DNA of 64,000 nt from Adineta vaga (GCA_021613535.1 CP075492.1:10292001-10356000), one strand, 5' to 3'; positions 1 through 64,000 are shown, numbered from the stretch's first letter. Notes: generated from the letters alone by a model not told the origin. Translations and numbers: made by a program.

Positions 1-1325
<1,325 letters not shown>

Positions 1326-1870
1326 AGATAATCTTTCTTGTATCTTATATTTAAAAAGTGTTTTTATGATTATTCAGCTAGAAAAAATGAGAAAACTTAT
1401 ATGAATGAACAGTGACTTGTATTTTCTTTTCTATGAGTGTATAAACAGTGATACGATCAAATAATGTGTTCTTTTTCTCTTTTTTGCTAAAAACTCTCTC
1501 TCTCGCTCTCTGTATGTGTTAACAGTACATCTCACAGTGAGTCTTTTTCTCGATTTCTCGCTTTATTCTTCTCTTTGTTTGTTGTTCTTAATGTATATTT
1601 TTATCTCTCACTCTCTCTTTCGTTTGTTGTTGTTGTTTTCTGTTGTTTTTTTACTTTATGAATTATTTGCTCTATCAGTCACAAAACATCATTATCGTTG
1701 AAAAATTTCTATACATAAAACATAACTATGTGTTTGTTTATTTATTTATTTATTTATGATAATAAGGAAATTTTGGAAGAGATTTAAAGATATTGAATAT
1801 GAGTTGAAATATATATAATTATATACGTATTAATCTCTATTTTCGTGTTTTTATTTTCTCAGACGAATAG

Positions 1871-2521
1871 ATGTTACCACCAGCTTCACGTCGTCTTGCA
1901 TTACTTCTCTTGCTGATATTCAGCATTGTATTAGTTCGATCATCTATTAATCCACGTGATTCATTCGTTTGGTTCTTGGAAATTTTACCTGCAGTTCTGG
2001 GTGTTCTCGCCATGATTTTTGTATCACCAAATTTTCGTTTTACAAATCTGGTTACCATACTTGTATTTATTCATTGTCTCATTCTAATAATTGGTGCTCA
2101 TTATACATATGCTGAAGTACCATTTTTCAATAAACTTCGAGATGTATTTCATTTAAAACGCAATAATTTTGATAAGATTGGTCATTTTGCACAAGGTTTT
2201 ATTCCGGTTCTTATTGTACGAGAAGTTATTATACGATTACGAATTCTTTCAACGAATATTAGTAAATTTTGGTTACCATATATATGTGTATCAGTGACAT
2301 TAAGTTACTCAGCATTATATGAATTAATTGAATGGGCAGTAGCAAAAGCAACTGGTACAGCAGCTGATGCTTTTCTTGGTACACAAGGTGATGTTTGGGA
2401 TACACAAAGCGATATGTTTTGTTGTTTAATTGGATCAATTTCTGCTTTAATATTATTTACAAATTTACATGACAAATCTATTTCACGTGTTGAACGTATT
2501 GAAAAACAAAAATCGAAATAA
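1871..2521 (+). CDS. DUF2238/YjdF-family inner-membrane protein, bacterial type, intronless
   Basis: Motifs W.LE, GAHYTYAEVP, RNNFDKIGHFAQGFIP, SALYELIEW and FLGTQGDVWDTQSDM match my recollection of the bacterial YjdF/DUF2238 family. Several hydrophobic segments. Confidence 0.88.
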   Translation: MLPPASRRLALLLLLIFSIVLVRSSINPRDSFVWFLEILPAVLGVLAMIFVSPNFRFTNLVTILVFIHCLILIIGAHYTYAEVPFFNKLRDVFHLKRNNFDKIGHFAQGFIPVLIVREVIIRLRILSTNISKFWLPYICVSVTLSYSALYELIEWAVAKATGTAADAFLGTQGDVWDTQSDMFCCLIGSISALILFTNLHDKSISRVERIEKQKSK

Positions 2522-3187
2522 TGATTAATCGCATCATATACTTTTTTTTCTCATTTTAATATATTATTTGTATTCTTCTATTAATGAACAAAATAAAAAA
2601 ATAGATAGAAAATAGTCAATTACTTTCGAGTATTTAACAATTAATAATTGATTAAACGAGGGTTGAAAACATGGTCAACGGAAATTGTTGATGTCAATAT
2701 ATCAAATGTATCCGCTTCCCTAGAACAGCAGTAGACGAACGGATGTTATGAATATCATTGAATAAATATTTCAACATGTTTTATCGAGTCAAACTAGTCT
2801 GATACATGTACAACTGTTTATTGATTCTACTAGTAAATCGTTGATCTTACAAAATCTCACTACTGAATATTTCAATATATCTTTCTTTGAATGATGTTAG
2901 AACGTTAAAAGTATTTTTTTTTTGACGTTGAATGTATTTGCACATCTATATTATCCTTTATGTACAGCAAATCAATATGAGTATAAAAACAAATAAAGTT
3001 AAAATTTAGCTTAAATTAATACCAACTATATTAACATAGAATCTACAGAGGTCCTTATCTATCAGTATGATATAAATCACGTTGTATGCTCACGTGATTG
3101 ATTGCCAGGAAAATCCTTCGAACTATATATATAAATAAGAGTACGATACTGTTTACTCGGTATTCTTCGTCTCTTTAAAGTGCAGAA

Positions 3188-4053
3188 ATGGCTTCTGAAA
3201 ATAATGATCTTCATGGTATGGTTCCAGATCATCATGAGACAGCTCTTCTATTGATCGATGTTATCAATCATTTAGATTTTGAAGGCAATGAAGGTTTGAT
3301 AAGAAAAAAACTTCATTCATGTTTCAATAAAGAAAAATTGTTTAATTTTTTAGAATTATTGAAAGTAGCAGAACAAATTGGTAAACAAATTGCTTCATTA
3401 AAAGAAGCAGCACGAAAAGCTGGTATACCAGTGATATATGTCAATGATAATTTTGGTAGATGGACATCAGATTTTCATAATGTCATTGAATATGTTATTA
3501 AAGAAAATAAACCAGGTAGGAATATGTTTAAAGAATCGGTTATTTTCATTTTGTTTTATTTAGGCAAATGTTTAGCAAAGTTATTATTGCCAAATGATGA
3601 GGATTGTATGTTGAATTTTCTTGAAGACGATAAAAATATCAAGTTTGATTTCTTTAGATTTTGTTCTTAAACCCAAACATTCAGCATTTTATTGTACACC
3701 ACTGGATATCTTATTAAATCATTTGGGTACTGAAACATTAATACTTGCTGGTTTTGCTGGAAATATTTGTGTTTTATTTACGGCTAATGATGCTTACATG
3801 AGAAATTTCAAATTAATTGTTCCAAAAGATTGTATCGGTTCAAACACATCAGAAGTAAATAAATGAGAGTTTTCATCAATTTGTTATAATTCATAACTTA
3901 TTTTCATAGGAAAATGCTGCTGCTTTAGAACAAATGAAGAATATATTGAAAGCTGATATCCGACCATCATCAGAGATAAACAAAGACATGAAAACGAAAA
4001 ACAATGTCAAAAATACCAATGAAAAAACACCAGATAAAATTATAAGAAAATGA
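3188..4053 (+). CDS. Isochorismatase-family cysteine hydrolase, bacterial type, 4 introns
   Basis: ALLLIDVIN (Asp), VIYVNDNFGRW, KPKHSAFY (Lys) and AGNICVLFTANDAYMR (Cys). Introns 3294-3353, 3516-3563, 3606-3657 and 3855-3909 give a continuous frame. Confidence 0.9.
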
Positions 4054-4386
4054 TTATCTACTTTCACTAATGTTGAACAAAATTTTGTCCGGATTTTTTT
4101 GCACATACTTAGAAAAAGTACACATAAATATTAATCTCGCGATGCCTATATAAATGATGTTTTCTCGGAATGAATTATTCATTGGATAACATGAGACGGA
4201 ATTTCAGCTTATCTATATTTATTGTTTTGAGTATAACTTTTGCGTCATGTTGTCATCTACTAACAAATATATTTCACACTTTTTTCCTATTGGTTACATA
4301 TTTCCATCAATCAAATATGATCAGTATTTCTTAAGTCATACGAGAAGTAACACGTTTACTTCATTGATATTTGTATTCTAATAAAC

Positions 4387-5630
4387 ATGGATGTTATTTT
4401 AATCCTTGCTATTACACTTTTACTTGTCTTTATTGGAGCTTTATTTTATGCGAAAAAACGTCAGTCAGGTTTGAAAATAGATTCTTTCTCGAATATAAAA
4501 TTGTTGATTTCAATATAAAATCAGGTGATAATCCTGAACAACCTGTTGCTCCACGTCGTTTAGGCCCGGTTGATAATGATCGACCAAGAGCCGCACAAAT
4601 TCGTAATCGAAGAAGATTTAATCCAGCACGTGACTATGATGGTAGAGGTCAAAATGATGATGATGATGATGACAATGCTGGTTAGTGATTAGCAAATAGT
4701 TTGTTGATTATTTATATTGTGAAAGTTCTTCCTTTCCAGAGGAATTCGATCCGACAACAATGAACGATAATGTAGAACTCGATCCGAAGATGGGTACAAA
4801 GAAACGATTAAAACTGGAAGCCAAAGAAGAAAAAAGACAACAACGCGAAGTAAAAGAATTTCGTTGCTCTTTCCATTTGAAATATTTTGTTTTTCTATAG
4901 CAAGAATTAGTTGAACGACGAGAAAGAAAAGAACGCGATGATAAATTAGCTGAAGAACGACGAAAGAAAGAATTAGAAGAAGAACAACGTGAAAAAGAAC
5001 AAGTAAGAACAAAGTTAAATCTTTTTGATATCAATTAAGTCATATGAAACTTTTAGGAAGAAGAAGAACGAAGAAAAAAAGAAGAACGTGAACGAAAAGA
5101 ATATGAAGAATATCTTGAATTAAAGAAAGCTTTTACGGTTGAAGAAGAAGGTCATGATCAAAATCCGGATGATGCTGACGTAAGAACAGTTTTATTAGAA
5201 ATACATGTTTTCCAAAAATGTATTTCGTTTTAGAATGAATCGGTATTGAATCAATTTGTTGAATATATCAAAACAGCGAAATTTATGTATCTTGATGAAT
5301 TAGCTGCACAATTCAAACTACGAACTCAAGTAAGATTGCCTAAACATTATAGTAAATCGATAGTTAAATTTCTATGTAATTTCTTCTTAGGATGTCATTG
5401 ATCGTTTGAAATATCTTGAAGATTCAGGTACCATAACAGGTTTATTTGATGATCGTGGTAAATATATTTATTTAACACGTGATGAAATGGATCGTGTAAC
5501 CAAAGCAATTCGTCAACGTGGTCGAATATCGTTTAGTGATTTATCAAAAATAAGTAATGAACTTATTGATTTTAGTGGTACAGGAACTGTCAACGAAAAA
5601 TTATTAGAAACTGATGAAACCACAAGTTAA
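4387..5630 (+). CDS. DDRGK1: DDRGK domain-containing protein 1 (UFBP1), UFMylation adaptor
   Basis: N-terminal TM segment, Glu/Arg-rich coil, [18 protein letters not shown], and PCI-like C-terminus with [11 protein letters not shown]. Multiple short introns. Confidence 0.95.
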
Positions 5631-6515
5631 TAAAGAAAACAAAAATAAATATCTTGTTCTCACCGTTTAATTTACATATTTATTTATTTTGAAAGCAAAA
5701 AAAAATCCGATTGTTTATGATCTTGATATTTAAATAAGAAGATAACAAAAAATTCTTTTTTTTCATGAGTTTGATTCTAAACAAAATGTATATAGATCTC
5801 ATGCATTGAAAATATGTTCAATTGTCGACGTAGATCTGAAAATCTAATAAGTATTGAATATTCAATGAAATCGTTAACATAATGGCTAGTTTTTTTGATG
5901 ATGCACATGCATTGTTCTCTGGATAAACTAATTATAAAGTATAAAATAATCTATTCTAGATCGAAAAGCTAAAGAATATGACAGTTGGATTCATAAAATC
6001 ATCATCATACCTAACAATACTTACTTTATTTCATTACAAAGCTATGATAGATATATTATGCTACGTAAATATGGTCTTTTATGTGACGCTTTCATTATTC
6101 AACCAGAAATTACCTTGAGCGACGTACCATGGCATAGTTCGTACGCAAACTACGTTCTTATTCGATGATTTGAAAAGAAAAAATAACAAATATTATGTGC
6201 TTTTCGTATGTCACCATGTGGCGTTTTACCTGACGCACTTTTTCTCATATCTTATTGATATTTACAACTTTGTTCGAAATAGGTATAGTTGCATATTATT
6301 TCACATCTCCTCAACCACTTCTTCATTTCAAGTTAAATATTTTTCTAAAATTCTTTCAGTCAACACCTTTTTCTCTCATGTATGTCATGTTAAATATCGA
6401 TGATGAAAGATAAATATGACTTCTTTTTCGAATTCTCAAGAATCTCATACTGATTTCTAATATTTAGAAAAGATATTTTGTTGGTATTAACATTCCATTA
6501 ATCATACGAAATCAT

Positions 6516-8886
6516 ATGGCAACAGGTGAACACATCTATTATTCATCGATCGATATTATATTATCATTTTGTTTATAGATACAGTAAATAAAGAGAGTCC
6601 TGAATGGGTAAAACTAGAAATTCAGGTATGAAACGATAGTTAAACATTACTTTAGATTCTATGATTTCTTTAGAAAATTCAATTGCATTTTGTATCTGCA
6701 TTACAACGCGTTGAAAGTGATATAAATAATCATTTTACTTCATTGACTACCGAATTAGAAGCGCGTGAACCAGAATCAACAAAAACTTCATCGACAAAGT
6801 CAAATGAATAATTTCTTTGTTTTTATAATTTCAATTTTGTGTTTTGTTTAGAAATTCGAAAAATGAAATAAAAGAATGTCGTGTCTTCATTCCTCGAAAC
6901 TCGATCTTGACCGATCTATTCGAAATTTCACATATTCGAAGTGTTCGAAATGTATTCGCAGCAATCTTAATCATATTAGTTATACAAGAGATACTTCATG
7001 ATATTATCAACGAAGGAAGGTAAACGAATACAATCAAATAAATCATTGGCAAATACTTGTTTTCTGTATCTTATTCAGAATTGATCTAGATTTTGATATA
7101 ATTTTTGAATGTTTTGAAAAACTACATATCGCACTTTTCGTTTGGTTAATTATGCAATTAATGACGGCAATTGTTGTTTTTATGGGATTTTATTTATGGG
7201 CATATCAACGATGCAATTTTAGGAAAAGCTTAAGTAAGAATATTCAATAGTTAGATGTAAATCGCTATTTCTGTTTTCTTATTTAGAAATGTATGATACA
7301 ATATGGTTGTCGATATATGTTCTTTATATCATGTTATTTCTGATTTTACCATGTCGTCAAATTGTGGAACATAATTTAGCAATAGCTTCGGCATTGATTA
7401 TTTTACTTGAACAGGTAAGAGTTCGTTTCTTTTTTGGAATAGATAATTCATTGAATTGAATTCTTTTAGATTCGACAATTAATGAAAACTCATTCATTCA
7501 TTCGTGAAAATATTTCTAAAAATCTTTCGTTAATCGGTTTGTTTTATCAAAAAAAAACCCAAACTTCTAAACTTGCTGTTTAAACTATGCTATTAATTCT
7601 AAATGCCTTACTGATGTATGCTTCAATGAATCTCATTGATTTTAGACGAAATAATTTCCTATGTTTTTCTCATCTGTTCTCTTTAGATTCGAAGACAAAC
7701 ACATTTGTTTGTCCAGATTATTCGAAATATTTATATTTTCTATTTGCTCCAACATTGATCTATCGTGATGAATATCCACGAAATGCAACTATTCGTTGGA
7801 ATTTTGTTGTACAAATGTTTGGTCAAGTTCTAGCATCCATGTTCTATGTTTACTGTGTTGTTGTACGATTTTGTGTTCCAACATTTTCTGATTTAAATCG
7901 AAATGAAATAACATTACCAATATTCATATCGGTTCTATTTAATTCAATTATGCCAGGAAGTCTTTTTCTTCTATTAGGTAGGATTATTCTCTATCGAATG
8001 AAATAAGAAAAAGAGATTTTGGTTTTTTTTTCATTCAACAATAGGTTTTTATGGCTTTTTACATTGTTGGTTGAATGCATTTGCTGAAATGCTTCGATTT
8101 GCAGATCGAATGTTTTATAAAGTAAGACGAAGAAATAACATGTGAAAGAAATTTTTGTTTACAAATCATATAGGATTGGTGGAATTCAACTTCATTTGCG
8201 AATTATTACCGAACATGGAATGTAGTCGTACATGATTGGCTTCATACATATGTTTATAGAGAAATTTATGTGGTAGGAAAGTATATGTTAAAATTTCGAA
8301 TTTTATTTTTTGTGTTGAATAGTTAATTGGCAAAAAGAATCGAGCATTTCCTTCGATTTGTGTAGTACTTTTATCCGCGGTTTTCCATGAATATGTCATG
8401 ATGTTTGCACTTGGTTTTTTCTATCCAGTTATGTTTCTACTTTTTGGAGTAGCAGGATGTAAGTAATGATTTTCGAATCATATAAATCCTTGACAGTTGA
8501 GTTCGTGTCCGCAATCTATTTACCTTGATAATTTATACGCTTTGCATATGTCTTGACAATCTATATTTCAATTAAATTTACTAGCTCATATAATTATTTC
8601 ACTTTTTCAGTGGCTTTTTTGTTTCTACTTCCACGAAATCCTGGTGTTGTATTTAATATACTCATCTGGCTATTTCTGTTCATTGGTGTTGGATTACAGG
8701 CATGTTTTTACTTTATGGAAGCGTATGCAAGAAGATCATGTCCAGCTAATGTAAGTTTGTTTACTCCTTGAACTGTGCATTTTATCTTCTCAATTTTAGA
8801 ATACATTTTGGGATAAAGTAATACCTCGATCATTTGTTTGTCGTGTTTCATTACCAACTGGAAATCTTTTACATATAGACTTATAA
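6516..8886 (+). CDS. SOAT1: Sterol O-acyltransferase (ACAT/SOAT), MBOAT family
   Basis: Spliced motifs [65 protein letters not shown] and catalytic SAVFHEY. Confidence 0.92.
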
Positions 8887-9002
8887 GATTCATTAGGATG
8901 TTTTTTCTAAATTTCTTTTTTTTAATAAAAAAAAAAACTACAATCAGAATCGAAAACTTGTTTCGCTATGCTTATTGAATTATTTTAGAAAGATACTTTC
9001 TT

Positions 9003-10341
9003 ATGACAACTTCAATTGATTGTCAAGAACTTCAGGTAGTCACTATCAATGTGTATATAGAAAATGTAAACAATATTTTAGAGAGAAGAAATCGAATCAT
9101 TAGAAACGATCTTTGGTTCTGCATGGTCAAAATATGATGAAAATAGTGAGACATATCGAGTTGCTCTTGAAAGAAATGTGGATCAACGAATTGAATTACA
9201 AGTAAATTCTTTTGACAATCTTCCTTAATAATGAATGATCCTATTCAGGTGACCTTTATCGATGGATATCCACTACGAAATTCGTTGAAATATTCGATTT
9301 TTGCTCCTTGGCTTAAAGGAAACAAACGACAACGATTAATGGACGAACTTAATAAAACAATTCAGTATGTAGATGATAAAATCAAGTTTCTTTCATTGAA
9401 ACAGTGCCTAAACGAAATCTAGACAAAACGTTCATGAACCTGTGATCTACTGTCTAACACAGACAATTTATGATTTTTTGGACGAAAAATTTCTATTTTT
9501 AACTGATGAACAACGTGATCAACAAACAACAGGTGGTTAAGTTATTGTCGATTTCTATTTCTCTCTTCCTAGACATAGTTTTGTTTTTCAGATGAATCAA
9601 ATGTGACCTCTATTGATAAAGTTAGTGCTGATGTAAAATATTCCAAACGATTACCTATTCCGAAATTATCACCCGAAGGTAGAACTTCATTGTTGTTCTA
9701 CTATATGATTGTTAGAGAGTTATACCTGTGTACAGAAAAATATTCCTGTCCAGAAATACTTACTGATGAACCAATGGAAGAAGATCGTGCAAGTGTTTTT
9801 CAAGCTCATTGTGCGCGTATTGAACACGAATGTCAAGTATAATCCTTGATCGTTAATAGATTTTTTGACTAAGATCATTTGATTTAGGTTCAAATGGTAT
9901 TAGATGAATTGAAGAAACATAAAAAAATTGCAACGGCAAAACATAATGTTTATGCTTATAGGTATCATTTACGATAAATAATTCGTTTTATCGAAAAATA
10001 AACTAAACAGATGATTTCATCTGTAGTTTTGAATGATATGTAAGACAATAGTATTTTGATTTAGAGTTACGGTAGGAAATGGCAAGATTCTTAATGAATG
10101 TAATGATGATGGTGAAAATCGTGCTGGTGAATGGGTTTTAGAACCACTCGTAGTACGTAACAAACTTTCTATGAATTTTCTTATTTGATTCGTATGTGTA
10201 TTGTTTTAGTTGAACAATTTAAACAATATAATGGTTGTTGTTACACGTTGGCATCGTGATTATTCGATTCATATGGGTGCCGGACGATTTACTGCTTATA
10301 AACAATGTTGTGCTGAAATAATAAAAAAATTTTTGAAATAA
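9003..10341 (+). CDS. IMPACT-like protein, divergent copy (RWD + UPF0029/ancient domain)
   Basis: EEIESLETIF and VTFIDGYP (RWD); EDRASVFQAH, KIATAKHNVYAYR, CNDDGENRAG and VVVTRW (ancient domain). Stop at 10339-10341. Confidence 0.85.
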
Positions 10342-10386
10342 AATCAAATAACTCATTTATATTTATATATTTTATCACTTTTTCAG

Positions 10387-11584
10387 ATGACTGAAGAATG
10401 GGTTCAACTTCAAGCTGATGAAATCGAAGCATTGAATAGTATTTTCGATCCAAAACAATGGAAACGTGATGAGAATGATAGTCAAAGAACATATGTATTA
10501 ACTGTCAATCATCGACCTGAAAGAGTGATTAGTTTAGAAGTCACTTTCGTTGATGGTTATCCTACTGATGAACCAATGGTTTATAATATACGGTAAGACG
10601 TTTTTATGAACAGTAAGGGTTACTGTTTTCTTCTTTGTAGAGGACCATGGTTAAGAGGTGAAGAACGACAACAATTAACAACAATTTTAGAAGATATTTA
10701 TTTGTAAGATCAAAATATACAAAAATATGTAATAAACATCTTTTATAGGAATAATATCGGCAAACCTTTAGTATTCTTATGGGCTGATGCACTTCGAGAT
10801 TTTGTTGACAAATCATCTGATAGAAATGAAAGTAAAAATTGTTTATGCAAAGACTTCGATAATTGTTTTTCTTGTGTAGCTAATACTAGTCATAAAATTG
10901 AACCAATCGGTATGAAAAATGAAATTAGTTGTTATACTTATTCTGTTCTATTCTGTTTCAATAGTGGATAAAACTTTATCAGTTGGAAAAGAAATCGTCG
11001 TTCCAACTATTCATAGTGATGAACCATTTGAAGATCGAAAAAGTGTTTTTCAAGCTCATTTAAGTACAGTACATAGTAAAGAAGAAGTTCAATTGGTTCT
11101 GAATAAATTAAAAGAAAATAAAAAGATTGCTAATGCTACACATAATATGTATGCATATAGGTAAGAGACTTTTACTCTTAGAAATTTAAATATAATTGAT
11201 ATTTTTTATAGAATTTGGGATGAAAAGCGTAATGTTCTATTAGCCGATTGTGAAGATGATGGAGAAACAGCTGCATCTAGTCGAATGCTACATTTAATGG
11301 ATGTAAATAGATTACAAAAAAACAAGTAAAAAATTATTTCTTCATAGACAATTTTTAGATTGCAGATGTGAGAAATGTGCTAGTAGTTGTTTCAAGATGG
11401 TTTGGTGGTGTTCTCTTACATAATGATCGATTCAAACATATTAATAATGCTTGTCGAACAATTTTACTCAATCATGGTTATATTAAAAAAGTAAACTGCA
11501 AGATCATTTTACAATCATCAAACGAAAGAGTGTTTTTTTTCATTTCAGACACCTGATGCCACGAAAACCAAATCGCATAAATGA
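10387..11584 (+). CDS. IMPACT: Protein IMPACT, canonical copy
   Basis: QADEIEALNSIF, DGYP, DRKSVFQAH, KIANATHNMYAYR, DCEDDGETAA, VVVSRWFGG and DRFKHINN. Stop TGA at 11582-11584. Confidence 0.93.
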
Positions 11585-11610
11585 TTAAAATATTTTTATT
11601 AAATAAAAAA

Positions 11611-11630
11611 CAACAACAACAACAACAACA
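11611..11630. repeat. (CAA)n microsatellite between convergent IMPACT and ankyrin genes
   Basis: caacaacaacaacaacaaca is read directly from the sequence. Confidence 0.8.
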
Positions 11631-11645
11631 ATAAATGAATAACAT

Positions 11646-11966
11646 CTACCTTTTTGAAAAGTCCAAAAGATATTTTATTATAAGTTGATTTGCTCCACAA
11701 TAAACAGCTATATGAATTGGTAACCATCCATATTTATTGATTGAATAAACTGATGCACCATATTCTAATAATAAATGAACAGCATCAACTTGATTACGAA
11801 GAATATAACGATGAAGTAATGGATTATTATTATCGTCGAATTTATCGAAAAGATTCATTTGTGTTAGAATAGTTTCATGTTTGAGTAATAGACAAGCTTC
11901 ATCGAGATTATTTGTATCGAGAAGATACATTAATCGATTAAAATCACATGTAGAGTTCGTCGTCAT
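11646..11966 (-). CDS. Small ankyrin-repeat protein, NRARP-like, intronless
   Basis: 106 aa with ankyrin repeats (PLLH...VHLLLEYGA; NKYGWLPIHIAVYCG...IIKYLL). Size and layout resemble NRARP. Confidence 0.7.
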   Translation of the reverse strand: MTTNSTCDFNRLMYLLDTNNLDEACLLLKHETILTQMNLFDKFDDNNNPLLHRYILRNQVDAVHLLLEYGASVYSINKYGWLPIHIAVYCGANQLIIKYLLDFSKR

Positions 11967-12760
11967 ACGACATCACGAATATGATGAACAGAAACTGTAT
12001 TGGTGATCGATTGGAATTGAAAGGAGTGCAAGAGGTCATTCATCTTTTTATTTTTCTTCTTCTTCTTCTTCGTTCGAATTCAAGGTGAAAGGAAAAAGGA
12101 AGAGAAATGTATTGAAATTTTTCTTTCTTCCTCTCTAACTGTCGATGATTCTTTTCCAATGTAAATAATGAGATCATGATGAATTAAGAAAGAGACAATT
12201 TTATTACTTTTCATGTTCATTGCTTTGATCTTTATTTTACACTATAGAACAATGAAGAAGCGGCAATGAAATCAATTGATGAGAAAATTGAGTAATAGAA
12301 ACAATAGTTTTGAAGATGAAATATTGTTTAACACTTTCAAAATAGCTTTTCTTTGTTCAAAATTCTTTTCAACTGTTAATCGACATATAATATCAACAAT
12401 TGTTCTTAACTGATTGTATCCATGGATGTTACATGTTCATAAAGCTTCTATTAACTGAGTTGAGAATGTGGATGAATGTGAGAGATAACTATGACCACGT
12501 ACCAATAAATCGATAAGCTATCATCTATTCATGCTACTTTTTCTTAAGTAAAACTATCAGCTGTTTTTATTTCTTATCTGTAATTTCAACTCACTGTCAA
12601 GGTAATGGAGAAATAACGATAACATACGTAGATGAATTGCATAATTTTAACTTAGTCATCTATGAGATTTCACAATCGAAGGTAACATAGTCAATGAAAC
12701 ATAAATAGATGCTGATAATTTTGAATAGCATTATACAAAGAACAGATCAATGTGACATTA

Positions 12761-13208
12761 ATGTCTTCCTCGTCGGAATCACTTGAAATAAGTCAAATAT
12801 CGACTAAAGATGCTATGCGTCTTTGTCGTGAAACTGAAGATATCAAAACAATTTTAGCACTAACAAATCATACAGATCCTGCTGTACGACAACGTGCATT
12901 GAAAGAAATATGTCCATGCCGTGTCAAAGATGATATTGATCAATTTTGGGAACGTGTTCTCGAAATGATTGATGATCCAGCTGATAATGTTCGAGAACAA
13001 GTGAGTGTTCTACTATTGATAGAACTAGTATGATAAATTTCATTTAAAGGTATTGCATACATTATGTGATGGTTCACCTGATCATATGGAAATGAAAGTC
13101 TTGGATGCACTTGAAATATTCAATCGAGATCGAAATCAATATATTCGACGACGAGCACATAAGGTTCTTTCTGCCTATCGACGATCAGGCAAGTGGAATG
13201 TTTTGTAA
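12761..13208 (+). CDS. Small HEAT/ARM-like repeat protein with CPCRVK and LCDGSP motifs
   Basis: Two exons (intron 13001-13049). Repeating DP.VR units: DPAVRQRALKEICPCRVK...DPADNVREQVLHTLCDGSP...IRRRAHKVLSAYRRSGKWNVL*. Confidence 0.8.
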
Positions 13209-14345
13209 AACAATGCAACTTATAAGAAGAAGAAATACCAATGAACATTAATACGAAATCATATTCAAAGAGAAAAAAATTCATTTGTTTTATAATTATC
13301 ACTTTGATAAAATAAACACGCTTTGAATAATTTTGAAAAAAATGTATCTCTTACCTTTTGATTTTTGTTTCCATATCATTCTATTCAATTCGATGAATAT
13401 AAAGCTGTTTAAAGTAGTTTTCTAATCGTACATTTTTATCTTAACTGACTAGGTCTGATCTTTTTCAATTGTTTACTAGTAGAACAAATCGACAACTAAA
13501 ATATATAACTATGTTTTCATGGTGTTCCGGAAAATATCTATTTTTTAGGAATATTTTCAGGATATTTCTTTTTGATCTTATATATGATTATAAGCATGTT
13601 CTTTGAACCTTGAAAGTAGATAAGAATAGATCTGTAAATCCTTTCTTATGTAATTATACACATTTTGTAATATAGATCCTTACTATAGTGACTTTCTCTT
13701 ATCTGTGGCCATGGTGATACAAAAATTTTCTTCTGTTATAATAAAGACCACATGGAATTTACGTCATACATGGAGTATCAATGAACAAGATTTGTTCGAC
13801 TATAAAATTATCCGTTGATTCAACATGTAAGACGTGCTTATCCTAAATGAGAAACTCAATTGACAGAAGAGAAAATCAAAATATACATTCATAGATGAAC
13901 ATTAGCCACTACTATTTCCTCGCATATTTTACAAATATTCGATATTTTCGTTCGACATTGTAGTAGAATACGGAGAAATAGTTTCTGTCTGTGTTGTATT
14001 AAAACTTTTCATTTAAATTAATGTCAATAATTTTTTCAATAGATGTCGATAGACTGTTAAGAGTGATGTCGCTTTTCTCGTGTGGATCAATATTGGTCAA
14101 TCCATAAAATATCCCTATATCCTCTTTACTCTTACTCTTTAGCTTCTTATTAGTTATTTACTTTTTTCAATACATCTCATCCTCTACTCTAATAATTTTT
14201 ACTTCTATCATTCGTGTGTCCTTGTCACTATTTTCATCGTCACAATCATTCACTCACCACCTCACATTTCCCTTTGATGATTCACCGTATAACATAAAGC
14301 AAACTTGTTGCATCAGTTTATTTAAGATCAGTATATTTCATCGTT

Positions 14346-15745
14346 ATGCAAGAAGAACAAAAATCAAAAACACTCGGCCGTGTACTTCTTGGTATTTGTG
14401 GAGGAATTGGTTTTGGCAAGTTGAAATAAAAACAATTAATCTTTATTTATTAATCTTATCCTACATACACAGGTCTTACTGTGTTAGCTGTACCCTTTTT
14501 AACACCAGCACTAAGACGTCAGCACTTCCATATGTTCCAGCAACAAGAGAACAATTAGATAATATATTTCATTTATTAAAACAATATTCAAATAAACAAC
14601 GTCGACATCTAATTGATCTTGGAAGTGGAGACGGAAGAATTGTTCGTAGAGAAAAATAGTTGAAATAGTTTTCTGTCAAGTGTCATTTGTTTTTTAGGTA
14701 TTTGAAGCGGTACAACAGGGTATTCCTCGTGCAACTGGAATTGAACTCAATCGTGTATTAGTGTATTATGCTCGATTGAAATCGTATCTATCAGGTCAAC
14801 GAAACATTTGCCAATTTAAACGAGCAAATCTTTGGAAAGTAAATCGAAAAACATTCATATTAATTCGATATGAAACTTTTTCACTGTTCCATTTAGTATG
14901 ATTTATCAAAATATGATACAATTGTTCTATTTGGTGTTGACACTATGGTAAGATATTTAATCTGAATTCAAGACAAAATTAATAGACATACTTCTGTCTT
15001 ATACGAACAATAGAGAAACTTAGAACAGGTGTATGTTACACTTGCATGGAAAATATAGAAAGACTACGTTTATAAAATACGAGTTAAGAAGATAAAGAAT
15101 ATTATTATTTATCATAAATTATTTCTTAAAAATAATTAGAACGTATGATAGTAAAAAAGATGTTGGAAACTTCCATATGAAGAAGAGTTATGCACTTGTG
15201 TAATTTCATCTTCATCTGAAATTAATACAGCTATGAAAAAATATGATGCTATATATCAAAGGCTTACCCAATATAGAAATCTTAATGAAACAGGTGACTC
15301 ATGCATTTATGCAGTATAAGAGAGCGATCATATTTACACTTGATATTAGAAATATAAGTCAATATGGAAGCGGATGTCTAGAGCGACAGTGGCGGCTGAT
15401 TTCTAACACAATAAACGACAGCGATGTTGACTTACATATTTATTCGTATAACCGCTATGAATATAATTTTCATTTCTTTAAGTACATGAAAAAATTGCTG
15501 AATTAGATTCAACATTTTTCAAATACAATTCAGTAAATTCAATAAACTTTGATTTTTATTTCTAGATGGAACCATTATTAAACAAACTTTCCAAAGAAAT
15601 AACTGATGAAAGTGTTGTTGTTACTTGTCGTTATCAATTTCCGATCAATTATGATCGTACCTATGGTGAAGGCATTGATGCTGTGTGGTTATATAATTCT
15701 GAAACTATACGCCAGAAAATTTCTAAAAAAAACACTTTTTCCTAG
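14346..15745 (+). CDS. FAM173-family (ATPSCKMT/ANTKMT) mitochondrial lysine methyltransferase, with a 1-nt frameshift as assembled
   Basis: TM segment, PFLTPALRR/ALPYVPAT, DLGSGDGRIV, GIELN, VLFGV, TCRYQFP and GEGIDAVWLY. Probable GC-AG first intron 14416-14472. The frame breaks at about 14519-14521. Confidence 0.88.
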
Positions 15746-15844
15746 TGTTATTTTGATCATTATAGTTACTATTTTGTCCTTTCTTTTTCAGATATAAATT
15801 TCGTTATTTATTTTAAGTGTAATATTGAGTATAAAACGACAACG

Positions 15845-18068
15845 ATGTCATCATCAAGTATTGGTGATAATGATTATTATCAACAACAAAATCCAGCATC
15901 CCAAACAAGTGTAACTGCATTTTTAGCTAAACTATGGGCACTAGTTAATGATGAATCCTGTGATGATCTGATTACTTGGGATCCGTCTGGCGCATCATTT
16001 CATGTCTATGATCAATCACGTTTTGCTCGAGAAGTTCTTCCACGTTATTTTAAACATAATAATTTTGCGTCATTTATTCGTCAATTAAATATGTATGGTT
16101 TTCGTAAAATATCAACGATTGAACATGGATCATTAAAAACTGAACGTGATGATATTGAATTTGCTCATCCAAGTTTTGTTCGTGGACATGATGAACTATT
16201 AGAATTAATCAAACGGCGTGCACCAGATAATCACCAACAAAAGATTATTATTCAACCAACAAAACCAGAAATACAATCATCATTACCGACATTATCATCA
16301 TCATCCACATTATCGTCTTCTGCAGTGACATCAACAACGACTTATGCTGATCCCAAGGTACCCCCACGTTCAGTTGAACTTTCACATGTACTTGAAGATG
16401 TCAGAAATCTACAATCGAAACAAACATCTTTAACCGATAAGTTATTTCACATGCAAGATGAAAATCAAGCTTTATGGCGTGAAATAGGCTCATTAAAACA
16501 AAAACATTCAAAACAACAGCAGATTGTTTCAAAATTAATGGAATTTCTTCTACATTTTCTTACAAATTCAACACAAACACATCGACCATCTGTTGAACAA
16601 CCATCAAGCAATTCATCTCAACAAGAACAAACACAACATCATCCTATTATTAATCAACAAATTCCAAGTAATAGTCTTAAACGTAAACCGGCTGCATTGA
16701 TGCTTAGTGAAGAACCAAAAAAACGCACGACGATGCAACAACAACAACAACAACATCTTCTATCTCAACCAATTAATATTGGACGACAACATGGTATAAC
16801 CATTAATGAATTAACCGATAATGATTCAGGTGGTTGGCTTCATACAACAGATACATCACCATTAGTTGATCTTGTTCCATCTCCACCACCAAATCAAACA
16901 TTAGATGACAATTATCAAGCATCGAAAGCTTATGAATGGGCAGTTCCATCTAATGAACTTCAAGATTCGTTAAATAAAACATTGAGAACAATTGGAAATA
17001 ATCACAATGAAAACAATAGTTTTATACCTGATTTTTTCCTATCTACGGATAATTCCAATAATACAAAATCCATTCTTGGACAAATCGATGAAGCCAGTTT
17101 AGCAGACATCAATACGGTAAACATTGATGCAGATTTTCTTCTCGATATGTTTTAATATTCAATTCTCTTAAAATAATATGCCGATATTTGTTTTCTCGTC
17201 AAATAAAATTGCGTTTTACCATTGAAATCCTATGTTATTTTACTCTAATAGTTTGATTTTCCAAAACAATAATAAATAATTTGAGTCTTTTCGAATAGAA
17301 TACAATCAGTTATCAAATTATCATTATAATTCATTGATCATCTGTACAGGTTTTCTTGAGAGATAGAAATCTAACTATATAATTACATCAATTTCATAGA
17401 TTAATTTTCTTTCTTTTTTTGTATCTTTCTAGTCTACTAGACCAAATGTTCCATTTTTGAAAGAAGAACAAATTGAATTCTCCAATACTTTCAATCCACA
17501 TGCATCTGATTCATCAACATTGAATTCATCAATTTACTCTCAGAATAAACATTCGAAATTAATTCAACCGAATAATGTACCTTTTTCTCTTGATGATATT
17601 ACTGGTGATGTCGATCATATTCAATCATCATTGGATAATATTCGTGAATTGATGTTTGATAATCTTCCCGATAATGCAACAATTGAAGATTTATTTTGCG
17701 ATGATCATGTTTTATTATCTCCACTATTAACAAATAATGGTCAAACAACAAATATCTTGACAGACACAACGGAAGAATCCAAACTTACTAATAATGATAA
17801 TAATAATTCAACTCATTTTATTTATTCAAATTCCAATGATATGAACAACACATCTCAATGTAAACAGATTATTCTACATAAAAGTGAAATTCCATTAACA
17901 AATCCTTCAACTGATATGAATAATCAATTATTGGAACAATTAATAAATGAAACAGCTAAAGTTGAAGAACAACGACAAACAATTAATCAATTAGAACGTG
18001 AAAAAATCAATTTAGAAGGTAAAATTCATCGACTTGAACAACAACAGCAAACAAATTTACGAAAATAA
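15845..18068 (+). CDS. HSF1: Heat shock transcription factor
   Basis: DNA-binding domain (AFLAKLW, LPRYFKHNNFASFIRQLNMYGFRK), HR-A/B (ENQALWREI..LKQKHSKQQQIV), one intron 17117-17432, and an HR-C-like segment DVDHIQSSLDNIRELM in exon 2. Confidence 0.95.
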
Positions 18069-18826
18069 CAATGACTCTTTCTTTCTTTCTTTCTTCAATC
18101 TTGTACAGTTTCTATATGCATGATTCTTTTTGTTTTGTTTTCTTCTTCATCTCGTCTTTATTCGCTTACTTATAAGACATGAAAACTAACCTATCTATTA
18201 CTTTTTCTCTTCGTTTATCTTTTTTTCCTCCTAGCATAGCAACGACTTTTCCATCAATTCTGTCTGTGTTTTTTTTGTGCTTTCGTCATTCGATGAAAGT
18301 TTATTATCTACCGTCAAAGCCGGTAATCACTTTTTCTGTGTTGTCGTTCTCGCTTTTTTTTTCATTAAAATAAACATAACAAAAGATTTATTAAATATTT
18401 CAAGCTCCAAAGAATTCAGATTATATGAAATTAACTTTTCCTGGTTTCAAGGACCATTCTTTTTTGTTATTGGAAAACAAAGAATCATGTTGTTACCTTG
18501 TTTTTTTGTTTTTTTCTTCTTTCAAAAAACAATATTTGTTTTCGTCGAAAAGGGTCATTGACATGTTATCGAAAATTTCAATGTTTAAAGATACACATTT
18601 ATTTTAGCATAAATTACGAAGCGTTGTTTATTCTTCTTTATACAATGAGCAAAAAAGAGTATATTTAATACATTTATATTAACAAACATATACAAAAACA
18701 GAAATAGACGATATGCTTATGCTATTTCAAATAGATAGAAGTTTTTTTTTGTCATATATCCATTTCTTTTATCTGATAAATATGACGAACAATTTCAAGA
18801 TCGAATTTGACTGAAGAGAAGTTCAT

Positions 18827-19072
18827 TTAGAATAAATTTTCATCAATATCAGCAAGACTAGATGCTTTGACAGCGAATGGATTGCTGAGTGTAGCTGTTG
18901 ATACTGGTGGTGATGTACCAAATGAAAAGAAACGTCCAAAGAAATAAGCACCAGCACCAGGCGAAGCTGATTGTGGTGTATCAACGGGTGTTGATGTATT
19001 TGGATGTGTTTCTTGTTGAACTTTTTCGTCAGTTGCACGACATACAGTAAAACAATAGTTCATTGACGCCAT
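18827..19072 (-). CDS. Orphan 81-aa Ser/Pro/Thr-rich small protein
   Basis: Uninterrupted ATG-TAA ORF that is GC-richer than its flanks, with a TATAAATA about 80 nt upstream on the minus strand. No family recognised. Confidence 0.45.
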   Translation of the reverse strand: MASMNYCFTVCRATDEKVQQETHPNTSTPVDTPQSASPGAGAYFFGRFFSFGTSPPVSTATLSNPFAVKASSLADIDENLF

Positions 19073-20738
19073 TTGATTGTATTGATTTGGGTATGAAACA
19101 GTTTGACGACGACGTAAGTTGCCGTAAAAATGTACGAGACACGGCGATGTAGTTTATATTTATAGTTTTATTCAGAGTACAAGGTACAAGATTGTTTATA
19201 TCTTGGTAGCGGAATGTGCACGTCGTCAGTAAATGATTGAGGGTGTGATCTTATGCGAGGAAAAAACAGAGGGGCATGGCTGATGGAATAGTATGGTAGA
19301 AGCCGTTGTCGACCCTCTTTTTTTTCTTCCTTCCTATGCATAGTTACATCGACGAACGAGAAAGAAAAGAGAACGAAGAACAACATAAGAATACAGATGC
19401 GCACAAAGAATATGAATATAAATAACCCATTCAGTATTTTATTACGTAGATGAAATTCATTGTTGGAAAAAAACATTTTTTGTTACTAAAAATAAACGAA
19501 AACAGCTGCCGAAAAGAAGGCATATTTGACTTTAAAAAAAACAAAATTTTTTTCCCGCCACTTAATCTGCACTGTATAATCATCCAAATACGATGATATA
19601 TGTGTTATTTTTTATACTTCAAAATGATTGTTCGATGAATTCGATGTTTCGTGTAAAAGTTGATTAATACATGAAGAGATAGTCATTGATGATTGCTAAT
19701 ATTCCAGGCAACAATAGTACTTATTTTCTTTTTAATTAGACACGCACCAAATCTATGGGGTTTAATGCATACAATTAATCATGAAAACAAGAATCAGATT
19801 AGTTACATGCTTAATTATAGTGAAAGACAAAGAATCTTCTTGGTTGATTAGTACTTTAAACTATTTATATTTATTTTAAAAAAACTAAAAGGAAAAAAAA
19901 CGACTATTTTTCATGTTTTCAGATCGTAAATCCTGTTAATTTTCTAATTTATTTGACTAGAATTAGCTTTGAACTTAATAAAGAAACAAGAGAAAGAGAG
20001 AAAAAAAGAGAAATTCAGCAAGTTTCTCTTGATAAAATCATTCCTAAGATGGAAAAATGAGATTCATCATAATGAAAACATACTATAGTAGTCTTGTCGA
20101 GAAATCAACATTCATAATTAAGAACTAATGTAATTTGAGTATTGTTGTTTATTTTGATTTAGCTTTCGGAAGGCACAATACAGCATTCTATTACTAGTAT
20201 TCTGTATATCTTTGCTCAGTTTCTGAGCAATAAGCTTTCGGAGAATAAATCAAGTCATAAAGAAATATTCTTGTCCTGTTCACTGATGCGTAAGTTCTTT
20301 TTCTCTCATTATTCATTCATTTTCTCTTTTAGAAACTTTAAAATATCAACAGAACAATTACTTCAAAGCTCGAGAATATTAGTTGTAAAAAAGTATGTGT
20401 GTGAGAGAGAGAGAGCGAAGAGGAAAATAATATATATAATTACGTGAAAAAGACTTTCGAGGGAATAGGAAAAACACGAAGATGTTGAAAAGAAAATGAT
20501 TAACATCATCTTTCTATATGCACGTTCGTTTGAATATGATCCGAAGAAAAAAAGGAAGAGAAAAGTTCTTTTTATTTCGTTCGGAAAGTGATCCTTATTG
20601 ACAATCATGTAGTGAGACATGCTCATCGATCAAGTTTGTATTAAATATTAGACAAGATGATTATAAACATGTTTTTTCTTTCCGAAGAAGAGATTACTTT
20701 TCATTTCAGTAAGTTATATTTCTAGATTAGAAATCGTT

Positions 20739-23700
20739 ATGGCAAACAATAGTCGACGTCGTTTAAGTTTCGTTGATCTTTCTCATCCACAAGTATGGAA
20801 TAAATTGCTTCAATATACTGAAGTGACCATTGCTTTAACAAAACTAAGTTAATAGACAATATGATTTTAAAAATTTCATCTAATTCATTGGTGGTTTTTT
20901 GTTTCTTTTAGTTGCAGATTTTGCAAATCAATGGATGAAAATATGTTCATTAGCATCTTCTCAATTACATCAATTAGTCAATGATTTTCGTAAGAAAACT
21001 GAAACAGAGATTCGTGCAAAGTAAATATGATTTTTGAAATAAAAAAAGAACATTTTCATATTCAATTTCTCAGATGTTATGTGGGTGGAATGATGTATGA
21101 CCTGTGGGAATCATTATTATTAGAAACAGAGATTGAATCACAAGTAAATAAAAGTCTAATGATGAAAAATGATTTAGTTCAAGTTTTTCTTTTATCATTA
21201 GTCTTTGAAGAAAGTTGCATGTATCATGGAAAAAAATATTTGCGCACCTTTATCATGTTTTATAATTAATAAAACATTACAATTGAGTATAAATAAAGAA
21301 CATCGACGTGATTTCGATAAAATTATAGAACAAGGCCATGCAAATGTGACACAAGTAATCTTTTTTTTTGAGATCTTATTCTTTTGATTTATAGATACAT
21401 ATCTGATTTTGGTCTAGATTCAAGAAGAATATGCTAAAATATATCAAACACAAGGTGTTACACCAGCCTTTGATCTTATTCATAATGAATACATTCTTGA
21501 ATTAGTGGGTACAAATAGTTTCTATTCCAAATATCAATATAATATTTTACCACAACTTCTTCAAGTAAAATTTTTTTTGTATCATAATGATAAGTTTCAT
21601 TTTTCAAATTAGGGTATGGAACAATCTCAACTAACGATAATTGATACAATTTGTCAAAATATGCAATTAATGGCTTCCGTTTTACAGGACTATGTAAGAA
21701 AAGAAAACATATTTGCGATAATCAAAATATTTCTTCTAATGATAAATATGACTTTGTGTAAATTGTCTTTGGTCTAATATTGATACGAGAATAATGACTG
21801 GAATTGTTTTTATAAAAAAGAGAAAAAAAATTTGTCATTTAAGTATGTTTTGTCTCTAGGTTCGAATTTTTCGGGAAAATGACAGTTATTGTATCATATT
21901 ATCATAATTAGGTCAATAAATCCTTATTGATTATAATTATGTAGAAAGAAGAACAGTTAAGTCAAATCAATGACATAAGTACAAATGTTTTAATCATTTC
22001 ATTGAATGCTATTGTCAAGTTTGACATCTGATTATTCTAAGGATAAGATCTGATGATGGGTATTCGCCTCCATTCTTTCCAGGATTTTCTAATCATTACT
22101 TGTAAAAGAACATCAAGGGGAGAATCTTATATTTGTTTTCTTTATCTGCCATATTTCCCTCAATATCCAAATCTGTTATCTGCCTTTCGCGATGACTTCT
22201 ACTTGCTCTTTTCAGATCGAAAAAAAGCAAAATATGTAATTGGTAATTTTTCTCTGTTTCTTCGACATAGAACGAATAATTTGAAATTAATTAGAAGTTA
22301 ATTCTAGCATTTCTGACCTTTCTGAGAATGATATAGAGAAGTAGAAGTAGAAGTAGAAGAAGAAGAGCAAACAAAACAAAGCAAGATACTATTCAATTCA
22401 CTTTTGCTAATAGGTTAAGAGAGATGCATCTATTTTTTTATTTGATTCTTATGTTCCGAGCAAGTACGTATTTGTTTATTTGCGTAGCTGCATGTTATAT
22501 GACGAAGATATTGCTTTGTAAAAGACTTTTTCCTCTAATAGATGTAAAGTGGTACAGATATTTTGTCGTCTTTGTTGTTGTTGTTGTTCTTATTTGACAT
22601 ACCATTCTTATCCATCAAACAATGGGCAATCGACAATCGGTAGTATATTCTGTATATTTAAATAAATCTAATCATTTCTTAAATAAAAAAATAAACAAAC
22701 CTGTTTTGGATTATACAGATGTTTTCTTTTTTTTACATTTCCTAGCATGAACAACGACAGTCAAGTTATGCTTCATTTGTTGTCACAAGTTCATCAACAA
22801 ATCCCAATGAAGAATTAGAAAACTATATTTGTTCAGTCAATGAATCGAATGATGAATCATCCACAGCTTCTGTTCACATTCAATTCGAACCATTTATATC
22901 ACCCATCAATCATAATTCACGTTTACATTCAATGTCATCTCCTAATAATGAACAATTAATTATTTATGCTGCACCTGTTATACAAATGCAATTATCATCA
23001 CGTTGTAAAGAAACGATCGAACGTTTAAATGAAATTAAAAAAGAGAAATCTATATTATTAGCAATAATCAATCCTCCAACACCAAAAACGTCTGTTAAAC
23101 AATATGATGATCAACAACAGTAAATATTCTCTTCTTTCTTTCTTTCCATGAAAATCAATCATAAAAATGAATGTCCGTCATGTGATTATATTTATAGATC
23201 GGAAAAGAAACTACTTAATCAAATGAATGATTCAATGAAAAGAAAACATCATTTAAGATTAATTGAACTTGAAGAATCAGTATTACTTGCTCAGGTACGT
23301 TTAAAACTCTTTTTCTTGTCTCCGGGAAATTGTAATCAAATGTAATTCTCACGATAGTACTCAACTCTCAAAACAAATATTTGTTCTTAATCATTCTAAA
23401 AGATTCCTATCGAGATCAGAAGTCAAATATATTAGGTTTATTTTGTTTTCAAAGTACTTGGAAATTGAAAAGTTATCAAATTTTCTGTCAATTCTCCATC
23501 TGTTGTATGTCTGTACCCATAAAGACGATTTCCTCAAATGTCGCGACGAATGTTCGAACATGAGATGAGCGAACGAGCGCGCGCGTATATATACGAATAG
23601 AAAACAGATCGATATAATGCGACCGAGCAGGACAAACAATAACAACTTATACCAAACATCTAAGACGACAGCGAAAGCCAAAAATTTTTCTTCGAGTCCA

Positions 23701-26700
23701 TCAGCTTGATTAATCGACAGTTTCCTTTCGTTTATTTGCTCTGCTCGTGCCTTTCTTTACTTCCTATTAACCCATTCACAATCCGTTTTCTTCTCTCGCT
23801 TACCAACACACATACAGAGTTATTTTGTATTATCTTCTAATAAAAGCATGCATCGACATTAAAGCAATTATAGTCGAATTAGAAGAAAACTACACAATAT
23901 TATTGCGAGCAAGTAAATTCATACGAAACATTTCTTTCTTTATGCTATTAAGTTTATATCAATGGAAATAATTGGCATTCTTGTCTATACATGTCGTCAA
24001 GATTAGGAAATATAAAAATACATATTTAGGAGAAATAAGTTTTCTTTTCCTCTTTAGAACAGATGTGTTGTTATGTTGTTGACTTTTTTTTAGTTTATAT
24101 TAACAATGATGGTTATATCTGTCGATACCATTTTCTTTCATTTGTATTTTGATTGCTCGTTTGAGCATAGTCATAGAAATCGGATACATTATTATAGTTG
24201 TAACATAGACGGTATGTTCTTGACAGAAACATAGATAATGTAATAGGATATGGTTTATTGAAACTCTCGGTCATTTATCATTAATATGACAATCTTGTTA
24301 GAAAAACAGATAATATCTTGTAGGATCGAGAATGATGAAGTGGGTGAGACATTTTATACATATATATATTTATATATATTTATATCCTGTTATTTTCTTC
24401 ATTAATATCTGTTCTTACTTTTTTTTGAGGTTTAGCAGAGAACTATTACAAGTGAACATGATAAGGAAGCCTCGAATGCTTGCATTGTTTTTTTGTTCTC
24501 TCTACGGATATGTGTATCTGCTCACGCATGTGGAAAGTATAATCAATCAGTATGAAAGAAAGAAAAATGACTACTCTGCCCCAAAGGAAATGTCTACGAT
24601 ATTCATTGTTTCCTCCTATTTGTTACCATATTGTTGAAAGACAAGTAAGGTAAATTTCTCGGAGAACATTTTCTTTTTCGTTCTCTACAGTAAATATCAA
24701 CCGGATTTCTTCTGTTTCTCTTTTTACTATTACTACTGATATGTAGTTTGCATATATATATATATGTGTGCGTGATATATGTGCAAATGTTAATGATATA
24801 GCAAAAAATATTAATAGAAGATTTTCTAGAGCAGATTTCCGTTTATTTTTAGCAAGATTTGCTCAAATCTCCTCCGCCATCAATGAATACGGTTGCTGAT
24901 AATGAACAAGATGCGCAGAAGCGTAACGGAAGTAATATGAAAGGTCTTTGGCGTGATGCATTTCGAGCATTGAAAACTTCGACAGTTACAAGTGCAACTT
25001 CCGCCAATGAAAATCGTCCGGTAAGTTGAATAAACAAATTGATAATGACGATTATCACTATGTATATGTTTATTTTGTCGATCTAATTGAGTCATTCGAA
25101 CGGGAGACAAACATCGAAATTTCCATAAATTTTTCTTAAAGTAACAGAAAAACAATTTGATTATAAATCATACTGACAATTTTCTATTGCGTATGTAATG
25201 ACAAAATATCGTTATCTATTAATTAAAATCTACGTTCAACTTCGATTAGTTATTAGTTACTAAAAGGTCATTAATTAATCTCCTTATTATTATTCATCAT
25301 GTTATGTTTCTTCATATTCAATTTTTCTTTCTTATCAATGTAATTTAGTAAAAAGTTCTGTCTCCTCTTGTTATCGTTCAGCTTGCTTCCTGTTGACATG
25401 CTTTATTGTGAAGCTCGTTCGACGTTTTCTGTTTTCTTCTAACAAAAATTCCATTGTTATTTCTCAAGTTTGAGTATTCATCATACATCAAGTGGCTTTT
25501 GATTTAAAAAGAAATACATACATAGATCAATATGAAAGCTAGTCGAGAAGAACACAATCGATCTCTTCATATTCCACCAGTGCGTATACGTTCGCATTCA
25601 TTGAAAGCTAAATACTCACAACAGGAACATCTTCAATGTAAACCAACTACCGATATATCTGATAGTATGGTTAAACAGTCAACACAACATTCATCAACAT
25701 GGCTTCAACGACGTTTTACATGGTTTTCAACCAATCCATCACCAAGTTCCTCGCGTCGAATGACTGGAACACGTTTTTCTATCTATAATGACGAATCATA
25801 TTCTATTCTTTTGGGACAGAAACGTTCGAGTGTATTTGTACAGATGATGGAGGTACAATTAGATCTCTTATCTTATGGATCGAAATGACCTTTTTTTAAA
25901 AAAAATAGATCATATCCTTTACTAAGATGTTTCATTGTTTTGTTTTTAGTCATTTGTTCGACGACTCTCGTCACGGAAGAAAAAAAGTAATAGTGAACGT
26001 GAACGTGAACGTGATCGTGAAAAAGAAGAAGGTAATGAACAAAATGTTGAATTATATCATTTTCTCTTGTATTCTATATTTCATTTAGATAAAACAATAG
26101 TTGATCCAGTCTATGAAACATTACGTGTAGCAGCTGAAACACGTAAACGAACATTAGCAAACTATATTCAACAACGACAGCAAACTCTTAATAAACAAAC
26201 ATCCCTCAATAGTCAAGGATCATCTGAATTTGATACTCAACCATCGCCAAGAGTAACTCGTCATAATGATTTAACTTCATCACTACCATCTCCGACGACA
26301 GCATCATCATCATCAACAACATCATCAGGTAACTGCAAATTATAAGCATTCAATATTGTTCATTGAATCGTATTTGTAATTATCTTTTCCTCATGCTAAT
26401 AGATAATGCACGTGTCACAAATTGTTGACATCGGCATCAAACGAAATCCCGACAGATCCTGGTGAGATGTATGTACAGACAATAGCAAAAGAAATGAAAA
26501 ATCCAATTCGTTAAATGTATTGTATGTGTCGTTATTATTTTTCGAACTATTTCAATGTATATTATGGATATAAAGAGTGAATATCATGTTTCCTTTGCTT
26601 TCCGAGTGTATTTTCGTTGTATTTGATGGTCTCTGAATGTTTTTTTTTCTTCACTCTTTCTTGTTTATAAAAAAAAGAAAGAACTCTTTTCTTCGGCAAA

Positions 26701-27537
26701 CTATCTTATTTTTGAGATGCTGTCAGATAAGAGGAAGCATAGAAGTATTCTTCAAAATATTATTATCACTGTTGGCAGTGCCGATTGGTAATACAAATTT
26801 TTTCTCGAGATTCGGTATGGTTGATGAAGATGTAGATATAATTACAATTTTTATATTTAGCATCCTTTTGTTGACTGATTTGTTCTTGTACACATGTTTC
26901 TTATTCTAAAATAGAACGATCAACATAGAAACTCGAGAGAAAACAATTTTCGAATAATTGAATTACTATTGCTTCAATACATAGACCATAATACTACAGA
27001 CTAACTTGAGTAACAATAATAATTGTATTCAACATGACCCGTAAACTATTATATGAAAGGGGTCATTAGTTATACGTTTTATCACGACGACTATAGAAAG
27101 CTGAAAACTATATCATACTATTGTATGGACTATAATTAAATCTTATTTCACTACAATGGAATAAACAAGAAGAATATAAAATATTTTGGAACTTTCCTAT
27201 TTCAATGTACTGTGTTTTATGGAACATAACGTGGGAGAGTCAGTCTATATCTTGATAAAGAATTTGTGTTTGATGAAGATAGACGAGCTTATCAGAGAAA
27301 CAAAAGATTATTTTTTATATTGATTGTACTTGTTAGTGATATCGACTTTGGTAATTTTGAATTTCACTTATGAGTAATTTTTAATATAAAATATTCACTC
27401 CATCTGTAGATTCTTTATCTGATTTGTTCGGTTATCATTTGAAGAAGAAGATTGAAAATTCTGATTCATCGGTTTTCACTTTAACGTATAAAGCAAAACA
27501 ACCAATAATTCCAGCGGTTCTTTTCGATACCACATGA
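20739..27537 (+). CDS. F-BAR-domain, STAC-like protein (multi-exon, candidate alternative first exons)
   Basis: Spliced helical N-terminus with LWESLLLETE and HNEYILEL (FCH/F-BAR-like), a coiled coil, and VDPVYETLR (recalled STAC-family motif). The probable last exon 27410-27537 requires a 1-nt correction near 26413. Confidence 0.6.
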
Positions 27538-27659
27538 CTGTTTACATATATATATATATTGAAAGTGTGTGTATGATACCATAGAAATACAATTTTGGAA
27601 TTATTGAAATGAATAGTCTATACAGATGAGTTTTTTTTATTGGATTTCTTCTTCAAATT

Positions 27660-29671
27660 ATGCGAGAATCAATAATTGAAATAATTAGTACAGTAGTAAA
27701 TTTCGAAAACAAAGCACTGAACTTCTCTTATTTTAATCTTTTTCGGAGTTAACAATACATGAGTCATTGCATTTCAGATGGTGTGAAAGCACTAGTCAAC
27801 GTCTTTATCTTGGACTTGATTTGAGTACTCAACAATTGAAAGGTATAGTAATTGACGAACAATTACAAACTATCGCTGAAGAAGCAATCAGTTTTAATGA
27901 TAAATCTTTACTTGTTCATCATGTTCAACCAAATGGTTTTATTGTTGATAAAGATGATAAACGTTGTATAACTACACCCGTATTTGTGTTTCTTGAAGCC
28001 ATTGGTAACGATAAAATGAAATTCGATTTCAAGAAGAAAAAAAAAGCAATGCTTATTATTACTTTAGATGTTTTATTTCAAAAGTTAAACGATCAAAAGA
28101 AATTCGATTTGTCTAATATTGTCGGTATATCAGGTAAATCCATAATGATATTACGTTTTAAATAGTATTCTCTTTTTTTCTTCTATCAATCTAGGTTGTG
28201 GACAACAACATGGAAGTGTTTATTGGAAAACAAAGACAGAATTAGAAAAATTAAAGAATTTCCATTTGGAAGACGGAAATCAACAGAAAACAACATCTCT
28301 TGTTGATCTTTTACAATCTTCATTTTCACGTAAGGATTGTCCAATATGGATGGATTCTTCAACAACAGAAGAATGTCAAATAATTGAGAAAACTGTTGGT
28401 AATGCTCAAAATCTATTTCAAATAACTGGCTCGAAAGCTTACGAAAGATTTACTGGTAGTCAAATCATGAAAGTTTCAAGAAAAACACCAGAAATCTATG
28501 AACAAACCGAACGCATTCAATTGATAAGCAATTTTCTTGCCACTATTTTACTTGGTGAATATGCACCTATTGATTTATCCGATGGTTCAGGAATGAATCT
28601 ACTCGATATTCGACAACATAAATGGTCAATCGATTGTTTAAATGCATGCGGAAAAGATTTAGAAAGAAAACTTTCGGAAAAACTTGTCTATCCAAGAACA
28701 CAATTGGGAACAATTGCGAATTATTTTGTTGAACGATACGGTTTGAATAAACAATGTCAAATTGTATCATGTACAGGAGATAATCCATCATCCTATTATG
28801 CATTAGCATCAGATCCCAAAACAGTTGTGATTAGTTTAGGTACGAGTGATACCGTTATGGCTTCGATTCCTGCGTCAGCTATGCCAAAAGAAGCATTCGA
28901 TGGTCATTTATTGGTTAATCCATTGACTGCTGATCCAGAAAATAATCTGTTAATGTTGTTACTTTGCTTTAAAAATGGATCACTCGTTCGAGAACGTAAG
29001 TTATAAGAGTTATGTTTTGAAAGAAATACAAAAAGGAAATATTCCGTCTGCTCAGGTGTACGTGAAGAAACAGTTACAAAAGATTGGAAAGGAATGAGTG
29101 AACTCTTAAGTAAAACATCACCAACGAACAATGGTTTTATTGGATTTTTCTATGATGATTACGAAATTTTACCACAAAATATTCAAGGAAGATTCTATTT
29201 TAATGCTGATGGTCAACAGATAGATGATTTAGAACCAGCGTGCAAAGCACGAGCTGTAGTCGAAAGTCAATTTCTCGCAAAACGATTATATCTACAACGA
29301 GCAAATGTAGATTTAAATGATCATGTAGATCGAATTGTTGTTACCGGTAAGAATCTGTCAGATCAAATAATCTTCATCATATCGAATCTTTCGTCCATTG
29401 AGGTGGTGCATCTGTGAATACTGATCTATTACAAATTTTGGCAGATATTTTTGCTAAACCAGTTTATACTGCTTTAGCACCGAATTCTGGTGCATTAGGT
29501 GGTGCTTTACGTGCAATTGATGTTATCAATCAAAAACCAAATTCAGTTTCTTCAACTGTTGAATGTCTTGTTGCTGCTAAACCACGTAGTGAATATACAG
29601 TGCTCTATGATGATATGTTTAATCGTTATGCTAAATTAGAAGATAAAATCGTTAAAGGCATACAACAGTGA
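27660..29671 (+). CDS. XYLB: Xylulokinase (FGGY carbohydrate kinase)
   Basis: LYLGLDLSTQQLK, SGCGQQHGSVYW, PIWMDSST, TGSKAYERFTGSQI, SDGSGMNL, TGDNPSS, ISLGTSDT and CFKNGSL. The start codon is uncertain (27626 or 27660). Confidence 0.93.
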
Positions 29672-29818
29672 TTAAACATTCCTCTACGTGATTTTTCTTT
29701 CTTGTTTTCTTTTTGTAGTTTATTGATATTGATTGTTTTGGACGTAGACATGATATTTATTAGTTTTGAAATAACTGATACATCTAACTTCTGATTATTT
29801 TAGATGTAAGACATATTC

Positions 29819-32198
29819 ATGGCTGCACGATACGAACCGATACCAACTCCTAATTTACCAGGATATACACTAGGAGAAAAACTAGGTGCTGGATCATATG
29901 GTAGAGTATATTTTCGGGATCTTAATTATGATGTACAAAACTGACAGAAACTTGAAAGCATTTTCATCTTCTTATTATATAGATCATTTTTGATACACAT
30001 AATGCAGATACTCAGTTTCTGTATATGATGCTTTAAATAAAATTATTTATCTTTTAGGCACTGTATATAAAGCAAGACTAATACCGGTAAGTTTCTTCGT
30101 ACATGAATGAAAGATTAAACTATCAATCGATATCCTTTATTGAATAATAATGTATTAATCATAGACATCTCAAGCTCGTCCAAGTTCTGCAGTATCCACA
30201 CGTCCGGTGTTCTTTGCTGTTAAATGTATTAGTCGTAAAGCTCTCAATAAAACTACTCCAGATATTCTTATAAATGAAATCAAATTACTAAAACATATTA
30301 AACATGAAAACATCGTTGAAATGTACGATTTTGCGGTAAATTATACACTTCTTTCTTTTTCAAAATTTAATTCATTATCTTGCCTATTTTGCTCGCTTTC
30401 AGTGGGATGAAAATTACATATATATTGTTATGGAATATTGTGCTGGTGGCGATATGTCTATGTTTATACGTTCACGTCAAAGACTATCCGAAGCTCGTGC
30501 TCGACCATTTGTACAACAAATTGGTAAGATTAATTATGCAAGTGTTATGGGAAAATATTCATTTGATTCTTTTGCCGCTATTCAATCTCTTCAAAGCTCG
30601 AGTGCTAAAATTTCTTTATGAAAAAAGAATTAGTCATATGGATTTAAAACCTGAGAATATCCTTCTGACATCGATCGATAAACCAATATTGAAAGTGGCT
30701 GGTATGAATGACTCTATTTCGTCTTTTATTTTCTTTCTTTCTGACTGTAATCAATATATAATAGATTTTGGTGTTGCACAACATATTAGCAAACGTGGTA
30801 GTCGAAGTATTCGTGGAACACTATTGTATATGGCACCAGAAATCTTATCTTCTCATCCGTATGATAATCGTGTTGATCTCTGGTCGATTGGTGTTATACT
30901 TCATGGTAAGAAAAAATTGATAGAGAGAAAGTACACAGTATATTTTCTAGAATGTTTATTTGGTCGACCACCATTTGTAGGTTCATCTGTTGATGAACTC
31001 GTCGAAGAAATCAAATCAAACGTTCCAATTGAAGTATGTTAAAACAAGCGTATATTTTAAAAGTCGCCGTTTTCTTTCAGATTCCAAATGATACTCCAAT
31101 CTCTCCAGAATGTCGTAGTTTACTAGAAGGTTTATTACAACGTGATCCAAACAGACGAATTAGTTTTCGAGACTTTTTTCGTCATCCATTTATTTTCAAT
31201 GACTTATCTTCTCAATTGAATCGTGCAGTAACTAACTATACGAATCTTTTTATTAGTTATGATCTGTTGTCGAATTGAATTAGGATGCTTTTCTTGAAAA
31301 ATCAATGAATTATGAACAATCAGGTAATCTCAAGAAAGCTCTCGATTATCGAGTCAGAGCATTAGATGAATATGTAGCTATTGTCAAAGGTAAGGAGAAC
31401 AGAAATTTTCTTTCAATGCATATATACAATATATATCTCTCTTTGATCAATAGTTGATGAAGATGATAGTCGACGACGCATGTTAAGAACTAAAGTCAAA
31501 CAAGGTTTAGCAGCTGCTGAAGTACTGAAAAGACGAATAAGAGAAATCAGTTCTCCTACAGCCACAACAGCGTCTGCTACAACAGTAACTGCAGCATCAC
31601 CAGCTGAAAATTGTATATTGATTGTTATTTTACAAAATGTAAACTTAGATGAATTCTTTTGCTTCAGTTGATTTAAGAAATGATAAAGAACTTTCTGAAG
31701 CTTATCAACATTGTTTAAATGGCAATCAACTTGTAAGTAGAGAAATCTTTTCTAAACAATATTGTAACTTTTATTTTGTACTAGATGAGTGTCTTCCGAT
31801 ATGGTCAAGCTTGTGAAGAATATCAAACAGGTTTAAGTGTAATGCTTCGTGCTAGAAAAAGTCAGTTTAGCATTCTATCTTATGTAATTAAAACTTTGAT
31901 TCGTTTATGGATATATATAGATGAAACAGATCCAGAGAAAAGTAAAATTCTTCATAATGTGGTAAAGAAGATTTCAATTCATTTGATCTATCAAATTGAT
32001 GTTCGTTTGTGTTTCATTTAGATTTCATTTTATTTAAGTAAAGCTGAACTATGTAAAGCGAAGAATGAAGCTCAGCAGTTGGACATTGATATGGCGAAAA
32101 TCAAAGAAGATAGTGCACTAGATAATACAATGTTAGATGACTCGAATACGAATTCAGAGAAGAAATCAACAGCACAACAGAATTGTTGCGTACAGTGA
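29819..32198 (+). CDS. ULK3: ULK3 serine/threonine kinase with C-terminal MIT-like domains
   Basis: LGAGSYG, AVKCI, MEYCAGGD, SHMDLKPENILL, DFG, RGTLLYMAPE and DLWSIGVI, then two helical MIT-like repeats. Ends in CCVQ. Confidence 0.88.
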
Positions 32199-33888
32199 TC
32201 AAGATTTAATGTCTTATTTTTTAATTTCTTTTTTTGAACGATAATTCACAAATAAACATCAACGAATATTGAGATATGTAACCTACATGCAAGAGAATTT
32301 ATATGGAATAGACTTTAAAAGTTTACTAAAATCATGATGGAAAAATCTTATTAAAATATTATACCATAGAGGAAGTCTATTATTTTCGAATGAAGCTTAG
32401 GGTGGTTGTCTTCAAACCGATCGTAGGCTTTTGTAATCTGCATATATATCTTCCGCTGGGAAGTGCTTACAATAAGGTGGCATAGTAATTTGTTTCGAAA
32501 AAAGAACACCAAGCTAAACACCACGTTTTACAGTTGCCGCTGCTGCTTAAAATCAAACATATAACGTTGATGGAACATAGATTAGATAAGAAAATGAAAA
32601 AAAAATCATCCAGGGTGATCAAGTCTTCAAAATGTCTTTCCGAAAAGAATAGTCATTCACAAAGAAAGAAAATATTTTGGTCTTTGGCAATGTTTCTTAT
32701 GATATATCCGTTCAGATTATTGATAACGATGCTGATTGTTTTGTGTGCTGAGGAATTATTGTTTGACGTAAAACATTAATCTGATACGCTGTATTGACTG
32801 GCTCTAGTGAAAAAGTATCGTGAGCATGAGATTTTAGATGAATAATAAAGGAGGCGATAGGATGATCGGTAAATAAGTATACTGGCCGTTGGACTTTGCG
32901 ATGAATTAGCTACATATGTAGAATCTCTAATTTTGGCAAAAGATCAATAAATAAATAGATTGAAAAAAACATAAGTTTGCGGTAGCTTTTCGACTTAATC
33001 CAGTCCAATATCAATTGAGAAAACGGATATGATCACAAATTTCTATATATTAAATGAAAATTATTCTTCTACTTGTATTTGTATAAGATCAGAATTCATA
33101 CTTACATATAACATCGTTTCAGCTTTGAATACAGAAGATTTTCATTCTTGTATATAGTATTGTTTGCTACTCAATAATTGTGCTGCTTATGAATTTGTAT
33201 TTTTATCCGTACGTTTTGCTGAAAACTAAGTAGCATAGTAACACAGAAACGTTGTATATCAATAAGAAAATATGTTCTCTAGTCACCGTAAAACTTTTCT
33301 TGATAACATTTTAACATGTATAGTAGAAACTACAAACAAAATGTTTCGATGTAAAAAAAGTACTCTTATCAGTATCATCCGATCCCTCACTCGTATTGTT
33401 GCATGCTTACATTCAAAACAGATGGTTGAAAGAACATAATGACTTGTTTTTTATTATAGGAAAGATTTCTCGAATTCGTTCTAGAATATTTGAATAGAAA
33501 GATACTTGTCTAAATTTGTATAATCATATTTCTTTGTTTCTTTTAGTCGTTGTCTATAGATAATTTCTTTGGCGATAAGAAAAGACATTATATAGAATCT
33601 AATTCATTTTGAGATCAAACACGGTTTATTCACCTAGATTGATAGATTTCATAATGCTGATCGATTCCTAGTCTCTAGATATATACATGACGCTTGAGAT
33701 ATTTTCATGCGTAGTTATATCTTAGCATACCCTCACGTCCTATTTCTTGTGTTAATGTAAGGTGCATGCCTTATAAATACAAACAATATCTTCTTTTTTA
33801 TTTTAAATTTTTCATTGCATATCCCTTTAGTTTATTGAAAAAGGGAAACAAACAAACAACAAGAAAAACAAATGCTTAACAAATATTC

Positions 33889-35476
33889 TTATTTCTTTGT
33901 TCGCGATTTTTGACGAGCATTTTTTCCTGGCCGAGTTTGTTTTGGTTTGCCCTGAAAGAAATAATCGAATACAATAGATTGTAGAGGAAAAATAACAAAG
34001 CAAATTTCAATTTTACTTTTTTGCCTTTCTGAGCGTGAAATGATGGTCGTTGCCATTTACTGGATTTCTTATTGGATACATCTGCTGAACTGTCAGCTGT
34101 ATTCTTCTTGGAATTTTTCTTCTTACCACCGAAACCGAATTTTTGATTTTTATATTCAGTCTTACGATTTGTTTTTGACCTAAATAGAAATTGTGTAATT
34201 CTGAGTTCAAATGAATTTGTAAATAATTTTACATTCGTTTGTTATTTGTGCCATTCGTCTTGCCAAAATGACTCTTTCGATCACCAAGAGATTCTTCTAA
34301 TTCTTGCATACCACCTTGTTTACCTTTTCGAACTTTTTTCATGGTTTTAAGTAATTTTGTTTTATCTTCTTGTCGTTTTTGTAAAACTTCCTGTTGAACC
34401 TTTTTGCCATATATTCTTTGTTCACGTAATTTACGTAATTTTTCCCGTTTCTCAATATCAGATTTACGATTAACAAGATATTCTCGAATCTAAAACGAAT
34501 CTGATAAAAAATTCAAGATAATAAAGAAGATTTTACTTTTTTCATATGTTCGTCGGATTTAGCCATTTGAGCATAGTAATCTTCGGGCCGTTTTGTGGAA
34601 TATTTTTCGGCTTTCAAACGAGGAATTGCTTCGAGCACTGCTGCCTGAGCTTGACGATAACTGAAAAAAATGGGAATATATGCATGAATATGTGACTTCT
34701 TATAACTTACAAGAGCATTTCTCTTTTAAAATCATTATCAGCTAATGCATCATCTTCATTTGCAGGCAATTCAACTTCATTAACAAGTAATGGAGCATTC
34801 GAACAATCAAGTCGTTCAATCCATGGCAAATCAAGATAAATTTCAGCATATTTACCAGCAAGTGCTTCCTAGAAAGAACCTAGAATCAAATACATTTCGA
34901 TTTTGATGATAGTTTTACTTTATTATTAATCAATGGTCGTTTTGGTTTCTGTTCGATGTTCAAACCAGGTGTAAGACGACCTTCATTGAATGCTTTTTGA
35001 AGCTGAAATCATCGAAAAAAGAATAAATACGTAATACGATACTGAAAATATCTCTAGATCAAGATAATTTTTGTACAAGTACCCAAGTTATCATTTTTCA
35101 AGTACACTCATTTACAGGTCAAACTATATTGCTTGTGTCCTTTTGATATAATTATTAGCATATGTAAGATAAACAACCCAATGTTATTTTTAATCGGTTT
35201 TTGCTATTTATTTATTTGCTTAAGTGATTTTCGGTCTGTCTTATTTTTGTCTGCGTTTTCTATCGAAGTTTATATTATCAATGAAAGGCAACTTTGACGT
35301 ATCCATTACTATCGACTGGCACTCTTTTCGAGAACATTCTCAAGCAACCCATAACAACAGTTTGAGTAATAAAAAAAAGGATGATTTTATCAATCACTTA
35401 CTTCAGCATCGTCTAATTCACTATCAATATCTTCTTCCATTCCATTATCCATTTCATTATCTGATTCACTCGACAT
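33889..35476 (-). CDS. EBNA1BP2: rRNA-processing protein EBP2
   Basis: LQKAFNEGRL.PGLN, LPWIERLD, DNDFKREMLFYRQAQAAV, TKRPEDYYAQMAKSDEHM, KFGFGGKKK and RPGKNARQK. Confidence 0.93.
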
Positions 35477-35585
35477 AATAAATGAAATCTAAAAACAGAC
35501 AAACATACTGATTTACTTAATCATAAAAAAAAAGTCTCATCACAACGCTATGCACATATATATATTTACAAAAGAAAAAATATAG

Positions 35586-35722
35586 TTATTGATTCTCATT
35601 TTGTTCAATATCATCAATAATTTTATCTAAGATACTTTTAATCACTTGATTCATTAAACGTGTTACAGCATTACTATTTGTTGGTTGTTCAATCTTTTTA
35701 GTTTCCACCTCTTTTTTCACTG

Positions 35723-35756
<34 letters not shown>

Positions 35757-36499
35757 TTTAGCTTTAACAAGACTATTGTCTTGCTCTTGAAGTTTGTTCA
35801 TTAATGTTTGATAATGATTTATTAAAGAATCGATATTATTTTCAAATTCATGTTCATATATAACATTCTTTACAGCAATCATAGAATTTGTTGTATCTGT
35901 TACACACCAAATAAAACCATTTCGAGCAATACGAATACGAAAATTCTTTACAATACGATTAAAATAAGGGATTAATTGTGATCGTTGCAATTTATCACAT
36001 AATGCTAATGAACAACGGAAAATATTTCCTTGATTAATATGACCAAAATCGGACTTTTTCTTTGAACGATCAATCGATTGACAGGATAGTTCAGTTTGTA
36101 TCCATGAATCTGCACGTGCAACGCGAGCATAGACGGCACTTAAACGATTCATTGTATTACGAGCTGGTAATCGACCTTCATCGAATGATGTCGTTGGCAA
36201 TATAGCAGACTCTGCACTATTGATATCGACAAGAAATAAATCAGGTGTACGAACCAGAACAATTCCAATCACAAAATCTGATTCTTTCGGTTCATAAATA
36301 CGAGGAATGGAAATCAACGTATCTTGTGATGTTTGTTTTGAAGATAATACTGATCGTGAGACACCATGATTATGAATAATGAATAATGAAGAATCACGTT
36401 CGCCAGGTAAAAGATATGGCGATTTCTAATTAGAAAAGTTTCTATAAGAGAAAATTGACGATTAAAATTTACCGTCGTTGTTGTTGTTGATGAAGTCAT
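35586..36499 (-). CDS. EXOSC3: Exosome cap subunit RRP40-like (S1 + KH), divergent
   Basis: YEPKESDFVIGIV, FLVDINSAESAILP..SF, VYARV and NGFIW resemble Rrp40. One short 5' intron. PolyQ-containing C-terminal extension. Confidence 0.75.
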
Positions 36500-36590
36500 G
36501 AGAATAAAATATTCAAATCTACGAGTGTATATTAAGATCGATTCAATTTAGATAAGAAATTTATCTAAAAGTAAAACAAATAAAAATCTT

Positions 36591-38668
36591 TTATTTCATT
36601 TGTTGTAATTTCTTAATTTTCATCGGTAATAAATCAATCATTTCTTTACAAATCGGATATTCTTGTTCAATATGTTCGCAAGCTTCTGGATGTTTCTCAA
36701 CATAATCGACAATGATTTTATATTGATTCAAACTTAATTGCAGATTTTCCTGACGATTGTCAATAAATTTCGAATAAAATCTGGCGATGTAAAAATGTGC
36801 TAATAGAATCGGTCGAATATATTCATCTGCATAAGTTTCCGGTTTTTGTTTTGTTTTTTTATCATTCATTGTCGACAGGAAACGTTCAAATGTTTCAATA
36901 CCAAGTTTAGTTAAATGAGTAATTTTATCTGCAGTTTTCGAAGAATCTATCTCATGCTTTTGTTCAATTTTCAAATCAAGTAAGACAGAATAACATTCAC
37001 CTAATTCAAATAATAATTGACGCATTATATACAAATAATGTTCTTCACTAATCTCCTTGGATAATGAAGATAATAGGTCAATTCGACGTTTATGCATTTT
37101 ACATTTTCGATCAAGATTTGATTCGAAAAAGACTAGTTTTGCAAATAATTGACTCGTATCTTGACATAATTCAACATGATCAGTAACAAATCCATCGAGA
37201 ACATAGTAAGATTTCGATGAATTGATTTTATCCATAGCAAAAAGAAATACTTGACGAGCTTGATCATAATCAAGAACATAGGCACAGGTGATGGGTGGTG
37301 TTGGAAGTGAAAGTTGAAATTGAAATTTTGGAATTGAAGAAGAACGAACGATTTCATTCGGATTAACATCGCGATCAGCCGCTTGAAGAAGACGATCGGA
37401 TGAATCACCTATGATGATCAAAATTATATTTTCATTAACAATCTGTTTATTCACTATCGTGAAAAAGTACATATAGATTGGATTTACTATTTTATCGACG
37501 ATAGAAACAACGTTCATCTATGAATTTTTATAAGTATATTTTCTCAGCACTCAGATTATCTAATCTTCCATGTTGTGGTCAGTTGAGGGAAAGTTTTTGT
37601 ATCTTCATCGTGCTGATAAAATACTTGAATAGAGATTCGATCCTTTCTTTTTCAAGTATTCTACCCATTCAATCAATCTTACTTAATAGATTAACTGCAT
37701 ATTTAACCCAACAACGTTTGAAACTTGCTATTCGTTCAGTTAATTTTTCTTGTTCAATTGTATCAGATCGAACGTTTTCTAACATTTTATCAGCACACAT
37801 CAAACAATGTCTCGATGTCGCATAATCATGATCTGTCATATAATATTGAGATAATGTTGCACAATTGGTTGCCCAATCCAATGGATCGAAATGTTTACTA
37901 TGATTGGAATTGAACATAGATAATTGACGTTCAAGTGTTAAACGACAATAATTAGCAGATTGATTTTTCTCATTTAATTTTCCATAGATTTGTGCAAGGT
38001 AAAATAATGTATGCGTATAGATTTGTTCAAATTCTTGACGACGATCAATAGATTGAAGTGATGTATCAATATGAATGATTTCTCGTAAAAGATAGGGTTC
38101 TATAGATGATATTTTATTGTAAAGATCTTCAGCTTGCTTAGCTATTTCAATGGCATCATTGTACTGTTCATATGAAGTTCGGATAAGAATTAATTGATTC
38201 AATAGATTTAGACTAAGAGAACAAAGTAATGGATGAGTAAGAGCTTGCTCAATAGAGATTAAAATTTGACGTAAACGAGATTCACCTTCACTCTTTTCTT
38301 CAGTATCACTGTATATTGTGCCAATATGATAATCAAGTAATAAATGAATTAAAGAACGATGTTTTTTGGAAACTAAAATATTTCAAATAGAATTTTTATA
38401 CATCAATTTCTCATTTACCTGATGTTTCTTTCAGTTGTTCGTCAGATTTGATCATAATAAATTTTTGTTTTTCATTTTCTTCAATTAAATCTAAATTTTC
38501 GAATTCTTTTTCTAGAACATCTGATTGTTCATCGACATTTTCTTGATATAATTCTTCAAATATTTTCCTAGCTTCATATTTCGATTTGTATGGTTCAGTT
38601 TCTGGATCATTCAAACTCTGTACATAACATTTATCAATCGCAGTTGAATATCGTTCGAGAAATTTCAT
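36591..38668 (-). CDS. KIFBP: KIF-binding protein (KBP)
   Basis: DPETEPYKSKYEAR, THTLFYLAQIY, DPLDWATNCATLSQYY, DGFVTDHVE and CKMHKRRIDLL. Confidence 0.93.
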
Positions 38669-39079
38669 CTAAAATAAATATGAGAATTGTGGTCGTATGC
38701 GAGGTAAATAATGGAACTGTATTTGAAGCGTTTCTTGAAGAAAATATTTTATAATTAAAACGAACGATTTTTTTGAAATATTTTCGTCGAACGAAGTGTA
38801 CACACCAATACAAATTCTGTCTTTCATCTAACGAATGAGTCAATAGCATAATTTACAAACTAACGCCATCTATAAGATTCAGATTTTTCGAAATCTTCAT
38901 TTCAGAAATATATTCTATTTGTAAATTGATGAAACGATGAAGTATTTTGAGATTTACTTCATAAAATTTGCATAATAAATCTCTTATCAAATCAAAATAT
39001 TTTGAAAAATTAACCAATCATTCGATTGCATCTATCGATTATTATTACTTTCAAAAAGATCTATCTATATCTATCAAAC

Positions 39080-39565
39080 ATGTTTACAGGTACACTTTTG
39101 TCTCCGTTAAAAACTTCATTAATTCAAATTCGTTTAACATCAACAAAATCTGGTCCTGTTTGTCAACTGATCAAAGAAACTATTGAAAAATCCTATTTAA
39201 AACCTTATCATGTTGAATTGATGAATGAAAGTTATAAACATAATGGTTTTAAACCTGGAAAAGAAACTCATTTACAATTAACTGTTATCACACATGCATT
39301 TGAAGCAATGCCAATGTTAGAACGACATCGACGTTTAAATGATTTAGTCAAGGATATTGTAAAAGAACATAAAATTCATGCATTAAGTCTTTTTACACCA
39401 AATCCAACACTATGGTATGATAGTTTTCGTCGTGGACTTAAATTAGATGAAAAATATCGTACACCACCATGTCTTGGCGGTCGAGTTAAAGAATTAAGTG
39501 AACAGACTGATCAATTTATCCAACAAAAAACAACTTCTCAAACTAAATCGAGCGAAAATGTGTAG
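39080..39565 (+). CDS. BOLA1: BolA-like protein 1, mitochondrial, intronless
   Basis: Presequence-like N-terminus, NESYKH, ETHL, RHRRLN, IHALSL and C-terminal PPCLGG. Confidence 0.88.
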   Translation: MFTGTLLSPLKTSLIQIRLTSTKSGPVCQLIKETIEKSYLKPYHVELMNESYKHNGFKPGKETHLQLTVITHAFEAMPMLERHRRLNDLVKDIVKEHKIHALSLFTPNPTLWYDSFRRGLKLDEKYRTPPCLGGRVKELSEQTDQFIQQKTTSQTKSSENV

Positions 39566-40044
39566 ATAATATTCAACATTGATTAGCAATGTTCGAATTT
39601 TGTTTAAACAACTTTAGTAGTTTTTATTAAATAAACTGAAAAAGAAGAATATGCTATACATCTATGAATACTGAATGTACGAACGTGAATCTCATGAAAA
39701 CAGTAATCCTTTTTTTCAACAACAATCCAATGTATAAACTCTAACAAAAGAATATTTTAAGTTTTACCTTTGGATACGATCAGCGTCTTCAACTTGTATA
39801 AATCCGTAATCAAGAGATAATATTCAAACTTTAAAATCTGAATGAATGAAAAAAAATTTGTTTCATTTCTAATGAAGAACGATAATTTTTGTTTTTTTAA
39901 TAATGACAAACAAATAGAATATACGTATAGACAAATAATGTACGAAGACGAAAAACAAACAGACAAACAAGGAAAAGAGAGAGACAGAGCGAAGGTACAT
40001 GCAAAGGTCTATTTTGTTTCTAATATTTATTTTCTTCGAAAGAT

Positions 40045-41546
40045 TTATTGTGACGATGGTGGATGTGTAAGACATGCTTGATAAATAATATCAAGAAAAT
40101 GATCATCATTCTGAACGAGATGAAGAAGAACATTACGAAAATGTTCTCGAGAAATAAATGAATTTAATTGCGTTGATAAACGATGTTTAACACGTTCGGC
40201 ACCAATTGCAACAACTGGTGAAGGTGGAGTGGCGGCTATTGGTTCAAATGCTGATGGAGGCATTAGATCAATCAGATTTTGTGGTGTTGTTTGTTTAGAC
40301 AAAACAGGTCCGTCATCGAGTGAAAGATTTTCTAATCCACTTTGACCGCGAATATTAAGAAGTCGTTTGAGTGATGAAGTTGGATCTTCTGAATTGTTAG
40401 TATTATTATTTCCATTTGTTAATGGGATAGGTGAAGGAGGAAATTGAATTTGTTCGATTGGCTTCGGAACTTCAACAGGAGCCATAGCTGGTGGAGGAAT
40501 TGTGGGAGTTAAACGTATTAGATTTGTATTCATAAGATCGATTGGCATTTGAGGAGGAAAAGAGTTTAGTTGATGTTGTTGAGCTGCAAGAATTGACGAT
40601 GCAGTCAATCGAGTTGGTGTCTGATTAAGATTAACACGAGATGATCCAAGTTGAGGTGTTGTCGAGATAGTTGGATGCGACGGCTGAAATATTCAAAAAA
40701 AGCATGAGAAAGAATTACACTTGAATTGATTTAATCTATCATATAGTATAGTATTTTTTGAGTTAAATACACTGACATACTGTTTTTTTTCTCACTTATT
40801 TTCAAACTTACGATGTTTTGTTGTTGCTGCGGTATTTGTTGTCGATATACATTTGTCGGTGTTTGTTGCATAGCTACAGTTGATGGTATTTGTCCATTCA
40901 ATTGTGGTTGAGATTCAACTGGAACAACAGACGGTATTGTGCGAGCTTGTTGTTGTTGTTGTTGTTGCTGCTGCTGTTGTTGTTGTTCTTGAAGATTTCG
41001 CAGGCCTTGAATACATCGATTAAGAAATGTATGTAATCGAGTGCATTCAGCTTCTGTTAAGAAATGTAAACAGAATACTTCGCGGCGACCATTTCGTGCA
41101 ACTTCATAGAATAAACGTAATTTGTCAGCATGTTGCGCCATATCAGAAGTGATCGGTTGTATAATACTTCTATCTCCATTGATAATTGCAAAAGCATATG
41201 CAGGACAAATTTTATTATTAACTATTTGTTGTCGTTCATATGCACATAAATTACCCTCGATATTAGGTGAATTCTCCCAACGTAAATCAATTGAATTATA
41301 AGAAAAAACTTTCACTTGACCGATACAATCATATAAACGTGTCGCATCTTGATCGTGTTTACGAATCATAAGACCCATTTCAATGAGAGCTTGTTGTGGT
41401 GTTCGATTAGTAGTCGTATTAGTCATTGCTGCGGCTGCTGTTGCTAACGGTGAAGATGATGACTGAGTATTAGGTGTTAGAACCGGTGTAAACATTGATG
41501 GTACAGCTTTGGGACGGACTATTGACGATTGTTTATCGTCTAACAT
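40045..41546 (-). CDS. DCP1: mRNA decapping activator DCP1
   Basis: EVH1-like N-terminus (IRKHD...QVKVFSY...WE...IEGNL..YER), polyQ linker, and C-terminal trimerisation motif LLHLVQNDDHFLDIIYQA. One intron at about 40684-40811. Confidence 0.85.
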
Positions 41547-42574
41547 GAGCAAAAGAAGAAACAGAAAGTAAATAAAAAAATTCTATTTAATTATATATAT
41601 ATGTATGTATATATAAATATAAGAAGAAAATGGTGCACACAATTCTAACAAGTCAAAAAAAAGGAAGAAAGAAAGGAAACATGAAATAAAATGCAACATA
41701 ATAAGTTCTTTGTTCCATTTCATTGGTTATATATGTTCCCAGATCCTCAGATTGAACATAAAGTGAACGAATGAAAAAATTTAAATCGATAGATGTCGTC
41801 TATATCTGATCAAGTTCTTATCAATATTCATTTCTGTAAGAGAATATACATGAAAATATGCCTGTGAGCTTATGGATATGTACTATCTATTATCGGAACT
41901 TCCTCTTATGAAAGAAATACAAGAATGGAAAATTATGATATATCGATACAGTTTACTAACAGTTGTTTTATGATTGATTTTGTAAAATTTAATAAGATTC
42001 AGAATGTCATGAAATATCAGCTTCACCTTTATCTTTGAATGAAGAATGTACTTCAATAAAGTTTATAGTGTCAAAACTACTCCATCCATTTTGATCATTT
42101 ACCATTGCTTTTCGAACTTTAGTACAAAATTCTTTTGTTTCAACAAGACTATTTCACACCCTTGAACCAATATGTCATCTAATTTTATCTAAAATAGTCC
42201 CTACCAATAGGCGATCTCCACTTGTTTGTATATAATATTGATATAATTGTATCAAGTCGAGTGGGGGATAAATACATATTTCTTCGAATTGAAGAATTAC
42301 TGTAGCGCGACTGTTACATATCAAGTTTGTTCAATAACAAGTTCATCAATTATTCATTGATATGTATTATTTTGAATCAAGCATAAATTATTCTTATACG
42401 ATAATGTGAAAAAATCTTTTATTTTCAAGGCGAAAAAAATTAGAAGCTCAACGTACAAGAATATATTAGACAAATTGGAAAATAAAATGTAATGTCTTAC
42501 GAAAAGTACACCAAGCATTTTCACATTTAAATAAGAAAAGGATGAAACAAGTTCAAGGCACATGATTTCATATA

Positions 42575-45498
42575 TTAGATTTTAACTTCAGGTAAGGCCA
42601 TTTGTTCCAAGCGTTTGTTGAGATTACTCATGAATGGCATCTTATAATCTTGAAAATCTACTTCCCAACCTAAACGATCACGTGTTACAGTTTTTTCATG
42701 CATAAGCTCTTTGGTGGTTGGTAGCTCGGTCCATTTTGTTTTTGGATGAAAAGCAATGGAATCAGTTTTTTCAAATGACTTAGCTAATTCAGCCGCAGCA
42801 CGTAATAATGAACCACGTCGTGGTTGATCAACAGGTGGCGGTTGTTCAGAAGCCTATTAAAGAGTCGCAATATAATATTTGAAAAAACAAATGCTTCAAT
42901 TAAATGTATTCAATATACCTCATCAGCTGCCCCACGTTTTCCTCCTGCACGTGGTGGTTTTTTCGCTTGAGTAGGTTTCTTTTTTGCACCACCCTTCTTA
43001 TCATTACCAGTAAGAAGGACAACTTTTTCATTAATTAAATGATATATACGTGGATCAGCAAATTCTAATGCCACAGTTAATGGTTCTATTCCTGAGCAAG
43101 TTTCATGCATTACTTTAGCTCCTTTACTCATCAGATATTCGCAAACTGGAAATGATGAACTTTCAATCGCACGCATCAACGGTGTTGCTTTAGTCATTGA
43201 TTCAGCATTTACGACTCCACCAGCTTCAACAATTGCTTCGACAACATCAAGAACACCACTGTGAGCTGCATGATGAAGTGGTGTCCACTTAAAATTATCA
43301 ACTCTATTGACTTGAGCTCTAAAGATACAATCATATACAACACTATAAGATAGATCTGTTATTATTTTGAACAACGAACCCGCATGTAAGAAGAAATTTA
43401 ACAGTTTTTATATCACCATGACTACATGCTATAACAAAGGTAAATGTTTTAGTTCAAATACCAGAAAAAAAAGAATTTATCATTTTCAAAGAAACTTACC
43501 AACCATCAGTGGCGTTTTCATAAACTTATCCGTAATATCTACAGGTACACCTCGTTTGAATGCATCCAACATTGTTTGTAAATCACCTCGATATGCTGTA
43601 AATAAAACAATAATCTAACAATAGATTGATTATTTTCTCTCCTACCAGCATCACACAAATTAATATAACCTTTATCAGGTTTATCTAAATACCATGGTGA
43701 ATCATCTTGTAAAGGATTTTTTGGTAGATTATCTCTTGAAAATCTTGTATGATCCGTAAGATGCACATGTTGTGGTGTATAGATCATTGGTGGATTGCCA
43801 TTTGCTGTTCTTGGACCATCATCTCGAACAATGACTAAAAGAAAAATGAAATTTTCACCTATACACATTTCAATAACAAATCCTAAATTACTTGGTAAGA
43901 GAGGTTTGGATTTCTTTCCTTTCTTTTGTTTCTTCTTCTTCTTTTTTTTTCCCGCAAAAGCAGCCATTAAATACGGTTTTGTTAAATATTTCTTTCCAGT
44001 TAAGAAGGATTTGTAATCAAATTCATTTCGTTCTTTTTCATGTTTATCACAGATTTCTTTCAAATCTTCTGCTTTAATATATTGCAATAAACCTTCATCT
44101 TCAATAATTTTTCGAAAACTTTCCGTTGCTATCACACACGTCTTTGGTTCAGTAATATCTAATTCTTCAAACATTTTTTCTAATCGTTCTTGATTTTCAT
44201 AAACATAATCATAGAGTACTAATTTCCAATCACGAAATTCACCTGGACGTAAATATAAAGTCATTTCATTATAACCTTTATCTGCTTTTCGTATATTTTT
44301 CTTTGCATCTTTAGCTTTATTTTGTTCAGCAATTTTTTTCGGTAGAAGTCCTTCGAGATTTTTTACTTTCGGATTACAACCTATGGAAGAAATAAAAGAA
44401 TTTTCTTTTCTTTATAAATATAATATGAATTAACATTGTCTCTTACCTCGTTGACCCAAGAATCGAAGTGCAGTACCAGCATTTGACGATGCAGCATAAT
44501 GAGTTGGATTATTGCCAAGAACATCGAGTACATCGAATTTAGCAATAAAACCAGCTAAGACTTTAATTGGCTAGAAAAGAATAGGATTTCTTTTTTTTTT
44601 GAATCCAGTCATATTTAACAAATAATAAATTACTTCAAAATGACCACCTTTAGCTGCTTCATGTACAGGTGCTGCTTGTTGAGAATCGAGAGCATCTGGA
44701 TCTGCTTTAGCACGTAAAAGTTCTCGAACAACCTTTTCACTTCCAGATAAACAAGCATTATGTAAAGCAGTACGTTTCGTTGTCTATGAAATATGAAATA
44801 AACTATTGATTACAAGAAAACAATCAAATTTCTTTTTTTTATAACTTCATCAACAAGTCGAACATCTGCACCAGCTCGAATAAGATCAATACAGAAATCT
44901 TCTTGTTCTTTGGAATTCAAGCAAGCATGTACTAAATTCGGTACACCACTACGTGATCGATTATTAACATCTGCACCCATCTCAAGTAAAACTTTTAAAC
45001 ATGCTTTATGACGTTGTGTAGGTTCAGTAAAACAATAATAAATAGCGTCTAAAATAAATCGTATTCGATTTTGTTTCCACTAGAACTTTTATCAAACCTC
45101 TTCCTTCAAGATCTTGAATTTTTGGATTAGCTTTTGCTTCACGTAACAATTGTAAAGCATTAATATGGCCATATTCAGCCGCATGCATCAATGCTGTACG
45201 ACCAGCAAAATCAATCACATCTGGATGAGCACCGAGCTGTAAAAGATATTTGATCATTTTCTCATTATTTTGTGTAACAGCCGCTCTAAATGAAATGCAC
45301 TATGAAAAGCACAAGATTTCTTTCAAATCTATTCAATTACATAAGAGCAGTCATGCCATTTTGTGGATCATTATAATTAATTAGATGTTCAACACCTTTA
45401 TCACATAATTTTTTTATTTGGTCAGAATCTTCTGTTCGTACAGCATAGATTAATTTCTGTACTTGTAATTGTTCAACACGATCTCGCGCAATAGGCAT
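42575..45498 (-). CDS. ANKEF1: Ankyrin repeat and EF-hand domain-containing protein 1
   Basis: EQLQVQKL N-terminus, multiple ankyrin repeats, FLTGKKYLTKPYL, poly-Lys, FSRDNLPKNPLQDDSPWY and DNFKWTPLHHA. Confidence 0.88.
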
Positions 45499-46080
45499 TG
45501 TAACAAATTTACATAATAGTTTAAACAAAACTAATAAGGCACCAAACTAATAGCAAAATAAATAAGGTCTAAAATAATCAAAAATATTCTATTAGCTTTG
45601 TTTCGTATCATAAAGTTTTTATCACTTTGAGGATATCCTCGAATTGATAGTTTTGAAAATGCTTCCCGTGGTAAAAATTTTCAAACTATATACTTTGTTC
45701 TACTTCATTTCATACAAGCAGAACTTACTCGAATCATAAAAGGATCATTATTCTAGACCTTTATCGGATTATTCATATCACTGTTATGAAATAAAGAAAA
45801 CTGACAAAAAAATTAAGATGTATTTGCGTTGTTTCTTTTTTTTGTAGTCTAATAGTAAATATAAGTGGAAGAATGACAAATGAAAGACATAATTAAAAGA
45901 TAAATATTTGTTTGAAAGTTTTTTTTTCTCTTCTTACCATATACATGTTCGTTACTATGGTAATGATTCATTTAAGATTCTCAAATCACTAATGCATTAT
46001 TGTATATTTACTTTCAATCAAATATATGTGGAGGAGAAAAATATCGAATCAGTTTTATGTTGACAAAAACTGGAATTTGG

Positions 46081-46095
46081 TGAATTTTCTAGAAA
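46081..46095 (+). promoter_or_regulatory. Heat shock element (three perfect alternating nGAAn units)
   Basis: tGAAt-tTTCt-aGAAa followed by degenerate units, 80 nt upstream of the STIP1 ATG. Confidence 0.8.
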
Positions 46096-46175
46096 AATCT
46101 AGATCATTCTGAAATACAATAAATAAAAGTTTTATTTTGCAGACTTTTTTTTCTTCTATCAATATTAGTCATCCC

Positions 46176-48436
46176 ATGGCTTCACAAGTATGTGTTCTTA
46201 ATTTTAAGAATATGGCTAATTATATTCGAGTTTTCTCTAGGTCGAAGAACTCAAAAGTAAAGCAAATGCTGCATTTTCAGCTGGAAACAATGATGAAGCA
46301 ATTAGTTTATATACTCAAGCTATAGGCCTTGATGAAACAAATCATGTACTCTATAGTAATCGATCGGCTGCGTATGCCAAAGGAACAAAATATGAAGAAG
46401 CCTTGAAAGACGCTGATAAATGTCTTTCAATTAAACCTGATTTTGTTAAAGTAAGATAATCATCTGAAAAAATTTCATATTCAATAAAAAAATTATTATT
46501 CTTTTCGTATAGGGTTACTCTCGGAAAGGAGCTGCATTATCATTTTTAAAACGTTATGATGAAGCAATTAAAGTTTATGAAGAAGGTCTTAAAATAGATC
46601 CTAATAATCAACAAATATTAACTGATCTTGAAAATGCACGAAAAGATGCAGCAGGACCATCAGCTGGTGGAATGAATTTCTTCTCTGATCCACAATTTTT
46701 AGCTCAGATGATGACCAATCCAAAAGCCCGGGAACTTATGAAAGATCCTGAAACAGCAATGTTAATGAAAATGATGCAACAACAACCCAATAATCCATCG
46801 TAAGTCTTTCTTCACGTATGAAAATGTATTTTCTTTTGATCATCTCATCTTTGTAGACTTTTGAGTAATCCAAAACTTATGAAATTACTTGGTTGTGTTC
46901 TTGGTTTCGAACTTGGTGATGAAAATGATCTTAGTTCAAAAATGGAAACAGACAATAAAGCAAGTTCACCAAAAAAAGAATCAACCACCTCATCAGCTAC
47001 ATCGAAACCTTCGACAGCATCCGCATCGTCATCATCATCAACAACAACAACAACAAATACGAAAACAACTGAATCAAATAGAAATTTAACATCAGAACAA
47101 AATCAAGTAAGAATAGATGTTTTTGATTGTTTGAATAGTTCTTTAATTGAATCAACTCTTTCCTAGGCTGAAGCAGAAAAAGATAAAGGAAATGAAGCCT
47201 ACAAGAAAAAAGATTTTGAAACAGCTCTTGCTCATTATAACAAAGCAACTGAATTGGATCCAGTAAATATAACTTATTATACAAATCGAGCTGGTTAGTT
47301 TGTATAGGTCATTTTCTTTTGTATACTTAATCAATGGATTTCTTTTAGCTGTTTATTTCGAACAAAAACAATGGGATACTTGTATGAAAGAATGTGAAAA
47401 AGCTATTGAAGTCGGACGTGAAAATAAAGCTGATTACAAAGTTATTGCCAAGTAAGTACATTATACTTTACAACGTTAATGAGTATATATATATATAACG
47501 TAAAATTATTTTTAGAGCTTATGCTCGTATGGGTAATGTTAAAACTCAAGAAAAAGATTATGAAGGTGCGATAAAATATTTCAATCATTCACTATCTGAA
47601 CATCGAAATCCTGATGTATTAAAGAAAAAACAAGAAATCGAAAAACTACTTAAAGAACAACAACAACTTGCTAATATTAATCCTGAATTAGCTGAAGAAG
47701 AAAAAACCAAAGGTAATGAATATTTCCAAAAAGCTGATTATCCAACAGCACTTAAACATTACACGTAAGTTTTTGTTATTGTGTATTATTAATTTATTAT
47801 TAATGAAATATTTTCGAAAAATACGTTGATTTTTAGTGAAGCTATTAAACGAAATCCAACAGATGCCAAACTTTATTCTAATCGAGCAGCTTGTTATACG
47901 AAATTAATGGAATTTCGATTAGCATTGAAAGATACTGAAGAAGGCATTAGACTTGATCCTAATTTCCGTATGTTTTCTTTGTATTGATATGCCGGATGAT
48001 TAGTAATCATTTTCTTTTGAAATTGTAGTCAAATGTTATCTTCGTAAAGGCCATGTATTGATAGCCATGAAAGATTTAGGACAAGCTATGGCTGCTTTTG
48101 GTAAAGCTCTTGAAATTGATCCAAACTGTCAAGTAAGTATTTTTTTGTATGAAAGAATGCTTTTTTTAATTTGTTTTTCTCACTTTTCTATAGGAAGCTA
48201 TCGAAGGTTATCGTCAATGTTCAGTAAGATCCACGGATGATCCAGAAGAAGTTCGTAAACGAGCAGCTAATGATCCTGAAATTCAACAAATTCTTAGCGA
48301 TCCTGGTATGCGTTTAATACTCGAACAAATGCAAAACGAACCCCAAGCATTACGCGATCATTTACGAAATCCTGCAATTGCACAAAAAATTCAAAAATTA
48401 ATCGATGCTGGTATTATCGGTATTCGTCAAGGTTAA
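46176..48436 (+). CDS. STIP1: Stress-induced phosphoprotein 1 (Hop/Sti1)
   Basis: TPR1 ([12 protein letters not shown]), DP1, TPR2A ([14 protein letters not shown]), TPR2B ([10 protein letters not shown]; LYSNRAACY) and DP2 ([11 protein letters not shown]...KLIDAGII). Confidence 0.96.
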
Positions 48437-48791
48437 TTTTCTTTCTCTATGTTTAAATGACGTTCGATCTCTTCTATTGTCTCTGTGCGAGTGTGAGTAT
48501 GTGTAGCCAAGATATCATTGAAGTTTGTTCTGTTCTTCTTTTTTTCTTTTTTGTTACGGTTTTCTTATTTCGTGCTTTCGTTTCTTTCACTTTTTCTTCA
48601 ATGTTCCTGTTACACCCGTGACTGCTACATTTTAGCAAACAAACCTAATCTTGTTATTAGAAAAAAAACAAACAGCAGAATTCAGCGTCGATTATCTAAA
48701 AACAAGTATACGTTATTTTTCAAGTTAATAAAAAAAACCGATCATTTCAAAGAAAAAACAAGGTCATGCCTATGGTTTTACTAGGACAGAA

Positions 48792-49918
48792 TTAAATACG
48801 GATTGATTTATTCATATATTTATAACGTATTGCTATTGTTGGAGATGTTTTAAAACGATCTTGTTGCCGTCTTCTTGATTTCGTTTCTTGGCAACTAGAA
48901 TATCCATAGAGATAATAAGGCCAATTACTAGTATGAGAGTTATTCTAGTAATATAACCAAAGAAACGATTTATATTTTGTTTCGCAATAACGGCCGGAGT
49001 AATCTTTTGAGGTACATTCGTATATAAAACCTGACTGAACTAATCGACATTGTCCATTGTTCTGACAGTGAACATCCTGACAAAAAATATATAGTTGACT
49101 TAGTTTCAATACACGTTCCGTGCTCGAAACAAGTAAACGGTTTTACATAGTCGAATATCAATATCACAAAATGTACCAGCATATCTCGATATTGGACATA
49201 GATACTTATATGATGAATTAGTATTTATACATGTAACATTATTCAAATATAGTTTAGCCATTGAACATAGATCAGTGGTTATACTGCAATCAAGACCAAT
49301 ATTTCCATCCGTTTCAGAAGTGTGAATTATAATTGAAGTTATCAAAGTAGAAGAAACCTTGGTCGATCTGTTTTCTCTATTAGATAGTCTTCTACACAGA
49401 ATTTGATTATGTGAAAGTGTATTCAGTGCAATTTAGAAGGTCACAGATGATTGATTTGATTGACGTGAAATGTTCATACCTCGTGTCTTATCTATTCGAG
49501 TCATATTTCAATTGAAGAAACAGTCCAATGGACAGTTGTAAAGAGTTACATTTATTGTAACATTGCTATTGATAAAACTTAATGGTCCAAGACATTTAAT
49601 ATCAAACGTACGAGTAGAATTGATACTGGAAGTACAGTTTTGTAAGTAGACAATTTGAAATTCCGAAGAATTGAGCAAAGTATTTGTTGTGCAAGCTGTT
49701 GTTGATGGCAGTATAGAAAGTGATCCTAAATTCAACAATTAGTTTTAATTTTAAATGAGAGTGTTACTACTTTTTCCACATGCACAACCAATCAGTTCTG
49801 AATAGGCGAAAGTATTTCCACTAGTCCATATCGTAGTCGACGTGTATGTTCCATTAGCCCACCCATTCTTTCCACCAGAAGATCCATAATTAGAACAATT
49901 GTGACCATTACCATTCAT
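48792..49918 (-). pseudogene. Degenerate EGF-repeat single-pass membrane protein gene
   Basis: EGF fragments (YAGTFCDIDIRLCK/PFTCFEHGTC; CQDVHCQNNGQC...YSGRYCE) and a TM segment lie in different frames. In-frame TGA at 49508-49510. At least 3 frameshifts. Confidence 0.7.
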
Positions 49919-50581
49919 CTAGCTCCATGCAGGACTCTAAAAACAAAAATACTGGAAAATACCATGCAATATAGATTTTACATAAACCTTCCATCGTCCA
50001 AAACGAACATAGATTCGTGAAAGTCATCCAAAAGCTGATTGACTTCATTTCTTACTTTCTTTGTATAAAAATAACGTTCTACAACAACTCTTTTCGTTGA
50101 TATTTTCATTCAATCAACAAAAACCAAATATTGGATAGTCATATTTTCTCATTATTTCAAGGTAAAAACGATATGTCTCCAAAAGTGAGTATAATAACAC
50201 TTTTCCCCGCATCCTCTTGCATTTTTATTTCAAGTCCAATTTCTACAAATAGTAGAGACCAACCTAGAGCGATGCTTATACACATAAAGATAATAATTGC
50301 ACTAAAAAGAAAAAAAGAAACTGAAAACAAAACAAACTTGTTCACAAATAGTTAGACACTAACATATAACTAAGTTACAGAAAGAAAGAGAAAAAAACCA
50401 AAACACCATTAAGATTAAATAAAGAGGTTTCATAATGGAAAACTTGTTCTCTTCACATTACGAATATCTACCAAATGAGAACGACAAAAACACACGCATA
50501 CACACAACAATAAATGAGAAGTTGAAAATTCCTTTTGCGAGAATATGGTTAGAATCGTTCGATCATCTAGAATTCTTAAAT

Positions 50582-51428
50582 TTAAGCTGAACTATTAGCA
50601 TTGCCACTTGAGGCAGCTGCTGTTTTCTTTGCTGTCGAAGCTGATGTACTGAATTTACCAGGAGCAGATGCACTTTTTGATGTAAGAGCTGATGGTGCTC
50701 GTGGTGTTACAGCAGCATTTGAACGAGATGAATCAGTCTAAAAATCAACGATATATTTTCGGAAATAAGGGTGTCTATCATTAAATACGATTTACTTTTG
50801 ATACTGATTGACTTGCTGCTTCGACACTTCCTTTAGTTTTAAATAAGAATTGATCGATATGTGGTAATACACCACCTAAACAAGATTAAACAAACAAATA
50901 TGTCGAATTTTACTACAATTCATTTGACTTTTTTTAAAATTTACCTTGAGGAATTGTTACACCATTGAGAAGCTAAAACGGTTGATGTTTATTTTAAATA
51001 TATACATAAAAAGAAATTCTAACCTTTTTAAGTTCTTCATCAATGCTAACTGCCAAGAAGATATGTCGAGCATTGATACGTTGTTTTTTATGATCTTTGG
51101 CTGCATTGCCTGATAATTCTAAAACTTCAGCAGTTAAATATTCAATCTAAACTCAAGAACAAATACAAAAAAATTTATACGCAAAATGTGTTCAACATAC
51201 TACAGCAGCTGTGTAAACAGCAGCAGCCATGGTTACACGACTTTTAGGTGTACTCTTTTTAATATAACGATGGAAACGAGGTACCGAAAAAAGAACACCT
51301 ATATATATCTTATATTCAAATCAACATTTCATATATATCAATTGAAAAAACTGACCTGCACGAGCTGATTTTGATTTTCGATCACCACCTTTACGAGCTC
51401 CTCTTGCAGATGTTGTTGGTCCAGCCAT
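50582..51428 (-). CDS. Histone H2A variant: macroH2A-like fold, long Ser/Ala/Thr-rich tail, 5 introns
   Basis: [80 protein letters not shown], then about 60 extra residues. Confidence 0.92.
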
Positions 51429-52689
51429 TTATTAGGGTTTTGTTTTCTATAGATTTGAAATAATCTAAAATATAAATTTTACTGAACACTATGTCGTAAT
51501 ATATCTATATTTCTACAGCATATACACACATATCTATCAAGTAGACATAACCATCAGATACGAGCCTTTAAAAAGAGGGTGTTCATTTATATTTACATTA
51601 CTTGCGTTCTATATTCAGCGTACAGACAAACAAGCATATCAAGTCCCATATTGGAACATAGGAGAAAAGAAAAAAAAACAATGAAAAAGAAAAGAACAAA
51701 ATGGTAACCGAAATATGTTTAAATAGCCATAAGAAAAGAAAAAAGAAATACATAAATTGAATTGAGTTGAATCGAACATTCGATTCAACCTTAACTATTT
51801 TTAATAAACTGAACTTATGCCTCCATAGTGAAATTTGGTTTCTGTTGACCATATTAGTTTTAGCGCCACTAGCGCTGTTATTTGTCACTTAAATTAGACA
51901 TTTCTACTAATAATTCTTACTCAATCCAATTATTAATCAATTCAAAAATCCCTAAGATGTTTTTTTCTGTGCTCAAAAAGATAATTTATATCGAATAAAC
52001 ATCTGTAATATTGATCTTAAGGCGGGAATTTACAGTTAATCATAGGAAAGTCTGTAAGTTCATTTTGCTTCTGTGATATATTCCCACTCGATGATAGAAT
52101 TATTAATGTGAAACAAAATCAAAATCACAGACTATAAATCTATTATTATGTTGTAAAGTGATATTTCGTTATAATGAAACGTACGTTCATACTGTTGTTA
52201 CTTTGATATCTTTTAACAGAAGTATGTCGAAAGTTAGAATATAAATCCATTGATCTTTGTATGAAAAGTCTATCAAAATAAACTGCTGTATTCGTTCATA
52301 GCAAAAATATTAGAAGTGCGTCAGAAAAAGTGAAAAGCTAGCAGAATTTATTTTACTTGTCTCATCTGACTAGACTGCATCACGATAATAGTATATTGAC
52401 TCTTAGAAATTATAATGCATAATTCGTTGAACTTTTCCTACTATTGACTAGCTGAATTGCATGTGAAGAAGCGTTAATGAAAGTCCATATGACCTTGCCA
52501 ATTGAAAGAAGATTAAAAGTTAGATTAGCAATTCGTATGTTTCAGTAGAGTATTCATCAATAAGTCAAGTGACTTGTGGCAGAGTAATAATGATCTATTT
52601 GGTTTTTCGATTTTTTTCATCCTATTTTAGTTGTTATATTCTAAGATGATAATGTCATAGATGTGATCATTTACGTCGACTCCTTTTAT

Positions 52690-52985
52690 AAGTAGATTGA
52701 ACAAGAACTGGCAGCCATTCGACTTGCGAGAATCTGATTTTAAAAGATTTTCCTACGAAGTTTTAATATTTTGTTTAAAAAGAAGGATGATGCTAATGAA
52801 TTAACAATCGAACATGATATTAAAATATTTGATTCATTAGAAAAAATATTCAATGAAATTGTCCCTTTGCATCAGACCAGAAAATTAAATATTAAACATA
52901 CTGATTTAGAAGTTTGTAAACTTTTAAGCATTTTTTTCTGGTGCAACTAATTTACGTTTCATTCAAATCCATTCATTATCAACTA
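52690..52985 (+). pseudogene. Possible relic of an LRR/F-box-type gene
   Basis: Stop-interrupted frames reading LEKIFNEIVPLHQTRKLNIK...LLSIF and ATNLRFIQIHSL, a spacing reminiscent of LRR-like repeats. Confidence 0.25.
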
Positions 52986-54620
52986 TTATACTAACGTAAG
53001 ACAGGTAATACGATAAAATATGTCAGAGAACAGCCGTATCATAAGCGTATACCACGGTTAAGAGGTTTATATGGATGTTGTATTCATCGTCCTGAATAAG
53101 TATTACATATGAAATTATGTAGTTGATTTTTTTATATTATTTCAGAGAAATTAACGTTTTATTAGTATGAGTATTATCGAATGAGTTGCTATGAAACCAA
53201 GAGTGCAGTTAGCACATATAAATATGTTTTGTTTTGGATAGCTTGAGCATCCTCAACTCAAACGGAGAATAACGAGAGATAAACAGTTTTCGAAATAAAT
53301 ATGCCTGAATGAGTAAAATATTCAATAGCATATTGCTAAAAAAAGCAAGCCAGAAATGAATCGTAAATATCAATATCTGTTTTGATGTTCTGATTGATAT
53401 TGATGTCCTCGCAAAATCATTCGTTTGTGTATTGATGGATTTTGCAACTTTTTGGATTAAAACACTTTTTTCGTTTGAAGAAATGAGAATAGGACGAAGT
53501 ACACCAAGACACAAAATATAAATTCAGTATTGATATAGATTGAAAGATCGATCACTCAAGTACATTTGAAGTCACGTGCATCTTTTTTGTATAGAGAAAA
53601 AAACATTTTCTAATTCGATGTCATGATAATTACAATCATTCAATAAAGCATCTTCTTTTCATGCACTATATCTGTTACAATCATCTATATATGATTTCAT
53701 TGATTGACGTGAATTATCAAGACCTCGAAGGAAAGAATGCAATCATCAATCACTCTATAATGAATCTATGAATAACAGTTGAAGATATTTATACTAGTTA
53801 AATATCCAAATATTCAGAAGTGTTGGTATACTAACTTTCATTTTAAAAGTTTACATAGTACGACAATCATCTAGATACTAATATTGAAATAAGCTTATTT
53901 TTCCTTCTTCTCACAAGACAAATATTTTAAATCGTTTTGTCCGTATATTACGATTATTTACATTATGAATAGCATTGTCAATAGCAGGTAACTGTCTCGA
54001 TTGTCTATTATATTATCTCTTTTTATGTTTTTCGTCTCGATTATAGGTGCTTATCTGTCGTATGTAACGCTTGACTAATTCTTTCTGTTGTGTCCTTTTC
54101 TTTTCTTGTATTTATTTCAGTAGAGTTTGTTTGTGCTTTCATTGGTACTTGCAACTTTGCACTCTTATTTATTATTTTGTCAACTTTTTCTTCTGTTAAC
54201 TTTCAAAACATTTTATTACTGGTCATTTCTATTGTGATTAACCGTTTGCAAAGTAAGTCAAGCTACACCTTTTCATAAAAAAAACTTGATAACATGAACT
54301 ATACAAGTGCATTTTAAGTTTACATAAAAACTTACCATCATTCATATATTGGAATCTTCACAAAAAGATATTCAAAAACATCTTCTCTGAGTGTATAATG
54401 ATTGAATCACACATTCCTAGACGTTCGCCACTATTTCTCTCTATAAGAACGTCACGGTAAATTATGTAATATCGAAAAACAATTGTTTCATATTAATCAA
54501 GGTTGATTCAGTGTTATTATCAATTATCATATCTACATGTGCCGAATCTTTTCAAGGTTCTTCCAAAATATTTATATTCTATTAACGAAAAGAGATTGTA
54601 CAAATAACTATTTTCTTTAG

Positions 54621-55834
54621 ATGACAGCTTTACAACAAAAAGGTCTATCACCCGATCGTGTTTGTAATCCAAATGATGTCAATTTTGTTGACCTTGAATG
54701 TCCAATATGCCATGATATTCTGTGGAAACCAGTGGCTTGTCAAGTTTGTGAAACACCTTTCTGTTCGCCCTGTATCCATCAATGGTTGAAAGGTGAAACA
54801 AAATGTCCAAATGGTTGTAAAACATATATTGAACGAAAATGTCCTCCATTTATCGCTAAATTACTTGCTCGATTACAAGTTTCTTGTTTTTATCAATCGA
54901 AGGGCTGCAGTCAAGTAATTTCACGATAGATTCGATTAAAATCGTCGTAATATTTTACTCTTTTGTTTTCTAGACTTGCTCTTATGAAGCATTGGAAAAG
55001 CATGAATCAGAGTGTAATTATCAAGTTATGCAGTGTCCTGGTTGTGAAACAAATTTGATGAGAAAAGACTTAACTGCTCATAAACGCAATTGTGGAGCAA
55101 TCAAAGTATCATGTAAAGATTGCAAAATGATATATAAACGAGGTGAATTTAATAAAAAACATACCCAAAATGCGTGTTTGAGAGAACAAGTTCGACAACT
55201 TCGAGAAGAAGCTGAAGAAAGTAAATACAGAATACAAATGTTAACAAGTCAAGTCAATGATTTAATCATATGGAAAAGTATATTTATAAAACCAGAATTA
55301 ATTTTCGTTAATTTATTCTTTTTAGGTCGTATAAGTCAAGAAAAAACAATCTCATTCGATGATTTACCACCTGCTATGGAAGAAACTCGTTGGCTTCCAT
55401 CTATATTCAAAGGATTAAAGTGGACGAAAATGGTCTACATGGCACGACCATATGCATTAACATCATATCCAACAAGTGGATATATGGCTGCATTTATTGC
55501 TTCAAGTAATCGTCATATAGCATTTTTTAATGAAGAAGCATCCATTAGTAGTGAAAAAGCTGATGAAAAATTCAATCTTGTTTCTATTTCGGTATGCGCT
55601 GCATGGAACGATAAATTGAAATTAACATTAACAGCTTATCGTAATTCCGATGAGGTAAGTACTCATACATCAATGCTTCATTTTGGTAAACCACAAAATA
55701 TATCACTTCAATGGCAAAATATCGACAAACTTATCCTTCAACCTATTGGTGAAAGTGGACTTGTAGAAAATCAAGAAGCAGCAAGTGATACACATTGCAT
55801 TATAACTCAAATAATACTAAATGAATCATCATGA
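54621..55834 (+). CDS. RING + TRAF-type zinc fingers + coiled coil + non-MATH C-terminal domain
   Basis: CPICHDILWKPVACQVCETPFCSPC RING and repeated H..C....C..C fingers. Introns 54915-54973 and 55278-55325. The last exon starts ISFDDLP and contains GLKW, SGY and AAWND.L. Confidence 0.85.
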
Positions 55835-56305
55835 TATGAAAATTTTCCATCTATAAATTGACATTTTTTATTTAAAATCGCTCTTTGGTTTTTCTTTTTC
55901 TTTTTTTCTATTGATAGTAGAGACTAACCAGAGTATATTTGTTTATAATTATTTTTTTCTCTTTTTAATCTATATTCTTCAATAGATACAATTTCAAAAT
56001 GTTAACTGCAATGAATTATGTCTTACTAACATGAAATATCATCATTAGTACCTTATGGTGCCCTTTTAATCGTTCTAAGTCAAAATTCAAATAATATACT
56101 TCCTGAATACGCCACGAAATTGAAGTGATTCGATAATGTTAAAAATAACGAAGAAAACAATTTTCATTAATATCACATAATTACGCTCCTTTTTCGTCTA
56201 TAAAATGACAAAGAATAAATGAAAAACAAAATCACATGAAAAGAAACAATCAATATTTCATTAATAATTAGAAATCAAATTACTAAGAAAAACAAAGTAA
56301 ATAGA

Positions 56306-58906
56306 TCAAGCAGTATTATCATCTGTAGATGACGAACAAGATGATGTCGCATCGATTGTTTTTGTTATATAATTTCGTAGTGATTGAACAAGATCAAGTT
56401 GTACTCCAGCTAGAGCAGCATTGATAATATATTGTGGTATCCATCCCTTAGGGAAGAAAATCGAAAATTTGATGTTAAAAATATGAAAATGTTCTTTTAC
56501 TTTTAAACTAGCATTAAGTATCCAAGTAAATTTACACGTTGTTTCATCGATTTCTTCGACAATATATGCTGTCGGTCCATTTTCCGCTCTTTTGATTAAT
56601 AAAATTAAGATGAATTTAACTAGAATCGAAGTTCACTTACCGAACACAACTAATCAAAGGAAATTAAATGGAAATAGAGTTTAAATGAAAGAAGAAAAAA
56701 AGAAAGAAAAAATCTTTTCTTCTTACTTTTCTTTCGGAGGCATCTCTGAATGAAGACAAGCTTGTGCTGCTAGTACCGTCACATCATCAATAAATCGACG
56801 AATAGTTAAATTCACAAAATCACGTTTAGCAATTAAACCTTGGGCTTGTTCACCAGTTAATTGATAACTATATGTATTGATAGAAACGAAAAACATGCCA
56901 TCAATGAAAATCTGTAACAATTACTTACGTTATATACAAATTATCGTGAATAACTTGTAATACCTAGTAGAAAGAAGAATAAAACGGTTCATATGTTTTT
57001 CGATATGTTTTATCTTCTTAGAATACTTGACAATCGATGACAGATGAACTCCATTTTGGAAAATCTTCTTGTCGTTCAAATAACATTTTCACAATTACAG
57101 GACGAGGTCCTGTTACTGTACCCTAATTAAATCGAAAAAAGAATTCGTTGCTTTATTCGATTTCTTACTGTTAATCGAAAAACTTTGCCCCATTTTGGAT
57201 ATGTTTTGGATACTACAATATCACATCCATCTTTACTTTTCGATTCATCATTCCAACCAGTTTCATCTTTGAAAATTTTCCATATTTCATCAATAATTTC
57301 GTTTGCTTGCTTTTCATACTCTTCCTTCTGAGTAATATCATCATCATCGTCATCATCAGACGATGATATCGGCGTTTCTAATGTTGATTGTGTTTCATTT
57401 TCATTGGGATCAGTCGTACGTGATGCTTCGTTTTGTATCTCGTTCGTATCACTACCTAGAACATAAAATAACCATAGGCTTGTTATTTTCCTTTGCATCA
57501 AGTGAAACAAATACTAAGATCCGTCTTACAAGGATTTGAAATGATAGATGTTGATGTCATTTAACAGAATTTCTTTTTGTCACAGAACAGATGATTCAAA
57601 AATATTTTTATATTTTTTTACAACACGATATCGTAGAATACATCTGTTATTATGGTAATTAACATTCGTAGAGAATCGTTGTGTTCTCTTCTTTTTTTTC
57701 TTCTCTTCTTTTTCCTTTGAGTCTAAGAAAAATATGGGCTGAGTATGGCGTGAGCCATCCCTCGACATACCATCGAGAGAATATATAAACGAATAGAACG
57801 ATTGATGCCGTTCATCACCAATTGTTACCGAATGATAGTTTGATAATAGACAAGTCGGAGATGTTGAATCAATTTCATACGCATTTATCAATAACTGTCG
57901 TTCGCCTTGATTTACTATAGAAAAGAAAAAGAAGAAAAAATCATTCATCGATCGAAATACAATTTCATGCATAATTTATTTTACATGCTTCTCTCAAACG
58001 ACGCTCATGTGGAATTACACGATAACTAAAAAGAATATTGAAAATCGATTCCATTTTTAAAATAAACGAAAATTACTCGAAAAACCATATTTCAATCCAT
58101 GCCAAAATAAATGATACAATCAATATAATATAATGCGTTATATTATTGTTTGATTTATTAATCTATTGGTTCGAAATGAAAATCAATGAAAATTTGATTT
58201 ATTCGAAAACTTACAGTAATTAGACAAGTTTTTCCAATGATAAATCCTGTCGAACCAAGAGTAGACACCTGTAAACAATATGATAAGAACTTCTTTCACA
58301 AGCCTACTTACTTACTTACTTACAGTAATAAAAATCCAATGCGACCATTTCAATACAGCATATGGTATTATCAAAATTAAACATCGAATTGCTGACAAAC
58401 CCTACGAAGGAATAACTCGATAGATTGGATACAATTTCTCGTTAATAGATGGCTTACTACTACATCAAACAGAGAAGTTCGTATGGAATAATGTATGACT
58501 TCAATTGAAAAAGCTTCATAAACAGTTATATTAAGTATCTAAAAATTTTTCAAATGATGTATCATTAAACAAAATAATTATGAACGAACTTGATTATATA
58601 TAATCCATAATAATAGCATAAAGATAGGATCAAATATGATCATTAATAGAAATGTTCGACGTACTTGGAACATTCGATTTTTTCGAACAATCGAATATGA
58701 AAATGATGATGAAATAGTTGCAGTTTGTCTTTCAATTAAAATCGAAACCAAAATGATCTATATTACAATATACAAACGTACAATGTCAATCGTCGATTTA
58801 ATGTTTCGATAGTCTATATTTTCTATTCGATAAAATACAAGATTTAAATGTCAAATATAATCCTTAAATCACATACATACCGATCAACGACTGTGCAAGT
58901 TCTCAT
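56306..58906 (-). CDS. STARD3: STARD3/MLN64 (MENTAL + START) sterol transfer protein
   Basis: VRRTF...FD...LLWI (MENTAL); START motifs WGKVFRL, GLIAKRDFVN, VRAENGP and LKGWIPQYII. The start codon is inferred from a phase-2 splice. Confidence 0.88.
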
Positions 58907-59626
58907 CACTGACACTGTTTAATCATTTACTCTTCCTTTTCTTTTCCCCCTAGAAAGCAAGTCTGTTAAAACAACCATACAATCTTTACATACAATATCA
59001 ATCAAATAGATAACAAATACGTTACCTTTGAGAGAACAAAACTCAAGCTATTACATAATCAACCGAAATAAATCTATTGTTAATTGAATATTCGTAGATT
59101 TTCGTAGATCTGTGAAATGTCATTTGTCAAAGAACAAAATTTATTCATAGAAAGATAATCAATGAGTAAAATATTTTGTGCTGGTTTTTAATAGAATTGA
59201 AATGAATGAATTATTCAGTATAAACAAGACTTACGTTTTGACATCTAATTCTATTATTAATAAAAATACAAAAATCAGCTACTAGTTAATGTCTTAAGGA
59301 AAAGGTTATATCATGAAAACAAAAAAGAATAGTAAGGCATAAGCAAATATTTTCTTATTCGTCATTTTGGAAGAAAAAAGAAAGGCAACGAACAAAAGTC
59401 TTGTTTTTAATATTATTACGTTGTTTAGTCTTGTTTATCACATTCATCAAACTGATAATTAGTAGAAGAAGAAGAAGAAAAAAGAAGATACAGTGTATTT
59501 GAGCCATCTATCACAAAGAAATGATAGAATTTAATGTATAAATCGAAGAACAGAAGAAATCAATTGTTTTTATTCATGAAAGAACTTTTGTGTCAATTGA
59601 ATGTATCAAGAAATAGATCAGTTGAT

Positions 59627-60348
59627 CTACTCAGTTTTCTTATTTTCGGTGTTGGTGTCACCGTCGACTGTAGATTCTTCAGAAGGATAAACACTAGGTT
59701 TTTCATCTGCTTTAAGTAGACGACCAACAATATCATATTTATCTATAAACGAAATATGAAAAAGACTTTATCATATTCAATAAAAAGAAATATCTACCTC
59801 GAAAGTCTTCATGCCAACTTCGAGCAGTAGATGTTTCATCTTTAGTTAAATCAGCAAGATCATCATATGTATCGGAAAATAATGATTGAGTCAACTGCAT
59901 TTTTGATAATGCTCGTGTTGCATCACGTCCAGCAAATAATGAATATGATCCACCTTAATTATACAAGATAGATAATGATTATATATATATGTATGTATAT
60001 ATGAGAGAAAAACAAAATACCTGGTCCGTACAAATCGCTTCTTCTGCTGACATCAAAAATATCTCCATAAATAGTTGTAAGAATTCGTCCTTCCGAATCG
60101 ACACCATTGTATTTACGTAATTGTTCAACAGTTAAATCTTGTTTAGGCATTTTAGGTAATTCTGGTGGCCTTTTTACTGAACTTGAAAATTCTTCTGGTT
60201 TTCGTCTTAATCGTAATAGTTTCACAAGTAAAAAGATGATTAATAGGACAAGAATAAGATTAATTGGACTTGTAACAATATCATAAATAAGACGTTGAAA
60301 TAATCCAAGAATTTTTCCTGTTAGTGTATCTTTAGATTCTGAATCCAT
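59627..60348 (-). CDS. PGRMC1: Membrane-associated progesterone receptor component (cytochrome b5-like MAPR)
   Basis: TM segment, LTVEQLRKYNG...GRIL, GDIFDVS, YGPGGSYSLFAGRDATRAL, DDLADL and KYDIVGRLLK. The paralog cannot be resolved. Confidence 0.92.
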
Positions 60349-60846
60349 GATTGATTTATATTGATCAAAAATAAGTTAAAGAATAAATGCGTAGTCCAAA
60401 AATAAGTAAGATGAAAACATCCAGATATGTCTTTTTAATATTCAACCAATCAAATAAATGCACGTTTAGATTGGTTAGAATACATACTATTAGGTATTCA
60501 TCAGATTAAAACCAAATCAAGAAAGAAGAAAAAAAAAGGCGAGCAAAGTTCGATCAAATTATTGAATAGAACAGATGCATAGTTAATAATCAAAATAATG
60601 ATCTCGAATTCTAACTCTTTTAACATACAGACTAAAAAGAATTATTTGAAGGAAAATCTATTTCATTGGAAATGATTGACATTTACAGTGATTCAACTAA
60701 ATTTTAAGTTAATATTTATCAATTTGTACTAAAAAAAAATCTCTATATAGATTAGCTTTATATGAATGACATTAGTCGTTTGATTTTCGTTACTAATGTA
60801 TACATATTTATTTTCTAAATCAAACAAAAGAAAACAAGAGCAAAAC

Positions 60847-61404
60847 TCAAAAACGATTGTAAATATCTTTGAATAACGATGGGTTCAATATATGTTCACC
60901 AACATGAGTAGGTACTTGTTCTTCTTCAACATCTGGTTCTATATCTGGTTCATCGAATTCATGTTCAGGATCAGGTACTTGAAGATCTGTATTGATAATG
61001 TGTTGTTTAGCAATTAAACTTAGACATTCAAATGTTCGTGGTTCATAAATAGCAAGATCGGCAAGAATAGCTGGTGATAATTGAATATTTTGTCTTGCGA
61101 GACTAGCTCTTAATGTATGTTGACGTAAGCCATGTTCACGTGCTGCAGCATCAACTCGTGTATCATGCAATTCAGCTTCAAAGATGGGTTTAAATAGACG
61201 ATTACGTGATGCAAGACGCCAACGGTTTCTTAGATAAGGATATGCTACTTTAAAACAACGTCGTCGTTGACCATCACTTTGAAATGTAAATCGAAAAGTT
61301 TCTAAACGCCACCATTTATTATCTGTTCGTTTGCCTGGAACTGTATCTTTTAATAACCATTGTGGTGTTGGTAATTTACGAAGTAAAGATGTAAGAAATA
61401 CCAT
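60847..61404 (-). CDS. MRPL20: Mitochondrial ribosomal protein bL20m, intronless
   Basis: MVFLT start, RVDAAAREHGL and ILADLAIYEPRTFECL. The upstream part of the listed ORF is probably non-coding. Confidence 0.88.
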   Translation of the reverse strand: MVFLTSLLRKLPTPQWLLKDTVPGKRTDNKWWRLETFRFTFQSDGQRRRCFKVAYPYLRNRWRLASRNRLFKPIFEAELHDTRVDAAAREHGLRQHTLRASLARQNIQLSPAILADLAIYEPRTFECLSLIAKQHIINTDLQVPDPEHEFDEPDIEPDVEEEQVPTHVGEHILNPSLFKDIYNRF

Positions 61405-61814
61405 ATTAGAACTATAAATATGAAGAAATATATATAATATTCGTACGTACAATAAGAAGTACAAATTTGAGTATAAGAAAACAGAGAATGTATTGGTTAA
61501 GTAACGATACCCTGGAAATCGATATAATGCAGAGAATCGAAAGATGACGCACACTGATGGTTTGTTAGATTCTATGGCAGACTTTCCGTAAAGACTAAGA
61601 TTATGTTGCACCAAAAATGTTTATCTATTCGAAACTTCTAAGGATGATGTAATAGAAGTACTACTATCTCATTTGACGTTGCCTGTTTATTACTTTAAAA
61701 AAAATCTACAATAAAATATCATGTTTGTTGAACTTAAAAATCGCAAAAAATGCGTGATTAATTTCATAATTGGACAGAAAAATGACTGGGTAGCATGAGA
61801 AACCTAAATTACAA

Positions 61815-63518
61815 TTAAACATTCATAGGAAATGTATCTGGTACATGATCTTTCTCAGCTTGTGACCATACTGGATGAATTTCTAAAGGTCGCAATGCTC
61901 GTGTAATTTCAACATGAATAATACAATCAAATTGTGTCGATAGATTAGCATCGAAATAGTGTGATTGTCGTTCAGTACGTGGACGATAGATAACACCAAT
62001 AGCTCGTTCTAAACGTTTTCTATGCAATTCTGTATGTAATTCTTTTGAAAGTTGTACAGATGGATTGTTTGAACGAAATAGAAGAAAATATTGACCATCA
62101 TTCATCAATGTTGAATCCTTTATCAGAGCTTCATGCAACAGATATTCGACACTTTCTGGTAATGATGGACGAACACGTTTAAAATCCGGATCCATATCCC
62201 AACTATCGGCTGCTGTTACTGTTCCTGTGAATGTTGTAAATCCAATATTAAATGTATTTCCTATACCAAATCGTTCACGTGCTAATTGTCCAATATTTAC
62301 TTCTCTTGCACGTCGCGAATCTGTTTCTCGTGCATCACCAACATGAGAATTATGAGCCTATTTGAAAATACAAAGAGAAACAATTAGATTGTATTGTTAG
62401 TGATCAGAAATCTTTTACCCAAATGACAGCTTTCGTTTCAGGTCCATTATGTTTCAATAAATCTTGTAAACAATCTATCATATGAGTATCTCGTATATTC
62501 CATGTAATTTCTCCACCTTCAAACATATGTCGATAATATTTTTCTGCTTCACGAACAATCTTTGCATTTTCCATTGCATAGAAACTTTCTTCCATTTCTG
62601 TTTCACTACTTTTACTGTCAGCCATACGTTTTGCATGACTTTCTAGCATTTTCTTTAACACTTCAATTGCCTCTTTTTCACAACTACAAGAAAGTTTCGT
62701 TGCAGCACAATAGCCATATTCTTGTTCGTCGGAATATCTCTCGAAACAACCATAACTTCTACGTGCTTGTTCAACAAGGTCTAAAAACGAACATAAAATT
62801 CATGATAAAAACAAATCGTGATATAAAACATTGAACAAACCAGGTTCATTTTTTTCGAGATATTTCAATACTTCTGCACGCGAAGATTCTAAACTGTACA
62901 GATCAATACCAAAGAAACCAACTTTCATCTTATTATCATTTTGGTTTTCATTATATTTTCGAAGCCAAGTGATAAAATCAAGGATAACTGTATTTCGCCT
63001 AAATGTAATCTTAATTATCGATTGAAATAAGAAGAGAATAAGGAATACAAACCACATCCATACTGGAAATCGTCTAAATTCTTTTAATGCATCCTCGGCA
63101 TCTTTAATTTTCGATGATGAAGCTAGTTGTTTTATCCAACGATTCACACGATATGCCGGTGGCCAATCAGCTTCACAAGCGATAACTGTAAAACCCTATT
63201 TAGAAGATATTAAAAATTAGATTCATTTTGAGAAAATGAGAGTTTATCTTATACTTTTTCTTGTATCAATCGTTTCGTAATCTCAGCTCTATGTAAATAA
63301 AATTCATGTGATCCTTAAAACAGACAAAATATTCACTTTTAGCATGATAAATATTTTGAAAACGTACCATGTGAAGCTTCACCGATCATTACTACTTTCG
63401 CATTACCAATTGCTGATAAAATTTGATCATAATCTGCTGATGTATTATTACGTAAACGTTGTGCATATTGTTGAATCAATTGTAAAGCTTTCGGATTTGT
63501 TTTCGATACTCCTGCCAT
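61815..63518 (-). CDS. Erythromycin esterase (Ere/TIKI-fold) family protein, bacterial type, 5 introns
   Basis: VMIGEASHGSHEFY, EADWP, RFPVWMWRN, GIDLYSL, WNIRDTHM, IWAHNSHVGDAR, RAIGVIYRP.TERQSHYF and PDTFP. Confidence 0.92.
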
Positions 63519-64000
63519 CGATGCTTTGTGAATAAATGAAAATGATATAGAGCCACTAACTAAAGTAAGTTAAATAATACCCTTGTTGAACCGTCGCTAC
63601 TTTCAATAAAATATATTCATCCATCGAACTTAGCGCTACGATACGATTGGATCTTCTAACTGTTCCCTTTTTACGACGAACAAACGTTCTCGTTCGTATA
63701 TTGTTTATTTATACTTATTTGTTTTTTTCTTATCGTGTCATTTCAAGAGATGAAAAGCTTGATTGATTTTTTTCTCGCTTCATCCTTGAGATTTTTCTCC
63801 TAAGGGTTTCATTTTATTTGGAAACGGTTATTTTTAATTAAATTATAGTATACACGTATACAACAGGTCATTCGATTAACTAAATGAATGAGAAAAAGAA
63901 AACATAAATAGATCAATAGACAGCAATAATCATCATAAACATCTGTTAGTCGTCGCACGAGATTGATCCCCTGCTGTGTCTGTCTACTATTGGAGACGAA

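Follow-up and report, generated by a model that had tools for sequence, protein, structure and literature searches.

Gene runs and their intercistronic gaps

The window analysed here, a 64,000-nt stretch of the Adineta vaga genome (GCA_021613535.1 CP075492.1:10292001-10356000; coordinates were counted from its start and taken from the sequence, with reading frames verified), contains four runs of same-strand genes, in which seven junctions separate a stop codon from the next ATG by only 45-147 nt (Table 1). Pfam matches were obtained for HSF, FGGY (XYLB), Pkinase (ULK3), KBP_C (KIFBP) and UPF0029 (IMPACT), while the names MBOAT, IMPACT, ATPSCKMT and Ebp2 were taken from orthologous loci, which is also where the Ebp2 Pfam match was found. 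The main exon of RRP40 (279 aa) is 100% identical to the A. vaga protein I4U23_014038, whose 288 aa equal the length of the two-exon RRP40 model.

Table 1. Positions of genes, gaps and signals, counted from the window start (scores of acceptors are PWM scores)
Feature	Position	Strand	Details
MBOAT ('SOAT')>IMPACTa gap	8887..9002	+	116 nt; MBOAT stop 8884-8886; IMPACTa ATG 9003
MBOAT>IMPACTa signals	AATAAA 8924-8929; acceptor AG 8987-8988	+	AG 14 nt 5' of ATG; score 9.2
IMPACTa>IMPACTb gap	10342..10386	+	45 nt; IMPACTa stop 10339-10341; IMPACTb ATG 10387
IMPACTa>IMPACTb signals	AATAAA 10337-10342; AG 10385-10386	+	AATAAA overlaps stop; tttttcag adjoins ATG; score 10.0, shuffle P 0.036
ATPSCKMT ('FAM173')>HSF gap	15746..15844	+	99 nt; ATPSCKMT stop 15743-15745; HSF ATG 15845
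HSF acceptor	AG 15790-15791	+	score 10.2
'STAC-like'>XYLB gap	27538..27659	+	122 nt; stop 27535-27537; XYLB ATG 27660
XYLB acceptor	AG 27624-27625	+	followed by 17-codon uORF; weak, score 4.1, shuffle P 0.71
XYLB>ULK3 gap	29672..29818	+	147 nt; XYLB stop 29669-29671; ULK3 ATG 29819
ULK3 acceptor	AG 29802-29803	+	conserved ATG-stop mini-uORF ATGTAA 29804-29809 directly 3'
EBP2	33792..35476	-	stop 33891-33889; 399-nt first intron 35003-35401; RNA joints
EBP2 3' end	AATAAA 33836-33831; poly(A) site ~33792-33794	-	adapter-plus-T10 loose end, RNA run X6
RRP40>EBP2 gap	35477..35585	-	109 nt; RRP40 stop 35588-35586; EBP2 ATG 35476
EBP2 acceptor	AG 35490-35489	-	
RRP40	35586..36499	-	288 aa; one 47-nt intron 36426-36472; RNA joints
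cis donor GT	35644..35645	-	last coding exon of RRP40, 19 codons before stop, phase 0
KIFBP>RRP40 gap	36500..36590	-	91 nt; KIFBP stop 36593-36591; RRP40 ATG 36499
KIFBP>RRP40 signal	AATAAA 36595-36590	-	overlaps KIFBP stop
RRP40 acceptor A	AG 36566-36565	-	score 11.5
RRP40 acceptor B	AG 36520-36519	-	score 3.6; named in the sequence-only reading
KIFBP coding region	36591..38668	-	introns 37407-37680, 38374-38420; RNA joints; KBP_C Pfam
BolA-like gene	39080..39565	+	ORF; opposite strand, within KIFBP 5' intron
KIFBP non-coding leader exon	39768..39837	-	joined to ATG across 1099-nt intron 38669-39767
Conserved non-coding block	39850..40005	-	~150 nt; between DCP1-like stop (40047-40045) and KIFBP leader exon

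An earlier reading of this DNA from the sequence alone had described the runs as operon-like, and all seven of its gap lengths (116, 45, 99, 88-122, 147, 91 and 109 nt) were reproduced from the sequence, the range at the fourth junction reflecting a distance of 88 nt if the gap is measured to an upstream ATG at 27626. Such short intercistronic distances are those of an SL-resolved (SL, spliced leader) metazoan operon, and the orthologous junctions of other bdelloids are shorter still (19-48 nt). The YAG said to precede each next ATG is present in all seven gaps, weakly so at 27625; the 'STAC-like'>XYLB junction, whose upstream gene model is weak, appears the least secure of the set. In the KIFBP-RRP40 gap, acceptor A is stronger and better conserved than acceptor B. 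The claimed U-richness also held up, the sense strand of the gaps carrying 348 T vs 220 A (binomial P = 9e-8).

Against a PWM trained on 60 first-pass predicted introns (median of the training set, 8.1), the gap acceptors scored 3.6-11.5. Compared with dinucleotide shuffles of their own gaps, single acceptors stood out to a modest degree only (P 0.013-0.71; Fisher combined P = 0.002), and most of the gap signal lies in composition and conservation, not solely in the AG. It could be argued that some gaps are merely introns of single genes, or that the neighbouring frames are not separate genes, and indeed the ab initio finder had split KIFBP at its 274-nt intron, which gave rise to a false 87-nt gap, while the 3' end of the 'STAC-like' gene is weakly supported. 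Nevertheless, every gap has an in-frame stop before it and an ATG after it, the flanking genes come from unrelated families and are annotated separately in four other bdelloid genomes, and conservation extends as far as the stop in the C-termini and sets in at the ATG in the N-termini. At six of the seven junctions such an artefact is for the most part refuted, and we give it very little credence as an account of the whole.

Conservation of the runs in other bdelloids

A. steineri, Rotaria socialis and 10 environmental bdelloid contigs all preserve the order KBP>RRP40>EBP2. The KBP-RRP40 gaps of these relatives measure 19 nt (TAAaatctcgtttttttttcag|ATG), 24, 36 and 41 nt, and their RRP40-EBP2 gaps 32 and 48 nt; in these short gaps the AATAAA of the upstream gene shares bases with its stop codon, and next come a pyrimidine tract and AG|ATG. 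Acceptor A is retained from Adineta to Rotaria, and the EBP2 acceptor ATTTTAG|AT is invariant in all eight aligned bdelloid sequences. The adjacency of MBOAT and IMPACT is kept in Rotaria magnacalcarata, where the IMPACT ortholog has ttcag|ATG, as at IMPACTb; that of ATPSCKMT and HSF, together with ttcag|ATAT..TATTTATTTTAAG, in A. ricciae and Rotaria; and that of XYLB and ULK3, with the acceptor, in A. steineri (ttttcag|ATGTGA). In the HSF 5' UTR, conservation begins at the acceptor and continues downstream. Altogether, order, strand and acceptors of the four gene sets are kept across bdelloid families (Adineta and/or Rotaria), the order apparently better than that of the surroundings, and the gaps are too short and too conserved for ordinary intergenic DNA.

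Such acceptors, however, also occur away from tandem short gaps: they stand equally before the isolated genes at 54621, 46176 and 1871, and they are kept in the C6 ohnologs of HSF and ULK3, where ATPSCKMT and XYLB, respectively, are absent. Because genes without a close upstream neighbour carry acceptors too, these sites speak for splicing at the 5' end rather than for operons as such. This favours a rival reading, in which the genome is compact and every gene is driven by a promoter of its own, placed either in the gap or within the gene before it; the acceptors would then serve SL trans-splicing of monocistronic transcripts with short outrons, and read-through RNA would be a by-product of weak termination. 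The RRP40-EBP2 gap contains conserved TA-rich motifs (TGTAAATATA-like) that could be a TATA element. On the other hand, the 19-48-nt gaps of the relatives consist of a pyrimidine tract and AG only, leaving no room for a promoter, and the genes have stayed in this order since Adineta and Rotaria diverged. On this and the RNA evidence below, we judge separate promoters throughout to be unlikely, albeit deserving of serious attention.

The 5' end of KIFBP and its nested neighbour

The KIFBP ATG lies directly 3' of an acceptor (AG 38670-38669) that is cis-spliced to a non-coding leader exon 1.1 kb upstream, which was placed by means of an RNA loose end at 38670 matching 39770-39799. The leader exon in turn begins at a conserved acceptor, ttcattcag (AG 39839-39838, score 10.8), and a contig of RNA run X3 ends at 39833. 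The BolA-like gene was considered as a divergent neighbour of KIFBP and rejected as such, as it is nested in the 1099-nt KIFBP 5' intron, a position that is the same in A. steineri and Rotaria. Of the divergent pairs in the sequence-only reading, the 794-bp one fits the gene models and the 411-bp KIFBP/BolA one falls away. The conserved block upstream of the leader exon, when aligned between A. vaga, A. steineri and Rotaria socialis, is identical in about 77% of its aligned columns, and it may represent a promoter or part of a 3' UTR.

RNA across KIFBP>RRP40>EBP2

RNA contigs from four runs were placed on KIFBP>RRP40>EBP2, one of the four gene runs. Two of them, X3 record 7 (2643 nt) and X1 record 2 (1635 nt), from two samples of one study, cross the KIFBP-RRP40 gap (36500-36590) with all KIFBP and RRP40 introns removed. 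The gap is transcribed in otherwise fully spliced RNA, which runs counter to a separate promoter for each gene, with the proviso that a contig spanning two genes is no proof of a single transcript. DNA carry-over is ruled out because none of the four RNA runs has any depth in the intergenic bins 33400-33599 and 38800-38999. In line with separate promoters, the X6 contigs break within the same gap, ending at 36526 and 36560, so that positions 36527-36559 are without X6 coverage. Of these, the KIFBP contig stops at 36560, with 6 letters left unaligned, 30 nt past the AATAAA (36595-36590) that overlaps the stop, and the KIFBP 3' end is probably located at ~36560-36565, i.e., ~0-5 nt from acceptor A and ~40 nt from acceptor B, at the sole junction for which such an estimate was made.

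At the next junction, a joint between 35488 and 35646 in X3 skips 157 nt with CT..AC borders (GT..AG on the minus strand) and 30 letters on its short side, thereby connecting the RRP40 donor at 35645 with the acceptor of EBP2 and keeping the ATG of EBP2 in frame; run X3 is the only one to show it. The EBP2 and KIFBP acceptors are real 3' splice sites in use. The X3 joint comes from a precursor linking an RRP40 exon to EBP2, and it requires either that RRP40 and EBP2 share a precursor or that transcription starts within RRP40; in both cases transcription crosses the RRP40-EBP2 gap, contrary to what separate promoters would lead one to expect. The sequence-only reading had noted mostly no convincing GT donor for the gap acceptors, which has to be amended at 35489, where the donor 157 nt upstream is used in one RNA run. 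Contig depth in X6 is similar for KIFBP (22.9) and RRP40 (26.3), while EBP2 contigs are ~10-16x deeper than those of RRP40 and KIFBP in all runs; contig depth being a poor measure, this hints at an extra EBP2 promoter, again as separate promoters would have it.

Both acceptors with a seen partner pair in cis (KIFBP with the leader exon, EBP2 with donor 35645), which raises the thought that all of them are ordinary 3' splice sites, paired with upstream non-coding exons or with donors of the upstream gene (conjoined or read-through transcripts), the SL not being involved. No SL was seen at 35488, 36518 or 36564 in the assembled contigs of the four RNA runs; because assembled contigs tend to clip 23-nt tips, this is weak negative evidence. 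Several observations are at odds with splicing in cis only: the KIFBP leader exon itself starts at another conserved acceptor, for which no donor was seen; the EBP2 cis product, found in one run only, would encode an RRP40-EBP2 fusion; its donor GT sits in a valine codon and is missing in at least one relative; the 45-nt and 19-nt AG|ATG gaps offer no candidate 5' exon beyond the upstream gene; and SL machinery is abundant in the genome. We therefore hold an exclusively cis origin to be improbable.

The spliced leader in the genome

A search with the canonical leader only revealed 42 copies of the SL exon TGCTTATTACAACTTACCAAGAG in the A. vaga genome, all identical, and none of the reversed control. 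The copy examined is followed directly by a GTAAAT donor, that is, it has the leader exon and splice donor of an SL RNA gene. The presence of SL machinery in this bdelloid, in line with the trans-splicing that the sequence-only reading took as established for bdelloids, is thereby confirmed, and TGCTTATTACAACTTACCAAGAG matches the published rotifer SL (PMC3795323).

Discussion

Taken together, the evidence tilts somewhat towards the view that the runs are transcription units resembling operons, of the tunicate type with a single leader. The proposal of polycistronic units resolved by 3' cleavage and SL trans-splicing has gained support in its first part, through the KIFBP-RRP40 gap in spliced contigs and the RRP40-EBP2 cis joint; as to its second part, the SL itself was not seen in the contigs. 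In our judgement the runs are operon-like and co-transcribed in part; we infer their resolution by the SL, which would be the usual partner of the acceptors, and each run would have one promoter. Under such a scheme, RNA polymerase II would continue beyond the upstream gene's poly(A) signal, which in many cases shares bases with the stop codon of that gene. The upstream mRNA would be freed by cleavage and polyadenylation some tens of nucleotides further on, and the downstream cistron would be saved by splicing of the 23-nt SL of rotifers, as a rule, to the pyrimidine-tract AG that lies just 5' of its ATG. Judging from sequence and synteny, the other three runs may behave as KIFBP>RRP40>EBP2 does.

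A stronger version, to which we assign slightly less than an even chance, holds that bdelloids possess true tunicate-type SL-resolved operons dating at least to the Adineta-Rotaria ancestor, with AAUAAA overlapping the stop codon and the 3' end at or beside the trans-splice acceptor, and that (DCP1>)KIFBP>RRP40>EBP2 forms one unit with an antisense BolA in its first intron. No report of rotifer operons was found in the literature searched, and if this version were true, one more phylum would join the few animal groups with operons.

The operons of Ciona intestinalis and Oikopleura dioica are SL-resolved and use a single SL. The bdelloid runs are like them in having what would be one leader for all genes, unrelated genes on the same strand, an acceptor that probably lies at or beside the upstream 3' end, an AATAAA in or ending the upstream coding region, gaps of 19-48 nt in the relatives, and AG|ATG at IMPACTb in A. 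vaga. Unlike in these tunicates, the stop-to-ATG gaps of A. vaga are mostly 90-150 nt, and SL addition is what we infer here. Ciona operons have no intercistronic DNA, and those of Oikopleura have 23-30 nt (PMC1488885).

With chaetognaths, A. vaga shares its place as a spiralian/gnathiferan-side lineage with trans-splicing. In Paraspadella gotoi, 18% of genes lie in operons, called by gaps <250 bp plus SL evidence and having no operon-specific leader (PMC12460157). The chaetognath case has genome-wide SL read support, unlike that of A. vaga, which is built on one locus of RNA contigs and on synteny.

The ~100-nt spacing, the U-rich intercistronic sequence and the housekeeping gene content are, in turn, reminiscent of Caenorhabditis elegans, in which such distances are also ~100 nt (PMC1488885, PMC7986045). 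Unlike that nematode, A. vaga has 42 of 42 SL exon copies identical, as found with the canonical SL. C. elegans operons are resolved by SL2, a minority being of an SL1 type without spacer, and hybrid operons have internal promoters; no second, operon-specific leader is known in rotifers. EBP2, a downstream gene with apparent extra expression, resembles the members of such hybrid operons and probably has a promoter of its own as well.

Finally, the splicing of a donor in the last RRP40 exon to the first EBP2 acceptor, in frame, recalls the conjoined or read-through genes of vertebrates. What sets the bdelloid case apart is that conservation has preserved the acceptor as the place where the downstream mRNA begins, that the gaps are tiny and the organism SL-bearing, and that the chimera occurs in one run only.

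Probable operon-like transcription of KIFBP, RRP40 and EBP2

The best-supported reading of the tight same-strand gene runs is operon-like polycistronic transcription, with rescue of the downstream cistrons, as we infer, by the spliced leader (SL). Transcription would pass across neighbouring same-strand cistrons, the RNA would be cleaved just past an AAUAAA embedded in the upstream stop codon, and the SL would be joined at the acceptor, thereby rescuing the downstream cistron. The junctions were re-read from the sequence and the reading frames checked with a small exon-chaining script, which gave the same figures for all seven stop-to-start gaps as the sequence-only reading.

Gaps (stop to ATG), with scores of their acceptors, and other features of the gene runs
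Feature	Position	Length (nt)	Strand	Acceptor score
MBOAT-type ('SOAT') to IMPACTa gap		116	plus	9.2
IMPACTa to IMPACTb gap		45	plus	10.0
ATPSCKMT ('FAM173') to HSF gap		99	plus	10.2
'STAC-like' to XYLB gap		122, or 88 to upstream ATG	plus	4.1
XYLB to ULK3 gap		147	plus	7.4
KIFBP to RRP40 gap	36500-36590	91	minus	3.6
RRP40 to EBP2 gap		109	minus	7.7
KIFBP leader exon (loose end matched to genome)	39768-39837	70	minus	10.8
KIFBP 5' intron	38669-39767	1099	minus	
BolA gene	39080-39565		plus	
Non-coding block upstream of KIFBP	39850-40005	~150	minus	
EBP2 first intron	35003-35401	399	minus	

The gene identities are supported by Pfam matches of single exons (HSF_DNA-bind, FGGY_N, Pkinase, KBP_C and UPF0029) and by annotated orthologous loci (MBOAT, RWD+Impact_N, ATPSCKMT_N, Ebp2, BolA and DCP1), the protein searches having been made with exons one by one and not with spliced protein models. 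Over its main exon, RRP40 matches 'hypothetical protein I4U23_014038 [Adineta vaga]' with 100% identity.

KIFBP-RRP40 is the strongest operon case. Four RNA sequencing runs from three studies (X1, X3, X5 and X6), all as assembled contigs, were aligned to 33400-39399, the entire minus-strand run from KIFBP through RRP40 to EBP2. The contigs behave as RNA: introns of 47-399 nt with GT..AG ends are missing, one contig has an adapter and T10 attached at the poly(A) site of EBP2 (~33792), and intergenic bins over the same span have zero depth. Single contigs (X3 record 7, 2643 nt; X1 record 2, 1635 nt) bridge KIFBP and RRP40; the two introns of the KIFBP coding region, its 5' intron and the RRP40 intron are gone from them, and the gap between the genes is kept. 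X1 also includes a contig with an unspliced KIFBP intron (37379-37710), its depth roughly one sixth that of the mature RNA, so that precursors were sampled. In X6, from a different study, the contigs end at 36526 on the RRP40 side and at 36560, with 6 unaligned letters, on the KIFBP side. Because an AATAAA (36595-36590) overlaps the KIFBP stop codon, a KIFBP 3' end at 36560-36565 would be canonically spaced, and this putative end lies within 0-5 nt of an acceptor AG at 36566-36565.

In the EBP2 contig of X3, positions 35488 and 35646 are joined across GT..AG ends. The EBP2 acceptor is thus cis-spliced to a phase-0 donor that lies 19 codons short of the RRP40 stop, and the frame of the EBP2 ATG is kept. 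An RNA with an RRP40 exon therefore continues into EBP2. It also means that the EBP2 acceptor is not unpaired in cis in X3, pairing with a cis donor being literally an outcome that the sequence-only reading had named as refuting. The read-through splice (35488/35646, minus strand) was seen in X3 only; its product would encode RRP40 minus the last 19 residues, four linker residues and the full EBP2.

The depth of the EBP2 contigs exceeds that of the KIFBP and RRP40 contigs by a factor of 10-16 in 4/4 runs; contig depth being a poor measure, this is no more than a hint of additional transcription of EBP2's own. The depths of KIFBP and RRP40 are alike in X6 (22.9 and 26.3). EBP2 is probably a hybrid case with a promoter of its own.

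The polycistronic part of the original model is partly supported by the bridged KIFBP-RRP40 gap (X1 and X3) and by the link from the RRP40 exon to EBP2; its SL part found no counterpart, no SL-like loose end being present on the contigs of the four runs over 33400-39399, and such contigs show presence, not absence. Assemblers typically clip a 23-nt dead-end branch when a precursor path competes. Absence from the contigs is not counted as a refutation of SL addition, and the SL is kept as the inferred partner at the tested acceptors. Two loose ends in X5 (35439 and 36366), considered as SL candidates, are not SL and are taken as divergence of 'organism B'. Metagenome matches to RRP40 carry no SL, all of them being genomic DNA and not transcripts.

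Splice acceptors and the spliced leader

Rotifers have been known since 2005 to trans-splice an SL, and the machinery that the sequence-only reading had taken as established for bdelloids has its counterpart in this genome. The published rotifer SL is GGCTTATTACAACTTACCAAGAG (PMC3795323, Table 1), and reads bearing it would be recognisable by ...CTTACCAAGAG. The SL exon TGCTTATTACAACTTACCAAGAG was found 42 times in the genome (six contigs, 100.8 Mb; reversed control, 0), with GTAAAT directly after it in the copy that was read, as expected for an SL RNA gene. None of the 42 copies lies on the chromosome of the window.

The window DNA has about 30% G+C, and the first-pass predicted introns are mostly ~45-70 nt long (most RNA-confirmed joints, 47-65 nt). 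The gaps are U-rich, as had been claimed (sense-strand T 348 vs A 220, P = 9e-8), and every one of the seven holds a YAG after a pyrimidine tract. Acceptors were scored with a matrix trained on 60 introns predicted in the first gene-finder pass, whose median score is 8.1; in the KIFBP-RRP40 gap, the acceptor at 36566-36565 (11.5) scores better than the one proposed before (AG at 36520-36519). Once the dinucleotide content of the gaps is taken into account, single sites stand out only modestly (P 0.013-0.71; combined by Fisher's method, P = 0.002), so that an AG alone is weak evidence; the weight is carried by gap composition and conservation, not by the AG. Our own ab initio exon-chaining finder merged the whole window into two 'genes', and a version with short introns only split real genes at long introns; it was therefore used just for local frames and acceptor scores.

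The main rival is a compact genome, in which independent promoters would be combined with short SL-spliced outrons, and it may well hold for the 90-150-nt gaps of A. vaga itself. The homoeologous block on another contig (C6) is without IMPACT, ATPSCKMT and XYLB, and no second copy of RRP40 or XYLB was found in the genome, which limits the ohnolog comparison to HSF, ULK3 and MBOAT. There the HSF copy keeps its acceptor (aatttcag|atATG), as does the ULK3 copy (tttattttag|ATGTAAGA), and good acceptors also precede window genes with no near upstream neighbour (ATGs 54621, 46176 and 1871). An acceptor before an ATG therefore marks 5'-end splicing generally, not operon membership, and very plausibly many genes here are trans-spliced to the SL. 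What argues for operon status is the shortness and conservation of the gaps, together with the RNA bridging. Some tandem neighbours in relatives (HEAT and ATPSCKMT) stand 500-700 nt apart, and thus not all same-strand pairs are tight.

Conservation of the gaps in other bdelloids

The order and strand of KBP (the KIFBP ortholog), RRP40 and EBP2, with BolA antisense upstream, are kept in A. steineri, Rotaria socialis and ten environmental bdelloid DNA contigs. Among environmental contigs the KBP-RRP40 gap measures 19, 24, 36, 41 and 74 nt, and one Logan contig has 28 nt; in A. vaga it is 91 nt, in A. steineri 165 nt and in Rotaria 204 nt. The KBP stop codon and an AATAAA overlap in most bdelloids compared. 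The 19-nt gap reads TAAaatctcgtttttttttcag|ATG, and in such a sequence, a pyrimidine tract with an AG abutting the ATG, neither a promoter nor a separate 3' end can fit, as in the tunicate operon arrangement (PMC1488885). The RRP40-EBP2 gaps measure 32, 48 and 90-124 nt among eight aligned sequences, with ATTTTAG|AT before EBP2 invariant (8/8), and 119 and 134 nt as annotated in A. steineri and Rotaria socialis, respectively.

The three plus-strand runs are good operon candidates on the evidence of synteny. XYLB and ULK3 adjoin in A. steineri (~167 nt, acceptor conserved), and ATPSCKMT and HSF in A. ricciae (111 nt) and Rotaria magnacalcarata (150 nt), where conservation of the HSF 5' UTR begins at the acceptor. 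MBOAT and IMPACT adjoin in Rotaria (206 nt, ttcag|ATG); since the Rotaria IMPACT is similar to IMPACTb in the sequence that follows the start codon (MSESWVQIQAEEVEA), a tandem duplication on the Adineta side may have added IMPACTa.

In full-text literature searches we found no description of rotifer operons: a table of 2008 enters rotifers as 'ND' (PMC2481426), and a paper of 2025 names them in a general sentence on trans-splicing and operonic transcription, without data (PMC12460157). Should the runs prove to be operons, rotifers would be added to the nematodes, tunicates, flatworms and chaetognaths, and the question whether operons arise wherever a spliced leader evolves would become sharper. 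On the practical side, gene predictors fuse or truncate genes in such runs, and expression studies of A. vaga (desiccation, DNA-repair genes) assume one promoter per gene.

The 5' end of KIFBP

The KIFBP contig departs from the genome 2 nt before the ATG. Its 30 printed loose letters match 39770-39799 exactly, and the 64-letter loose end in X3 puts the contig end at ~39833, 4 nt short of the leader-exon acceptor; KIFBP therefore has a leader exon, which begins at this strong acceptor, 207 nt past the stop of a DCP1-like gene. The supposed '411-bp divergent pair' is instead a nested pair, BolA lying inside the first intron of KIFBP. A. steineri and Rotaria have BolA in the same place, antisense and flanked by the DCP1-like gene and KBP.

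The non-coding block between the DCP1-like stop and the leader exon has ~77% of aligned columns identical among A. vaga, A. steineri and Rotaria socialis, at first sight at least the RRP40 protein identity between these genera (66-73%). It has no Rfam match; its possible identities are a promoter for the KIFBP unit, a 3'-UTR element of DCP1 and an RNA.

Further features of the runs

The first intron of EBP2 is unusually long. A stretch GATAYGTCAAAGTTG...ATGATAA in it is common to A. vaga and an environmental Adineta contig (L007, 1206-1515), and the intron has G+C-rich stretches in other bdelloids. It may host a snoRNA or other small RNA; Rfam gave no match at gathering score for this intron or over the window.

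The 436-aa open frame of HSF is the first exon only, because the annotated proteins of its orthologs and of the C6 ohnolog have 611-675 aa; further conserved exons lie at ~17583-18091 (HSF region 15845-18100, plus strand). No A. vaga protein for this HSF copy was among the matches of 240-763 aa, and the annotation may have merged it with the gene upstream into a longer fusion.

In one assembly of A. steineri, a tandem duplication (L029, reverse-complemented, 2300-4730) runs from the 3' part of XYLB to the 5' part of ULK3 and takes in the entire 167-nt gap and its acceptor. Directly after the ULK3 acceptor, the window has a minimal uORF of ATG and stop (ATGTAA, 29804-29809), found also in the C6 ohnolog (reverse-complemented G000:C6:5565000-5594999, ~28044) and, as ATGTGA, in A. 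steineri (L030, reverse-complemented, ~1507); this conservation suggests a 'start-stop' element of translational control in the ULK3 leader.
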